A program made the translations under genes and the position numbers. A stretch of DNA of 57,832 nt, taken from Verrucomicrobia bacterium UBA673. Its GTDB lineage: Bacteria; Verrucomicrobiota; Verrucomicrobiia; Limisphaerales; UBA1096. This document shows, piece by piece, positions 1-57,832 of the stretch. The notes under the pieces were generated by a model. The model was not told the DNA's origin and searched no databases. It saw only the letters and a list, made by a program, of their open reading frames with translations. The DNA is taken from the NCBI GenBank assembly GCA_002299785.1, contig DBNL01000070.1:1-57832 (forward strand). Reading direction: 5' to 3'. Within the stretch, counting starts at the first letter, position 1. Every line of letters starts with the position of its first letter.

Positions 1-154
1 ATGACCGGGACCGTGATGACCGGGACCGTGACGATGACAACGAGAGAGAGTCCAATCGTAAGCGGAGCTAACAGGGAAAGAAAACCCAAAGAGTCAATCG
101 GATAGTAAAGAAATTTTTTTTTGGCATGTTTTGGCCAAGGGGGGCAAGTGGAGT

Positions 155-1504
155 TTACTCGTACCGAAGCGCCTCGATGGGATTTAGCCGGGAAGCCTTG
201 TAAGCCGGGAACAAACCGGCAATGATCCCTGTAAGGATGCTGAAGGTGAGCCCTATAAAAAGGGCTTCCCACGTGATGATGGGAACGTTCTGTTGGGGAA
301 TCAGTTGAGTGAGTAGCCAAATCGTTCCGAACGAAGTGGGTAGGCCCAACAATCCACCCAGAATGGCAAGAGAAGAGCTTTCCATCATAATTTGAATAAA
401 AATTGAAAAGTCATTAGCGCCTAGGGCTTTGAAAGTTCCGATCTCGCGAATTCGTTCGTTGATGCTGGCAAGCATGATGTTCATGACCCCGATACCGCCA
501 ACGAAGAGACTCAGCGCTGAGATAATGAGCCCAATTAGGTTTGCATTTTTTATACGTTCCTCTGCGCTAGCAATGCGACTGGCATATGTAGAGAATTCAA
601 AATCCTCAACTCCGTTGTGAGTATGCAGGAGGATATTGCGGGCCTGATCCAAAGCTTTCTCCATGTGGGTTAAGTCCGCTACCTTGATATCTATATCTGT
701 CAAGTTGGGTTCTGGGGTGTCATCAGTTCCACTGGAGACTTTGAATCTCATCCACATAGTGTTAATTGGAATATAAACTACATTGTTTTTGTGATAAAAT
801 CCGTCTCGCCGAAAACGGTATCCGGCATTTCGCCTGGGTCCGGTGCGATCTTTTTGGTTTTGTCTCTCGAGTTCCCTTCGCTTTTGCTCGGCATCGGTCA
901 TATACTCGATGAACATTCCTATTACGGTGAACGGTTGCCGGTTAATATGGATGATTTTCCCCACTGGATTGATCTCTTGATCGGTTGATTCCGGATCACC
1001 GAACAGTCGATTTCGAATATGGGCGCCAATAACGCAAACCGGTTTTGCTCCCCGCTCATCCAACTCGTTAAAAAATCGTCCGTACTTAAGAGTATGTCGA
1101 TTCATCTGCAGTACGACCGGCCAGGCCCCAATGAACTCGGAAGGATAGCAACTGCGCCGTTGATATGTGATACGGGCACGGTGCCCCATTTCCGGGGAAA
1201 CATGAGAAAGCAAGGTGGCCCCTCGTTTGAGAGCATAGACATCATTCAGCGTTTTGCCAGGTGATGTGTCGGCTATATGGTTCTGATAGTCTGGGGGGTC
1301 ACTATCGTGAATGAGTACTTTGTTTAGGCCTCCATAAATAATAATATTGTCCCGCATTCCTTTTTCGAGCCCTTCCACGATGGCGGACATCGCCACCACG
1401 CTGGCTACGCCTAAAATGATTCCGAGCATGGTTAGTACTGACCGAAACCAGTGAGCGTAGACTTCCTGAAGGCCAAGAATGAACAGGCTAAAAAATCTCA
1501 TCAA
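155..1504 (-). CDS. ABC transporter permease, MacB/FtsX (type VII) family, paralog 1 of 3
   Basis: 449-aa ORF. N-terminal TM helix (WFRSVLTMLGIILGVASVVAMSAIV), a roughly 280-aa extracytoplasmic domain, and a C-terminal 3-TM FtsX module with GGIGVMNIMLASINERIREIGTFKALGA. No fused NBD. Clear paralog of the next two ORFs. Confidence 0.85.
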   Translation of the reverse strand: MMRFFSLFILGLQEVYAHWFRSVLTMLGIILGVASVVAMSAIVEGLEKGMRDNIIIYGGLNKVLIHDSDPPDYQNHIADTSPGKTLNDVYALKRGATLLSHVSPEMGHRARITYQRRSCYPSEFIGAWPVVLQMNRHTLKYGRFFNELDERGAKPVCVIGAHIRNRLFGDPESTDQEINPVGKIIHINRQPFTVIGMFIEYMTDAEQKRRELERQNQKDRTGPRRNAGYRFRRDGFYHKNNVVYIPINTMWMRFKVSSGTDDTPEPNLTDIDIKVADLTHMEKALDQARNILLHTHNGVEDFEFSTYASRIASAEERIKNANLIGLIISALSLFVGGIGVMNIMLASINERIREIGTFKALGANDFSIFIQIMMESSSLAILGGLLGLPTSFGTIWLLTQLIPQQNVPIITWEALFIGLTFSILTGIIAGLFPAYKASRLNPIEALRYE

Positions 1505-1582
1505 ATGTCTGCAACGCGTGGTGAGGCAGAATCGGAAAAACAGTGGAAGATCGTGCTATGAGCATCCCTTATGAAACAGCTG

Positions 1583-2992
1583 CTATTCGTAGCGAAGTGC
1601 CTCAATGGGATCCAGCCTCGAAGCCTTAAAGGCGGGAAATAGTCCTGCAATTATTCCAACACAAGCACTAAATGCGATACCAATGGCTAGCACTTCGGCG
1701 GTTATTTGGGGTGTGTTCTCTGTGGGAACCATTTGGGTTAGCAGCCAAACCGAACCATAAGAAGCTGGAATCCCAAATAATCCTCCAAGGAGGGCCAGCG
1801 AGAGACTTTCCATAATTATCTGGAGAAACACGATGAACCCCGTGGCGCCCATCGCTTTGAAGGTGCCTATTTCCCGTATGCGTTCATTAATACTGGCAAG
1901 CATGATGTTCATGATGCCAATTCCCCCGACAATTAGACTCAACGTGGCTATAATCCCTCTAATGATTTGCGCACTATTCAAGCGTTTGTTGATATTGGTT
2001 AATACGCTTTCCTGTGTCCGAAAGGAGAAATCTTGTATGCCATTATGGGAGCGAACCATTACATTTCGAATTTGCCCCATGGCCTTGTCCAGGACATCTA
2101 CATTTAGGGCCTTAACATCGAAATCACTAAGTTTTGGATCTGGGACAAAAACTTCCGGCTCTGAAGATCCGCTTGTGGAAAATCTCCCTTTAATTGAACT
2201 GGAAGCACTGGAGGTCGCCATGCGAAATTTCATCCACATTGTATTTAATGGAATGTGGGCTACGTTATTTCTTCGCCAATAAGGGTCATATCTTGAAGAA
2301 CGACCGAATGATCCACTGCGAGTTGGGCCGCTGCGGGATTGTTGTTGTTGTAATTGGTATTCCCGTTTTCTTCGTTCGGCTTCGTTTTCCATTTTTTTAT
2401 ACATGCCGATAATCTGAAACGGTACATAGTTGATATTGATCTTTTTTCCGACTGGATCAAGTGGCGAGCCATCTAAATTAGTGGGGCCAAATAGACTATC
2501 CCGAATATCTGCCCCAATAACGCAAACATTCTTTGCGAGATGATCTTCATAAGGGCTGAAAAACCGGCCAAATTCAATTTCATAGCCTTCCATTTCCATA
2601 ATGTCAGGCCAGACACCGACAAAGGAGGAAAGATAGGTTCGTTTATCTTTGTAATTTGCGCGCCCATAGGACCAACGCATTTCTGGGGAAACACATTGTA
2701 GCAATGTTGCATTCTTCTTTAATGCATATGCATCCTGCACAGTGATACCAGGCGAGTAGTCCTGTCTATGTTCCTGATAAGAAGGGGGGTCATCCTCATC
2801 GATGTTAATTTTATCTGCGCCACCGTAAACGACCATTTGATCCTTCATGGCATTCTCCATTCCTTTTACAATTGCAGACATCGTGACGAGGCTCACGATT
2901 CCCAGCACCACTCCAAGGATCGTCAACATGGAACGAAACCAGTGAGATGCGATTTCCCTTAATCCTATCAGGAGTGTGTTTAACAGGATCAT
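1583..2992 (-). CDS. ABC transporter permease, MacB/FtsX family, paralog 2 of 3
   Basis: 469-aa ORF with the same architecture and motifs (WFRSMLTILGVVLGIVSLVTMSAIV; GGIGIMNIMLASINERIREIGTFKAMGA). Aligns along its whole length with its neighbours. Confidence 0.85.
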   Translation of the reverse strand: MILLNTLLIGLREIASHWFRSMLTILGVVLGIVSLVTMSAIVKGMENAMKDQMVVYGGADKINIDEDDPPSYQEHRQDYSPGITVQDAYALKKNATLLQCVSPEMRWSYGRANYKDKRTYLSSFVGVWPDIMEMEGYEIEFGRFFSPYEDHLAKNVCVIGADIRDSLFGPTNLDGSPLDPVGKKININYVPFQIIGMYKKMENEAERRKREYQLQQQQSRSGPTRSGSFGRSSRYDPYWRRNNVAHIPLNTMWMKFRMATSSASSSIKGRFSTSGSSEPEVFVPDPKLSDFDVKALNVDVLDKAMGQIRNVMVRSHNGIQDFSFRTQESVLTNINKRLNSAQIIRGIIATLSLIVGGIGIMNIMLASINERIREIGTFKAMGATGFIVFLQIIMESLSLALLGGLFGIPASYGSVWLLTQMVPTENTPQITAEVLAIGIAFSACVGIIAGLFPAFKASRLDPIEALRYE

Positions 2993-3004
2993 TTTTTAAG
3001 TCTG

Positions 3005-4390
3005 TCAATCATATCTTAATGCCTGAATAGGATCCAGTTTCGCCGCTTTGATCGCAGGGAAAAGACCTGCCAGACTGCCGGTGATGACGCTGAAGCCGAA
3101 CGCGATTGTCATTGCAAAGGCGGTCATCACAGGGGGTGTGGTGTCATCGGCAAAATTGGCTAATGTATTCACTAGCATTGGGGAAATAATCAAACCGGCT
3201 ATTCCGCCGGCGATTGCGATGACTATACTTTCAGTCAAGATTTGAAAGAAAACATCCATGTTTGTCGCCCCTATAGATTTTCGGATACCAATTTCTCGGA
3301 CGCGTTCGGAGATGCTGGAGAGCATAATATTTATTATACCAATACCGCCAACCAGCAGGCAGATGCCTGCTATAAACATACCGCTGATACGCTCATTTTG
3401 GATGGACAAGGCAATGTCGCCGGCAAAACCCTCCTGTGTTTCAAATTCAAAGTCCTCCAACCCGTTGTGGGTTTGCATGAGAACATTGCGAACCTGTTGC
3501 AGGGATTTTTCGAGTGTTGAAACATCGTAGATCTTCATCGCGACCGTGGATAAGGATCGGTCCATATTACTTCCCCTGTCATAAGACGAATCAAGTTTGG
3601 ATACGAATGTGTTCAGCGGAACCATAATGGTTGAGTTTTTTCTTAAGTAAACCACCATCGCTCTTCCAGAATTGCGGTCACCTGACCTGAACGCTGCACC
3701 AATATCTCGCTTTTTTGCAGTTTGTCCTGTAGCAAGGGCTTCCTCTTTCTTTTTGCGGTCCTCCTCACTCATGTATTCCTTGAACATTCCAATAATTGTG
3801 AATGGAATATAATTGATCATGATCTTTTCCCCAACGGGTATAATTTCTTCCCCCTGGTTGTCGTATTCTCCAAATAGTTCATTTCGAATTTGGGAACCTA
3901 TGATACAGACCGTATTCGCTAGAAGGTCGTCCATGTCCGAGAAAGGTCGCCCGTGTTCCAGTTCGTGCTCTTCAATTTCCATTAAGCTTGGCCAGGTTCC
4001 TTTTACTGTTGCGTACCGGGCTCTTTTGCTTTTCCTGCTGATACGCAGCGACCCTCGATAGCTTCTCTTTTCAATCACCGGAGTCACATTATAAACTAGG
4101 GGCGCATTTTTTTGTAATGCGTAGACATCTTTCAATGTCATGCCGTTAGCTTCGTCTTCAAGATGTTTTTGGTAATCAGGCAGATCATCGTTGTCATCCA
4201 CAATGATTCGTTCCAGTCCACCAGATTCAGCTAGTGAATCCCTAAGTAGATTTTCTTTTCCCTTTACGAAAGCGGACATGGTTACCAGGCTGGCTACACC
4301 GAGTATAATTCCGAACATCGTGAGCAGGGAACGAAACCAGTTCGCCCAAATTTCCTTGAATCCACTTTCGATTATCGAACCCAGATTCAT
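3005..4390 (-). CDS. ABC transporter permease, MacB/FtsX family, paralog 3 of 3
   Basis: 461-aa ORF with the same architecture (WFRSLLTMFGIILGVASLVTMSAFV; GGIGIINIMLSSISERVREIGIRKSIGA). Its start overlaps the ATPase stop by 4 nt (4387-4390). Confidence 0.85.
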   Translation of the reverse strand: MNLGSIIESGFKEIWANWFRSLLTMFGIILGVASLVTMSAFVKGKENLLRDSLAESGGLERIIVDDNDDLPDYQKHLEDEANGMTLKDVYALQKNAPLVYNVTPVIEKRSYRGSLRISRKSKRARYATVKGTWPSLMEIEEHELEHGRPFSDMDDLLANTVCIIGSQIRNELFGEYDNQGEEIIPVGEKIMINYIPFTIIGMFKEYMSEEDRKKKEEALATGQTAKKRDIGAAFRSGDRNSGRAMVVYLRKNSTIMVPLNTFVSKLDSSYDRGSNMDRSLSTVAMKIYDVSTLEKSLQQVRNVLMQTHNGLEDFEFETQEGFAGDIALSIQNERISGMFIAGICLLVGGIGIINIMLSSISERVREIGIRKSIGATNMDVFFQILTESIVIAIAGGIAGLIISPMLVNTLANFADDTTPPVMTAFAMTIAFGFSVITGSLAGLFPAIKAAKLDPIQALRYD

Positions 4391-5142
4391 GCAGTCATAT
4401 CACGGGCTAATTGGGATTGCTTCGCTTTAATCTCTTTGAATTTGGGGGCTTCTCCGCCCAACTTTGGATCAATTTCGTTGGCGATTTTTCCGTCCCGGAT
4501 CTCGATTCGACGTGGCGTAACCGAGGCAATTTCCGGATCATGTGTCACCAGCATGACGGTTCGCCCTTCCTGGTGCAGTTGGTCAAACATCCCAAGGATC
4601 AATTCACCTGTGTTTGAGTCAAGATTGCCAGTCGGTTCGTCGGCAAAGATGATACGCGGATCATTAACCAAGGCTCGGGCGATTGCAGCGCGTTGTTGTT
4701 GCCCTCCTGACAACTGGGATGGTCTGTGTTTACTACGATCCTCCATGTTGACAGATCTCAGTGAATTCATTGCTCTTTCTCGACGTTCCTTGCTGCTTAA
4801 TCCACTGTAAATCATCGGGAGTTCCACATTTTGCCTAACGGTTAGTTTGGGAAGCAAATTAAAAAACTGAAACACAAAGCCAATTTTCTTGTTTCGGATA
4901 GAGGCTAGTTGGCGAGCGGAGGCATCATGAATCATCATTCCATCAAGATTGATGGTTCCAGAAGTGGGAGTGTCCAAGCATCCCAGGATATGCATTAATG
5001 TGGATTTGCCGCTGCCAGATGGTCCAATAATAGAGATAAATTCACCTGAATCTATATCTAAAGATACCCCGTCGAGAGCGCGAATAGTCTCGCCCCCTAG
5101 GTGGTAGGTTTTGTGAATATTACGAAGTTCAAGGAGTGGCAT
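4387..5142 (-). CDS. ABC transporter ATP-binding protein (MacB/LolD-type NBD, unfused)
   Basis: Walker A GPSGSGKST, ABC signature LSGGQQQRAAIARAL, Walker B IIFADEPTGNLD, H-loop VTHD. Confidence 0.9.
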   Translation of the reverse strand: MPLLELRNIHKTYHLGGETIRALDGVSLDIDSGEFISIIGPSGSGKSTLMHILGCLDTPTSGTINLDGMMIHDASARQLASIRNKKIGFVFQFFNLLPKLTVRQNVELPMIYSGLSSKERRERAMNSLRSVNMEDRSKHRPSQLSGGQQQRAAIARALVNDPRIIFADEPTGNLDSNTGELILGMFDQLHQEGRTVMLVTHDPEIASVTPRRIEIRDGKIANEIDPKLGGEAPKFKEIKAKQSQLARDMTA

Positions 5143-5177
5143 CTGTAATTGTACTTGGTTTTCCAGCCAAACAGAAA

Positions 5178-6527
5178 TTAGTTCCGACTGCCACCACCTG
5201 GTCTACGGCCACTCCCGGGCCCACGCCCGCCACCCGATTTCCGACCTCCTCGCAGTTTATCCATGGCTTTTGCTTTTTCGTCTTCTGTCATCTTTGGCAT
5301 CGCAGCTATCCATTCTTTTCTGCTCATCTCGCCATCGCCATCTGTATCATATTTGGCAACCAGGGGATCAATCTTCTTTTCTTCCTTGGCTTTGGTTTCA
5401 CCCGTTAATGTGATGGTTTCACCGATCATATCATCATCAGGTTTTTCTAAGGCAACTTCATCGCCTTGGTTTAATCCCTTCAATACTTCAACGAAGTTAA
5501 GATCGTTAACACCCACCTCTACCATTTGTTTGGCGTATTTTTCATCCTTTTTGATATAAGCGTAGGTTTCGGTACGTTGTTCGAGCTCATTCCTTTCTGT
5601 GAAAATAGAAGCCAGTTTCGTTGCCACGACACCCTTTGAATTGGCGACTGGTATATTGATGGTGGCTGTCATTCCTGGAATGATGGATTCATCCGTGTTC
5701 TGCAATTTGATACGTGTGGAAAAGCCCTTGATCCCGCTTTTGATTGTAGCCTGAGGGGCAATCCTTTCAACAATACCGTCTATAACCAAGTCGGCTACTG
5801 CTTCAATTTCTATCTTCACCTTCTGGTTTTTTCCCATGCGTGAGACATCGGCCTGGTTGACATGGGAGAGGATGATCAGATTCTTTAAATCCGCAATCTC
5901 CATCACTTCGGTTCCGCTACTCTGGCCTCCCGTGCCGGAAACCGCTTGGCCAATCGATACCGGGCGGGAGAGGACCGTACAGTCAAAAGGAGCACGAATA
6001 CTGGTCTTCGAGAGTTTCTCCTCAGCGAGGTCAAAATCATTCTGTGCGCGATCACGTGAAATTTGAGATACTTCGTATCTGGTTTTGATATTTTGGAACG
6101 CCTCTTCAGATATCAATCCGTCATTAAACAACTTTTTCGATCGTTCGAATTCATTCTTGGACTGCTCCAGTTGGAGGTTGGCGCTATCGATTTGCTTTTT
6201 GCGGGTGTCAATTTCTATCTTTAAATCTTTGTCATCTAGTCTGAATAATAGATCCCCTGCGGCTACCTGGTCTGAAATGTCAACGGGGAGTTCCGCAATT
6301 TTTCCATGTACCTCTGGACGTACACTTACCTTTTCAGCGGGGCTTATTTCTCCAGCCACAGTAACGGAGAAGTTAATGTCTCTTGTCTCAATGATATGTG
6401 TTGTTTCTCGATTCTTGAGCTTGATTAGGTTCGAATTGCTTTCATTTTGATTTTCTGTAAATGAGGTGTACCCAAAATAACCAACTGCCAAAACGAGAAT
6501 TAGGATGATAATATTTTTCATGTACAA
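5178..6527 (-). CDS. HlyD/MacA-type periplasmic adaptor (membrane fusion protein) with a C-terminal EF-hand loop and RGG-rich tail
   Basis: N-terminal TM anchor, lipoyl-like motif (GKIAELPVDISDQVAAGDLLFRLD), a coiled-coil hairpin, a beta-barrel region, and a position immediately upstream of the ABC genes. C-terminus has DTDGDGEMSRKE and GGRKSGGGRGPGSGRRPGGGSRN. Confidence 0.8.
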   Translation of the reverse strand: MYMKNIIILILVLAVGYFGYTSFTENQNESNSNLIKLKNRETTHIIETRDINFSVTVAGEISPAEKVSVRPEVHGKIAELPVDISDQVAAGDLLFRLDDKDLKIEIDTRKKQIDSANLQLEQSKNEFERSKKLFNDGLISEEAFQNIKTRYEVSQISRDRAQNDFDLAEEKLSKTSIRAPFDCTVLSRPVSIGQAVSGTGGQSSGTEVMEIADLKNLIILSHVNQADVSRMGKNQKVKIEIEAVADLVIDGIVERIAPQATIKSGIKGFSTRIKLQNTDESIIPGMTATINIPVANSKGVVATKLASIFTERNELEQRTETYAYIKKDEKYAKQMVEVGVNDLNFVEVLKGLNQGDEVALEKPDDDMIGETITLTGETKAKEEKKIDPLVAKYDTDGDGEMSRKEWIAAMPKMTEDEKAKAMDKLRGGRKSGGGRGPGSGRRPGGGSRN

Positions 6528-6724
6528 AATCGGTGGGAAGTCTAGTTCCTTCGCGGTATTAGAGCAATCTTAAGGTTAATGTAAGGAAGCTCCTGTTAGA
6601 TTGACCTCTATTTGTACGCAAAAAACATCGAATTGTTTCAATTAATTGCATTTGAGCCTGTTCCTTGGCAGAATTCCTATTCTTTTTGAACGGAGGGTCG
6701 AGAGGCAATAAATCAAGCTGCGGG

Positions 6725-8050
6725 GTGCAATTCATTTATAACATTGTTTTTGAGGCCTGTTTTATTTTTTCAGCGCCCTACTATTTTTTGAGAATGAGAC
6801 GCCGCGGTGGGTGGCGGAAGGGTTTCGGCGAGCGGTTGGGCCGGTATTCCACTAAGTTTAAGCAGGCCATCAGCAATCGGGACGTCATTTGGCTGCATGG
6901 GGTCAGTGTAGGAGAGGTGAACCTTTGCGTCCAACTTATCAAGGTTCTTCAGCCTCGCCTGCCCAACCTTAAACTGGTCGTCTCCACCACCACTACTACG
7001 GGAATGAGCGAGTTGCATAAAAAACTCTCCGCCGATATTGCCAAGATTTACTACCCGATGGATCGCCGGAGATTTGTACGTCGCGCACTGGCGACGATCC
7101 GACCCAAGGCGGTGGTGCTCGTCGAGGCCGAGATTTGGCCGAACTTCCTTTGGGGTCTGCAGACCCGGAAGATCCCTCACTTCCTCGTGAACAGCCGCAT
7201 CTCCGGAAAGTCGTTCAGGGGTTATTGCCGGTTTCGCTTTTTGTTTTGTCGGTTCTTCGCCGGGTTCACTGGTGTGGGCGCCCAAAGCGAACACGATGCC
7301 AAGCGCTTGGTCGAACTTGGGTGTAACAACGAAGTGGTTAACGTTTTTGGCAGTTGTAAGTTTGACGGGACAGGGATCAGCCGGGAACGTCTGCTGGACG
7401 TTTCAAACCTGACGCAAAACCTGGGTGTGCCTAAAGGCGCACCGTTGCTCGTTGGCGGCAGTACCCACAGCGGCGAGGAACTGATCCTTGCCCGCTTGGC
7501 CAAGCGGTTACGGGAAAAACACCCGAATCTGTTCCTCGTTTTGGTGCCGCGCCATGCCGAGCGCGGCCGTGAAGTGGGCGAAGCCTTGACCAAGATCGGA
7601 GTTCGTTTTGTTTATCGCAGCGAGATCGGCAGCAACACGCCGCTCCGGGAGCAGGGGAGCCTTGACTGCCTGCTCGTTAACACCACCGGCGAGTTGAAAT
7701 ATTTTTACGAAGAGGCTGCGGTTGTGTTCATAGGCAAAAGCCTCACGGCGAAGGGCGGCCAAAACCCGATTGAACCGGCCGGCTTGGCCAAGCCGATCGT
7801 GTTCGGCCCGCACATGGGGAATTTTGAGGAAATCACGTCTAAGTTTCTGGCCAATGACGCCGCAATCCAAGTAGCGGATGAAGACGGCCTTGAGTCTGCA
7901 ATCGACAATTTGCTCAGCAATGAGGCCAAGCGGATCGCGCTTGGTCAATCGGCACGAAAAGTGGTTCAAGGTAACGAAGGAGCTGTCGAGCGTACCGTTG
8001 AAATGATCATCTCAGGCATCAAAATGGGGGAAATGGTACAAAAATACTGA
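6725..8050 (+). CDS. waaA: 3-deoxy-D-manno-octulosonic acid (Kdo) transferase
   Basis: HGVSVGEVNLCVQLIKVL and VVSTTTTTG motifs in the N-terminal half. GGQNPIEPAGLAKPIVFGPHMGNF in the C-terminal GT-B half. The ORF opens at 6665 without an ATG; the GTG at 6725, just before the N-terminal TM helix, is the more plausible start. Confidence 0.8.
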   Translation: MQFIYNIVFEACFIFSAPYYFLRMRRRGGWRKGFGERLGRYSTKFKQAISNRDVIWLHGVSVGEVNLCVQLIKVLQPRLPNLKLVVSTTTTTGMSELHKKLSADIAKIYYPMDRRRFVRRALATIRPKAVVLVEAEIWPNFLWGLQTRKIPHFLVNSRISGKSFRGYCRFRFLFCRFFAGFTGVGAQSEHDAKRLVELGCNNEVVNVFGSCKFDGTGISRERLLDVSNLTQNLGVPKGAPLLVGGSTHSGEELILARLAKRLREKHPNLFLVLVPRHAERGREVGEALTKIGVRFVYRSEIGSNTPLREQGSLDCLLVNTTGELKYFYEEAAVVFIGKSLTAKGGQNPIEPAGLAKPIVFGPHMGNFEEITSKFLANDAAIQVADEDGLESAIDNLLSNEAKRIALGQSARKVVQGNEGAVERTVEMIISGIKMGEMVQKY

Positions 8051-8093
8051 GTTTCTACCTTTTGCTTTCAGTTGGAAAACTATAAAAAAACCA

Positions 8094-8121
8094 TTGACAG
8101 TAGGTTAAATCGGCCTAATCT
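8094..8121 (+). promoter_or_regulatory. Candidate sigma-70-type promoter for the cys operon
   Basis: TTGACA (8094-8099), a 16-nt spacer, then TAATCT (8116-8121), about 35 nt upstream of the cysH start. Sequence match only. Confidence 0.3.
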
Positions 8122-8153
8122 CAACAAACCCTATCGGGTATAGTTGATTTATT

Positions 8154-8897
8154 TTGGAAGCAACATTGGCAAACGATTCAGCCTCCGATCTCGACTTTGA
8201 TCTGCGCGAGACCAACGCACGCCTCGAGAAGGCGTCCGCCTCCGAGCGTTTGACCTGGGCGTCCGGGCAATTCGGTGATGGGTTGGTATTGTCCTCGAGT
8301 TTTGGTGCTCAAGCGGCGGTGATGCTGCATCTTGCCACGAAAGTGCGACCGGACATACCTGTGATTTTTGTGGATACCGGTTATCTGTTTCCCGAGACCT
8401 ACGAGTTTGCCGAGCGCTTAGCCAAGCGGTTGGAAGTGAAGCTGAAAGTTTACCGTTCCAGTCGAAGCCCTGCGTGGCAGGAGTCGATCGATGGCAAACG
8501 CTGGGAGCAGGGAGTCGAAGGGATCGAAGCCTATAACGCGGAGAACAAAGTCGAGCCGATGAACCGTGCGCTGGACGAGCTGCAGGCCACCGTCTGGCTG
8601 GCAGGCCTGCGTCGGCAGCAAAGTGCGACGCGCGAAAAACTTTCCGTACTCGCCTTGGCGAGGGGCAGGGTGAAGTTGCACCCGATCATCGATTGGACGG
8701 ACAAAAATGTGCACGATTATTTAAAGGCCAACGACCTCCCGTACCATCCTCTTTGGGAGCAGGGCTACATATCCATCGGCGACACACATACCACGCGCCG
8801 TCTCGAGGACGGCATGAGTGAGGAGGAGACGCGCTTTTTCGGACTCAAGCGTGAGTGTGGGTTGCATGAGGGGACGGATACGGACTTCGCCATCTGA
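8154..8897 (+). CDS. cysH: Phosphoadenosine phosphosulfate (PAPS) reductase
   Basis: PAPS-reductase fold with C-terminal ECGLH. No CC...CxxC Fe-S motif of APS reductases. TTG start. The stop overlaps the cysC ATG (TGATG). Confidence 0.85.
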
Positions 8898-9517
8898 TGT
8901 CGTCGCCGGAAAACATTTATCCGACGTTTGGTCGTTTGATTGGCCGCGATTCGAAGGAGACATTGCTGAAGCAGCGCGGGTTGGTGGTTTGGCTGTACGG
9001 CTTGTCCGGCAGCGGCAAGAGTACCTTGGCCATCGCGCTGGAACGGCGCCTCCACGGGGAGGGCGTTTCCACCCAAGTGCTCGACGGCGACAATATACGC
9101 TCTGGCTTGAACCGTAACCTAGGCTTCTCGGATGACGAACGGAAGGAAAACATCCGGCGTATTGCCGAGGTGGCCAAGCTCTTTGCCAACGCCGGCGTGG
9201 TGACGGTTGCGTCGTTCATCTGCCCGCGAAATGAGCTTCGGGCGATGGCCCGCGAGATTATTGGCCAAGAGGATTTCCTCGAGGTGTACGTTGAGTGCAG
9301 TTTTGAAACGTGTGAGCGGCGTGATGTGAAGGGCCTGTACGCCAAAGCCAAGGCCGGTGAGGTGAAGCAATTTACCGGCAGAGATTCAACGTTCGAGCCG
9401 CCCGATCCGCGCCAGGCTGCCGAGCTAATTTTAAACACTGACGAGCAGGGCGAGGAGGAATCTATCGAGCAACTTTACCGGGCTGTGCATCCGCGCGTGG
9501 CACTGCCCAATGCATAG
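8897..9517 (+). CDS. cysC: Adenylylsulfate (APS) kinase
   Basis: P-loop GLSGSGKSTLA; LDGDNIRSGLN and FICPRNELR motifs. Confidence 0.9.
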   Translation: MSSPENIYPTFGRLIGRDSKETLLKQRGLVVWLYGLSGSGKSTLAIALERRLHGEGVSTQVLDGDNIRSGLNRNLGFSDDERKENIRRIAEVAKLFANAGVVTVASFICPRNELRAMAREIIGQEDFLEVYVECSFETCERRDVKGLYAKAKAGEVKQFTGRDSTFEPPDPRQAAELILNTDEQGEEESIEQLYRAVHPRVALPNA

Positions 9518-10433
9518 AATGAGCGAACACAAAAGCTATCAACTGACCCATTTGGAGCAACTGGAGGCCGAGTCCATCTTCATCATGCGAGAGGTGGCCG
9601 CGCAATTCGGCAAACCGGCGTTGTTATTTTCCGGCGGCAAGGATTCCATCGTGATGGTACGCTTAGCACAGAAGGCTTTTTGGCCTTCCAAGCTGCCGTT
9701 TCCGCTGGTGCACGTGGACACCGGGCACAACTTCGGCGAGACGATTGTGTTCCGCGATCGCTTGGCCAAGGAGGTCGGTGCGAAGTTGATTATTGGCAGC
9801 GTGCAGGAGGAGATTGAGGCCGGCCGGGCTAGGGAGGAGACAGGCCCGAATCCAAGCCGCAACCGACTGCAGATCCCCGCGCTGCTCAACACCATCGAGC
9901 AGCACAAGTTCGATGCCTGCCTCGGCGGCGCACGGCGCGATGAGGAAAAGGCGCGCGCGAAGGAGCGCTTCTTCTCCCACCGTGATTCGTTCGGCCAGTG
10001 GGACCCGAAGAACCAGCGGCCCGAGTTGTGGAACCTTTTCAACGGCCGGATGGACTTTGGCGAGCACTTCCGCATTTTCCCGATCAGCAACTGGACAGAG
10101 ATGGATGTGTGGCAGTACATCAAGATGGAGGACATCTCGCTGCCGAGCATCTACTTTTCGCATGAGCGCGAGTTCGTCCGGCGCGACGGTGTACTGCTTG
10201 GCCGATGTGAGCACATCACGTTGCTCGACGGCGAGCAGTGGGAGTCCGCCAACGTGCGCTGCCGCACCGTCGGCGACATGACCTGCACCGGCATGGTCGA
10301 GAGTATCGCCAACAACGTGGACGACATCATCGAGGAAGTCGCCGCCGCGCGCCAAACCGAGCGAGGCGGCCGCGCCGACGACAAGCGCGGTGAGACAGCA
10401 ATGGAAGACCGGAAGAAAGAAGGGTATTTTTAG
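9510..10433 (+). CDS. cysD: Sulfate adenylyltransferase subunit 2
   Basis: PP-loop SGGKDS and strong CysD-like sequence throughout. An alternative ATG at 9519 is possible. Confidence 0.9.
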   Translation: MHRMSEHKSYQLTHLEQLEAESIFIMREVAAQFGKPALLFSGGKDSIVMVRLAQKAFWPSKLPFPLVHVDTGHNFGETIVFRDRLAKEVGAKLIIGSVQEEIEAGRAREETGPNPSRNRLQIPALLNTIEQHKFDACLGGARRDEEKARAKERFFSHRDSFGQWDPKNQRPELWNLFNGRMDFGEHFRIFPISNWTEMDVWQYIKMEDISLPSIYFSHEREFVRRDGVLLGRCEHITLLDGEQWESANVRCRTVGDMTCTGMVESIANNVDDIIEEVAAARQTERGGRADDKRGETAMEDRKKEGYF

Positions 10434-10438
10434 TTTTA

Positions 10439-11716
10439 ATGAGTGCCGAAACGAAGGGCTATTTAGACATGGATCTGCTGCGACTCACAACCGCGGGCAG
10501 TGTGGATGACGGCAAAAGCACGCTCATAGGGCGGTTACTCTATGACTGTAAGTCGATCTTCGAGGACCAGTGGGAGTCGATTGAGCAGTCGAGCAAGCAA
10601 CGCGGCGATGAGAATGTGAACCTTGCGCTGCTCACCGACGGATTGCGCGCCGAGCGCGAGCAGGGTATCACGATTGATGTGGCATATCGTTATTTCGCCA
10701 CGCCCAAGCGTAAGTTCATTATTGCCGACACGCCCGGCCACATCCAGTACACGCGCAATATGGTCACCGGCGCGTCTACGGCGAATCTGGCGATCATCCT
10801 CATCGACGCTCGTCACGGCGTCATCGAGCAGACCTGCCGCCACTCGTTCATCGCCAGCCTACTGCAAATCCAGCACATAATCGTCTGCGTTAACAAGATG
10901 GATCTCGTCGATTGGAGTGAGGACCGCTTCAACGAGATCGTTGGCCAGTACAAGGAATTCGCTTCGCGCCTTGAGGTGCCGCACATCGACTTCATCCCCA
11001 TCAGCGCATTGTTGGGCGACAACGTCGTGGAGCGTTCTTTGAACATGGACTGGTACCAGGGCAGCCCGCTGCTTTACACGCTTGAGACGATGTACATCGG
11101 CAACGAGCATAACCACGTGGACGCGCGGTTACCGGTGCAGTGGGTTATTCGGCCGCATAGCGAAGAGTGGCACGACTTCCGCGGCTACGCCGGGCGCGTG
11201 GCCGGGGGCGTATTCAAGCCGGGCGATAAGGTGACCGTGATGCCAAGCGGCTTCCAGTCGCACATTAAGGGCATCCACGACATCCACGGCGACGTGCCGA
11301 AAGCCTTCGCCCCAATGTCCGTGACGGTGACCCTCGAAGACGAGATCGACATCAGTCGCGGAGACATGATCGTCAAGCAAAACAATCCGCCGCAAAGCAG
11401 CCAGCAAATTGAGGCAATGATTTGCTGGTTCAGTTCAGAAGCCCAACTGCAGGAACGCGGCCGTTACACTTTGCGCCACACCACCAGTGAGGTGAAATGC
11501 CTTGTGAAGGAACTGAACTACAAGATAGACATCAACACACTGCACAAGCTGAAGGAGGACCGTGAGGTTCGCCTTAACGACATCGCCCGCGTCTCGCTGC
11601 AGACCAGCGCCCCGCTGCACTTCGATCGCTACCGCCGCAACCGAGCAACAGGCAGCTTCATCCTCATCGACGAGCAGACGAACAACACCGTCGCTGCCGG
11701 GATGATTGTGGGATAA
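10439..11716 (+). CDS. cysN: Sulfate adenylyltransferase subunit 1 (GTPase)
   Basis: GTPase motifs GSVDDGKST, DTPGH and NKMD. No fused APS kinase domain. Confidence 0.9.
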   Translation: MSAETKGYLDMDLLRLTTAGSVDDGKSTLIGRLLYDCKSIFEDQWESIEQSSKQRGDENVNLALLTDGLRAEREQGITIDVAYRYFATPKRKFIIADTPGHIQYTRNMVTGASTANLAIILIDARHGVIEQTCRHSFIASLLQIQHIIVCVNKMDLVDWSEDRFNEIVGQYKEFASRLEVPHIDFIPISALLGDNVVERSLNMDWYQGSPLLYTLETMYIGNEHNHVDARLPVQWVIRPHSEEWHDFRGYAGRVAGGVFKPGDKVTVMPSGFQSHIKGIHDIHGDVPKAFAPMSVTVTLEDEIDISRGDMIVKQNNPPQSSQQIEAMICWFSSEAQLQERGRYTLRHTTSEVKCLVKELNYKIDINTLHKLKEDREVRLNDIARVSLQTSAPLHFDRYRRNRATGSFILIDEQTNNTVAAGMIVG

Positions 11717-11745
11717 AAAAAAGCGACGTATTTATTACGTCGCCT
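11715..11745. terminator. Bidirectional rho-independent terminator between cysN and the peroxiredoxin gene
   Basis: An 8-bp stem GCGACGTA (11723-11730) / TACGTCGC (11736-11743) with loop TTTAT. An A-run precedes it on the plus strand, which gives a T-run after the hairpin on the minus strand. Confidence 0.6.
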
Positions 11746-11767
11746 TGGCTTTAAAACCTTTCGAGAG

Positions 11768-12403
11768 CTAACTGTTGAGAGCTTCGTAAACCTTGCCGAC
11801 CATTGCTTCGTTGGGGGTGAGGGTTTTTTGGCCGGGTGACCATTTGGCCGGGCAAGCTTCGGCCGGATGGGCTAAGCAGTGCACGTTAGCTTCGACGATG
11901 CGAGACAACTCTTCCATGTTGCGGCCCACGTTGTAGTAGTTCACTTGACTGCTCACCAGTTTACTTTCCGGGTTTATGATGAACGTTCCACGCAAGGCCA
12001 AGCCGGTGTTCTCGTCGTAGACTCCGAACAGGCTCGAGACTTCCCCGGTGGGGTCAGCACCCATGGTATACTTGACATCGGCCATCAATTTCTCCGATTG
12101 GCACCAGGCGAGATGGCTGAATTTCGTATCGGTGGATACCGAGATGATCTTGGCCCCCAATTCGGTGAGTTTGGCATCCTGAGCGGCCAAGTCAGCCAAC
12201 TCAGTGGGGCAAACAAAGGTGAAATCAGCCGGGTAAAAAACAAGAACCGTCCACTTGCCATCATGTCTCAGTTCGGACAATTTGACTTCACCAAATGAGC
12301 CGCTGCTTGGCTCGTAGGTTTCCATCGTAAATTCCGGCGTTTCCTGACCCACGGCGATCGGGGTGGGATCACTGTAAAGGCCAGTGTTAAATTCGTCTGC
12401 CAT
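11768..12403 (-). CDS. Typical 2-Cys peroxiredoxin (AhpC/Prx1 family)
   Basis: Peroxidatic Cys motif FTFVCPTE and resolving Cys in EACPAKW. Confidence 0.9.
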   Translation of the reverse strand: MADEFNTGLYSDPTPIAVGQETPEFTMETYEPSSGSFGEVKLSELRHDGKWTVLVFYPADFTFVCPTELADLAAQDAKLTELGAKIISVSTDTKFSHLAWCQSEKLMADVKYTMGADPTGEVSSLFGVYDENTGLALRGTFIINPESKLVSSQVNYYNVGRNMEELSRIVEANVHCLAHPAEACPAKWSPGQKTLTPNEAMVGKVYEALNS

Positions 12404-12418
12404 TTTGTTTGCCTAAAC

Positions 12419-13519
<1,101 letters not shown>

Positions 13520-13563
13520 TCAATTGGTTTTTTGTCTTGAGTGGACGGCTTGGCTAATCGAGG

Positions 13564-14214
13564 TCAGCGATAACGACGTTTTAGCCCCTTGATTGCTCGG
13601 AGTTCAGGCACATCGGTGAAGCGCAGGCGAAAGAGTCCCAGAAGTTGGTAATGCCGGTCGTAGGCGCCTCCCAGCAATGAGCCGGATGAAAAAATATGTT
13701 CGCGAGTGTCGGAATGGTAGGCCACCAGGGCCATTGTGGTCACTGAGACGTTATTTTCTTTTTTGAATAACGCTAACTCTGGCAAGGCGACCGGTGCGCC
13801 GGTGACCGGGTTGGGCAGCGCCTGATCCTCCGCAATACCAGCGGTCACAGTGGCGCTGTCCAGCGAATTGGCTCCGCTCCGCACCTCGACCACTATTTGT
13901 GCCAGAGAAACGTCATCGACCAAAAGTACGCCGTTGGAGAAAAGCAGGTCGCGCAGTGAGCCGATTAGGAATTCCTGGTCAAGCGCTTTCAGATAGGAGG
14001 TCGAGAGGTAAACTTTGAAACCTTTCAAACGACCAATGGCTTCCATGTCCAGTTCGGAAAGAGCCCGGGCTATGGCGGTGCTGAGCAGTAATTGCTCTCC
14101 GACACTTCGCGCAGGTTCGGTCATCCGCTGTTTGTTGACACAGCCCGACGCTAAGCCGGCGAGTAATGCCAGCGAAAGTGTGTGCGGCTGTGTGAGTATC
14201 CGTATGATTCGCAT
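13564..14214 (-). CDS. Hypothetical lipoprotein
   Basis: Signal peptide with lipobox LLAGLASGC. No recognisable catalytic motif. Last gene of the holB / O-antigen-ligase-like / aroQ string. Confidence 0.5.
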   Translation of the reverse strand: MRIIRILTQPHTLSLALLAGLASGCVNKQRMTEPARSVGEQLLLSTAIARALSELDMEAIGRLKGFKVYLSTSYLKALDQEFLIGSLRDLLFSNGVLLVDDVSLAQIVVEVRSGANSLDSATVTAGIAEDQALPNPVTGAPVALPELALFKKENNVSVTTMALVAYHSDTREHIFSSGSLLGGAYDRHYQLLGLFRLRFTDVPELRAIKGLKRRYR

Positions 14215-14221
14215 TAAAGAG

Positions 14222-14662
14222 TCAGTCGTTGGCCTTGTTGTGCAAGATCGCCGCCTCGAGGCCGAGGATGTATGACCCCGCCCCGAAGCCGTTAATGCTG
14301 CCGATGCAGGTCTGGGCGATGATCGATTTTTGCCGGTACGACTCGCGGGCGTGGATGTTGGTAAGGTGTATCTCGATCGCCATCACGCCTGCACCGGCGA
14401 TGGCGTCCTTGAGCGCGATACTCGTGTGTGTGTAAGCCGCAGCGTTGAGGATTACGTAGTCGTAGTCTCCGACCGACTGCTGCACCTGCGTCACCAGTTC
14501 GCCCTCGAGGTTGGATTGGTGAAACACCACCTCGACGCCATGCCGCTGGCCATGTTCACGAACCATATCCTCAATATCCGACAGCTTCATGCTGCCGTAA
14601 ATCTCCGGCTCGCGTTGGCCCAGAAGATTTAGGTTGGGGCCGTTGAGGAACAGTACCTTCAT
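14222..14662 (-). CDS. aroQ: 3-dehydroquinate dehydratase, type II
   Basis: MKVLFLNGPNLNLLGQREPEIYG and HLTNIHARE motifs. The ORF extends to 14680, but the Met at 14662 fits family N-termini and avoids overlapping the upstream gene. Confidence 0.9.
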   Translation of the reverse strand: MKVLFLNGPNLNLLGQREPEIYGSMKLSDIEDMVREHGQRHGVEVVFHQSNLEGELVTQVQQSVGDYDYVILNAAAYTHTSIALKDAIAGAGVMAIEIHLTNIHARESYRQKSIIAQTCIGSINGFGAGSYILGLEAAILHNKAND

Positions 14663-14676
14663 GTACCCACCGATTA

Positions 14677-16116
14677 TCATTCAGGTGCCACACTTTTGTC
14701 GAACCAATTTATAGGCGAGGCCAGCAGCCAGCCTAGCATCAGCCAAGCAGGCCAAGCCAGCGCAGGGATGTACAGCCCGAACTCAACGAACCCCTGCAGC
14801 GCCCATGCCAGCAGTCCAAGCCGCACGGCGATCAGCACCGGATCGTCTAACCGCCTCCGGGCGAGCACCCACGCCGCTCCACCGATGAACGCCGCGTAAA
14901 GCATAAACCCCGGCCATCCGGAGTCGCTTGCCTGCTGTAGATAGTCGTTGTGCGTCAGTCGTGTCGGCTCGGCCCCGGGCGCACGATGCCGCTTGTACGC
15001 GAGTTGGAATGTCCCCGGCCCGGTGCCCAACAGAGGCTTCTCCATCGCCGTTTGCACAGCGGCACGCCAGTAGCCAAATCGCGCCCCGACACTCGTCGCC
15101 CCGCGGTCAAAGTAGTCGGCGTACTTCACTGCGAACCCGGCCAAGCCCAGCATCATCGCCGCGCAGGCCAAACCCAGCTTCAGCTTTTTCGGCACTTGCA
15201 AATGCAGAAACCAGGCGCCGAGCAGCGTGATTGCAATCAGCCAGCCCGCTTTCGAGCCGGACCAATACAGGCAGGCTAAGCCGACCGCCGCCAAGCCAAT
15301 CGCGATCGCGGCGCGGGGTATTCTCCAGCGCCCTTGGCCAATCAGCAGTGCGAGCGACACCGGCAGCAGCAGCAGGATTAATCCGGCCAATGCGTTCGGG
15401 TAAAACATGCGCCCGTAAAGCCGCGAGCTGTACATGCGCTTGACCAACTCAATCGGAAGCTGACGTACTTTGGCCGCCGTTCCGGGCGGCAAGGCGGCGA
15501 TCTGTTTTTCGATTTTCGGTGGGATGGTATTCCCCGCGTCACGTGCCTTGGGCGCCAGCGTTGCCGGGTCAAGTTTGCCGGACTCGATTTGTTCGATGAT
15601 GTTGTTGCGCGTTTGCTCAAGGCCGCCGAACTTCTCGATGCGGGCATCCGCGAGGTTCAGCATCAAGCCAAGCGTCGCCCCCCAAAGCGCCAGCTTGGCC
15701 TGGCGCATCTGGCCCAGTACGAACAGCCCCAGATAAAACGCCGCGAGGCACGAGGCAAAATGGATCACTGTTGCTTGCGACATCGCTTGGTTTTCCGACT
15801 GCAAAAACGACAGCAACTGCCACCCCAGCCAGGCGGCAGGCAGCCATACGATCCATTTGGGCACTCCCGCCGGTAAACCCAGCTTTGGATTGGCCAACCG
15901 TGAAAAACCGAGAACGCACGCCAGCCCAAGCACGGCTAGGATGCCTAGGTACGGGAGGACGTTCGACGGGCTTTCGCCACCCAAAATCACGCTCTTGGGC
16001 GGGTGCAGATAATCGAGAATGACAGGGTTGCCGAAGAGGAATAGAGCGGTGAAAAGCCAGACGCCGGTGAGGATCAAAAAGACGCGATCCTTTTGCCCTG
16101 GAGTGTCAGCGAGCAT
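14677..16116 (-). CDS. O-antigen ligase-like (Wzy_C family) polytopic membrane protein
   Basis: More than 10 predicted TM helices, with a large loop followed by a YWSGSKAGWL-type segment as in the WaaL/O-antigen polymerase family. Confidence 0.6.
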   Translation of the reverse strand: MLADTPGQKDRVFLILTGVWLFTALFLFGNPVILDYLHPPKSVILGGESPSNVLPYLGILAVLGLACVLGFSRLANPKLGLPAGVPKWIVWLPAAWLGWQLLSFLQSENQAMSQATVIHFASCLAAFYLGLFVLGQMRQAKLALWGATLGLMLNLADARIEKFGGLEQTRNNIIEQIESGKLDPATLAPKARDAGNTIPPKIEKQIAALPPGTAAKVRQLPIELVKRMYSSRLYGRMFYPNALAGLILLLLPVSLALLIGQGRWRIPRAAIAIGLAAVGLACLYWSGSKAGWLIAITLLGAWFLHLQVPKKLKLGLACAAMMLGLAGFAVKYADYFDRGATSVGARFGYWRAAVQTAMEKPLLGTGPGTFQLAYKRHRAPGAEPTRLTHNDYLQQASDSGWPGFMLYAAFIGGAAWVLARRRLDDPVLIAVRLGLLAWALQGFVEFGLYIPALAWPAWLMLGWLLASPINWFDKSVAPE

Positions 16117-16125
16117 CGGGGCCGG

Positions 16126-17193
16126 TCAGAGTTTGAGCTTGAGCAGGCCAACCTCGAGCGCGAGCGCCTCCTGCACGTTGGTCGTCTCGAGCAGTCGCTG
16201 CGTCGCCTCGATCGATTGCAGGTTCTCTAGCGCCTGCCCGGGGGTCAGCCGCTTGCCGACGGTCTCCGAGGTGTCAGCCCAATCCTGAAAATGCAGCAGC
16301 TCCCGGCATTGCCGGAGCGCGGCCAGCCACACGTCGCGTAACCACCATTGTAGCCCGGCGAGAAACTGCCCGCGCTGTCGTCGGTACTCGGCCTCAATTG
16401 AGGCCTTGAGTTCCTCCTGCAATTTCTCCCGGAGCGCCGGCTCGATGTCGGCGTACCGGTTCAGCGGCGACGCCTCCTCCTGGATTTTCTGGATGGTGTC
16501 TCGCTTGGCTGCCAAGTGTTCCATCAGGTTGCCGAGTAAACGATAGCGCCCCATCAGCCCCGCATCGGCCTCGGCGTTCATGCCGACAAACGACTTTAGC
16601 CAAGCCGCGTCGTTGTCCTCGAGTTGAACGTCGGCTTCTCCCCCGAAGTTCACCCGCATGCAACGGGAGCGAACCGTCTCTCCGAGTCGATCCGGGTGAA
16701 CAGTCAACAGGATGAACACCGTCCGTTCCGGCGGCTCTTCCAGCGTCTTGAGGAAGGCGTTGAACGTGGGGCCGGGCATGCGGTCGGCGCCGGTGATGAT
16801 CGCCACCTTATAGCGTCCCTCGGTTGGCTTGAGCGACACCTTACGGGTGAGATTCCGGATTTGATCGATACTGATAATGCGCGATTTTTTCTCCGGCCGG
16901 ACAAAGTCGAGATCGGGGAAGTTGCCTGAATCGACCTTGCGGCACGGGATGCAGCCGCCGCAGGTTTCGAGTGGGATGCCGGTTTCACCGGTCGCTGGCG
17001 GCGACTGGCAGTTAAGCGTCCGCGCCAGCCCGGTCGCGTATCCCTCGAGCGCCTCGATTGTGCCGCCAACGAACAAATACGCGTGGCCAAGCCGGCCGTT
17101 GGCCAGGCTGCGCCGGAGTAACTTGGTGGCGTGGCTGGCGGTCGTTTGAGATGCGTCGGGCACGGGCGTTTTATACGGCCTGCGCTTGGGCAA
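16126..17193 (-). CDS. holB: DNA polymerase III delta-prime subunit
   Basis: GRLGHAYLFVGG, zinc module CGGCIPCRKV, TLEEPP and SRC sensor motifs. Confidence 0.8.
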   Translation of the reverse strand: MPKRRPYKTPVPDASQTTASHATKLLRRSLANGRLGHAYLFVGGTIEALEGYATGLARTLNCQSPPATGETGIPLETCGGCIPCRKVDSGNFPDLDFVRPEKKSRIISIDQIRNLTRKVSLKPTEGRYKVAIITGADRMPGPTFNAFLKTLEEPPERTVFILLTVHPDRLGETVRSRCMRVNFGGEADVQLEDNDAAWLKSFVGMNAEADAGLMGRYRLLGNLMEHLAAKRDTIQKIQEEASPLNRYADIEPALREKLQEELKASIEAEYRRQRGQFLAGLQWWLRDVWLAALRQCRELLHFQDWADTSETVGKRLTPGQALENLQSIEATQRLLETTNVQEALALEVGLLKLKL

Positions 17194-17276
17194 GGCGATT
17201 CTGTAATTCGTTTTTGAGCCGCTTTGCCAAGCGCGTTTCTTGCCTAGGCAGCGCTAGCTTGGCATGATGCCTGGGC

Positions 17277-18071
17277 ATGAATCGGATTGAAGAACGGTTT
17301 CAACGCCTCAGGCAGGAGGGGCAAAAGGGATTTGTGGTTTACATAGGCGCGGGGGACCCCGATCTCGACGCGACGCATGACCTGGCGCTGGCGTTCGACG
17401 ATATCGGCGTGGACGTGCTGGAACTCGGCGTGCCGTTCAGCGATCCGCTGGCCGATGGCTTGGTCAACCAACTCGCGGCGCAGCGCGGGCTCGACTCTGG
17501 CACCACGCTGGGGAAATTACTGCAGACCGTTTCACGACTCCGCGAGTCGTCTGGAATTCCGATCGTCCTTTACGTCTATTTCAACCTGCTGCACAAGTGG
17601 GGACTCGCCGAGTTCGTGCAGGCCGCCGCCGCCGCGGGAGTCGATGGGTTGCTGGTGCTCGATCTTCCGCCGGAAGAGTCGGGGGATTACGAGTCGCTCA
17701 TGGCTGCCTCTGGCCTGTGCCCGATCTATCTCGTCGCGCCGACCACGCCGCCGGATCGGGTAGAATTGATCGTCAAGCGCGGTAAAGGTTTTATTTATTA
17801 CGTGTCGCGCGAGGGCGTCACCGGCATGCAGCAAACCGTCTCCGACACGATCGGGCCGATGACCCGAATTATTCGACAGCACACCGACATCCCGATTGCC
17901 GTCGGCTTTGGCATCTCGAACCCGGAACAAGCTGCCGAGGTCGCGCGGAACGCCGAGGCCGTTGTCGTCGGTAGCGCGATCGTCAACCAAATCGCCGCCA
18001 AGGGCCGTGCCACCGACCTCGTATCAACAGTCAAGACCTTCACGGCAAACCTCATCAACGGCATCCGCTGA
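17277..18071 (+). CDS. trpA: Tryptophan synthase alpha chain
   Basis: ELGVPFSDPLADG and GFGISNPEQA motifs. No trpB is adjacent. Confidence 0.9.
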   Translation: MNRIEERFQRLRQEGQKGFVVYIGAGDPDLDATHDLALAFDDIGVDVLELGVPFSDPLADGLVNQLAAQRGLDSGTTLGKLLQTVSRLRESSGIPIVLYVYFNLLHKWGLAEFVQAAAAAGVDGLLVLDLPPEESGDYESLMAASGLCPIYLVAPTTPPDRVELIVKRGKGFIYYVSREGVTGMQQTVSDTIGPMTRIIRQHTDIPIAVGFGISNPEQAAEVARNAEAVVVGSAIVNQIAAKGRATDLVSTVKTFTANLINGIR

Positions 18072-18083
18072 TTTATCCAGTAA

Positions 18084-19196
18084 ATGCAACGTAAGGATCG
18101 CTACATCATCATCATGGCAGGTGGCCGCGGTGAACGCTTTTGGCCGGTCAGCCGCGAGCGCAAGCCCAAGCAGCTTATCACCCTGTTGGGAGATCGCTCG
18201 TTTCTGCAGCAGACGGTCGACCGCGTGAAGCCGGTCGCACCGCTCGAGAATATTCTCATCATCACCAACGCCATTCAGGCCGCCGCCGTTCGCCGTCAGT
18301 TACCCGAGTTGCCCAAGCGCAATATCATTGGCGAGCCGTGCGGTCGTGACACTTGCGCTGCGGTGGCGTTGGGCGCGGCACTGGTCGGTGCCCGGTCCGG
18401 GAACGGTGTGATGGCTGTGCTGCCGGCCGACCATGTTATTCCCAATGAGGCCAAGTTTCGCCGCGTGCTGATCGATTCGATGGCATTGGCCAAGCGCGAG
18501 CCGGCACTTGTCACCATCGGCATCCAGCCGCACGAGCCGGCTACCGGCTACGGCTACATTCAGGTTGGCAACAAGCTGGCCAAGTCCTCAGCCAGATCGC
18601 TCAAGTCTACTTTCTTCACCGCTAAAAAGTTTGTCGAAAAGCCGAATCTCGCCACGGCCAAGCGCTATATCAAGAGCAACAATTACCGCTGGAACGCCGG
18701 GATGTTCATTTGGTCGTACGAGACCATAGCCGTTGAGTTGTGCCGACAACAACCGAAGCTGTTCGCTGCGGCTGAGAAATGGCGGGGCATCCGTGGTTTG
18801 GCCAAACTCAATGCAGCCCTGGCCAGGGACTATCCTAAGCTGGAAAAGATTTCCGTCGATTACGCCATCATGGAGAACGCGCTAAACATCGTCTGTGCGG
18901 ACGGTGTCTTCGGTTGGGACGACCTCGGTTCATGGCCGGCCCTGGCGCGGCATCTCAAGCCGGATGCGGACGGCAATTGCACCGTAGGTGACCTTGTGCA
19001 AGTCGACTCGGCGAACAACGTCGTGTTCGACGCCCGCACGCGAAACCGCGCACAGATTGTGTTGGTGGGCATCAGTGAAATGATCGTCGTGCAGACCGAC
19101 GACGCGATGCTCGTCGCCCGCAAGTCCGAGTCGCAAAAAATAAAACAAATCCTTGCCCACTTGGCCAAGACCAAGCGTTTCGCCCACTTGGTTTGA
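18084..19196 (+). CDS. Mannose-1-phosphate guanylyltransferase (nucleotidyltransferase domain only)
   Basis: IIMAGGRGERFWPVSR G-loop and GYGYI motif. No C-terminal cupin/isomerase domain. Confidence 0.8.
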   Translation: MQRKDRYIIIMAGGRGERFWPVSRERKPKQLITLLGDRSFLQQTVDRVKPVAPLENILIITNAIQAAAVRRQLPELPKRNIIGEPCGRDTCAAVALGAALVGARSGNGVMAVLPADHVIPNEAKFRRVLIDSMALAKREPALVTIGIQPHEPATGYGYIQVGNKLAKSSARSLKSTFFTAKKFVEKPNLATAKRYIKSNNYRWNAGMFIWSYETIAVELCRQQPKLFAAAEKWRGIRGLAKLNAALARDYPKLEKISVDYAIMENALNIVCADGVFGWDDLGSWPALARHLKPDADGNCTVGDLVQVDSANNVVFDARTRNRAQIVLVGISEMIVVQTDDAMLVARKSESQKIKQILAHLAKTKRFAHLV

Positions 19197-19218
19197 CTCG
19201 CACCCAGAATCCGACAAG

Positions 19219-20169
19219 ATGATTTCCACGCTGCATTTCGACAACGCCCGGATCGCCCAGCAACTTTTCAGCAATAACCCAAGGAACCTCCAGATGCTTG
19301 AGGTGCGGATGAGCGTCAAGGCGACCAATCGTGACGGCTGGATCAAGCTCGATGGCGATGAGGCCGACGTGGCGAGGGCCACGGGGTTGTTCCAGTCGCT
19401 TGAGGGAGCGCTCAAGGCCGGAGTGGCGATCCGCAACCGCGATTTCAGCTATGCACTGAACACCGTGTTGAACGATGGGCCGGAGGCGCTGGAGGGGCTG
19501 TACTCGATCACGCTGCAAACCTCCGCGCGCAAACCGGTGGTTCACCCCAAGACGATCGGGCAGAAACGCTACATCGAGGCGATTCAAAATCACGATGTGA
19601 CTTTCGGTGTGGGCCCGGCCGGCACCGGCAAAACCTTCCTCGCGATGACGCTGGCGGTCATCTCGTTGAAGGAGGAAAAAGTATCGCGCATCATCCTCAC
19701 TCGCCCGGCGGTTGAGGCTGGCGAGGCGCTCGGTTTTTTGCCGGGCGACTTGCAGGAGAAACTTGATCCTTATCTGCGGCCACTGCACGACGCATTGCAG
19801 GATTTGTTGCCGATGGAGGAGGTGCAGAAACACATGGAGCGGGGCACGATCGAGATTGCACCGCTGGCCTACATGCGGGGCCGTACGCTCAACAACGCCT
19901 TCATCATTCTCGACGAGGCGCAGAACTCCACTGCCGAGCAGATGCTGATGTTCCTGACGCGGCTGGGTTTCAATTCTAAGGTGGTTATCACCGGCGACCC
20001 GACACAGATCGACTTGCCGCCAAGCAAAACCTCAGGCCTCATCGAGGGGCCGGCTGCCTTGGCCAAGGTCGAGGGGATCGCTCATTGCAAATTTAAGAAA
20101 CAGGACGTGGTGCGTCACCCGCTCGTTGCGCGGATCGTGCAGGCGTACGAGGACCATCGCAAAAGCTGA
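19219..20169 (+). CDS. phoH: PhoH-family ATPase
   Basis: Walker A GPAGTGKTFLA and Walker B ILDEAQN. The ORF opens at 19153, but the ATG at 19219 avoids overlapping the upstream gene. Confidence 0.85.
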   Translation: MISTLHFDNARIAQQLFSNNPRNLQMLEVRMSVKATNRDGWIKLDGDEADVARATGLFQSLEGALKAGVAIRNRDFSYALNTVLNDGPEALEGLYSITLQTSARKPVVHPKTIGQKRYIEAIQNHDVTFGVGPAGTGKTFLAMTLAVISLKEEKVSRIILTRPAVEAGEALGFLPGDLQEKLDPYLRPLHDALQDLLPMEEVQKHMERGTIEIAPLAYMRGRTLNNAFIILDEAQNSTAEQMLMFLTRLGFNSKVVITGDPTQIDLPPSKTSGLIEGPAALAKVEGIAHCKFKKQDVVRHPLVARIVQAYEDHRKS

Positions 20170-20171
20170 AG

Positions 20172-20672
20172 ATGCCACTTACCGTCCGTAGCCGCCAAAA
20201 GAGTCATCCCGCCGATGCATGGCTGCTGCGGCGCTTGGCCAAGTGGACGCTTGCCGAGACTGGGCCTGACCAGGCTGTCGAGTCGGGAGCGCACGAGCTG
20301 GGGGTCTACCTCGTTGATCCGGTCGAGATGGCCAGGGCCAACTGGGATTATTTGCAGCACGACGGGCCGACCGACGTGATCACTTTCGACTACGGGGAGT
20401 CGGGTGACACACCCAAGCCTGGACCGATCCTCGGCGACATTTTCATCTGCCCCATGGTGGCGGAGGAGTTTGCGCGAAAGTACAAAACCTCATGGGCGAA
20501 GGAGGTGGCGCGGTACTTGATCCACGGTATCCTGCATCTGCGCGGGTACGACGACTCGGCACCGGAGCTGCGGCGGACGATGAAACGGGAGGAAAACCGA
20601 CTGATGACGGCGGCGGCAGGACGCTTTCCCTTGAGCCGCTTGGCGAGAGGGACTAGGGTGGTTGGCAGATGA
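20172..20672 (+). CDS. ybeY: rRNA maturation endoribonuclease YbeY
   Basis: Zinc motif HGILHLRGYDD. Conserved position after phoH. Confidence 0.85.
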   Translation: MPLTVRSRQKSHPADAWLLRRLAKWTLAETGPDQAVESGAHELGVYLVDPVEMARANWDYLQHDGPTDVITFDYGESGDTPKPGPILGDIFICPMVAEEFARKYKTSWAKEVARYLIHGILHLRGYDDSAPELRRTMKREENRLMTAAAGRFPLSRLARGTRVVGR

Positions 20673-21391
20673 TTAAGCGAGCGACTGTGCTTGGGCGGAC
20701 GCGACGGAATTTTTTCACCGGCTTGGCTGTTGTGCTGCCGGTCATTATCTCGATCGGCGTGGCGCTTTGGCTGTTCAACCAAGCGGTTGCTGTTTCCGAC
20801 ATTTTGCTTTTTCCGTTCAAGTATATTCCCGGTTTGGACGCGGAGCATATTTGGAAAGATGCCATCGACGGCAAGCCGGGCAAGGAGTTGTATTGGTGGT
20901 GGGAAGTGATTGCCATTCTCGAGGCTGTCACGTTGACCGGGCTTCTCGGTTTTTTTACACGCTATTACATTGGCAAAAAATTGGTGCAGCTAATGGATTA
21001 TATCCTGCTCAATGTGCCGCTGCTTGGGAAAATCTACGGCACGGTCAAGCAGGTCAATCAGGCGTTCGCGGGTGAGAATAAATCCAATTTCAAGCAAGTG
21101 GTTATGGTCGAGTTTCCGCGCAAGGGGCTGCACTCGGTCGGCTTCGTCACGGCCGAGCAGGTGAAAACCGACGAGGGTGAAAGCATCATCAGCATTTTCG
21201 TGCCCACTACGCCAAACCCCACCACCGGCTTCCTGCTCGTGCTGCCGGAGAGCAAAGTGGTCAAGCTAGACATGTCGGTAGCCGACGGCATCAAGTATAT
21301 CGTCAGCCTCGGCGCGGTGCCGCCGGAAAACGCGAGCGGCATTCAGGCGGCGTTCAAGTCACAGGCGGCGAGAATGTTGGCCGATGGATGA
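20669..21391 (+). CDS. DUF502-family membrane protein
   Basis: Two N-terminal TM helices and a PTTPNPTTGF motif typical of DUF502. 4-nt overlap with ybeY. Confidence 0.6.
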   Translation: MIKRATVLGRTRRNFFTGLAVVLPVIISIGVALWLFNQAVAVSDILLFPFKYIPGLDAEHIWKDAIDGKPGKELYWWWEVIAILEAVTLTGLLGFFTRYYIGKKLVQLMDYILLNVPLLGKIYGTVKQVNQAFAGENKSNFKQVVMVEFPRKGLHSVGFVTAEQVKTDEGESIISIFVPTTPNPTTGFLLVLPESKVVKLDMSVADGIKYIVSLGAVPPENASGIQAAFKSQAARMLADG

Positions 21392-22019
21392 GCGCGCCAC
21401 CGGTCTGGTCCTGCGTGTTTTTTCGCTGACAGAAACCAGTCTCGTCGTTCATTGGCTCAGCCCCGTGGCCGGCCGCATCGGCACCGTGGCCAAAGGCGCG
21501 CGTCGGCTCAAGTCCCCGTTTCGGGGCAAGCTCGACCTGTTTCACCTTGCTGAGTTCAGCTTCCGCCGCAGCCGCCGCTCCGAACTTCACACGCTTTGCG
21601 AAGTTTCGCTGACGGAGTCGTTTCCTAACCTGCGCACCGATGTCGATCTGCTCGACTGCCTCGCCCGTGCCACGAAGCTGCTGACGCGATCCACAGAGGA
21701 GCAGACTCCCCTCCAGGCCGAGTTTGACTTATTGCTTGAACTGGTGCGGCGGCTTAACGGCGGCGGGGCGGTGGAGTTTTGGCTCAGCGTGTTCGAGGTC
21801 AAGTTTCTGGTGAGTCAAGGGCAGGAGCCCGATTGGGCCAAGGCCAAGCTCGACCTCGGCACACGCGCTGTCGGCGTAAAAATGGCCTCCGCCGGCTGGG
21901 GCGACTTGGCCAGGCTGCGGCCGAGCGAGGTGCAGCTTCGACGCCTGGCCGGTTTCCTCGATACCTTCATTCGCCATCACGTTGGCCCGATTAAGTCCTT
22001 GGCCAAGCGCGCGAACTGA
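21384..22019 (+). CDS. recO: DNA repair protein RecO
   Basis: OB-fold-like N-terminus (GLVLRVFSLTETSLVVHWLS), appropriate size, and gene context. No strong catalytic motif to verify the call. Confidence 0.65.
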   Translation: MDERATGLVLRVFSLTETSLVVHWLSPVAGRIGTVAKGARRLKSPFRGKLDLFHLAEFSFRRSRRSELHTLCEVSLTESFPNLRTDVDLLDCLARATKLLTRSTEEQTPLQAEFDLLLELVRRLNGGGAVEFWLSVFEVKFLVSQGQEPDWAKAKLDLGTRAVGVKMASAGWGDLARLRPSEVQLRRLAGFLDTFIRHHVGPIKSLAKRAN

Positions 22020-22026
22020 GATCGAC

Positions 22027-24633
22027 TTACACTTCGAACGTCAGCTCGTCGTTGGCCAAGCCCACTCGGATGTGCTCGCCCGGCTTGAATTCGCCGTTTA
22101 GCAGTCGCGTGGCCAGTGGGTTGAGCAACTGCTCCTGAATGGTGCGCTTTAGCGGTCGCGCCCCGAACTGTGGATCGTAGCCCTCCCGGGCCAGCTGACG
22201 CTTGGCCTCGTTGCTGACCTCGAGCGTGAGTTGCTGCGCCTCGAGCCGCTTGGCTACTGACTTCAGTTGGATGTCTGTGATGACCGCGAGTTGCTCTTCT
22301 TCGAGGCTGTGGAATACGATTGTGTCGTCGATGCGATTGAGGAACTCTGGCCGGAAATGCTCCTTCAACTCAGCCTCGACTTTCTGCTCCATGCCCAGCC
22401 GGTCTGTGGCGCCGTCCGTTTTACCGTTGAGAAAATGTTCCTGAATGATATGGGAGCCGATGTTGCTGGTCATGATGACGATAGTGTTGCGGAAGTCGAC
22501 CGTGCGGCCCTGGCCATCGGTAAGCCGCCCATCGTCGAGTATCTGCAGGAAAATGTTGAAGACATCCGGGTGGGCCTTCTCGATTTCGTCGAACAGCACC
22601 ACGCTGTATGGCTTGCGCCGGACGGCCTCGCTGAGTTGCCCACCCTCCTCGTGACCGACGTAGCCCGGCGGTGCGCCGATGAGTCGCGCAACGGTGTGTT
22701 TTTCCATGTGCTCGCTCATGTCAATACGGATCATTGCCGATTCGTCGTCAAACAGAAACTCGGCTAGTGCGCGTGCGAGCTCGGTCTTGCCGACGCCGGT
22801 TGGCCCCATGAAAATGAATGAGCCAATCGGGCGGTCAGGATCCTGCAAACCACTCCGAGCTCGGCGCACTGCATCGGCGACGGCGCGCACCGCCTTGGCT
22901 TGGCCGATGACACGCTCGCCGATGCGCTCCTCCATCTCGACGAGTTTTTGCCGTTCGCCCTCGAGCATCTTGGTCACGTGGATGCCGGTCCACGCGGCGA
23001 CCACCTCGGCGATGTTCTCGTCGGTGACTTCTTCCTGCAACAGGCGCTTGGCCTGTCCGGATTGCTTAAGCGACACCTGCATAGAGATCAGTTTTTTCTC
23101 GAGGCCAGGGATGGTTTCGTATCGGATTTGCGCCGCCTGGTTGAGGTCGCCGTCTCGCTCGGCTTGTTCCTGTTCGCGATGGGCTTCCTCAAGTTGGCTG
23201 TTGACGATGCTGACGGCGTCGATGGATGCTTTCTCGTCTTGCCAACTCGACTTCAACTCGTTGGATTCTTTCTTCAAGTTGGCTAAAGTTTTCTCCAGCT
23301 TGGCCAGACGCTCCCTACTGGCGGCGTCCTTCTCCTTTTTCAGGGCCGTGCGCTCGATCTCGAGCTGCATGATTTGGCGCTCGAGTTGGTCGATCTCGGT
23401 CGGCATCGAGTCGAGTTCCATCCGCCGTCGCGCCGCCGCCTCGTCGATGAGGTCGATCGCCTTGTCCGGTAAAAACCGGTCGGTGATGTAGCGGTCGGAC
23501 AGGGTTGCGGCAGTGACTAGCGCGGCGTCCTGAATACGAATGCCGTGGTGAACCTCGTAGCGTTCCTTGAGTCCGCGCAAAATAGCGATGGAGTCCTCGA
23601 CAGTTGGCTCATCCACTTTCACCGGCTGGAAGCGGCGCTCGAGGGCAGGGTCTTTCTCGATATATTTGCGGTACTCGTCGAGCGTGGTCGCGCCGATGCA
23701 GCGAAGTTCGCCGCGGGCGAGTTGCGGCTTGAGCATGTTGGCTGCATCGGTTGCGCCTTCGGCAGCGCCGGCGCCGACGAGCGTATGTAGTTCGTCGATG
23801 AACAAAATAATCTGACCGTCGCTGGAGATGATTTCTTTGATGAACGCCTTGAGACGATCCTCGAATTCGCCTCGATATTTCGCGCCGGCAATCATCGCGC
23901 TGAGATCCATCACGATCAGCGTCTTGTTGTTGAGTGACTCCGGGACGTCGCCGCTGACGATGCGCCGTGCCAGGCCCTCTGCGATGGCTGTCTTGCCGAC
24001 GCCCGGCTCGCCGATGAGCACCGGATTGTTCTTCGTTCGACGGCTTAGTACCTGCATAACACGCCGAATCTCCTCGTCGCGGCCTATGATCGGATCGATT
24101 TTGCCCTGCTTGGCCAGGGCTGTCAGGTCGCGGCCGTATTTTTCCAGCGCCTGATACTTGTCCTCGGGCTTGGCATCGGTGACGCGCTGGTTGCCCCGCA
24201 CGTGGACAAGCGCATCGAGTAGGGTGTCGCGCTGGAAGTTGTGTTTTTTGAACACGCGGCCAAGCGCCGAACCACCCTTGGCCAGCAGGCCAAGTAGCAG
24301 GTGCTCGGTGCTGACATACTCGTCTTCCAGCTGCGTTGCCTCCTCCTGCGCTGCGTCGAGCGCCTGCTTCAACTCAGTGCTGAGGTACAGGTCAGCGGTG
24401 CTGGCGCCCTGTACCTTGGCGCGTTGGGCTAGCTCGCCCTTGAGATCGACCTGCAGCTTGGCCAGGTCCACCTCGATTCGCTTGAGCAGAGTGGGAATGA
24501 TGCCGTCCTGCTGCTGTGTCAGGGCCAGGGCGAGGTGCTCGCCATCGACCTCCTGCTGCGTGTGTTTATGCGCCAGTTTCTGCGCTGCCTCAATTGCTTC
24601 CTGTGATTTGATTGTCAGTTTGTCCAGTCTCAT
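22027..24633 (-). CDS. clpB: Disaggregase ClpB
   Basis: Clp N-domain repeats, two NBDs ([10 protein letters not shown]; [11 protein letters not shown]) and a long coiled-coil M-domain. No IGF/IGL ClpP-docking loop. Confidence 0.95.
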
Positions 24634-24715
24634 AGTGTCTGTTGTTGCGAACAGAACGCGGTCCGCATTACTTAATCAGATATAGTTTATACCACAAGTG
24701 GAGCTGGTGGGGAAC

Positions 24716-24742
24716 ACAAAAAAACCGGGCAGAAGCCCGGCA
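24716..24742 (-). terminator. Rho-independent terminator after the small-lipoprotein gene
   Basis: Stem CCGGGC (24725-24730) / GCCCGG (24735-24740) with loop AGAA. It is preceded on the plus strand by a short, interrupted A-rich tract (ACACAAAAAAAA), which reads as a short T-rich tract after the hairpin on the minus strand. Confidence 0.5.
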
Positions 24743-24765
24743 GGGGAAGGCTGTTTTTCTTGAAA

Positions 24766-24942
24766 TCAGCGGCGTTCCGAAATACTTCCCGGGATGCCGT
24801 GTTCCCAGGGTCGGGGCGTGTTCCAGGGTCGGGCGGACTTGTTTTCAGGGTCCGGCCCGATGCACCCCGAGGTCAGACCCAATGCCAGGCTCGCGAAGAG
24901 AATCGCGAAAAAGGAGAGGATGGCCCGGGCAAATGAACGCAT
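24766..24942 (-). CDS. Small putative lipoprotein (58 aa)
   Basis: MRSFARAILSFFAILFASLALGLTSGC gives a signal peptide plus lipobox. A terminator follows. The ORF-track start at 24966 is less likely than the Met at 24942. Confidence 0.4.
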   Translation of the reverse strand: MRSFARAILSFFAILFASLALGLTSGCIGPDPENKSARPWNTPRPWEHGIPGSISERR

Positions 24943-25079
24943 AAAGTTGCTAACGAAACAGGTCACCAGTCAGCACTGCAATAGCCATACTAAAACAAAA
25001 GAGAATGACAGGCTCTTGATTGATAACATTCTTGTTTCTGTATGCCATGAGTTAGTAGACTTCAAATAAAAGTGCCGGT

Positions 25080-25844
25080 TTAGTTGCCGACGATGACGAG
25101 GTCGCCGGTCTGTATTTCATCCTGTTTCCAGTCGGGGAGGATGTTGGCGATGCTGTGATCATTTTTGACGTCAAGAATGCGTAGTTTGCCGATGAGTTTT
25201 TCGCCTCGGCTAACGAGCAACTCGCCGTGTTCCCGAGCGCCTTGGCTTTCGCCGATGTCCAGCACGACGAAATCGAACTGTGCATCCACTGCGGTGACAG
25301 TACCGTGGAGGTTTTGTGGCAGGGTGACTTTCACTGAAGTGCCGGTGTAACGGGACAACTCAACCCCGGTTTTCTCGATTTGACTCAGAAGAATTTCGTT
25401 TTCTGCTTTAAAATTATCCCGTTGGTTGTTGACTTCGGCGAAGTTAGCCAGCTTTTGCCTGATTTGTTCCTGTGTGCCATTGGCCTGCTGGAATAGTCGC
25501 CAAGACTCACTGAACTTTCTTGCCTCAACAAGTTCGGCATTGAGCCTGTTCGCGTTAGCTTCGTGCCCGTCGGCACGCTGCCTTTGAGCGACGAGATTTT
25601 TTTCCGCTGTGCCTAATCTTTCCTTGGCGTTATTGGCTTCGGATTGAGCGTTGGTCATTAAACGTTTTGCTTCTTCCTCCGCAGCTTCTGCTTTAACCAA
25701 TTGATTTTCGGTATCTCTAAGATCATTTTCGGTGTCTGCCAAGTTGGTGCTCAGGCCGTCAATCTTGCTCTTTACATTGCTTACGGCAATGAACCCTCCC
25801 CCGAGTAATGCCAAAATTGTTAAAACTAAAAATATTCGAACCAT
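25080..25844 (-). CDS. Membrane-anchored coiled-coil protein with a small C-terminal beta-rich domain (hypothetical)
   Basis: N-terminal TM helix (IFLVLTILALLGGGFIAV), about 150 aa of heptad-rich Ala/Glu/Asn/Gln sequence, and a C-terminal roughly 80 aa of beta-strand-like sequence (GTVTAVDAQFDFVVLDIG...GKLRILDV...GDLVIV). Confidence 0.6.
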   Translation of the reverse strand: MVRIFLVLTILALLGGGFIAVSNVKSKIDGLSTNLADTENDLRDTENQLVKAEAAEEEAKRLMTNAQSEANNAKERLGTAEKNLVAQRQRADGHEANANRLNAELVEARKFSESWRLFQQANGTQEQIRQKLANFAEVNNQRDNFKAENEILLSQIEKTGVELSRYTGTSVKVTLPQNLHGTVTAVDAQFDFVVLDIGESQGAREHGELLVSRGEKLIGKLRILDVKNDHSIANILPDWKQDEIQTGDLVIVGN

Positions 25845-25935
25845 GCGATTTTATTTCCTAAAAGGACCTGCAAAATAGCGACCAGGCGGTCTGGTGTCAA
25901 CGGTCTGTTTTGAACTATTTTTGGCTGAAATACCG

Positions 25936-26655
25936 TTACAACCAAAGAAACTCTGAGCTGACCTTGTTTTGGAGCCTATCATTCCCGGCAACCATGCGGT
26001 CAGCCATGATTTGGCCTAGCGCAAACAGCACGGGCGAGGCCAGCTTTGGCTGGGTTTGCATCATGCCCCGGAACGCCTCGGTGGACATGAAGAGCAGTTG
26101 GCACCGGGTCAGGGCCAATATATCTGCTGAGCGCTGGGTTTGGCTGAACATGGCCACTTCGCCGATGAAGCTGCCAGCCTTGACCGTGGCGAGGGTGGTG
26201 TCCTGCCCCGCGGCAATAATCCGGACGCGGGTTTCACCGGAGAGGATCATGAACAGGCCGTCGCCGGGGCTGCCTTTTTTCATGATGATGCCGCCTTCCT
26301 CGATCTCCATCACAGAGCAGTGGCTGATGAACTGCTCGAGCTCCGCTTGTCCAAGTCCAGCTAGTTGGTCAAATTGCCGGAGTTGCTCAACGGTGATAGA
26401 GTCGCTGGCTTGTCCAAGTTTGGTTGGCTTGAGAAGTGGTGCCTGGCTGGCGTGGTAGCTGGCCAATGCGTCGCCGAGGGGCGGCAGTGTCTTGGCCGGT
26501 TTCCAACTGTTTACTTCCTCGCTGAACACCCAGGTATCCGGCGTTACACGACCGTCGGCAACCCACTCGAGCAGGGTAACGAGCAGCACCGGCCCGTAAA
26601 CGACGTTGTCGCTGGCCCATACCTTGTAATTAATCTCTTCATTGTCTAGCGTCAT
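25936..26655 (-). CDS. GYF_2 (DUF4339) domain plus cyclic-nucleotide-binding domain protein
   Basis: N-terminus YKVWASDNVVYGPVLLVTLLEWVADGRVTPDTWVFSEEVNSWKPAKTLPPL matches the GYF_2 pattern. C-terminus has the CAP_ED signature (GDGLFMILSGETRV...GSFIGEVAMF...RSADILA). Confidence 0.75.
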   Translation of the reverse strand: MTLDNEEINYKVWASDNVVYGPVLLVTLLEWVADGRVTPDTWVFSEEVNSWKPAKTLPPLGDALASYHASQAPLLKPTKLGQASDSITVEQLRQFDQLAGLGQAELEQFISHCSVMEIEEGGIIMKKGSPGDGLFMILSGETRVRIIAAGQDTTLATVKAGSFIGEVAMFSQTQRSADILALTRCQLLFMSTEAFRGMMQTQPKLASPVLFALGQIMADRMVAGNDRLQNKVSSEFLWL

Positions 26656-26703
26656 AAATCTATTATACCCTTCGCCGGGCTCGGCAGCGAGAGAAAAAAC
26701 GGC

Positions 26704-28374
26704 TCAACGCTTGGCCGGTTTTGAGTGGAGCGTGTTGTACAGGATCATCACCGGTGGACCGCTGCGCTCCCAGGTTTTCATGAGGAAGTCCGGCACAAAG
26801 ATTGCCTTATCCGGCCCATAGGTGTAGTTGCCCAGAGCAAGGTCGATATCGCCGTCACCGTCCACGTCACCGGCATCCATCGTGAGCCATCGACCGCTGA
26901 TGCAGGTGCGGAAGGTGTTGGCGGTGTACTTGCCGTCCTTATTTTCGAAATAAACAAAGCTCTCCCGCGGCGACTTGTTGTAGTTGGGGAAATAGGAGAC
27001 GGCAGCGATGTCGGTGTCGCCGTCCGCGTCGTAGTCGCGAGCCAGCGCGCGGAAGGCACCGTTGAGTGGCAGGAAGAGTGACTTCTCATAATTCATGCCG
27101 CCACGATTCAGGTACACGCGAATGCCGTGGTACGACTTTGGAGGAGAGGGATACTCGCCGTTGTCACCGTTGGTAACGACGAAGTCCGGCTGACCGTCGC
27201 CATTGAAGTCGGTTAACTCAAACGACGAGTGCCCATAAAGCGGATGACTTTGAAATACCATTTTCTGGGTGAACACGCCCTTGCCGTCGTTGAGGAACAA
27301 GTACATTGCCTCCACCTCCTGTGCCACCAGCGCGGCGATGTCCGGATGTCCGTCGCCGTTGAAATCGTGCACCGCCGTGCTGAGCGTGCCGGAGCGGGGC
27401 AGGAGGATATTCTCGGTATAGTCACCGTTCTCCTTTTTCTCGAACCACGAGAGTCGGCCGATGTTGTTGCCGTACATAGAGACGATCAGGTCATTGCGGC
27501 CGTCACCGTTCAGATCGGCGAAGTTGGTGTGCGTGGGGCGCGGGATCTTGGGCAGCAAGTTTTTCTTTCGGACGAACGCGCCGTTCTCGTGACGTAAGAG
27601 GGCGAGTTCGCCGAGTGGGATGTCCGACGGGGTGAAGGTGCCGATCATCGTGAGGAAAAAGTCGCCGTCGTTTTCAGCGAACCCCACCGGCACGTTGCCG
27701 ACCTGCATCGACTCCACCCAGTTGCCGTCTGAGTCAAGCACGTCGAGAAACTTGTTGATCCCGTCCGAGTGGTAAATCCGCCGGCGCACTTCGTCGATGC
27801 GCACCATGTTCACGGCGCCAACCGAGCGGCGGAACCGGCTTGGCCGTGCGGTGAACTGCATGAAATCGAGCCCGATCGGCGCGACCGGTTTTTGCGCGAC
27901 TGCCTCTTCCGGCGCCTTGGCCTTGTAATATTCAACGATGGCGAAGTAGTCCGCCTTGGTGATTAGCGGTTCTCTCAGGAACCGGCCGCTCTTCCACAGC
28001 GCATCCGCCTCGGGATGCTGGTTTACACTCTCGGGAGATAGGCCCATGCGGATGGCCATCCGGGGCATCACCTGGCTGGCCCATGTTTTTTTATCTAGCA
28101 GGTTGGGCTCGGGAAAAAGGTGACACGTGATGCAGTACTGGCGGGCCAACGCCTCCGCCCTGGCAAGATCAACCGGCTCGGCCGTCTGGCCCAGCGCGAG
28201 CCACCCAAACCAAGCGAGGGCGGCGGGCAGAGTGATTCGACGTTGGAGCCAGGCAAGCACGCCGCCATTAAGCCCGTTTAGCCAAGGAAAGAGCAAGCTA
28301 CTTGAGTTTTTTTGAACAGCGCAGCTCGTGATGGTGGGGAGTTTGCCCTTGGTCACCTTCCACTTATAAAGCAT
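26704..28374 (-). CDS. Secreted FG-GAP/VCBS-repeat (ASPIC/UnbV-like) protein with an N-terminal CxxCH motif
   Basis: Repeated DLNGDGRNDL, DFNGDGHPDI, DFNGDGQPDF, DYDADGDTDI and DVDGDGDIDL loops. CITCH sits near the N-terminus. The GTG at 28260, preceding a signal-peptide-like segment, is an alternative start. Confidence 0.75.
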   Translation of the reverse strand: MLYKWKVTKGKLPTITSCAVQKNSSSLLFPWLNGLNGGVLAWLQRRITLPAALAWFGWLALGQTAEPVDLARAEALARQYCITCHLFPEPNLLDKKTWASQVMPRMAIRMGLSPESVNQHPEADALWKSGRFLREPLITKADYFAIVEYYKAKAPEEAVAQKPVAPIGLDFMQFTARPSRFRRSVGAVNMVRIDEVRRRIYHSDGINKFLDVLDSDGNWVESMQVGNVPVGFAENDGDFFLTMIGTFTPSDIPLGELALLRHENGAFVRKKNLLPKIPRPTHTNFADLNGDGRNDLIVSMYGNNIGRLSWFEKKENGDYTENILLPRSGTLSTAVHDFNGDGHPDIAALVAQEVEAMYLFLNDGKGVFTQKMVFQSHPLYGHSSFELTDFNGDGQPDFVVTNGDNGEYPSPPKSYHGIRVYLNRGGMNYEKSLFLPLNGAFRALARDYDADGDTDIAAVSYFPNYNKSPRESFVYFENKDGKYTANTFRTCISGRWLTMDAGDVDGDGDIDLALGNYTYGPDKAIFVPDFLMKTWERSGPPVMILYNTLHSKPAKR

Positions 28375-28728
28375 CGACGTCTATCGGCGCCAGAATGATG
28401 AACCGGCCTTACCCTAATTTCTTGGAAAACTTACCGTCACTGCTGTCGCCGCACTTGGGCAAGTCCTAGGAGTATTGAGCTTGGCTAAACATTTGGCTCT
28501 GAAATACTTGACCCCTATGATAGCAAAAACGTGTCGAACAGTGGGCAATTCTGGAAACCAAAATTTATTGCATGAAAAAATTAAATAACCTAGTAAAAGA
28601 GGACTCTTGTTCAGGTGTTTAACAGGTTCTCAGAAGTGCCCAGTGCCCTAGAGGTAAAAATAAATTAAAATCATAGAAAATCCTTGCCTGCCTCGTGGTT
28701 TTCGGACATTTCTCAGTGAGTACAATTT

Positions 28729-29586
28729 ATGAAAAAGACACGACACGTGTTCCGTGCAGTCAAGGCATTCACGCTGATTGAGTTGCTGGTTGTGATCGCC
28801 ATCATCGCCATTTTGGCGGGTATGCTGTTGCCGGCACTGGCCAAGGCCAAGGCCAAGGGCGTCCAGACCGTTTGCCTGAGTAACCTCAAGCAGTGGGGGC
28901 TGGTGTGGCAATATTACACCGACGACAATGAAGGCTACTTCAGCCAAGGGATCGACGTGAAGAACATGAGCGGCTGGTGGCGTGGCGAGTGGGTGGCTTC
29001 GCTGGAAAAATTCTGGCGCAAACAGGATATTCTGCTTTGCCCCTCCGCCAAGTTGGCCCGCAGCAACCGAGGCCAAAACTATACATTAAAACCGGTTGAC
29101 AAGTACAAGAGGGATTCTTGGGATGCAGTCGGCAGCTGGAATGCCTCCTTTAAGCACGGTGGTATCTCAGGCCAGTCCATACCCACGCGGGCGAGTTACG
29201 GAAACAACAACTGGCTTTACAACGCACCGCGAGATATACAGGGCCGAAGTAAAGATTGGCATTGGCGCACGATCACCCCGTCCGGCCATGACCTGAACCA
29301 AATCCCGATGTTCATGGACATGATGTGGCGCGGCGGTGGCCCGATGAAAAGCAGAATGGCTCCGCCACAATACAACGGTGAGTGGAGCGGGTACGGGGAG
29401 GAGATGAAACATTTCGCTATGGATCGGCATAACGGCGGTATTCAGGGGGTATTCATGGACCACTCGGCAAGGCATGTGCCGATTAAGAAACTATGGAAAC
29501 TGCAGTGGCACCGAAATTGGCAGCGTGATTATGGCGGCTACAAACCGGCGTGGCCAAGGTGGATGGCGGGTTTCCCTGAGCATTGA
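28729..29586 (+). CDS. Prepilin-type N-terminal cleavage/methylation domain protein (DUF1559-like)
   Basis: [31 protein letters not shown] is the classic type IV pilin-like leader common in PVC genomes. Confidence 0.8.
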
Positions 29587-29618
29587 TTTTAACCACACCA
29601 ACCAAACCAATGAGATTA

Positions 29619-29646
29619 AGCCCGGGCGGAATGTCCGGGCTTTTTT
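29619..29646 (+). terminator. Rho-independent terminator
   Basis: A 7-bp stem AGCCCGG (29619-29625) / CCGGGCT (29635-29641), a 9-nt loop, and a T6 run (29641-29646). Confidence 0.7.
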
Positions 29647-29662
29647 GCGCTTGGCCAAGCGC
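29647..29662. repeat. Perfect 16-bp palindrome GCGCTTGGCCAAGCGC (full-length copy of the window-wide motif)
   Basis: Read directly from the sequence. It is its own reverse complement, is intergenic, and abuts the terminator T-run. Confidence 0.9.
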
Positions 29663-29715
29663 TTGCCATGTGCCGCCAAGTGCGGTTGAATTCGCCGCAG
29701 TAAGCCGTTTTATCA

Positions 29716-30621
29716 ATGAGCACCAATCAAATTTCCCGCCGAGGCATCATCAAGGCCGCCGCCGGTGCGGCCCTCGCGACCGCCGCTGCTCCTGCGCAGG
29801 CACAGTTGACCCGCGCCTCAGCAACCCGAGATTACAAAATCAAAAACAAACGCATCCGCCAGTCGATCATGGGTTGGACCTTCAACCCGATGCCGACCGA
29901 CAAGCTCATCGCCACCTGCGTTGACATTGGCCTAACTGGCATCGAGGGCATCAGCCGCAAGTTTTATCCGGCCGCTCGCAAGGCAGGACTGGAAATCTCG
30001 CTCGTCGGCAGCCACGGCTTTGGCAAGGGGCCAAACGACCAGGCCAATCACCCGATGTGCATCGAGAAATTGATTGATGGCATCGATGTCGCCAAGCAGT
30101 TCAGGGCCAAGCGTGTGATCACATTTGTCGGTATGGAGACTCCCGGCATCGATCGTGAGCAGGCTATTGGCAATTGCGTCAAGGCGTGGAAACAGGTCAT
30201 TGGTCATGCCGAGAAAAACGGCATCACGATCTGCCTCGAGCACCTCAACTCCGTGGACGACAGCCACCCAATGAAGGGTCACCCCGGCTATCAGGGCGAC
30301 GATATCGAGCTTTGCATCGAGGCCATCAAGCAAGTTGGCTCGCCGAACCTCAAGCTGTTGTTCGACATTTATCACGTGCAAATCATGCACGGCGACATCA
30401 TTCGCAACATCGGCAAATACAAGGAATACATCGGCCACTACCACACCGCCGGCAACCCCGGCCGCGGTGAACTCGACGACACGCAGGAAGTTAACTACCC
30501 CGCCGTAATGCACGCAATTCTCTCCACCGGCTTCGACGGTTTCGTCGCGCAGGAGTTCATCCCCAACTGGGGCGACAAGGCCGCCGCCCTCCGGCACGCC
30601 GCCGAAGTGTGCGATGTGTAA
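29716..30621 (+). CDS. Tat-exported xylose-isomerase-like TIM-barrel protein (hydroxypyruvate isomerase family-like)
   Basis: Twin-arginine leader SRRGIIKAAAGAALATAAAPAQA. TIM-barrel motifs ICLEHLN and HYHTAGNPGRGE. Confidence 0.8.
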   Translation: MSTNQISRRGIIKAAAGAALATAAAPAQAQLTRASATRDYKIKNKRIRQSIMGWTFNPMPTDKLIATCVDIGLTGIEGISRKFYPAARKAGLEISLVGSHGFGKGPNDQANHPMCIEKLIDGIDVAKQFRAKRVITFVGMETPGIDREQAIGNCVKAWKQVIGHAEKNGITICLEHLNSVDDSHPMKGHPGYQGDDIELCIEAIKQVGSPNLKLLFDIYHVQIMHGDIIRNIGKYKEYIGHYHTAGNPGRGELDDTQEVNYPAVMHAILSTGFDGFVAQEFIPNWGDKAAALRHAAEVCDV

Positions 30622-30686
30622 GCCAAGCGCCCGCAAACCGGAGTTACATCTTTCACGGCGCGGCGGTTTTCTCTAGGCTGTCGTGC

Positions 30687-31571
30687 ATGCGGTACATCCG
30701 TGACATCCACGCCGACAAACAGGTCACCGGCCAGCCCACGATCTCTTTCGAGTTTTTTCCGTTCAAGACTCCCCAGGGCGAAGCGACTTTTTTTGGCAAG
30801 ACTCTTCCGGCATTGATGACGGCCAAGCCGGACTACGCCTCCGTCACTTACGGCGCGGGCGGCAGCACCCGCGAGAAAACACTCGAGATCGTTGAGCGTA
30901 TCCAAAACGACTTTGGCCTCACCACGATGGCGCATCTCACCTGTATTAAACACACGCGGGCAGAGATCGGCGGCATCCTCGACGAGGCGGCAAATCGCGG
31001 CATTCAAAACATCCTCGCCTTGCGTGGTGACCCGCCTCCTGGCGAAAATTGGGCACAGACCGAGGGCGGCTTCGAGTACGCCTCCGAGTTGATTGCGTTC
31101 CTCCGCGAGCGTGGTGGCTTCGGTATCGGTGCCGCCGGTTTTCCGGAGGGCCACATCGATTGCGTCGAGGGCCGCGAAACCGATTGGCGTCATCTCGTCG
31201 GCAAGATCAACAGCGGCGCCGACTTCGTCATCACGCAGATGTTCTTCGACAACGCCGACTACTTTCGGCTTGCCGATTTCCTGAAAGGGCAGGGCGTCGC
31301 CGCGCCGCTCTTCCCCGGCATCATCCCTGTGGCCAACGCCGGGCAGATCAAGAAATTCAGCGCCATGTGCGGCGCGAAACTGCCGGAGTCGTTCGCCTCG
31401 CGGCTCGACGAACTGGGCGACGATGCGGAGGCTGTTCGCGAATACGGCATCGAGTACGCCACGGCGCAGTGCCGCGAACTGCTCGATCGCGGAGCACCCG
31501 GACTGCACTTTTACACCCTCAACAAAAGCAAGGCCGTGTTGCAAATCCTCGGCAATCTCGACCTCGCCTGA
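30687..31571 (+). CDS. metF: Methylenetetrahydrofolate reductase
   Basis: ISFEFFPFKT, VTYGAGGSTRE, HLTC and ALRGDPP motifs. The ORF opens at 30609, but the ATG at 30687 fits family N-termini. Confidence 0.85.
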   Translation: MRYIRDIHADKQVTGQPTISFEFFPFKTPQGEATFFGKTLPALMTAKPDYASVTYGAGGSTREKTLEIVERIQNDFGLTTMAHLTCIKHTRAEIGGILDEAANRGIQNILALRGDPPPGENWAQTEGGFEYASELIAFLRERGGFGIGAAGFPEGHIDCVEGRETDWRHLVGKINSGADFVITQMFFDNADYFRLADFLKGQGVAAPLFPGIIPVANAGQIKKFSAMCGAKLPESFASRLDELGDDAEAVREYGIEYATAQCRELLDRGAPGLHFYTLNKSKAVLQILGNLDLA

Positions 31572-31584
31572 AGAACGGCGCGGG

Positions 31585-33540
31585 ATGAACTTTCGGTTTC
31601 TGCCAATACTTATCGCGGCGCTCGTTTGGCCAAGCGCTTGGCCAAGCGCTGAGGACACTCCGGCATTGGAGGACGGGTTGGCCGTCACCTTCAAGTTGGC
31701 AGCCGGCGGCGCGGCGGATCACACCGTGCGGCCGCATTTCATGTTGTACGTCTCGGCCGGCGAGGAACCGAGTCCATTTATTGCGCCCGGGCCGTTCACG
31801 GCCGAGTGGGAAGGGGTGATCCATCTCGACCTGCGCGACCGGTTTATTTTTCAGGCCGAACTTAACGGGAGCCTCAAGCTGGAACTCAACGGCAACCCGG
31901 TGATGGAGGTATCAGGTACGGGAGGGATGACCGATCCGACCAAGCGCATCCGGCTTAACTCCCGCAGCAACACGCTCAAGGCGACCTTCACGTCGCCGGA
32001 AAAAGGGGACGCCTTTTTTCGACTGTACTGGTCGACGCCCGACTACGGCAACGAACCGATCCCACCGAAGTACCTCAAGCATATGCCCAACGAGGCCTTG
32101 GCCGAGCGTGTGTCGCTGCGGCGAGGTCGGCAGTTGGCGGCGGAGCATCGGTGTTTCAAGTGCCACGCCACCAATGCGCCGGGGAGTGGTATGCCGGAGT
32201 TGGCGATGGACGCGCCCGCGTTTGAAGGGGTCGGCTCGCGGCGAGGAGTCGACTGGATGGCCGACTGGGTGCTGAACCCGAAGAAGCTGAGGCCAAGCGC
32301 GAAAATGCCGGCTATGCTGCACGGCTCGGCAGCCGAGGCGGATGCACGGGCGATCGCCGCCTATCTCGGTTCGCTGAAAAGCGGGCAGCCGATCAGGTCG
32401 GTTCCAGTGGATGCGGGCGTTATCTCAGCAGGGCAGGCGTTGTACAAGCAATTGAACTGCGCCGCCTGTCACACGCTGGAAAAAGAGCCGGTCGCACCGG
32501 ATAAGATGGCGCTTGGCCAGGCGCAGCGGAAATTTAGCCAAGCGGGGGCACTGTCGGCGTTCCTGCAAAATCCGCAGGCGCACTACAAATGGATTCGTAT
32601 GCCGAATTTCGCGCTGGCGGAAAAAGAGGCCAACGCGCTCGCAGCATTTTTGTTTTCAAAATCGACTCCAACCAAGGCGGGTTCACCGGCCTCCGATGAC
32701 TCGAGGATTGCCGCCGGGAAAAAGTTGGTCAGCTCAACCGGCTGCTTAAATTGCCATTCGATGAAGTTGGAAAACTCGTTCTCTGTGGCGGCGATCTCGG
32801 ACTTGGCCAAGGGCTGCCTCGCGGATTCGCCGTCGGAATCGTCGTTGCAATTTGGTTTCGCGGAGGAGGAGCGCTTGGCGTTACGCCTGTTTATGAAAAA
32901 GGGTAGGGCATCGCTTGGCCAGGCGAGCCTCGCGGAGTTCGCCCTGCGGCAGACCGCCGACTCAAACTGCCGCAACTGTCACGGCCAGATGGAAAGCGTG
33001 CCTCCGTTTGAAGTGCTCGGCGGCAAGCTCAAGCCGGGCTGGGCGGAGAAACTGCTGCTCGGCACGCTGGGTGAACGGCCGAGGCCGTGGCTGCACGCAC
33101 GGATGCCAGCCTTCCCGGCGCGCGCCAGCGACTTGGCCAAGGGCTTGGCCTTGCTAAACGGGTATTCGCCGGTGACTCCGCAGGAACCACCAGTGGACCC
33201 GGAGAAGGCGAAGGTCGGTCGCAAGCTGGTCTCGGCGAACGGTGGTTTTTTCTGTTTCAGTTGCCACGCCATCGGTTCGCTCAAGCCGGCGCAGGTGTTC
33301 GACGCGCAGGGGATCAATCTTGCCAATGTCGGTGAACGGTTATTGCCGGAGTATTTTCAGCGCTGGATGCGTAACCCGCTGCGGATCGATCCGCAAACCA
33401 AGATGCCGGCCTATTTCAACCAGGGCCAAAGCGCCCTTTTCGACGTGCTGGACGGCGATGCGGAGCAGCAGATCGAGGCGCTATACCACTATATTTTGCA
33501 GGGCAACAAGATGAATCCGCCCGAGGTGCCGGGGCAGTAG
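31585..33540 (+). CDS. Secreted PA14-like domain protein with five CxxCH motifs (PVC-type heme-binding protein)
   Basis: Signal peptide MNFRFLPILIAALVWPSAWPSA. PA14-like N-domain (FTAEWEGVIHL...). CFKCH, CAACH, CLNCH, CRNCH and CFSCH. The ORF-track start at 31423 overlaps metF, so the ATG at 31585 is preferred. Confidence 0.75.
   Translation: MNFRFLPILIAALVWPSAWPSAEDTPALEDGLAVTFKLAAGGAADHTVRPHFMLYVSAGEEPSPFIAPGPFTAEWEGVIHLDLRDRFIFQAELNGSLKLELNGNPVMEVSGTGGMTDPTKRIRLNSRSNTLKATFTSPEKGDAFFRLYWSTPDYGNEPIPPKYLKHMPNEALAERVSLRRGRQLAAEHRCFKCHATNAPGSGMPELAMDAPAFEGVGSRRGVDWMADWVLNPKKLRPSAKMPAMLHGSAAEADARAIAAYLGSLKSGQPIRSVPVDAGVISAGQALYKQLNCAACHTLEKEPVAPDKMALGQAQRKFSQAGALSAFLQNPQAHYKWIRMPNFALAEKEANALAAFLFSKSTPTKAGSPASDDSRIAAGKKLVSSTGCLNCHSMKLENSFSVAAISDLAKGCLADSPSESSLQFGFAEEERLALRLFMKKGRASLGQASLAEFALRQTADSNCRNCHGQMESVPPFEVLGGKLKPGWAEKLLLGTLGERPRPWLHARMPAFPARASDLAKGLALLNGYSPVTPQEPPVDPEKAKVGRKLVSANGGFFCFSCHAIGSLKPAQVFDAQGINLANVGERLLPEYFQRWMRNPLRIDPQTKMPAYFNQGQSALFDVLDGDAEQQIEALYHYILQGNKMNPPEVPGQ
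31626..31649. repeat. Tandem duplication of the 12-mer TTGGCCAAGCGC inside the signal-peptide coding region
   Basis: TTGGCCAAGCGC occurs twice back to back and is translated as WPSA-WPSA. Confidence 0.9.
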
Positions 33541-33717
33541 TTTTTTTAAAGAAACGGCTAGTGATACCGAGTTTAATCTCGGAACGAATCGAATGGATTT
33601 AGATTTATGTTCCGCTGATTTTTTAAAGACAGATTAACTGTTTGTCATCAATTGATTGCATTTTTCCTACACACGGAGGTCTCAGGCCTTTTATCGCGAA
33701 TTAGTGAGCCTAAAGAA

Positions 33718-33894
33718 ATGGGTGTGTCTAACGGGAATTATAGTGATGATGATCAGTTGGGTGTCAGTTGGCATTCATCTCGGCTTACGAGAGTGGACCG
33801 GGCGAAGGCCGAGGCTGAGTTTTTCGCCCAACGCGTCCGGTTGATGCACCGTCTTCGTGATCGCGACTATCCTTATCCTGAAGAGATCAAGTAA
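33718..33894 (+). CDS. Possible small protein (58 aa), hypothetical
   Basis: An ORF inside an AT-rich 425-bp gap (MGVSNGNYSDDDQLGVSWHSSRLTRVDRAKAEAEFFAQRVRLMHRLRDRDYPYPEEIK). No clear RBS and no recognisable family. Confidence 0.2.
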   Translation: MGVSNGNYSDDDQLGVSWHSSRLTRVDRAKAEAEFFAQRVRLMHRLRDRDYPYPEEIK

Positions 33895-33965
33895 CTCGCT
33901 GTTTGGTGGTTGGGAATTTCAGTTGATCTTCCGTCTTTCCTGCCGTATTCCCTGCGGCGCTTCAT

Positions 33966-34709
33966 ATGAGTTTACATGGAAAAACTGCTTTGGTGACCGG
34001 CGGCGCCCGGGGAATTGGCTTCGCCACGGTGCAGCGTCTTTTACGGGAGGGTGCGTGCTGCGTGATTTGGGACCGCGACCCGGCGGCGATCGACGAGGCC
34101 ACCGTAAACCTCGCCGACGCGGGAGAAGTGACTAGCGACACGGTCGAGCTTGCCAAGCCGGAATCGGTCGAGGCTGCGGCTGCCCAGGCGCTTGGCCGTC
34201 ATGGGCAAATCGACATTCTCGTCAACAACGCCGGCATCGCTGGCATCAACAAGACACTTTGGGAATGCACGCCGCAAGAGTGGCGCGATGTGATGGAGAT
34301 CGACCTGTTCGGCGTGTTCCTCTGCTGTCGCGCTTTCGTGCCGGGTATGATTGAGGCGGGTTGGGGCCGGATCGTCAACGTCGCCTCGATTGCCGGCAAG
34401 GAGGGCAACCCGACGGCGTCGCATTACAGCGCGGCCAAGGCCGGGGTCATCGGCTTGACCAAGTCGCTGGGTAAAGAGTTGGCCGACACAAACATCCGGG
34501 TGAATTGCATCACGCCGGCCGTGATCGAGACAGAGATTCTCGAGCAATGCACGCAGGCGCATATAGATTACATGGTGTCAAAAATCCCGATGGGCCGTGT
34601 TGGCCAGCCGGCCGAAGTGGCGGCTATGATTGCCTGGCTATCGTCGGATGAAGTGTCTTTCAGCACAGGTGCCGTGTTCGACATTTCCGGCGGCCGAGCA
34701 TCGTATTAA
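33966..34709 (+). CDS. SDR-family oxidoreductase (FabG-like)
   Basis: TGGARGIG cofactor motif, NNAG, and catalytic YSAAK. Confidence 0.85.
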   Translation: MSLHGKTALVTGGARGIGFATVQRLLREGACCVIWDRDPAAIDEATVNLADAGEVTSDTVELAKPESVEAAAAQALGRHGQIDILVNNAGIAGINKTLWECTPQEWRDVMEIDLFGVFLCCRAFVPGMIEAGWGRIVNVASIAGKEGNPTASHYSAAKAGVIGLTKSLGKELADTNIRVNCITPAVIETEILEQCTQAHIDYMVSKIPMGRVGQPAEVAAMIAWLSSDEVSFSTGAVFDISGGRASY

Positions 34710-34724
34710 AGACGAAATCAGGCT

Positions 34725-36308
34725 CTATGATTTCTTATTTTTATAGCTGGCAACCACCTGCTCGCTCAGCGCGGAGTCGGGATTTTCTGCGAAAGACTCG
34801 TCCAGCTCAAACTCTGTTCTACCGCTGTTTTTGGATATCAGTTTCAAGCCGAAGTGCAGATCCCGGAAGTGTTCCTTGCAGAACTCGTAAACGGAGAGCG
34901 ATGAGGCCTTGGCCAGGCGAGTGAGTTGCTTGCGGGCTTTGTCGGTGAACTTGATCGACAGGCTATGCTGGCTGGAGAACGCCTCAGCAAACTGTTTCAG
35001 AGTGTTGTCCACTTCGTTGTCTTCCTGTTCCGGCGCGTTTGACAGCAGCGTTTCCAGCGCGGTGCCGGGATCATCGATCAGTGCGGCATCGACGGCGAAC
35101 TCCTTCACGCGGGAGGAGGGCAACTCGAACTTCAGGTCGCGTAACACCTTTTCGCAGACAGTCATCAGGCCGCGAGCGCCGGTTTCTTCATCGATCGCCA
35201 ACTCGGCGATTCGCCGCAGTCCGTCATCCTCGAACCGGGTGTTGATGCCGTACGCGGCGAATGACTGTTTGTACTGGCGGATGATGCTGCCTTCGCTGCT
35301 CTTGAGAATCTGCTCGAGGTCATCGACTGAAAGCGGATGGCAGACTACACGCACTGGCAGGCGGCCGATGAACTCCGGCTCGAAGCCGAACTTGATGAAG
35401 TCGGGTGTCCTCGCGTGTTCGAGAACCCGTTCGCCCTCCACCTCTTCCTGTGTCCCTGCGGCGAACCCGATGGAGGATTCCTTCAGTCGACGGCCGACGA
35501 TTTTGTCGAGATGTGCAAACGCCCCGCTTACGACAAAGAGGATATGGCGTGTGTTGATGGTGTCGCCCTCTTTTTTGCCACCGCGCATGCCCTGCATCAT
35601 TGCCTGGATTTGCCCGGCCATGTCGTGCTGTGACCGCGCCGGCACCTCGGTTTCCTCCATCAGCTTGAGCAATGTGGTCTGTACCCCCTGGCCGCTCACG
35701 TCACGGCCGCCCTGTTGCTCGGAGGATGAGGCAATCTTGTCGATCTCGTCGATGTAAATGATGCCGTAACGAGCACGGTCGACGTCGCCGTCTGCCTGCC
35801 GGACGAGGTCTCGGACGAGGTCCTCGACATCGCCGCCGACGTAGCCTGTCTCGGAGAACTTGGTCGCGTCGGCCTTGACGAACGGAACGCCGATTAACTC
35901 GGCGATGCTGCGGATAAGGTAGGTTTTGCCGACGCCGGTCGGGCCAATGAGCATGACGTTCTGCTTAGTGTAATGGCCCTGCTCCTCACCGTCGAACGCT
36001 TGGCGCACGGCGTTGTAATGGTCACACAACGCCACGCTCAGCACTTTTTTGGCCTCCTCCTGCTTGATGACGTAGCGGTCGAGGTGCGTCTTGACGTCGC
36101 GCGGTTTGTAGTCGAAATCGAAATCGGCCCGGGTGGGCTCTGGCTCGGGCTGAGTGACGGTGTCGGTCGGCTCAGCACCGGCGAAGCCGGGTGTGCCGAA
36201 CGTCTTGAATTGTTTCTGCAGGAAATCCTGCATCTGTTTCTGGAATTCTTCGGGGGATGTAGGGCCGCTCATGTTCGTTTCCTCTGACACTGTATCAAGT
36301 ACCTCCAA
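34725..36308 (-). CDS. ClpX-family AAA+ ATPase lacking the N-terminal zinc-binding domain, with a C-terminal extension
   Basis: HLDRYVIKQEEAKKVLSVAL, Walker [11 protein letters not shown], pore loop GYVGGDVE, Walker B IIYIDEIDK, IGF tripeptide (SSIGFAAG), and sensor GARGL. No Cys cluster at the N-terminus. About 120 extra residues follow the normal ClpX end. Confidence 0.8.
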   Translation of the reverse strand: MEVLDTVSEETNMSGPTSPEEFQKQMQDFLQKQFKTFGTPGFAGAEPTDTVTQPEPEPTRADFDFDYKPRDVKTHLDRYVIKQEEAKKVLSVALCDHYNAVRQAFDGEEQGHYTKQNVMLIGPTGVGKTYLIRSIAELIGVPFVKADATKFSETGYVGGDVEDLVRDLVRQADGDVDRARYGIIYIDEIDKIASSSEQQGGRDVSGQGVQTTLLKLMEETEVPARSQHDMAGQIQAMMQGMRGGKKEGDTINTRHILFVVSGAFAHLDKIVGRRLKESSIGFAAGTQEEVEGERVLEHARTPDFIKFGFEPEFIGRLPVRVVCHPLSVDDLEQILKSSEGSIIRQYKQSFAAYGINTRFEDDGLRRIAELAIDEETGARGLMTVCEKVLRDLKFELPSSRVKEFAVDAALIDDPGTALETLLSNAPEQEDNEVDNTLKQFAEAFSSQHSLSIKFTDKARKQLTRLAKASSLSVYEFCKEHFRDLHFGLKLISKNSGRTEFELDESFAENPDSALSEQVVASYKNKKS

Positions 36309-36396
36309 AAATGTATCATACAGGCGGCTTTTTTGAAGGAAAATGACAAACCACCGGGAAGCCGCTAAAGTGGCCCAGCCAAAGCTTGGTCAAGCG

Positions 36397-37203
36397 ATGC
36401 CGGAATTTTACGACACACACGCCCACTTGGACTTCCCCGATTTCCGCGAGGAGTTGGATGAGGTTGTGCAGCGAGCCGCTGAGGTGGGCATCTCGCGTAT
36501 TGTCACCATCGGCACGGATTTGGAAAGCAGTCGCCGCGCGATCGATTTGGCCAAGCGCTTCGACGGCGTGTTCGCCGCAGTAGGTTGGCATCCCAACGAC
36601 TGCCTCTCAGCTCCGGACGATGTGCGCGGTGAGCTCGAGGGCTTGGCCAAGGCGGCGAAAGTGGTCGCCATCGGTGAGATCGGCATTGACCACTATCGGC
36701 TGCCAAGCACGCGCGGCGGATCAGCCGCAGATGACGAGGTGTTCAAGGCCCGGCAGATTACCCTATTTCAACAGCAGCTCGAGGTTGCGGCCAAGCTAGG
36801 GCTGAATGTGGTGATTCACCAGCGGGCGGCGTTCGAGGCGTGCATCGAAGTTTTCGAGTCATTTGCAGATCGGGTGCGGGGGGTGTTTCATTGTTTCGTG
36901 AATGAACCGGCGGCGGCCCGGCGGGTGATTGACTTGGGCTCGCTGGTTAGCTTTACCGGTGTTTGCACCTTCAAGAATGCAGGCGACGTGAGAGAGTCGC
37001 TGGCCTCGGTGCCACTGGACAAATTGATGCTGGAAACCGACGCGCCGTTCCTAGCGCCGGTGCCGTATCGGGGCAAACGCTGCGAACCGGCCTATGTGCA
37101 GGAAATCAGCCAAGTGGTCGCCGAGACGAGGGGGATCGGGCTGGAGGAACTGGCCGAGGCCACTGGCACGACGGCCCGGGGATTTTTCAAGGGGCTGGAA
37201 TAG
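36397..37203 (+). CDS. TatD-family metal-dependent hydrolase
   Basis: FYDTHAHLDF, GEIGIDHY and ETDAPFL motifs. The ORF opens at 36343. Confidence 0.85.
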   Translation: MPEFYDTHAHLDFPDFREELDEVVQRAAEVGISRIVTIGTDLESSRRAIDLAKRFDGVFAAVGWHPNDCLSAPDDVRGELEGLAKAAKVVAIGEIGIDHYRLPSTRGGSAADDEVFKARQITLFQQQLEVAAKLGLNVVIHQRAAFEACIEVFESFADRVRGVFHCFVNEPAAARRVIDLGSLVSFTGVCTFKNAGDVRESLASVPLDKLMLETDAPFLAPVPYRGKRCEPAYVQEISQVVAETRGIGLEELAEATGTTARGFFKGLE

Positions 37204-37263
37204 CTGATTTTTTCCGCAAAAATCGCGTGATTTTTTTGGGAACGAGGTATAGCTTCCAACGCC

Positions 37264-38886
37264 ATGTGGATTTATCTGCTTATCGTTCTGTTATTACTGA
37301 TCCTCGCATCGGAGAGTTATTTCAAGGGAGGAGTCAATGCCTTGCTCACATTGCTTGGCGTGGTTTTGGCAGTGAATGTCGCCGATTCTTTCGGCCCGAT
37401 GGCGTTTCAGTGGATGGGCGACAAGTGGTGGCCGATCGATGGACACCCGTTTTGGAACCGCGCCGTGCCGGTCGTGGCCGGCTTCATCACCCTGGTGGTG
37501 GTTTTTTCCATCCTCGGTACGGTGGCCAGCATCATGGTGCGCAAACGGCTGGAGTCCCAGTGGGAGGATTACAAGCTGGAAAACTACAAGACCATGAATC
37601 GGAAGTTCGGGCTCTGCGTTGGCCTGATCACGGCGAGCGTTTACTCGGTGATGGGGCTGACGCTCATTTACCAGTTGGGCAACTTCACCGGGCCGCTCAG
37701 TCACGACACGGATCCCTGGCCGTTGAAGACGCTGAACGAAGCTCGCGAGCAACTTGACAACACACCGTTCATTAAGTTGGCGGCCGCGTATGACAAGACG
37801 CCGGAACTGGATTATGAGGTTCGCGACACCTTGGCCCTGTTGTTGAAGAATCGCGCCAGTACGATCGAGAATCATATGCGCGCCTATCCGGGTTTCTTCG
37901 CTTTAGGGGAAACGGAGGAGATCAAGGGTCTGCTGGGAGACGAGGAAGAGGAGGAGGAAGAGGAGGAAGAATACGGGGGCTATGGCACTGAGGATGAGGC
38001 TGAGGATGATGATTCGCTGTATGCCATGTGGAAAAGCGGATCCCTCTCACTGACCAACCTGTTGAGCAACAGCGAGGTAGTTTCCACCGTCAACGAACGG
38101 TATGAGGAGTTGAAAGCCATCGAGCCGAATTCGGCAGAGGAGAAGAAGCTAATGGCATTCATGGATGATATTCGGCATTTCTTTAAAACCGGCGAGTCGG
38201 AGCTTTACACTAAGGATGCCATTGTCGGCCGATGGAGATTTGCGCCGAACGTTTCGCTGCGTGAAAACAAAAAGACAAGAACATCCATTTCGGTGGAGGA
38301 GATGAGGGAAATCCAGTCCACAGTCGGGAAAATGCGCCGGGTGACGTTGCAGGTTTGGCCGGGGGCGGATCAAAAACAAATTCGCGTCAACGGCCTCTCC
38401 GTTGGTGGTGCCTTCGATGACGTTCTCAAGAAGTTGCGTACGCTTTACCAAAAGGCCGTTGATGACGGAGATATCGATGATGACGCGTTCGGCTACGGAG
38501 GAGGGTACAGCCAGCCGGCTGGTTTTGAGCAGGCATACGGCACACAAGGGGAAGGAGAAGAGAGCCAAGGCAAAGTTGATGAGGTGAAACGGATGTTGAC
38601 CTGGATTCAAGCCAAGGATCCCAACTGGGTGCGAATACAACTCACCCAAAGCATGCTTGAAGGTGACATCATGCGGATTGGCTCCGGTAAATGGGAAGGC
38701 TCCGGGATCCGTTTTCAAGTCAATGTCAAGCCGGACAAGTTGAACTTGAGCAAGGAAGCTGAGTTCCTTGCTGGGAGTTTGAAAGCCGGATGGCCTCTTC
38801 GCTCTGGCAAGCTAAACACAAGCATCGTGAAAGGCCGCCTTCATGTCCGATCCGGGATGGACGTGTTTGTCTTCACGCGCTACTAG
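37264..38886 (+). CDS. Membrane protein with a CvpA-like 4-TM N-terminus and a large soluble C-terminal region (hypothetical)
   Basis: Four hydrophobic helices in the first roughly 170 aa, an acidic tract D-E10 (37939-37971), and no catalytic motif recognised. Confidence 0.55.
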   Translation: MWIYLLIVLLLLILASESYFKGGVNALLTLLGVVLAVNVADSFGPMAFQWMGDKWWPIDGHPFWNRAVPVVAGFITLVVVFSILGTVASIMVRKRLESQWEDYKLENYKTMNRKFGLCVGLITASVYSVMGLTLIYQLGNFTGPLSHDTDPWPLKTLNEAREQLDNTPFIKLAAAYDKTPELDYEVRDTLALLLKNRASTIENHMRAYPGFFALGETEEIKGLLGDEEEEEEEEEEYGGYGTEDEAEDDDSLYAMWKSGSLSLTNLLSNSEVVSTVNERYEELKAIEPNSAEEKKLMAFMDDIRHFFKTGESELYTKDAIVGRWRFAPNVSLRENKKTRTSISVEEMREIQSTVGKMRRVTLQVWPGADQKQIRVNGLSVGGAFDDVLKKLRTLYQKAVDDGDIDDDAFGYGGGYSQPAGFEQAYGTQGEGEESQGKVDEVKRMLTWIQAKDPNWVRIQLTQSMLEGDIMRIGSGKWEGSGIRFQVNVKPDKLNLSKEAEFLAGSLKAGWPLRSGKLNTSIVKGRLHVRSGMDVFVFTRY

Positions 38887-38911
38887 CGGAGCGCCACGAC
38901 ATTTTCACTGA

Positions 38912-38939
38912 AAGCAGCCAAGAAATTGGCTGCTTTTTA
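38912..38939. terminator. Rho-independent terminator between convergent genes
   Basis: An 11-bp stem AAAGCAGCCAA (38912-38922) / TTGGCTGCTTT (38927-38937) with loop GAAA, followed by a T-run. Confidence 0.6.
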
Positions 38940-39422
38940 TTTGGGTGTGTGGACGGTATTTGAAGCGGATTTGTCCTGGTAAAAGGAGGAATCGATCTTG
39001 GCCGGGAGTGGTGTCAGTCCGGTTCCTGGGTTCATGAGGATGCGCGGTGGCTGTGCCTCGCTTTTGTTCAGCAGCAGCCCGCTGCCAGCCAGTGTGTTTT
39101 GCCCTTGGCCAAGCGGCTCGGGCGATGTCTCTTCATCGGTTTGGCCAAGCGGTTCCGGCTCCGTCTCAGCCATATTGGAACCTTCATCCAGAGCGAACAG
39201 CACTCCCAGGCCGATGACGGCTGCAAAGATGGCCGCTGCGGTACGCAACGGATCCACCTGGTCGTTGAGCCGCTCCCAAAGTGTCGGCTTGGGTGCAGGC
39301 TCCTCAAGTCGCGTCAGCACCTGGTCGGAGAACCGGTCAAAAAAACCTTCCTCCGGTTTTTCTTTTTCTTTTGAAGCCAGCAGTTTCTGCAGCTTGTCGA
39401 ATTCCTTTGGGTCGGGTTCCAT
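38937..39422 (-). CDS. Putative anti-sigma factor (single-pass membrane protein)
   Basis: 161 aa. Its ATG overlaps the sigma-factor stop (TAATG). One TM helix (AAAIFAAVIGLGVLFAL). The longer ORF-track version (to 39692) runs out of frame through the sigma gene. Confidence 0.45.
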   Translation of the reverse strand: MEPDPKEFDKLQKLLASKEKEKPEEGFFDRFSDQVLTRLEEPAPKPTLWERLNDQVDPLRTAAAIFAAVIGLGVLFALDEGSNMAETEPEPLGQTDEETSPEPLGQGQNTLAGSGLLLNKSEAQPPRILMNPGTGLTPLPAKIDSSFYQDKSASNTVHTPK

Positions 39423-40000
39423 TATGGTTTCAGGTAGTCTGAGAGGTGGGCTTGCAGTTGTTTTCGGGCGTAGTGCAGGCGGGTGCGGACGGTGTTGGTG
39501 TTGCAGTCCATGATTTCGCCGATCTGTTCGTGTGGTACTCCCTGCACGTCGTGCAGCGTGACCACTAGTCTGTGGTTTGAAGACAGCTTTTGCATAGCGG
39601 CGTTCAATATTCCCTGTAGTTCGTGTCGGTCGACGTTCTGGTGTGGGGTGTCTTTTGAGACCAAACCAAGCAGTTCCTCGCCCCGGTCCCATTCCTCATC
39701 CATTTGGTTAATGCTCAGAATAACGCGCCGGCGTTTCGATCGAATGAAGTTGATGGTGTTATTGACGGCGATCCTGTAGAGCCAGGTGAAGAAGGACGAG
39801 TCGCCCTTGAATTTGTCGATCTTGCGGAAGGCCTTGATGAAGGTTTCCTGCGCCAAGTCAGCGGCGTCCTCGTGGTTTGAGGTCATGTGGTAGACCGTGG
39901 CGTAGATGCGTTCCTGATACTGGCGAACAAGAGCGTCGCAAGCCTCCATATCCCCTTTTCGGGCGCGGCTTACTAACTCCTTCTCATTCCATTCCGGCAT
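39422..40000 (-). CDS. ECF-type RNA polymerase sigma-70 family factor
   Basis: Region 2 (DLAQETFIKAFRKIDKF...FFTWLYRIAVNNTINFIR) and region 4 (VVTLHDVQGVPHEQIGEIMDCNTNTVRTRLHYARKQL). The Met at 40000 avoids overlapping the upstream gene. Confidence 0.85.
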   Translation of the reverse strand: MPEWNEKELVSRARKGDMEACDALVRQYQERIYATVYHMTSNHEDAADLAQETFIKAFRKIDKFKGDSSFFTWLYRIAVNNTINFIRSKRRRVILSINQMDEEWDRGEELLGLVSKDTPHQNVDRHELQGILNAAMQKLSSNHRLVVTLHDVQGVPHEQIGEIMDCNTNTVRTRLHYARKQLQAHLSDYLKP

Positions 40001-40065
40001 GGTCACGCCACCTTTTGCCGGGGAAATGAAGGAAGGGGATTCCAGCATTTGTACTGACCCGGTAC

Positions 40066-41112
40066 TCAACAAACACCCAGTCTGGCCGATTGTTGCGCCA
40101 AAAACAGGGTCAATTCCTTGAGGGCACCGCGGTGACCGGACTCCCGAAGCTCGGCTAGTACGTCGCGGGCATCAGCCAGGACTGCCTCCAATCTGGACTG
40201 GGATTGTTCGAGTGTATTAAACTCCGCCAGCCAGCCGCGCAAAACATTCAATTGGCCGTCATCCCACTTCTCGATCATCCGTCCAAGCTGTACGGCGATC
40301 TCGGGGTCGGCTTGCTCGCAAAGAAGAATCACCGGTAGCGTCGCCTTGCCGCTAGCGATGTCGGTTCCGAGCGACTTGCCAACCTCAGCCTCGGAGCCGA
40401 ACAAGTCTAGGCAGTCGTCGTAAACCTGATAGGCCGTGCCCAGCGCCATGCCGTACTCGCGCAGCGCCCGAGTCTCCCGAGGTTCAGCCCCGGCGAGCGA
40501 GGCGCCCAACTCGCAGGCGAGAGCAAACAACTCGCCTGTCTTCATCTGGAGCGTATTGAGATATTCTACCTGGTCAAGATGCAGGTTGCCCCGTTGGTGG
40601 CTTTGGATAATCTCGCCGGAGCAGACCGTTCGGGTGGCGGTGGAGACGGCGCGGCAGACATCCGTGGTCGGGAACTCCGCAGCCAGCCTCAACGCGTTCG
40701 CGAACAGGCAGTCGCCGACGAGCACCGCCGTGGTGTTGTCCCACTTGCTGGCTAGCGTCGGGCGATTGCGACGTAACTCTGTCCCATCCATGATGTCGTC
40801 GTGTAGCAGCGTGGCCAGGTGCACCATCTCGATGATTACCGCAACCTTGATGACAGAGTCGTTCCAGCCTCCGACACAATTCGCCGCCAAGCCGGTCAGC
40901 GTGGCGCGAAGCTGCTTGCCCTGGTTAGCCAGCGCGTACTCGGCGTACGGCGCGATCTCGGGATTGAAGGCCGCAACCTGCCCGGCCAACTCCTGCTGCA
41001 CCTCGTCGAGGAACGGCGCCACCGACATGACGATCTCCGGCCATTCGGCAGTTATCTCTTGTGTGATGGGGGCGTCCGGAAGCGGGGACGTTTGGGTTCC
41101 GGCTGTTAACAT
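40066..41112 (-). CDS. Polyprenyl diphosphate synthase (IspB-like, long-chain trans-prenyltransferase)
   Basis: First and second Asp-rich motifs LLHDDIMD and YQVYDDCLD. Confidence 0.85.
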   Translation of the reverse strand: MLTAGTQTSPLPDAPITQEITAEWPEIVMSVAPFLDEVQQELAGQVAAFNPEIAPYAEYALANQGKQLRATLTGLAANCVGGWNDSVIKVAVIIEMVHLATLLHDDIMDGTELRRNRPTLASKWDNTTAVLVGDCLFANALRLAAEFPTTDVCRAVSTATRTVCSGEIIQSHQRGNLHLDQVEYLNTLQMKTGELFALACELGASLAGAEPRETRALREYGMALGTAYQVYDDCLDLFGSEAEVGKSLGTDIASGKATLPVILLCEQADPEIAVQLGRMIEKWDDGQLNVLRGWLAEFNTLEQSQSRLEAVLADARDVLAELRESGHRGALKELTLFLAQQSARLGVC

Positions 41113-41146
41113 TCCTGAGAAAATCTACCAACTTGCTACCGCCGAG

Positions 41147-41641
41147 TCAATTGCCGCCCGCCTGGCAAAGTCGGCGGTAATGGATGACGTCGAAATCACC
41201 CGACTCACGGAGAGTCTCCCCGGCGTCGAACATTGGCTCGAACTTCGGGAAAAAAGCGTCTCCCTCCACCTCGCGCTTCACCACGGAGAGGTACAAATCG
41301 GAACATTGATCAAGCAACTGAGCATAAACTTGCGCGCCGCCGCAGATGAAAATTGTCCGGTCGCCGAGATCGCCTGCTTTGCCAAGCGCATCGAGACTGC
41401 CGACTGTGCGTACACCGGCGATCGGTTCGCCACTCCCCGTCAGCACAATCGTCTCGCGGCCCGGCAACGGGCGGCCGATCGACTCGAACGTCCTGCGTCC
41501 CATCACTAGTACGTGGCCCATCGTCGTCTTCTTGAACCACTCGAAGTCCTCCGGCAAATTCCAGGGGATACTGTTGCCACGACCGATCACCCGGTTCAAC
41601 GACATGGCTGCGATGGCTTTGAAGGGCATGGGGGTCATCAT
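41147..41641 (-). CDS. folA: Dihydrofolate reductase
   Basis: IAAMSLNRVIGRGNSIPW and VLVMGRRTFESIG motifs. Immediately downstream of thyA. Confidence 0.85.
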   Translation of the reverse strand: MMTPMPFKAIAAMSLNRVIGRGNSIPWNLPEDFEWFKKTTMGHVLVMGRRTFESIGRPLPGRETIVLTGSGEPIAGVRTVGSLDALGKAGDLGDRTIFICGGAQVYAQLLDQCSDLYLSVVKREVEGDAFFPKFEPMFDAGETLRESGDFDVIHYRRLCQAGGN

Positions 41642-42436
41642 TCAAACCGCGATGGGCGCCTTGATCGATGGATGAGGATTGTAATGTTTCAACTCGAAGT
41701 CGTCGTAGCGGAACGAGTAAATGTCTCCCACGTCCGGGTTGAGCGTCATCCGAGGCAGCGGCCTTGGCTCGCGCGCCAGTTGCAGCTTGGCCTGATCGAG
41801 ATGATTCGAGTACAGGTGCAGGTCTCCGAACGTGTGAATGAACTCGCCCGGCTTCAGTCCGCAAACCTGTGCCACCATCAGCAGCAACAGCGAGTACGAC
41901 GCGATGTTGAAAGGCACACCGAGAAACAGATCCGCGCTGCGTTGATACAACTGGCAACTCAACACGCCGTCGCACACATTGAACTGCACCAGTGCATGGC
42001 AAGGCGTCAGCGCCATCTGGTCGAGTTCGCCGGCGTTCCACGCACTGATAATGTGCCGCCGGCTATTCGGGTTTTTTTTCAGCCCGTCGATCAGTCGATC
42101 AACCTGATTCACCGAGCTTCCATCCGGTGCCCGCCAGTCGCACCACTGCGCACCGTATACCCGGCCAAGATCGCCATTCTCGCCCGCCCACTCGTCCCAA
42201 ATCGTCACCCCGTTGTCATTGAGATATTTGATATTCGTGTCGCCCTTTAGGAACCACAGCAACTCGTGGATGATCGAGCGCAAATGCAGCTTTTTCGTCG
42301 TGAGCACAGGGAAATTTTCACCGACCGGAAAACGTGCCTGCGCCCCAAACACTGACAACGTGCCGGTGCCGGTGCGGTCGCCCTTGGCTCTGCCTTCAGC
42401 TAAAACTAGGCGCAAAAGATCAAGATACTGAACCAT
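41642..42436 (-). CDS. thyA: Thymidylate synthase (ThyA type)
   Basis: [15 protein letters not shown]...RTGTGT and the active-site PCH in [10 protein letters not shown]. 264 aa from the Met at 42436. The upstream 119 codons of the ORF are Arg/Pro-rich read-through inside lpxB. Confidence 0.95.
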
Positions 42437-42483
42437 ACGCGAGCAATGTAAACCACCCCCGCCCACCCGGTCGAGAGCGGTGG

Positions 42484-43668
42484 TCAATCTAGGGTGCAGA
42501 GAACGGCTTGGGCGGCTCGAGTAGCGGCTCCGCTTGGGCCGAGTTTGGCTGCGACGAGGCTGAGTCCGCCGAGGATGCGGGTGCGTTCGCCCTTGTCCTG
42601 CAGCAGGCGCAGGCTTGCCTTGGCGAGGTTGTCGGCGTTGGCCTCCGACTGAAGGAACTCGGGAAAGAGTTCCTCGCCGGCGAGCAGATTGGGCATGGCG
42701 AGGTACGGCACTTTCAGGAACATTCGGCCAAGTGAGTAGGTCAGCGGGCTGGTCTTGTATAGCACGACTGTGGGCACCCGGAACCAGGCGCACTCCATCG
42801 TGACCGTGCCGGAGGAGGCGATCGCTAGGCTCGCCTGGCCAAGCGCGTTGGCTAGGCCGCCAATCTGCATGTCGATTTCGGTGCCGGTCGGGATGTGTCG
42901 CTTGGCCAACTCGTGCATCTCGCGGTTCGGCAGCACCATGCGGAGGCGTGTCTTTATTTTCTCTGAAAAAATCACAGCCGCCTCGAGCATAACCGGCAGG
43001 TGCTTGTCGACCTCGCGGCGGCGGCTGCCGGGCAGCAGTAGCACGGTTGGCTGCTCGGTGAACAGGTCAGGGTCGAGCGGTACAGATTTTTCGCCCGGCT
43101 TGGACAGGGGGAAACGATCGACGAGCGGATGGCCGACGAACTCGACCGGGAATCCCGGCACGCGCTCTGCGTACCAGTCTTTCTCGAAGGGGAAGATGGA
43201 GAGCATAAGGTCAATGTCGTTGGCGATCTGGTGCACGCGGCCTTCCTTCCATGCCCAGAGTTGTGGCGACACGTAACAGATGATCTTCGGCTGCCACTCC
43301 CGGAACGCACCGCCGCCCTCTGCGTTGTATCGGCGGATGGCTTTGGCGAAGCGCAGGTTGAAACCGGGATAGTCGATCAGCACGATAATATCCGGTTCAC
43401 GTCGAGTCGCCAACTCGAGCAGATGGCGGAACAGGCGCCGAAATTTGAAGTAGTTTTTGAGCACCTCCCAGATGCCGACCACGGCGTGCTCACTCAGATC
43501 GAACTCCGGTCGTAGCGCGGCCGCCTCCATTTGCGGGCCGCCCGCGCCGATGAAGTCGATCTCCTCGCCGCCCGGTTCGTCGCGCATGGCTTTTATCAGC
43601 TCCGCACCGAGCGTGTCGCCGCTGGCTTCGCCGGCAATCAGCAGGACGGTTTTGCGTCCGTTACTCAT
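42484..43668 (-). CDS. lpxB: Lipid-A-disaccharide synthase
   Basis: N-terminal [10 protein letters not shown] and overall LpxB-like GT-B sequence. The ATG overlaps the stop of the upstream enolase-superfamily gene. Confidence 0.85.
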
Positions 43669-45080
43669 TAGCCTTCTCCGAAAGCAGCTGCAGGTTCCGG
43701 CAGGTCACGGTCGATTTCCTTCAGCCGATAGCCTAAGCCCGGCCCGGTGAGCGTGCTCAAATCGAGCCGACCTTCGCGCCGCCGATAAATTCCACAGTGC
43801 ACCATGGCCTCTGCCGCTGAGGCTTCCGGGTAAAATTGCATACTGTTCGTCTCTACTCCCATGATCGTGCCGACTCGCGCCGCCAATTGCACGTGCGGAA
43901 TCTGCGCCAGCATTGGATTGGTCAAGTCCTGCACCATCAGTTTCATGCCGTGAGCCTTGGCCCAGCAGGCGCTTAGGATCGCGCCGGTCTGCGTCTTGCA
44001 GGTCTTGAGAGCGACACCGGTCCATCCAAGTTCGCGCCCTAGCCGGATCAGTTTCCAGTCGTGCGCGCTCTCGTCAAGAAACAGCGGCTTGCGGGCGGAG
44101 ACACTGTGCACGTCGATACGGTGTTTCTCGAGCTCGTACGGGAACGGTTGCTCGACATAGAGGATCATGCTGTAAAGCTGCGGCTGCTCGATGGCGAGCC
44201 GGTCGAGAATCTCGTTCACATATGCGGGATCAGAGACGGTGCAGTTGAAATCTGCGGTTAGCCAGAGGGCTCCATGCTTGGCGGCGATCGCACCGACCTT
44301 GGCCAGGCGGTCGAAATCCCACTCGGTGTTATTGCCTCGTAGCTTGACCTTGAGGCATGTGAGACCGTCGGTGCGTATCCAATCGGCGAGCAACACCGGA
44401 TAGCCGTCGTCCGGCTCGTCGCCGGTCAATTCGCTTTCGTCGAGTGGGTCAAGCCCGCCGACGAGGTGCCACGCCGGCATCGTCTTCGGCGGGTCACCGG
44501 CGAGAAACTCGTGAGGGAACCGACCGGCGAAGTTGATGTCTGAGCCGATAGCCGGCTCTAGGAACTGGCTAAGGTCGCGGCTGAGAAACTCGGGGGAGTA
44601 GGTCTCGTAAGTCGGCCTGCTAAGTGATTGGCCAAGAGCATCGTGCAGCGCGATGTCGAAGAGCGAACAACATACGAGAGCAGCGAGCCACGGTACAGGT
44701 TCTCCGGCTGGGCTTTTGGCGTTGAATTCGTCGAGCAGCTTGGGCAGTTCGTTTTGCTGGAAGTCGTGGCCCAGTTCCAGTGAATGGCCCGGGGCGTCGA
44801 ATGCCGCCCATGCTTTTGTCAGTCGGATGCAAAAATTCTTCAGAGCTTGATGGCGCGGCTCGTAGGGTAGGGCGCTTGGCCAAACCCACTGGACGCTGAG
44901 TGGTGTCTCGCCCCAACCGGTGGCAGTGCCGCCGTTGGCCAGTCGGACGGTGAGGCGCGCGCGGGCGCAGGTAACGTGCGTGAGCGTCTCGGGGCCGAAC
45001 TTGAGCGGCACGCGGGTCTCGACCGGCAGGAAAAACAGCTCGGCGGCGGCGGCGCGGATGTCCGTCGGCTTGTCCATCAA
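43668..45080 (-). CDS. Enolase-superfamily protein (MLE/dipeptide-epimerase-like KxK subgroup), unusually long at 470 aa
   Basis: Capping-domain pattern (FDIALHDALGQSLSRPTYE), KxK in LKVKL, metal ligands in TADFN, YVEQP and FLDES, and a second catalytic Lys in LKTCKTQ. Confidence 0.7.
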   Translation of the reverse strand: MMDKPTDIRAAAAELFFLPVETRVPLKFGPETLTHVTCARARLTVRLANGGTATGWGETPLSVQWVWPSALPYEPRHQALKNFCIRLTKAWAAFDAPGHSLELGHDFQQNELPKLLDEFNAKSPAGEPVPWLAALVCCSLFDIALHDALGQSLSRPTYETYSPEFLSRDLSQFLEPAIGSDINFAGRFPHEFLAGDPPKTMPAWHLVGGLDPLDESELTGDEPDDGYPVLLADWIRTDGLTCLKVKLRGNNTEWDFDRLAKVGAIAAKHGALWLTADFNCTVSDPAYVNEILDRLAIEQPQLYSMILYVEQPFPYELEKHRIDVHSVSARKPLFLDESAHDWKLIRLGRELGWTGVALKTCKTQTGAILSACWAKAHGMKLMVQDLTNPMLAQIPHVQLAARVGTIMGVETNSMQFYPEASAAEAMVHCGIYRRREGRLDLSTLTGPGLGYRLKEIDRDLPEPAAAFGEG

Positions 45081-46060
45081 CGGCGATTGGGGCCAATGGT
45101 AGGCCTGAGTTTCGTGGGTTTGCCGTCGTCCTTATTTTTGTCGGCCCAGAGAATGCTCCAGAGGCCGCCGCGATTTAGCTTAACGCTGACATCGACGAGG
45201 TTGCTCGAGAGCATTGAAAAGTTGCTGGCCAGTTCCTCGTCACTAAACAGTTTGCCGGCGAGTCCCTTGCCCTGTTCGGCGGCGGCGACGAGGTTGCGGA
45301 GTGACTCGGTGGTTGCCTTGATGTTAGTCAGCGACTCGTCGATAACGACGCTATTGGAGGCAACGAGATTTTGTATATCGCCGCCGGCGTCCTTGAGTTG
45401 CTCGGAAAATGTGACGACGTTTTCTATGGCGGCGTTAATGGGCGGCGTGTTGGTAAGGATGAGTTGGTTCACACCGTCGATGGTGGCGGAGGCTTCTGCA
45501 GAAATCTCACGGAGGTTGCTCAATCCGGCGGCGAGGTTGGTGAGGGTTTGTTCATCGAGCAACTTGCTGTCGATGCGGTTGACGATGTTGGTGATCTGCG
45601 AGGCAACAGTCTTGAGTTCATCCATGAGATCAGTCGCCGAGCGGGCGGCTCGGACGAGATCGAATGATTCCTGGCAGATGACGGTCGCGCGGTTCTCGAG
45701 CGGCGGGAGCTTGTTGTCGCCGGGGATGACTCCGATGTATTTGTCGCCGAGAAAACCGGCGGTCTCTATGAAGAACTTGGCGTCGGCTCGGATCTGGTAT
45801 TCGGCCTTGATCTTGGCGTCGAGGGTGACGATGCCGGTATCTGTGTTGAGGTGGATTCCGCTGATGCTGCCGACCGGCACGCCGGCCATAAGGACTACGG
45901 AGTTTCGCTTGAGACCGTCGACGTTTTTCGTCTTGAGGTGTAGCAGTGTGGTCTCGGTGAAGGGGTTGGTGCCCTTGGAGAAGTTGATGACGAGCGCGGC
46001 AGCCACTACCAGTGAGATGGCCAGGAACAGGCCGACTTTCCATTCTTGTTTTGCTTTCAT
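45077..46060 (-). CDS. mlaD: MCE-domain protein MlaD-like with a long helical C-terminal region
   Basis: N-terminal TM helix and MCE fold signature (GLKRNSVVLMAGVPVGSISGIHL). Follows mlaE-mlaF. Confidence 0.75.
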   Translation of the reverse strand: MKAKQEWKVGLFLAISLVVAAALVINFSKGTNPFTETTLLHLKTKNVDGLKRNSVVLMAGVPVGSISGIHLNTDTGIVTLDAKIKAEYQIRADAKFFIETAGFLGDKYIGVIPGDNKLPPLENRATVICQESFDLVRAARSATDLMDELKTVASQITNIVNRIDSKLLDEQTLTNLAAGLSNLREISAEASATIDGVNQLILTNTPPINAAIENVVTFSEQLKDAGGDIQNLVASNSVVIDESLTNIKATTESLRNLVAAAEQGKGLAGKLFSDEELASNFSMLSSNLVDVSVKLNRGGLWSILWADKNKDDGKPTKLRPTIGPNRR

Positions 46061-46062
46061 TG

Positions 46063-46809
46063 TTAGAACTCCAAATCCTTGGGATCGGCGATCCCGTTGA
46101 CAAACTTGTGAACGACAGGGTCGGTGGAATTGAAAATATCGTCGGGTGTGCCGTTGGCGTGGATTTCGCCTTGGTGCAGCATCATCACGCGGTTGCCGAC
46201 GCGTCGCATGCTACGAGTGTCGTGTGTGACGACGATCGATGTGCATTTCAACTGGTCGCGCATCCTGATGACAAGTTGGTCGATGCTGTCGGCCACGACG
46301 GGGTCCAGTCCGGTTGTCGGCTCGTCGTAAAGGATGATCTGAGGCTTGTAAACAATAGCCCGAGCCAAGCCGACGCGTTTTTTCATGCCGCCGGATAGCT
46401 CGGCCGGTTTCTTGGCCTGAGTGCCGCCGAGGTCCACCAACTCGAGGGCGTCGGCGACGGTTGCTCGAATTTCTGACGGGGACATCGTTTGCTCGCGGTC
46501 GAGCAGAAAGCCGACGTTCTCCTCGACGTTCAGCGAGTCGAACAATGCCGCGCTCTGAAAGAGCATGCCGAATTTGCGCCGCACCTTGATGAGTTCGCGC
46601 TCGGAAAGGTCGGCGATGCTTTGGCCGTCGATCTTCACGTCGCCCTCGTCCGGCTGCACGAGCCCGATGATGTGACGAAGCAGAACACTTTTGCCGCATC
46701 CGCTGCCGCCGATGATGACGACAGATTCTCCCTCTTGAATTGTCAGGCTAACTCCGCGCAACACCTGTTGATGTCCGAAGCTCTTGTGCAGTTTTGAGAC
46801 CTCGATCAT
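46063..46809 (-). CDS. mlaF: ABC transporter ATP-binding protein MlaF-like
   Basis: Walker A GGSGCGKS, signature LSGGMKKRVGLARA, and Walker B ILYDEPTTGLD. Confidence 0.85.
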   Translation of the reverse strand: MIEVSKLHKSFGHQQVLRGVSLTIQEGESVVIIGGSGCGKSVLLRHIIGLVQPDEGDVKIDGQSIADLSERELIKVRRKFGMLFQSAALFDSLNVEENVGFLLDREQTMSPSEIRATVADALELVDLGGTQAKKPAELSGGMKKRVGLARAIVYKPQIILYDEPTTGLDPVVADSIDQLVIRMRDQLKCTSIVVTHDTRSMRRVGNRVMMLHQGEIHANGTPDDIFNSTDPVVHKFVNGIADPKDLEF

Positions 46810-47588
46810 TCTTGGTAAATCAAGAGGTTGTTGAGAACGAGGGTCACGAAAAAGTTGGACACGAGAATACTGATGGAGGCGGCGACCACTGCCTCGGTGG
46901 TGGCCTTGCCTACCCCCTCGGCACCCTGGCCGCAGTGCATCCCCTTATGGCAGGCGATTGTGGCAATAATGCAGGCGAAGATGAAAGCCTTGATCAGTCC
47001 CATCCAGATGTCCACTGACCCCGTGTAAAACAACATGTTGCTCCAAAGGAAAACGGGATCAAGGCCAAGCAGATATACCGCTACCAGCATACCGGAAACC
47101 ATACTTATGGCGATGGCTTCGGCAGTGAGAAGCGGCAGCGAAATGAGCATAGCCAGCAGTCTTGGCGCCACGAGGTAGTCTACGGGGCTGGTGGCCAGTG
47201 TGCGAAGGGCATCAATCTGTTCGGTCACCTTCATGGTGCCGAGTTGGGCGGCCATTGCTGCACCGACGCGGCCGGCGATCATTAGGCTCGTCAACACGGC
47301 GCCCAGCTCTCGGGCCATGGCTACAGTGACCACTGACATCACGGCGCTGTCCATCTTTACCTTGTGAAACTGGATGTAAAACTGGGCGCACATTACCATT
47401 CCGGTGAAGGCGCCGGTGAGTAGGACCACCGACTGGGATTTCACGCCGATGAAGTGGAGCTGTTCAATCAGGTCGCGGAAGCGGAATCGCTTCGCGAAAA
47501 TGGAGCGTATCGTGTCCAGGAACAGGACAGCGACGTTGCCTAGGCTGGCGAAAGCGTCCTTAAGCGGATTATCAGCTGAACGTCCCAT
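46806..47588 (-). CDS. mlaE: ABC transporter permease MlaE-like
   Basis: 260 aa with 5-6 TM helices and the MlaE/YrbE-type sequence (GVGKATTEAVV). Overlaps the mlaF start. Confidence 0.85.
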   Translation of the reverse strand: MGRSADNPLKDAFASLGNVAVLFLDTIRSIFAKRFRFRDLIEQLHFIGVKSQSVVLLTGAFTGMVMCAQFYIQFHKVKMDSAVMSVVTVAMARELGAVLTSLMIAGRVGAAMAAQLGTMKVTEQIDALRTLATSPVDYLVAPRLLAMLISLPLLTAEAIAISMVSGMLVAVYLLGLDPVFLWSNMLFYTGSVDIWMGLIKAFIFACIIATIACHKGMHCGQGAEGVGKATTEAVVAASISILVSNFFVTLVLNNLLIYQE

Positions 47589-47691
47589 GAATAGTCATGG
47601 CAGAATCTAACAATTCGCTTGGCGAAATGCGAGTCCGCAGAGTCACCTTTACGCTTGTCTAGGCGGGGTGGAAAGCAGAGTGGCGGTTGGT

Positions 47692-50196
47692 TTAGCTAGA
47701 AACCTTGGTATCTTCGCCCTTGGCTTTGGCTTTTTTCTGGGTGAAGACCAGTTTTTCATCCTTGGCGGAGATGGAAACCATTACACCTTCGCGCAGGTTG
47801 CCACGGATAATTTCCTCAGCCATCGGGTCCTCAAGGTGTTTTTCGACGGCCCGGCGCATAGGGCGTGCCCCGTAGGAGGGGTCGTAGCCCTGATTCCGCA
47901 GTAGGTCACGGGCGGACTCGTCCAACTCGAAGTGTAGGTTGCGTTGAGCAAGTCGCTTCTCGACCTTCTCAAGCTCGAGTTCAAGAATCTGGGTGAGTTC
48001 TTCCTTGCCAAGAGAGCGGAACACAACGATGTCGTCGAAACGATTGAGGAATTCCGGTCGAAAAACTTTCTTGGCCTCCTCAGTGAGATTTTCCTTCATC
48101 CGCTCGTGGTCCTGGTCGTCGTCGGGTGCGGTGAAGCCCATGGTGGCTCCCTTTTTGAGTCGCGCGGCTCCGACATTAGAGGTGAGCAGGATGATCGTAT
48201 TACGGAAGTCCACGTGCCTGCCGAAGCTGTCGGTCAGTTTGCCCTCCTCGAGAATTTGGAGGAGCATGTTCATGACGTCGGGATGGGCTTTCTCGACCTC
48301 GTCAAACAGTACGACGGAGTAGGGGTTGCGGCGCACCTTTTCGGTCAACTGGCCGCCCTCTTCGTAGCCGACGTAGCCAGGGGGTGAGCCGACAAGGCGC
48401 GAAACGTTGAACTTCTCCATGTACTCGGACATGTCGAGTTGCACGAGCGATTTACTGTCGCCGAACATGTTCTCGGCGAGACTTTTGGCTAGGAGTGTTT
48501 TGCCGACGCCGGTCGGGCCGAGCATCATGAAAGCACCGATCGGTCGGGCGGGATCCTTAAGGTCGGCACGGCTGCGGCGAAGAGCCTTGCAGAGGGTCTC
48601 GACGGCTGAACTTTGTCCAATGACAATCTTGGAAATTTCCTTTTCCATCGAGAGGAGTTTTTGCACATCGCCCTGTTCCATGCGCTTGAGAGGGATGCCG
48701 GTCCACTTGGCCACAACGAACATGATTTCATCCTCATCGACCTTGACGCGGGTGTCCTCGTTGTTTTTCTTCCACTCGGCTAGCGTGTTCTCGAGGTCCT
48801 CCTTAGCCTTCTTTTCCTCGTCGCGCATCGAGGCGGCTTCCTCGAATTTCTGCTCCTTGATGGCCTTCTCCTTTTTGATGCGGGTTTCCTCGATCGCCAA
48901 CTCGAAGTTTTTGACCTCGGGCGGACGGGTCATGGCCTTGATGCGGGCGCGCGAGCCGGCTTCGTCCATGATGTCGATCGCCTTGTCCGGCAGGAAACGC
49001 CCGGTGATGTATCGGTCGGAAAGCCTGACGGCGGCGATGACAGCAGCATCGGTCAGTTCCATTTTGTGGTGGTCCTCGTAACGCGGACGCAGTCCCTTGA
49101 GAATATCGATGGTATCATCGATGGAGGGCGGCTCGACCTTGACGGACTGGAACCGGCGCTCGAGGGCGGCGTCTTTCTCGATATATTTGCGGTATTCGTT
49201 GAGGGTGGTGGCTCCGACGCATTGCAGCTCGCCACGGCTCAGGGCAGGCTTGATAATGTTGGAGGCGTCCATCGTGCCTTCGGCGGAGCCGGCCCCGACG
49301 ATGGTGTGCAACTCATCGATGAACAGGATGACGTTTTTCGCGCGGCGAATCTCGTCCATCACGGCCTTGATGCGTTCCTCGAACTGGCCGCGGTACTTGG
49401 TTCCTGCGACCATCAGAGCGAGGTCGAGGGTGATGACACGCTTTTCGCGCAAAATTTCCGGGACGTTGCCCTTGATGACTTCCTGTGCGAGTCCCTCGAC
49501 TATGGCCGTCTTGCCAACACCGGCTTCTCCGAGTAGCACTGGGTTGTTCTTGGTGCGGCGGCAGAGCACTTGGATGACGCGCTCGATCTCCTCGGCGCGC
49601 CCGATGACTGGATCCATCTCACCTTTTTTGGCGATCTCGGTGAGGTCGCGGCCGAACGCCTTGAGTGCAGGTGTCTTTACCTGCTTCTTGTTGTCGCCGG
49701 ACTCATCTTCCTCCATGCCGGCAGCGACGCCGTCATCGCCCTCGAAGTTCGGATCCAACTCGTGCAGGATTTTCTGTCGGCAAAGGTCAATGTCGATGTC
49801 GAGAGTCTTCAGCACTCGCGCCGCGACGCCCTCTCCCTCTCTCAGTAAACCCAGCAGGATGTGCTCGGTGCCAACGTAGGTGTGGTGCAGCGCCTTGGCT
49901 TCCTTTTTAGAAAGCTCGAGCACTTTTTTAACGCGCGGGGTGTAAGGGATGTTGCCGGCCAGTTTCTGGTCCGGGCCGGTGCCGACCTGTTTCTCGACCT
50001 CGAGGCGCACAGTCTCCAAATTGAGGCCCATTTTTTGAAGGACATTGACGGCGACGCCCTGGCCTAGGTTGATCAGGCCCAACAGTAGATGCTCGGTGCC
50101 CACGAAGCTGTGGTTGAATCGGTCGGCCTCCTTCCTCGCCAGCGCCAGTACTTGCTGGGCGCGCGGGGTGAAGTTGTTCATTGGCTCGTCACTCAT
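47692..50196 (-). CDS. clpC: ATP-dependent Clp protease ATP-binding subunit ClpC
   Basis: Double Clp-N repeat, NBD1 [10 protein letters not shown], a short UVR-type middle domain ([11 protein letters not shown]), NBD2 [11 protein letters not shown], and a ClpP-docking-type tripeptide (MGF). Confidence 0.9.
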
Positions 50197-50280
50197 AAAA
50201 ATACCTGCCCACTATGGCCGTCTCGACGGTCTATGTCCAGCTTGGGCATAGCTGCCGCTGCGATTGGCCAAGCGATGGTT

Positions 50281-51381
50281 TTATTCCTCATTCTGTTCTG
50301 TTTTTCCGATGTCTGGCATGTCTGGGCGACCTACCTTCAAGAGCCGGCTTCGCAGTAGGTTGGCTCGGAGGATGTCCCGTTTCTCTGCAGAGAGTTTTCC
50401 CTCCAGGGTTTTCTGCAGGTGAGCCGGCTGGGTGATGATGAAAAGCTCTTCGGTCAACGCCGGCTTGTTGCCGGGGAACAGGGAAAGGTCGATACCGAGA
50501 CGGAAGAGCGACAGCAGATTCATGGTTTCCTTGGAGGAGATGCTGTGAGAGTTGGCCAGGATGCCGTAGGCCCGGCCGATGTGGTTATAGACCATTTTGG
50601 CCTTGTTCTCGAGGAGCTTGGCCCGGGCATTCTCCTCGTGGTCGATGATCTGCAGGAGAACCTTGTTGAGCCGCTCGACGATGTCCGACTCCGTCTCGCC
50701 GAGGGTCATCTGGTTGGAGACCTGGAAGACGTTGCCCAGCGCCTCCGTGCCTTCTCCGTGCAGACCACGGACGGCCAGACCAAGCTTGTTGACCGCCTGG
50801 ATAATCTGGTTAATCTGCTCGCTCAAGACTAGCCCTGGCAGGTGCAGCATCGCACTGACACGAATGCCGGTGCCAAGGTTGGTGGGGCAGGCGGTCAGGT
50901 AGCCGCGTCGCTTGCAGAAGGCGTAGTCGAGGTTGGACTCAAGCGCGGTGTCGAACTGGTCGACCGCCATCCAAGCTTTGTCCATCTGCAATCCCGGTAG
51001 TAGGGCCTGCATGCGCAGGTGATCTTCCTCGTTGATCATTACACAAAGCGCCTCGTCGCTGCTAAGCACCATGCCGCTGCCGGCTGTCTTGGCGGCGTGC
51101 TCCCGGCTGATGAAATGGCGTTCGACGAGCAGTTGCTTGTCCAGCGTGGGCAACTCCTCCATGCCGGCGTGAAAGCCGTCCCGCATCGGGGCCACTTCCA
51201 TGACGTTGTCGAGGATTTGCTTGAAGGTTTTTACTCGAACCGTTTTTTTTGCCCAACCCGGGAACGGTAAGTTGGCGAGATTGCGGGCCAACCGCACTCG
51301 GCTAGACAGGACGATCTTATTGGAGGGCCCCTCGCGGCGAGCCGCCTCTGCCGGCTTGGAAAGGATTTCGTTGATGTTCAT
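50281..51381 (-). CDS. mcsB: Protein arginine kinase McsB (ATP:guanido phosphotransferase family)
   Basis: SSRVRLARNL and CPTNLGTGIRVS motifs of guanido kinases. Position between mcsA and clpC. Confidence 0.85.
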   Translation of the reverse strand: MNINEILSKPAEAARREGPSNKIVLSSRVRLARNLANLPFPGWAKKTVRVKTFKQILDNVMEVAPMRDGFHAGMEELPTLDKQLLVERHFISREHAAKTAGSGMVLSSDEALCVMINEEDHLRMQALLPGLQMDKAWMAVDQFDTALESNLDYAFCKRRGYLTACPTNLGTGIRVSAMLHLPGLVLSEQINQIIQAVNKLGLAVRGLHGEGTEALGNVFQVSNQMTLGETESDIVERLNKVLLQIIDHEENARAKLLENKAKMVYNHIGRAYGILANSHSISSKETMNLLSLFRLGIDLSLFPGNKPALTEELFIITQPAHLQKTLEGKLSAEKRDILRANLLRSRLLKVGRPDMPDIGKTEQNEE

Positions 51382-51384
51382 CTC

Positions 51385-51891
51385 TCAGACTATGCTGGAC
51401 TCGGAGAAATCCGATTTAACCCGGGAAATCTCGTCTCGAACCTCCGCCGCCTTTTCATAATCCTCCTTGGCCACTGCCTTGTCCAGCTTGGTTTGTAGTG
51501 AGTGCAACCGATCCACGTATACTTTCGTCTGCTGCCAGACCGCCGGTGCCTTGCCGGTGTGACGTGTGCCCTTGTGCATGCTCTTGAGAAGACTCTCCAC
51601 TCCTTCCGTAAAATGGTCGTAACAATCGGGGCAACCCAGCCGGCCGGTCTTCTTGAAATCCGTCTGGCTGAAGCCACACTTGGGGCATTTCCCCGTGGTG
51701 CTACCGGACTCTTCCATCTCCTGCGAGGCGCCGAGGCCCAACAATAGGTCGGCCAGCGAAAAGCCGGTGGGGTCATCCACGCCCTTCGCTTTCGAGCAAC
51801 TCTCGCACAGGTCGATCTTCTTGGTCTTACCCTCAACCATCTGGGTCAAGTGAACCGTCGCCTCATTTTCTTTGCAAATATCGCAGAGCAT
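51385..51891 (-). CDS. mcsA: McsA-like activator (Cys-cluster zinc fingers plus UVR motif)
   Basis: CDICK...CESC and CPKC...CPDC clusters, and a C-terminal UVR-like EDYEKAAEVRDEI. Confidence 0.75.
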   Translation of the reverse strand: MLCDICKENEATVHLTQMVEGKTKKIDLCESCSKAKGVDDPTGFSLADLLLGLGASQEMEESGSTTGKCPKCGFSQTDFKKTGRLGCPDCYDHFTEGVESLLKSMHKGTRHTGKAPAVWQQTKVYVDRLHSLQTKLDKAVAKEDYEKAAEVRDEISRVKSDFSESSIV

Positions 51892-52108
51892 CCGTCCAGG
51901 GAAAAATTGTCGTTCGTACAGTTAGTCTAAACGGGTCAAGCCGTTTAACCCCTCAAAAACAAAGAAAACATAGCACGAAAACTACCGAAATCAAAGGCGC
52001 AAGGCTGCTAAGTTGCCTATTGAAAAATTGGCCAAGCGCGGGCTGGGGTTAGCTCTCCGGGCCGGTTGTGGAAAAAGCCCCATAGACACCCATCTTGCAC
52101 CGGATAGC

Positions 52109-52984
52109 TCAGCGCTTGGCGATCGGCTCGCCGGAGACCTTGGTCAGTTCGTGGTAAGCCTTGACAACATTCTTCGTGACCGGCCCCGGCTTACCGTTGC
52201 CGATGACCCGCTGGTCGATCTTTACCACCGGCACGATCTCTGCACCGGTGCCGGTGAGGAAACATTCGTCGGCGTTGAACAAGTCGTACCGCGTCATGTT
52301 CGGCTCGGAAGTAGGTACTCCAAGCTCGGCCAGTAGATCGATCGCTGTGCCTCGGGTGATGCCGTGCAGTGCCCCGGACGACAGTGGCGGCGTGAACATC
52401 CGCCCGTCCTTGAGTATGAAAATATTGTCGCCGGTGCACTCGGCCACGTAGCCCTCTGCGTTGAGCATGATCGCCTCCTCATATCCGGCGATGTTCGCCT
52501 CGATCTTGGCCATGATGTTGTTAAGGTAATTCAGGGACTTGATGGCCGGGTTGACCGCGTTGTGATGGTTGCGCGTCGTTGCCACTGTCACGATCTCCAT
52601 GCCTTTTTTATAAAGGCTTGGCGGGTAAAGCTGAATCTTGCCGGCGATGATGATCACCTGCGGGTCGGAGCAGCGGTTGGGGTTCAGGCCCAGCGTACCG
52701 CGACCGCGAGTTACCACCAATCGGATGTAGCCGTCGTTGAGTTTGTTGCGGCGGCACGTCTCAAGCGTGGCTTCCATCAGCTCCGCATGCGTCATCGGTA
52801 GGTCGAGCAGGATAGCTTTGGCTGAGTAGAACAGCCGGTCGATGTGTTCCTTCAGCTTGAACAACCGGCCGTGGTACGCGCGGATGCCCTCAAACACGCC
52901 GTCGCCGTAAAGTAGCCCGTGATCGAACACTGACACCTTCGCGTTTTGTTCGCTATAAAATCTGCCGTTGATATAAACCTTCAT
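52109..52984 (-). CDS. ilvE: Branched-chain amino acid aminotransferase (fold type IV)
   Basis: MKVYINGRFY...VSVFDHGLLYGDGVFEGIR and the typical class IV pattern. The Met at 52984 gives 291 aa. The ORF extension to 53137 has no family counterpart. Confidence 0.85.
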   Translation of the reverse strand: MKVYINGRFYSEQNAKVSVFDHGLLYGDGVFEGIRAYHGRLFKLKEHIDRLFYSAKAILLDLPMTHAELMEATLETCRRNKLNDGYIRLVVTRGRGTLGLNPNRCSDPQVIIIAGKIQLYPPSLYKKGMEIVTVATTRNHHNAVNPAIKSLNYLNNIMAKIEANIAGYEEAIMLNAEGYVAECTGDNIFILKDGRMFTPPLSSGALHGITRGTAIDLLAELGVPTSEPNMTRYDLFNADECFLTGTGAEIVPVVKIDQRVIGNGKPGPVTKNVVKAYHELTKVSGEPIAKR

Positions 52985-53195
52985 TCCCAAAAGCGGGGGT
53001 AAATCTACTGGAACCCACCCCGGCTTGGCAAGGGTGCACGGGAAGCCGAGCTTGCTTGCCATTTTTTTCACCGACATTGTTGGATTCTTTAAACTCACGG
53101 AGGTTGAGATGGTTACGGCGCTCGATTTGCTCGTCATGCAGAAGTAGATCGCCCAGTGAGCAGGTCATAGAGTTGCGCGGTGAATAACTTGGTCT

Positions 53196-54083
53196 TTGCC
53201 CGGGCGGTGGATTGGCCTAACTTGTTCACCGATGCTCGGCGTGTATCATCAACTGCTCGACGCTACCATTGGCCACCTCGAGTCGCTCAAGCAGCGGGGT
53301 GTGCGCTACGTCGATGCGTCGCCGGAGTCGCTGTCGCGCCTGGCCAGGCCGGCTGCACAAAAAACCACCACCGCCCCGCTTGAACAGGCGGCGCCAACCC
53401 TCATTCCGCAGCGTCCCGACGAGCCAAGCGTTTACGACTCGCCCAATCTCTCCGCCGCCGATAAAGAATCCGCGATGACCAAGCTGCGTGACGAGGCGCT
53501 GGCCTGCGCCCAGTGCGCGCACCTCGTATCGACGCGAACGCAGGTCGTGTTCGGGGTCGGCACCGTCCATGCGGAGTTGATGCTCATCGGCGAGGCGCCG
53601 GGGCTGGACGAGGACAAGGAGGGTGAGCCGTTCGTCGGCGCGGCCGGCCAACTGCTGACCAAGATCATTGAGGCCACCGGACTCGATCGTGACAAGGTTT
53701 ACATCGCCAACATCCTCAAGTGCCGCCCTGACACACCCGGCAAGGTATACGGCAACCGCAAGCCGCGCCCCGAGGAAATGGAAACCTGTTTCTCGTGGGT
53801 CAAGCGGCAGATCGAGATCATCCAGCCCAGGGTGATGGTTGCGCTGGGTGGAACAGCCGTCGAGGGCCTGCTCGGCAAAATGCCGTCCGGCATCACTCGA
53901 CTGCGCGGCAACTGGCAGGAGTACCGCGGCTTGCCGGTGATGCCCACTTTCCACCCGTCCTACCTGCTGCGCAACCAGTCGTGGGTGATCAAGCGACACG
54001 TCTGGGAGGACATGATGCAGGTGATGGAACGCCTCAACATGCCCATCAGCGAAAAACAAAGAGGCTACTTCAAACGCCGGTAG
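53196..54083 (+). CDS. Family-4 uracil-DNA glycosylase (Fe-S type) with an N-terminal extension
   Basis: CAQCAHL Cys motif, [23 protein letters not shown], and HPSYLLRN. The true start is uncertain (53196 or the Met at 53232). Confidence 0.8.
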
Positions 54084-54377
54084 CGCTTGGCTGGATATTT
54101 TGTTTTCAACCGCGAATTCACGCGAAGAAACACGAATGAAACCAGAGAATCCCTTTTCCCTCGAGGGAGAAGGTGCCGAAGGCCGGATGAGGGTGAACGG
54201 GCTTGGCCAAGTGCGCTTGGTGGTCACTCCAATCCTGTCTATCCTTGTTTATTTTTCATGACCAAATTGGAACATGAATGGACAGGATTATTTTGAACGG
54301 GCAAACAACCGGCTCATTTTACTGTCCTCAAAGCGGTGCAGAGAACCGGACTGCAAAACGCTCCCGCGAAAGTCCCA

Positions 54378-54424
54378 CCCAAAAACAAACGCAGCCGGCG
54401 TCCTTTTGGGAGCAACCGGCTGCG
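54378..54424 (-). terminator. Candidate rho-independent terminator for the small minus-strand gene
   Basis: A 9-bp stem CGCAGCCGG (54390-54398) / CCGGCTGCG (54416-54424) with a 17-nt loop. On the minus strand it is followed by TTTGTTTTTGGG. Confidence 0.45.
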
Positions 54425-54470
54425 GGTCAGTTCTTATTCAGTATTTCCAAATCGGGCCTTCGCCCGTGCG

Positions 54471-54731
54471 TTACAAGGAGAGTGACTCCTCGTTGATTCG
54501 GGTGAACGAATCGAGTTGGGGGGCCTTGAAGCCACCCCGGTCGGCGTTCGCCAGATTCAGGATCGTGTCCAGATCCTCGCTGACAGTCATCCGTCCCCAT
54601 CGGGTCTGAATCATTGTCTGGTCACCCACCGGTTCAACGGAGATGACCGTGTCGAGGTTGAACAGAATCTTGGAATCTTCCTCGGTACAACCGGTCGGCG
54701 AAGCCTGTGTCAGTTTCACGAAGTGTGCCAT
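54471..54731 (-). CDS. Hypothetical small protein (86 aa)
   Basis: ORF with an internal Met start (MAHFVKLTQ...) and a downstream terminator-like hairpin. No recognisable family. Confidence 0.4.
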   Translation of the reverse strand: MAHFVKLTQASPTGCTEEDSKILFNLDTVISVEPVGDQTMIQTRWGRMTVSEDLDTILNLANADRGGFKAPQLDSFTRINEESLSL

Positions 54732-54874
54732 TTTCTGTTTCCTTTCTTCCATGCTGATTGACCTTCAATCAACAACGAATTCATTAAGGCACAAGCCGGC
54801 GGCGCGTTCAAGGGCAATTACATTTGTGACCGTTTTGTGACCTTGGCCAAGAGGAACGCACTAGGTCCTCGAAG

Positions 54875-56215
54875 TTATTCCGCCTGGCCAAGCGCTTGGC
54901 GGTCGGGGCGGCTGCGGTGATAGAGCCACCCGAACTGTGCCGCTTGACCAAGCGAATAGATGATGTAGGCGAAGATGGCTCCGGCCAGCCAGTCGCCGTG
55001 CGCCCCCACGGTCAGCCCCGCCACGATCACCACGAGAAACATCGCCACTGACTCGGTGACGCTGCGGGTGCTGTGCGAGTACACGAGCAGTCCCTGGAAA
55101 AAGCTACTGCCAAAGCCGAATGCGGCCAGTGTCAACGCCGCCCAGACGGCTTGGGAGGCAAGCTTGGCCAAGTTCGTATTGAGGCCGCTGACGGTGCCAA
55201 ACCAGCCGTTGGCCAACGGCGAGGCGACGATCAGTAGTTGCAGGCAGAACACGCCCAGCGCGGCCTGCCATGCGAAGCGCCGCAGGGCTGTGTAGCCGCC
55301 GGGCCGCTCGACCAGCGCCACCACGACTTCTAGAAAGGCGAGGCTGATCGAGCGAAACAAAAATGTGAAGCCGTTGAGTGCCGGGAGGATGGCCAGCGAC
55401 TCGGTTGGCGACGGCATGCGGCTGATGCCGGCGGTGAGCATCGGCTGCGCGGCGAGGCCAAGCAGCGGGCTCAAGGCGAGCGGAATGTAAAATGTGAGAA
55501 ACCGTTTGCGGTTGAGGGGCGGCTCGTTGGACCGCGCCGTGGGCAGGATGTCGCGAACGATTGGCCGAACTTTCCACGCGATGTAAATGGCCTCGATCAC
55601 TACGCCGGCGGAGACGGCTGCTGTGGCGGCGATGATGCCAAGCTCCGGCTGTCCGACGCGCTTGGCCATGGCGTGGCAGATGAACAGCACCGACACGACA
55701 GCGAAGAGGCGGGTGATCGTGCCCCAAGTGACGGTTCTCGAGTGGCCGAACCGGATCAGCACGCCCTGGTTGAATCGCCGGTGGGCGATGGCCCACGTCC
55801 ACGGCGTCATGATGATCATGCCGAGTCGGCTCGCCTCGAGGATGTCTGACTCGACGCCGAGCAGTCCGCCTACAAGCAGGTCGAACAGCGGCGTGACGGC
55901 GACGAGCAGGTGTAGCGCCGACAGGCCGCCACCGGCGATCATCATGAAGAGCCACAGTTTTTTGTACGAGGCGAGATCGCGGCTGAGCTTGGTGCTGGCG
56001 GTGAGCAGCATGATGATCGGCGCCTCGATCAGCAGCGAGAGCGGGAACACCACGCCGCCGTACGCGCCGAGGTTGACTTCCGGGTTGGCCAGGCGCGCCA
56101 CCACGGCGCTAAGCAGCGGCAACTCGATGCCCATCATCAGCCAGCTCAGGGCGAGAGGGAACCACGTCTTCCAGACATCAATACTGGTGACGGGTTGACT
56201 TTTTAAGTTGTGCAT
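54875..56215 (-). CDS. Polytopic membrane protein, MATE/MOP-superfamily-like (about 12 TM)
   Basis: 446 aa and almost entirely hydrophobic helices. The N-terminal region resembles MATE-type transporters, but I cannot verify the family. Confidence 0.5.
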   Translation of the reverse strand: MHNLKSQPVTSIDVWKTWFPLALSWLMMGIELPLLSAVVARLANPEVNLGAYGGVVFPLSLLIEAPIIMLLTASTKLSRDLASYKKLWLFMMIAGGGLSALHLLVAVTPLFDLLVGGLLGVESDILEASRLGMIIMTPWTWAIAHRRFNQGVLIRFGHSRTVTWGTITRLFAVVSVLFICHAMAKRVGQPELGIIAATAAVSAGVVIEAIYIAWKVRPIVRDILPTARSNEPPLNRKRFLTFYIPLALSPLLGLAAQPMLTAGISRMPSPTESLAILPALNGFTFLFRSISLAFLEVVVALVERPGGYTALRRFAWQAALGVFCLQLLIVASPLANGWFGTVSGLNTNLAKLASQAVWAALTLAAFGFGSSFFQGLLVYSHSTRSVTESVAMFLVVIVAGLTVGAHGDWLAGAIFAYIIYSLGQAAQFGWLYHRSRPDRQALGQAE

Positions 56216-56292
56216 TGGATTTTAACTCCCGATCATTGCGAGGGCGTCCCTATTGGGGGACGAACCCTTACGGCAAAGGCGGAGGTAGAACG

Positions 56293-56811
56293 ATGCAAAT
56301 AAATTCAACAGTCAATCAGGCCATCAATAAGCAGATCGGGATGGAACTCGGCGCTTATCTGCAGTATCTCACGATCTCGACCTATTTTGACGTGGAGGGG
56401 TTGAGCGAGTTGGCGGCGTTTTTCAAGGCGCAAGCTGAGGACGAGCGCGACCACGCCGAGCGGTTCATCAATCACGTGGTGGCCTTCAACGGTAGGTTGG
56501 AGATCCCGGCAATCGAGGCACCGGTCAGCACGGTGTCTTCCGTCGTTGAGGCGGCCAAGTTGTCGCTCGATTGGGAGATGAAAGTAACTGAGGAAATCAA
56601 CGCCCTCATGAAGCTGTCGGCCTCCGAAGGTGACCATATCACCGAAAATTTCATGACTTGGTTTTTGGATGAGCAACTTGAGGAGTTGTCCACCATGAAC
56701 AGGCTACTGAAAGTGGCCGAGCGGGCCGGTGACAACGAGCTCGCCGTGGAGGATTTCATGGTGCGACAACGTGGCAAGCAGCAACCCAACCCCCAAGGCG
56801 CTGGTGAGTAG
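56293..56811 (+). CDS. Ferritin (non-heme, Ftn-like)
   Basis: Ferroxidase-centre residues in ELGAYLQY and AEDERDHAERF. GGAGG lies 8 nt upstream of the ATG at 56293. The ORF-track start at 56215 is unlikely. Confidence 0.85.
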   Translation: MQINSTVNQAINKQIGMELGAYLQYLTISTYFDVEGLSELAAFFKAQAEDERDHAERFINHVVAFNGRLEIPAIEAPVSTVSSVVEAAKLSLDWEMKVTEEINALMKLSASEGDHITENFMTWFLDEQLEELSTMNRLLKVAERAGDNELAVEDFMVRQRGKQQPNPQGAGE

Positions 56812-56830
56812 CCCGGCCGCATCTGGCCGG

Positions 56831-57508
56831 GTGCGGCTGGTTTTGTTCGACATCGATGGCACGCTGGTCAGCACCGGAGGCGCTGGAGTGAAGGCGTTCG
56901 GCGAGGCGTTCGAGTCGGCGTTCGGCATCGATGATGCCACGGGCAAGATCAAATTCGCCGGGCGCACCGACTACTCGCTCTTTCGCGAGATGTGCCGGTA
57001 TGGTGGGGTCGATTGCACGCCGGAAAACCGCGAGTCATTTTTCAGTCATTACCTTCGCTTTGTTGACAGTCATCTTGACGCAAACGAGGGCGGGTCGTTC
57101 CCCGGTGTGGTGCGGTTGCTCGATGACTTGGCGGCATTGCCGGACGCGCCGGTGCTTGGCTTATTGACGGGCAACATCCGTGAGGGAGCCAAGCGCAAAC
57201 TTCGTGCGTACGGGCTGTGGGATCGGTTTGAGCTGGGCGGTTTTGCCGACGACAACGAGGATCGTAACCTGATTGCCGTCGCCGCTGCGGCCAAGGGCAG
57301 CGAGTATCTCAAGCGTCAACTGGCCGGCCTTGAGATCGTCGTGATTGGAGACACGCCCAGAGACGTCAGCTGCGGCAAACACATTGGCGCACGCACGCTG
57401 GCCGTCGCCACAGGAGGCGCGACGCTGGAGGCACTTCGGGCCTGTGAGCCGGACTGGGCTGTGGCCGATCTCACCCACCTGTCCGCCGCCGAAGTCTGCG
57501 GCCGCTGA
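56831..57508 (+). CDS. HAD-superfamily hydrolase (phosphoglycolate phosphatase-like)
   Basis: Motif I LFDIDGTLV, motif II LLTGN, and motif IV GDTPRD. The GTG at 56831 avoids the overlap with the ferritin gene. Confidence 0.75.
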   Translation: MRLVLFDIDGTLVSTGGAGVKAFGEAFESAFGIDDATGKIKFAGRTDYSLFREMCRYGGVDCTPENRESFFSHYLRFVDSHLDANEGGSFPGVVRLLDDLAALPDAPVLGLLTGNIREGAKRKLRAYGLWDRFELGGFADDNEDRNLIAVAAAAKGSEYLKRQLAGLEIVVIGDTPRDVSCGKHIGARTLAVATGGATLEALRACEPDWAVADLTHLSAAEVCGR

Positions 57509-57596
57509 TTCCGCGCTAGCCCAACGGCTTAGCGGTAGAAAGCGGTTTTCATTCCGGGTGTGCTTTGGTATTGTCCCTCTTCCTATCGAAGTACAA

Positions 57597-57832
57597 ATGA
57601 GCATGGAGCAATTTTCCCTCAAGGGCAGGACGGCATTGGTGACCGGCAGTTCAACCGGCTTGGGCAAGCGGATGGCGATGGCGCTTGGGCAAGCGGGAGC
57701 CAAGGTCGCGTTGAACTACAACAACAATGAGGAGCGCGCCGCCAAGGCGTTCGCTGAGTTTGAGGCCACTGGGGCCGATGGGGCGATGATCCGCGCCAAC
57801 GTGACCGACGAGGCCGACGTTAACCGCCTCGT
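57597..57832 (+). CDS. SDR-family oxidoreductase, 5-prime partial (runs off the window)
   Basis: MSMEQFSLKGRTALVTGSSTGLGK is the classical TGxxxGxG start. The frame stays open to the window end. Confidence 0.75.
   Translation, partial: MSMEQFSLKGRTALVTGSSTGLGKRMAMALGQAGAKVALNYNNNEERAAKAFAEFEATGADGAMIRANVTDEADVNRL

Follow-up and report, generated by a model that had tools for sequence, protein, structure and literature searches.

The stretch of DNA analysed here (the window; 57,832 nt) carries 33 exact matches to the 8-bp palindrome TTGGCCAA, at precisely the 33 start positions listed in an earlier note on this sequence. Genes on both strands carry copies, and further copies are intergenic. 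The window also includes a five-gene MacB/FtsX-ABC-HlyD island (155-6527, minus strand) with a GC content of 0.45-0.47. Each line below describes one copy of TTGGCCAA unless another form is named.

131-138: intergenic, 3' of a MacB-like permease gene (155-1504, minus strand)
5946-5953: HlyD-family gene (5178-6527, minus strand), read xTT-GGC-CAA, Ile-Gly-Gln; sole copy inside the genes of the low-GC island
7496-7503: waaA (6665-8050, plus strand), Leu-Ala-Lys; extended to CCGCTTGGCCAAGCGG at 7492-7507
7784-7791: waaA, Leu-Ala-Lys; extended to GGCTTGGCCAAGCC at 7781-7794
9261-9268: APS kinase gene (8897-9517, plus strand), Ile-Gly-Gln
9762-9769: PAPS_reduct/CysD-like gene (9510-10433, plus strand), Leu-Ala-Lys
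15334-15341: Wzy_C gene (14677-16116, minus strand), Ile-Gly-Gln; kept in relatives L002, L034 and L005
15890-15897: same Wzy_C gene, Leu-Ala-Asn
18486-18493: ManC-like nucleotidyltransferase gene (18084-19196, plus strand), Leu-Ala-Lys; TTAGCCAA in relative L002
18798-18805: ManC-like gene, Leu-Ala-Lys; TTGGTCAA in relative L002
19161-19168: ManC-like gene, Leu-Ala-Lys; the site reads CTGGCCAA or CTCGCCAA in more distant relatives, and the copy was therefore gained within the sub-lineage
20059-20066: phoH, Leu-Ala-Lys; CTCGCAAA or CTCGCCAA in relatives L034, L005 and L007
20235-20242: ybeY (20172-20672, plus strand), Leu-Ala-Lys; kept in all 7 of the 7 relatives aligned there
21999-22006: recO (21384-22019, plus strand), Leu-Ala-Lys-Arg
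22052-22059: clpB (22027-24633, minus strand), Leu-Ala-Asn; the site reads CTGGCCAG or CTGGCCAA in the closest relatives, hence a recent gain or repeated loss
29647-29662: perfect 16-mer palindrome GCGCTTGGCCAAGCGC (core 29651-29658), intergenic, directly after a hairpin with a 10-bp stem and a T6 run, downstream of a prepilin-like gene
31626-31649: two tandem 12-nt units, TTGGCCAAGCGC followed by TTGGCCAAGCGC (cores at 31626 and 31638), with another perfect 16-mer palindrome spanning 31634-31649; in the signal peptide predicted for a cytochrome c (likely start, 31585), the pair of units is read as a doubled Trp-Pro-Ser-Ala
32803-32810: cytochrome c gene, Leu-Ala-Lys; common to relative L004
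33133-33140: cytochrome c gene, Leu-Ala-Lys; common to relative L004
36547-36554: tatD (36343-37203, plus strand), Leu-Ala-Lys-Arg
36643-36650: tatD, Leu-Ala-Lys
39105-39112: open reading frame without Pfam match (38937-39425, minus strand), downstream of an ECF sigma factor gene, Leu-Gly-Gln
39141-39148: same open reading frame, Leu-Gly-Gln; 36 nt from the copy at 39105
42902-42909: lpxB (42484-43668, minus strand), Leu-Ala-Lys
44628-44635: enolase-superfamily gene (43668-45080, minus strand), Leu-Gly-Gln
44876-44883: same enolase-superfamily gene, Trp-Pro-Ser
50264-50271: intergenic, between a ClpC-like gene and mcsB
52028-52035: intergenic, between a McsA-like gene and a class IV aminotransferase gene
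54203-54210: intergenic, downstream of a UDG-superfamily gene
54843-54850: intergenic, between open reading frames 54274-54609 (plus strand) and 54875-56215 (minus strand)
54887-54900: flipped (everted) form GCCAAGCGCTTGGC, centred on a second palindrome, AAGCGCTT
55164-55171: open reading frame without Pfam match (54875-56215, minus strand), Leu-Ala-Lys
55209-55216: same open reading frame, Leu-Ala-Asn; 45 nt from the copy at 55164

Base composition predicts 0.82 copies in the window and dinucleotide-preserving shuffles give 1.38 ± 1.28 (maximum, 5), an enrichment of 24- to 40-fold that agrees with the roughly 40-fold first estimated. Among palindromic 8-mers in the window, TTGGCCAA ranks first, the runner-up being CGCCGGCG with 9 copies. 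Under the maximal-order Markov null that the earlier note had proposed, the observed/expected ratio is only ∼1.1 (33 versus 30.25), because the 5- to 7-mer subwords of the motif itself (TTGGC, CTTGGC/GCCAAG, TGGCCA) hold the excess; under a codon-aware null, the excess stays. Rather than a bare octamer, the signal consists of a graded palindrome, gcgCTTGGCCAAGcgc.

Enrichment is 28-fold for the 8-mer, 1- to 6.5-fold for its one-off variants, and ∼250-fold for 10- to 12-mers. Given a complete core and one complete arm, the opposite arm carries C, G, and C in 90%, 72%, and 71% of cases, respectively. Flanks beyond ±8 nt have background composition, and there is thus no longer element. The three extended palindromes described before (7492-7507, 7781-7794, and 29647-29662) were recovered, as was the flipped arrangement at 54887-54900, to which a further one at 31629-31642 can be added. 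Counting both strands of the window, there are 29 half-sites GCCAAGCGC, versus 1.26 expected; 18 of the 29 are unattached to TTGGCCAA, slightly fewer than the two dozen originally counted alone, and several of their coordinates had been off by 1 to 13 bases (24246 is 24259, 32283 is 32292, and 41386 is 41381). The graded consensus of this lineage-specific, highly iterated palindrome is GCGCTTGGCCAAGCGC, with TTGGCCAA as its core. The core in turn falls within a 12-nt lattice, TTGGCCAAGCGC, that is doubly palindromic, its dyads centred on GGCC and on GCGC. Copies of TTGGCCAA are clustered (CV, 1.1), neighbour distances of 50 to 100 nt being in 2.6- to 3.2-fold excess. In the window, their positions are unrelated to promoters and to the ends of genes, and the single intergenic copy (of six) that adjoins a terminator-like hairpin lies outside the hairpin itself.

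Within the window, 18 copies are read as Leu-Ala-Lys/Asn, 6 as x-Gly-Gln, and 3 as Trp-Pro-Ser, which adds a third frame to the Leu-Ala-Lys and Trp-Pro-Ser readings already noted, and 6 are intergenic. Pooled clade DNA (812 kb) gives a frame split of 346:268:59, compared with 18:6:3 in the window. Noncoding copies, also noted earlier, are in fact the denser ones, with 1.8/kb versus 0.5/kb in coding DNA (window) and 1.36/kb versus 0.90/kb (pooled DNA). The 27 coding copies compare with 4.8 ± 2.3 after within-gene shuffling of synonymous codons (maximum, 10 of 200) and with 1.9 ± 1.3 after permutation of codons. The codon-aware observed/expected ratio in the window is 5.6 and not near 1, and Leu-Ala-Lys usage and codon bias, which the earlier note had weighed as an explanation, leave the excess unaccounted for. 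TTGGCCAA encodes 18 of the 46 Leu-Ala-Lys/Asn tripeptides, versus 3.6 expected from codon usage, and the synonymous first base is T over C by ∼3:1 in the motif context, compared with a genome-wide TTG:CTG ratio of 1:1.9.

The tripeptides LAK (29 versus 9.3 expected), AKR (20 versus 5.6), and LGQ (17 versus 5.4), all encoded by cTTGGCCAAGcgc in two of its frames, are each ∼3-fold enriched. Across 12 outgroups, ClpB has RHK/RVK, LHD/LDE, and LAD/LVE at the positions of the clade's motif sites. Proteins have been reshaped by the motif, ClpB residues having been replaced in ways that created copies.

Nine syntenic loci from related MAGs (ClpB, 84 to 93% identical) carry 0.7 to 1.7 TTGGCCAA copies/kb (120 copies in 102 kb); GC-matched outgroup Verrucomicrobiota carry 30 copies in 915 kb (∼70 more distant loci, ∼0.03/kb). 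Of 120 metagenome contigs containing the 16-mer GCGCTTGGCCAAGCGC, 86 are motif rich, with 0.77/kb counted after dropping the site used for finding them. Judging by these sampled loci and contigs, the motif is a genome-wide property of an uncultured marine Verrucomicrobiota clade rather than a feature of one locus; confinement to the window, which the earlier note had considered as a counterargument, is contradicted by nine MAGs and 86 contigs. The organism behind the window belongs to this marine clade and is not a proteobacterium. The clade is diverse, with orthologous DNA down to ∼66 to 75% identity. The low-GC island serves as a negative control inside the window: its half-site density of 0.64/kb equals the outgroup level, compared with 3.5/kb elsewhere in the window, and compositionally foreign DNA has not gained the signature. 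One genuine phage contig (L212) has an intermediate signature. The synonymous-codon null, the three frames, the denser spacers, the 18 of 46 tripeptides, and the clade-wide spread bear out the earlier suggestion that the DNA itself, and not a peptide motif, is what is selected or spread.

Conservation at orthologous positions depends on divergence. Shared motif occupancy plateaus at 42 to 46% in pairs that are 65 to 82% identical, above the 12 to 20% of control 8-mers, but equals that of controls in pairs 88 to 98% identical, and one-off variants are less stable than control 8-mers. No protection of motif sites is thus visible over short divergences, and any per-site selection or drive must be weak; permissive sites stand at ∼45% occupancy because ordinary mutation erodes copies. 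At synonymous sites, codons within the motif are only marginally better conserved than other codons: the third base of GCC is kept in 96% versus 85% (p = 0.05) and the first base of TTG in 70% versus 58% (not significant). Close relatives differ at the motif by single substitutions, clustered no more than in controls, and both gains and losses are seen between genomes 93% identical. On this comparative record, the motif arises and disappears through single-nucleotide substitutions, and changes that create or complete it appear to be fixed far above expectation in all frames and spacers, even when an amino acid changes.

The 28-fold peak on the exact 8-mer and the cooperative extension to 12 to 16 bp lead us to infer a clade-peculiar, sequence-specific, probably dimeric DNA-recognizing protein. 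We consider TTGGCCAA to be probably a HIP-type, DNA-level, protein-recognized motif held in balance between fixation bias and mutation, where a sequence-specific fixation bias would keep up the motif and ordinary mutation would oppose it. More tentatively, its likeliest agent would be an orphan methyltransferase-linked recombination, transformation, or repair pathway favouring motif-bearing DNA, a candidate picked because of the analogy with cyanobacterial HIP1; under such an agent, the motif would tag self DNA. Pfam searches of the window revealed no methyltransferase, Vsr, or competence genes, and pattern searches of 812 kb of motif-rich clade DNA (∼0.2 genome equivalents) revealed no m5C methyltransferase motif IV, no Vsr motif, and no convincing N6/N4 methyltransferase. 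The footprint of 12 to 16 bp exceeds typical methyltransferase specificities, which counts against a methyltransferase agent. No earlier description of the TTGGCCAA motif was found in the literature.

Much of this would also be expected of an uptake signal, whereby the clade's uptake machinery prefers motif-bearing DNA and motif alleles, being taken up and recombined more often, spread by molecular drive with no need of a cis function. The density of ∼1/kb, enriched one-off variants, several frames, proteome remodelling, and absence from the foreign island match USS/DUS (PMC2817400, PMC1939737); the plateau in occupancy and the stepwise single substitutions are as drive models predict; and HIP1 is now itself proposed as an uptake/recombination signal (bioRxiv 10.64898/2026.06.24.733823, 10.1101/2024.09.10.611283). 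Nevertheless, known uptake sequences are nonpalindromic whereas TTGGCCAA is a cooperative palindrome, its copies are clustered rather than evenly spaced, only one intergenic copy neighbours a hairpin, and the intermediate signature of the phage contig would not be produced by uptake-driven recombination unless the phage is temperate; we therefore regard an uptake signal as unlikely. It is quite improbable, too, that the motif has no function and results from a sequence-specific repair bias turning near matches into it, whether by very-short-patch-like repair with a GGCC/TGGCCA cytosine methyltransferase or by Elhai's G-mC-directed mismatch-repair ratchet. GGCC and GCGC are classical m5C targets with the central GC that Elhai's model requires (PMC4390886), the weak per-site constraint and equilibrium dynamics suit an epiphenomenon, and the partial signature on the phage contig suits a process inside the cell. 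However, deamination products, expected to be depleted, are enriched (TTAGCCAA/TTGGCTAA, observed/expected of 6.5 to 7.6; TTGACCAA/TTGGTCAA, 2.7 to 5), the pattern searches yielded no Vsr or m5C methyltransferase motifs in ∼0.2 genome equivalents, the spacing is clustered where the ratchet predicts even saturation at ∼1 kb, and enrichment spans 12 to 16 bp and lone arms, past the neighbours of a 4- to 6-bp methyltransferase site.

A binding-site array for a clade-specific nucleoid-associated or chromosome-organizing protein, with weak selection per site, would suit the cooperative 12- to 16-bp palindrome as the target of a dimeric protein and the overrepresented site pairs at 50 to 100 nt, and a role in chromosome architecture was proposed for HIP1 by Xu et al. 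(PMC5861425). Most copies are nonetheless intragenic, their positions turn over between relatives, they have no tie to promoters or gene ends, and there is no known candidate protein, which makes such an array very improbable. Scarcely credible, finally, is a Leu-Ala-Lys peptide preference, codon or codon pair bias, or REP/MITE-type mobile-element remnants. Two-thirds of the window's coding copies do read Leu-Ala-Lys/Asn, but this reading was rejected on the 5.6-fold excess left after the synonymous-codon null; the pooled frames and denser spacers, the preference for a synonymous T only in the motif context, outgroup ClpB proteins without LAK at motif positions, and, for a mobile element, the background flanks all speak against it.

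Returning to the HIP-type motif that we favour, several known systems invite comparison. Dcm/Vsr very-short-patch (VSP) repair in E. coli leaves an excess of CCWGG and a deficit of CTWGG. Genome-wide oligomer frequencies are skewed there as for TTGGCCAA, the E. coli agent being a sequence-specific DNA-processing enzyme analogous to the one proposed here, but the E. coli effect is few-fold on 4- to 5-mers with deamination products depleted, whereas for TTGGCCAA the 8- to 12-mers are enriched 28- to 250-fold and such products are enriched as well. Chi is an overrepresented 8-mer that acts on recombination. It is asymmetric, strand skewed, and ∼five times rarer than TTGGCCAA, for which, as a palindrome, strand skew is impossible; HIP1 has been called Chi-like in transformation assays (bioRxiv 10.1101/2024.09.10.611283). 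The USS of Pasteurellaceae and DUS of Neisseriaceae share with TTGGCCAA a density of ∼1 copy/kb, point substitutions with biased fixation, proteome coevolution via a few preferred tripeptides, clade-specific variants, and scarcity in acquired DNA (PMC2817400, PMC1939737). They are, however, nonpalindromic 9- to 12-mers recognized by a competence receptor, and DUS often pair as terminators, with which TTGGCCAA is not associated.

The likeness to HIP1 or uptake sequences suggested in the earlier note is supported by shared density, frames, and clade-wide spread and, for HIP1, by palindromic extensions. Alternate HIPs of HIP1-poor cyanobacteria (GGCGCC-type, GCCGGC-type, and GCsGC; Elhai 2015) are, like TTGGCCAA, lineage-restricted, hyperabundant GC-rich palindromes with a central GC and similar density (PMC4390886), but they are sporadic, found in single genomes, and each accompanied by a matching methyltransferase, whereas TTGGCCAA is common to a diverse clade. 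HIP1 itself (GCGATCGC, cyanobacteria) and TTGGCCAA are both GC-rich 8-bp palindromes at ∼0.3 to 2.7 copies/kb, tens- to hundreds-fold above expectation, located in genes in several frames and in spacers, with extended palindromic forms and an excess of one-off variants; each is clade-wide, shared between genomes above control octamers, and low in foreign DNA (PMC4390886, PMC5861425). TTGGCCAA differs in its sequence, its phylum (Verrucomicrobiota), the lack of a cognate methyltransferase among the window's Pfam matches and in the 812 kb, its 12-nt lattice with lone arms that are themselves enriched, and its short-range clustering; for HIP1, a periodicity of tens of kb has been reported. HIP1 has long been unexplained, with links to methyltransferases and transformation (PMC4390886, PMC5861425, bioRxiv 10.1101/2024.09.10.611283), and TTGGCCAA offers a second independent case for why such palindromes exist.

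The octamer TTGGCCAA is present in 33 copies in the window, at exactly the start positions listed in the earlier note, compared with 0.82 copies expected from the base composition (56% G+C; A 0.208, C 0.272, G 0.291, T 0.229) and 1.38 ± 1.28 copies (maximum 5) in dinucleotide-preserving shuffles. It is the top palindromic 8-mer of the window, the runner-up having 9 copies. The extended palindromes quoted in that note were likewise correct, and the flipped form GCCAAGCGCTTGGC does occur, twice. The half-site GCCAAGCGC has 29 copies against 1.26 expected, 18 of them apart from the octamer; several of the coordinates quoted for it were a few bases off. Over-representation is visible from 5- to 6-mers up, in TTGGC, CTTGGC/GCCAAG and TGGCCA, so that under a maximal-order Markov model the octamer is nominally accounted for by its own sub-words (33 observed versus 30.25 expected). 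Position frequencies around the core describe a graded palindrome, gcgCTTGGCCAAGcgc. Neither a tRNA scan nor an Rfam search at the gathering threshold found a tRNA gene or a family match in the whole 57.8 kb.

The gene map, built from ORFs corrected by Pfam, includes housekeeping genes: waaA, cysHCDN-like genes, gap, holB, trpA, a manC-like gene, phoH, ybeY, recO, clpB, the genes for MTHFR and a cytochrome c, tatD, an ECF sigma factor gene, folA, thyA, lpxB, mlaDEF, clpC-mcsB-mcsA, a UDG-superfamily gene and a ferritin-like gene. Individual features are as follows.

155-6527: five-gene island of three MacB/FtsX permeases, an ABC ATPase and an HlyD-family protein, G+C 0.45-0.47
28729-29586: prepilin-like gene, of a kind common in this phylum
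31585: probable start (not 31423) of the cytochrome c gene, with a predicted signal peptide, MNFRFLPILIAALVWPSAWPSA, that carries two tandem 12-nt motif units
31626-31649: these two tandem units, encoding WPSAWPSA inside the predicted signal peptide
47692-51891: operon of a ClpC-like ATPase, a McsB-type ATP:guanido phosphotransferase and a UVR-motif McsA-like protein, an arrangement best known in Firmicutes
53196-54083: UDG-superfamily protein with an N-terminal extension of ∼118 residues without a Pfam match

In this map, 27 of the 33 octamers are intragenic and the other 6 lie within 3,265 nt of noncoding DNA, giving densities of 0.5 per kb in coding and 1.8 per kb in noncoding sequence. The coding copies are read in three frames.

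TTG-GCC-AAx (Leu-Ala-Lys/Asn): 18 of 27 copies
xTT-GGC-CAA (x-Gly-Gln): 6 of 27 copies
xxT-TGG-CCA-A (Trp-Pro): 3 of 27 copies

When synonymous codons were shuffled within each gene, leaving proteins and codon usage unchanged, only 4.8 ± 2.3 coding copies were expected (maximum 10 in 200 shuffles) compared with the 27 observed, and codon permutation gave 1.9 ± 1.3. The earlier note had reasoned that a codon-aware ratio of observed to expected copies near 1 would reduce the excess to Leu-Ala-Lys usage and codon bias; the ratio is far from that value. The octamer spells 18 of the 46 Leu-Ala-Lys/Asn tripeptides in the window, compared with 3.6 expected by codon usage, and these tripeptides are themselves in threefold excess (46 versus 15.8). 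LAK, AKR and LGQ, which correspond to cTTGGCCAAGcgc translated in two frames, are each enriched ∼3-fold. An explanation by peptide or codon usage is ruled out by both codon-aware nulls, by the frame usage, by the density in spacers and by the alignment of ClpB with outgroup sequences described below.

Beyond the core, the consensus GCGCTTGGCCAAGCGC extends the palindrome in a symmetry-preserving way, with cooperative completion of its arms. In copies with a complete core and one complete arm, the opposite arm has its C in 90%, its G in 72% and its C in 71% of the cases, and the flanks of lone GCCAAGCGC arms are weaker than those of arms inside palindromes, so that it is the complete palindrome that acts like a cooperative target. 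Past ±8 nt the flanks do not depart from background composition, and a longer repeat element is thereby excluded. Relative to outgroup Verrucomicrobiota, CTTGGC/GCCAAG and GCTTGG/CCAAGC are enriched 5.9- and 5.2-fold, one-mismatch variants of the octamer merely 1- to 6.5-fold, and 10- to 12-mers such as CTTGGCCAAG and GCTTGGCCAAGC ∼250-fold; these last ratios are partly inflated by contig selection, since the metagenome contigs were chosen via the 16-mer itself (octamer densities were corrected for this). A second palindrome, AAGCGCTT, is enriched 9-fold, and every enriched word is a sub-word of the periodic, doubly palindromic (TTGGCCAAGCGC)n. Copies are clustered rather than evenly spaced (CV of 1.11, a short-range measure on fragments of ≤58 kb): neighbor distances of 50 to 100 nt are 2.6- to 3.2-fold more frequent than under random placement in the window, nine syntenic loci from metagenome-assembled genomes (MAGs; L002-L009 and L034) and the 86 motif-rich metagenome contigs among the matches listed. 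In the pooled motif-rich loci, the mode of these distances is broad (72 to 96 nt), and 13 neighboring pairs are exactly 12 nt apart. For HIP1, the highly iterated palindrome of cyanobacteria, periodicity along the chromosome over tens of kilobases has been reported. A role as a terminator or RNA hairpin was rejected, given the weak folding of the 16-mer (−5.5 kcal/mol, z = −1.8) and the lack of a consistent relation of copies to gene ends; in the window, one of the six intergenic copies is next to a terminator-like hairpin, and it lies outside that hairpin.

The window belongs to a marine group. The closest relatives of its ClpB (84 to 93% amino acid identity) come from MAGs labeled Verrucomicrobiae, Verrucomicrobiales or Verrucomicrobiota that originate from the Fram Strait, Tara Oceans, the Red Sea, Saanich Inlet, the Arabian Sea and other marine sites, and the next relatives (≤74%) are subdivision 3, Limisphaerales or Pedosphaera-type genomes. 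Examples of MAGs from the clade are FRAM_RAS_EGC1617_bin38/CALJHX01, SZUA-1142/DQOE01, ARS81/NYYJ01 and NIOZ-UU28/JACNJE01. The contig itself is also present in an ENA metagenome assembly; no records were found for the proteins at the window ends, which we looked up to extend the sequence. The nine syntenic loci (73 to 93% nucleotide identity) contain 0.68 to 1.73 octamers per kb, and their top 8-mers are motif-derived words, whereas ∼70 more distant Verrucomicrobiota loci contain 0 to 0.3 per kb. In total, 120 copies in 102 kb of close loci compare with 30 in 915 kb of GC-matched outgroups, and the octamer is 28-fold more common than in GC-matched outgroup genomes. At least 120 JGI metagenome contigs, mostly marine, contain the 16-mer; among the matches listed, 86 of 120 are motif rich (0.77 copies per kb without the site used to find them) and 34 are at background level (0.07 per kb). 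Where listed contigs overlap each other or the window, they are 66 to 99% identical. Confinement of the motif to the window, the other outcome that the earlier note had regarded as fatal to its reading, is ruled out by the nine MAG loci and the 86 listed contigs. We therefore conclude that the motif is genome-wide in a diverse clade, as seen on fragments rather than complete genomes. Judging from composition and overlaps rather than direct classification, all of the rich contigs would belong to one Verrucomicrobiota clade.

The motif is roughly half as dense in the sublineage of the window (0.57 copies per kb in the window and 0.68 in L002) as in its sister lineages L005, L007, L009 and L034 (1.3 to 1.7 per kb), and the sublineage often shows CTGGCCAA where these have TTGGCCAA. 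The bias thus seems to differ in strength between lineages of the clade. Compared with the outgroup loci L010-L081, the pooled rich loci are also depleted of CCWGG (∼2-fold) and GGWCC (2.3-fold) and enriched in GTAC (2.3-fold) and in CTCGAG and GTCGAC (3.6-fold), which suggests that the clade has had a different restriction-modification history.

Projecting the relatives onto the window coordinates for site-by-site comparison revealed that sites switch between the motif and one-off variants, mainly CTGGCCAA/TTGGCCAG, a synonymous TTG/CTG change, and that gain and loss both occur, even at 93% genome identity. At 88 to 98% identity, shared occupancy (the probability that a motif site of one genome is matched by a motif in the orthologous DNA of the other) equals that of control 8-mers (0.56 versus 0.53 and 0.72 versus 0.71), while at 65 to 82% identity it plateaus at 0.42 to 0.46 compared with 0.12 to 0.20 for the controls, with the proviso that the orthologous pairs come from related genomes and these comparisons are thus not independent. 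One-off variants are less stable than control 8-mers in the orthologous pairs. Conservation at synonymous positions of the motif exceeds that of identical codons outside it by a small margin only (third base of GCC, 96% versus 85%, P = 0.05; first base of TTG, 70% versus 58%, not significant). In a codon alignment with 12 outgroups, the clade's motif sites in ClpB correspond to changes from RHK/RVK to LAK, from LHD/LDE/ISE to LAK and from LAD/LVE to LGQ, so motif creation has exchanged amino acids of this conserved protein. Some of these sites needed at least three changes, and templated multinucleotide patch conversion was considered for that reason; it was rejected because motif sites of close relatives differ by single substitutions that cluster no more than in controls. 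The overall picture is one of balance, with copies eroded by ordinary mutation and re-created at permissive sites by a sequence-specific bias.

The low-GC island has a GC3 of 0.44 to 0.51, compared with about 0.75 elsewhere in the window, and is probably a recent horizontal acquisition. Its half-site density (0.64 per kb) is at outgroup level, versus 3.5 per kb in the rest of the window; the lower G+C content alone predicts just a ∼35% reduction. This low density fits with a signature that accumulates over the time of residence in the genome. Among viral sequences in IMG/VR, L212 (IMGVR_UViG_3300035070_002510, positions 1-12322) stands out from about 125 other matches, which were at background. 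It is genuinely a phage contig, encoding a helicase, an exonuclease, a primase, a terminase and a serine recombinase. The top 6-, 8- and 10-mers of L212 are words of the motif family (CTTGGC, 41 copies; CCAAGCGC, 11; GCGCTTGGCC, 6). Its signature is intermediate, and it is a candidate phage of the clade.

We infer that neighbor-dependent mutation bias cannot raise a single exact 8- to 12-mer 28- to 250-fold and that a sequence-specific protein is required, probably a dimer in view of the cooperative dyad symmetry. By analogy with HIP1 and the alternate HIPs, which have cognate methyltransferases and a link to transformation, we favor a HIP-type element whose agent would be a putative methyltransferase-linked pathway of recombination, transformation or repair. 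Pfam detected no methyltransferase, Vsr or competence genes in the window, and patterns for m5C, N6 and N4 methyltransferase and Vsr motifs yielded nothing credible among 4,802 ORF fragments from 812 kb of clade DNA (∼0.2 genome equivalents). A simple VSP-type repair bias of a methyltransferase and Vsr is disfavored: it expects depletion of the C-to-T deamination products TTGGCTAA/TTAGCCAA and TTGGTCAA/TTGACCAA, as is typical of VSP word bias, whereas here these are enriched 2.7- to 7.6-fold.

Drive by DNA uptake, of the USS/DUS type to which the earlier note had compared the motif, is a serious rival. However, uptake sequences are asymmetric 9- to 12-mers that occur in both orientations, are taken up preferentially by the competence machinery and frequently form inverted pairs that act as terminators, whereas the unit here is a cooperative palindrome without terminator association, its copies are clustered, and a genuine phage contig shares the signature in intermediate form. 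A further reading, in which the palindrome would be a self-recognition tag for natural transformation or recombination (an uptake or Chi-like signal of a putative clade-specific, possibly methylation-dependent protein) in a widespread, uncultured lineage of marine Verrucomicrobiota, is speculative and, in our estimate, rather unlikely. If true, the system would have no precedent outside Proteobacteria and cyanobacteria, and the HIP phenomenon would have arisen independently here, with enough force to remodel conserved proteins, ClpB among them.

HIP-type palindromes have a research history of ∼30 years, nearly all of it on cyanobacteria. Where they come from and what they do is still debated, and they have been attributed to methylation-directed repair, to chromosome architecture and to a signal for uptake or recombination. 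With an independent instance, which has another sequence and lies in a diverse clade of a distant phylum, a comparative test becomes possible of which genes (methyltransferases, type IV pilus/competence genes and nucleases) accompany such palindromes in the two phyla alike. How strongly a DNA-level bias can shape proteins is illustrated as well, by both the tripeptide excess and the swapped ClpB residues. The motif also has a practical use, as a sharp k-mer signature by which this clade can be binned and foreign DNA and candidate phages in it flagged. In the full-text literature covered, which took in the sequence itself, iterated palindromes in Verrucomicrobia and TGGCCA methyltransferases, no account turned up of a hyper-abundance of TTGGCCAA or of such palindromes in Verrucomicrobia; an earlier mention elsewhere is possible.

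Among known systems, HIP1 proper is GCGATCGC in cyanobacteria, accompanied by the methyltransferases DmtA (GATC) and DmtC (CGATCG), whereas the present host is a verrucomicrobiote and GCGATCGC has just 5 copies in the window. REP and MITE elements are intergenic and similar past their core, whereas the present flanks are at background beyond ±8 nt and most copies are intragenic. The motif thus lacks defining features of HIP1 proper, USS/DUS, VSP word bias and REP/MITE elements. The cognate methyltransferase aside, it has every property of the HIP class that was tested: it is a GC-rich palindromic octamer, the top palindromic 8-mer, tens-fold above expectation; it occurs in several frames and in noncoding DNA, with no explanation from codon or peptide usage; its flanks preserve the palindrome; and it is shared clade-wide, its shared sites exceeding control octamers only among the more distant relatives. 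The nearest described parallel is HIP1, together with the alternate HIPs of cyanobacteria, which have cognate orphan methyltransferases in the same genomes and match this motif in density, in having palindromic extensions and enriched one-off variants, and in being conserved across a clade (PMC4390886, PMC5861425); in recent work, HIPs have been tied to a methylation-dependent boost of natural transformation and to the uptake machinery (bioRxiv 10.1101/2024.09.10.611283, 10.64898/2026.06.24.733823). We classify the motif as an independent HIP-like element in a second phylum.
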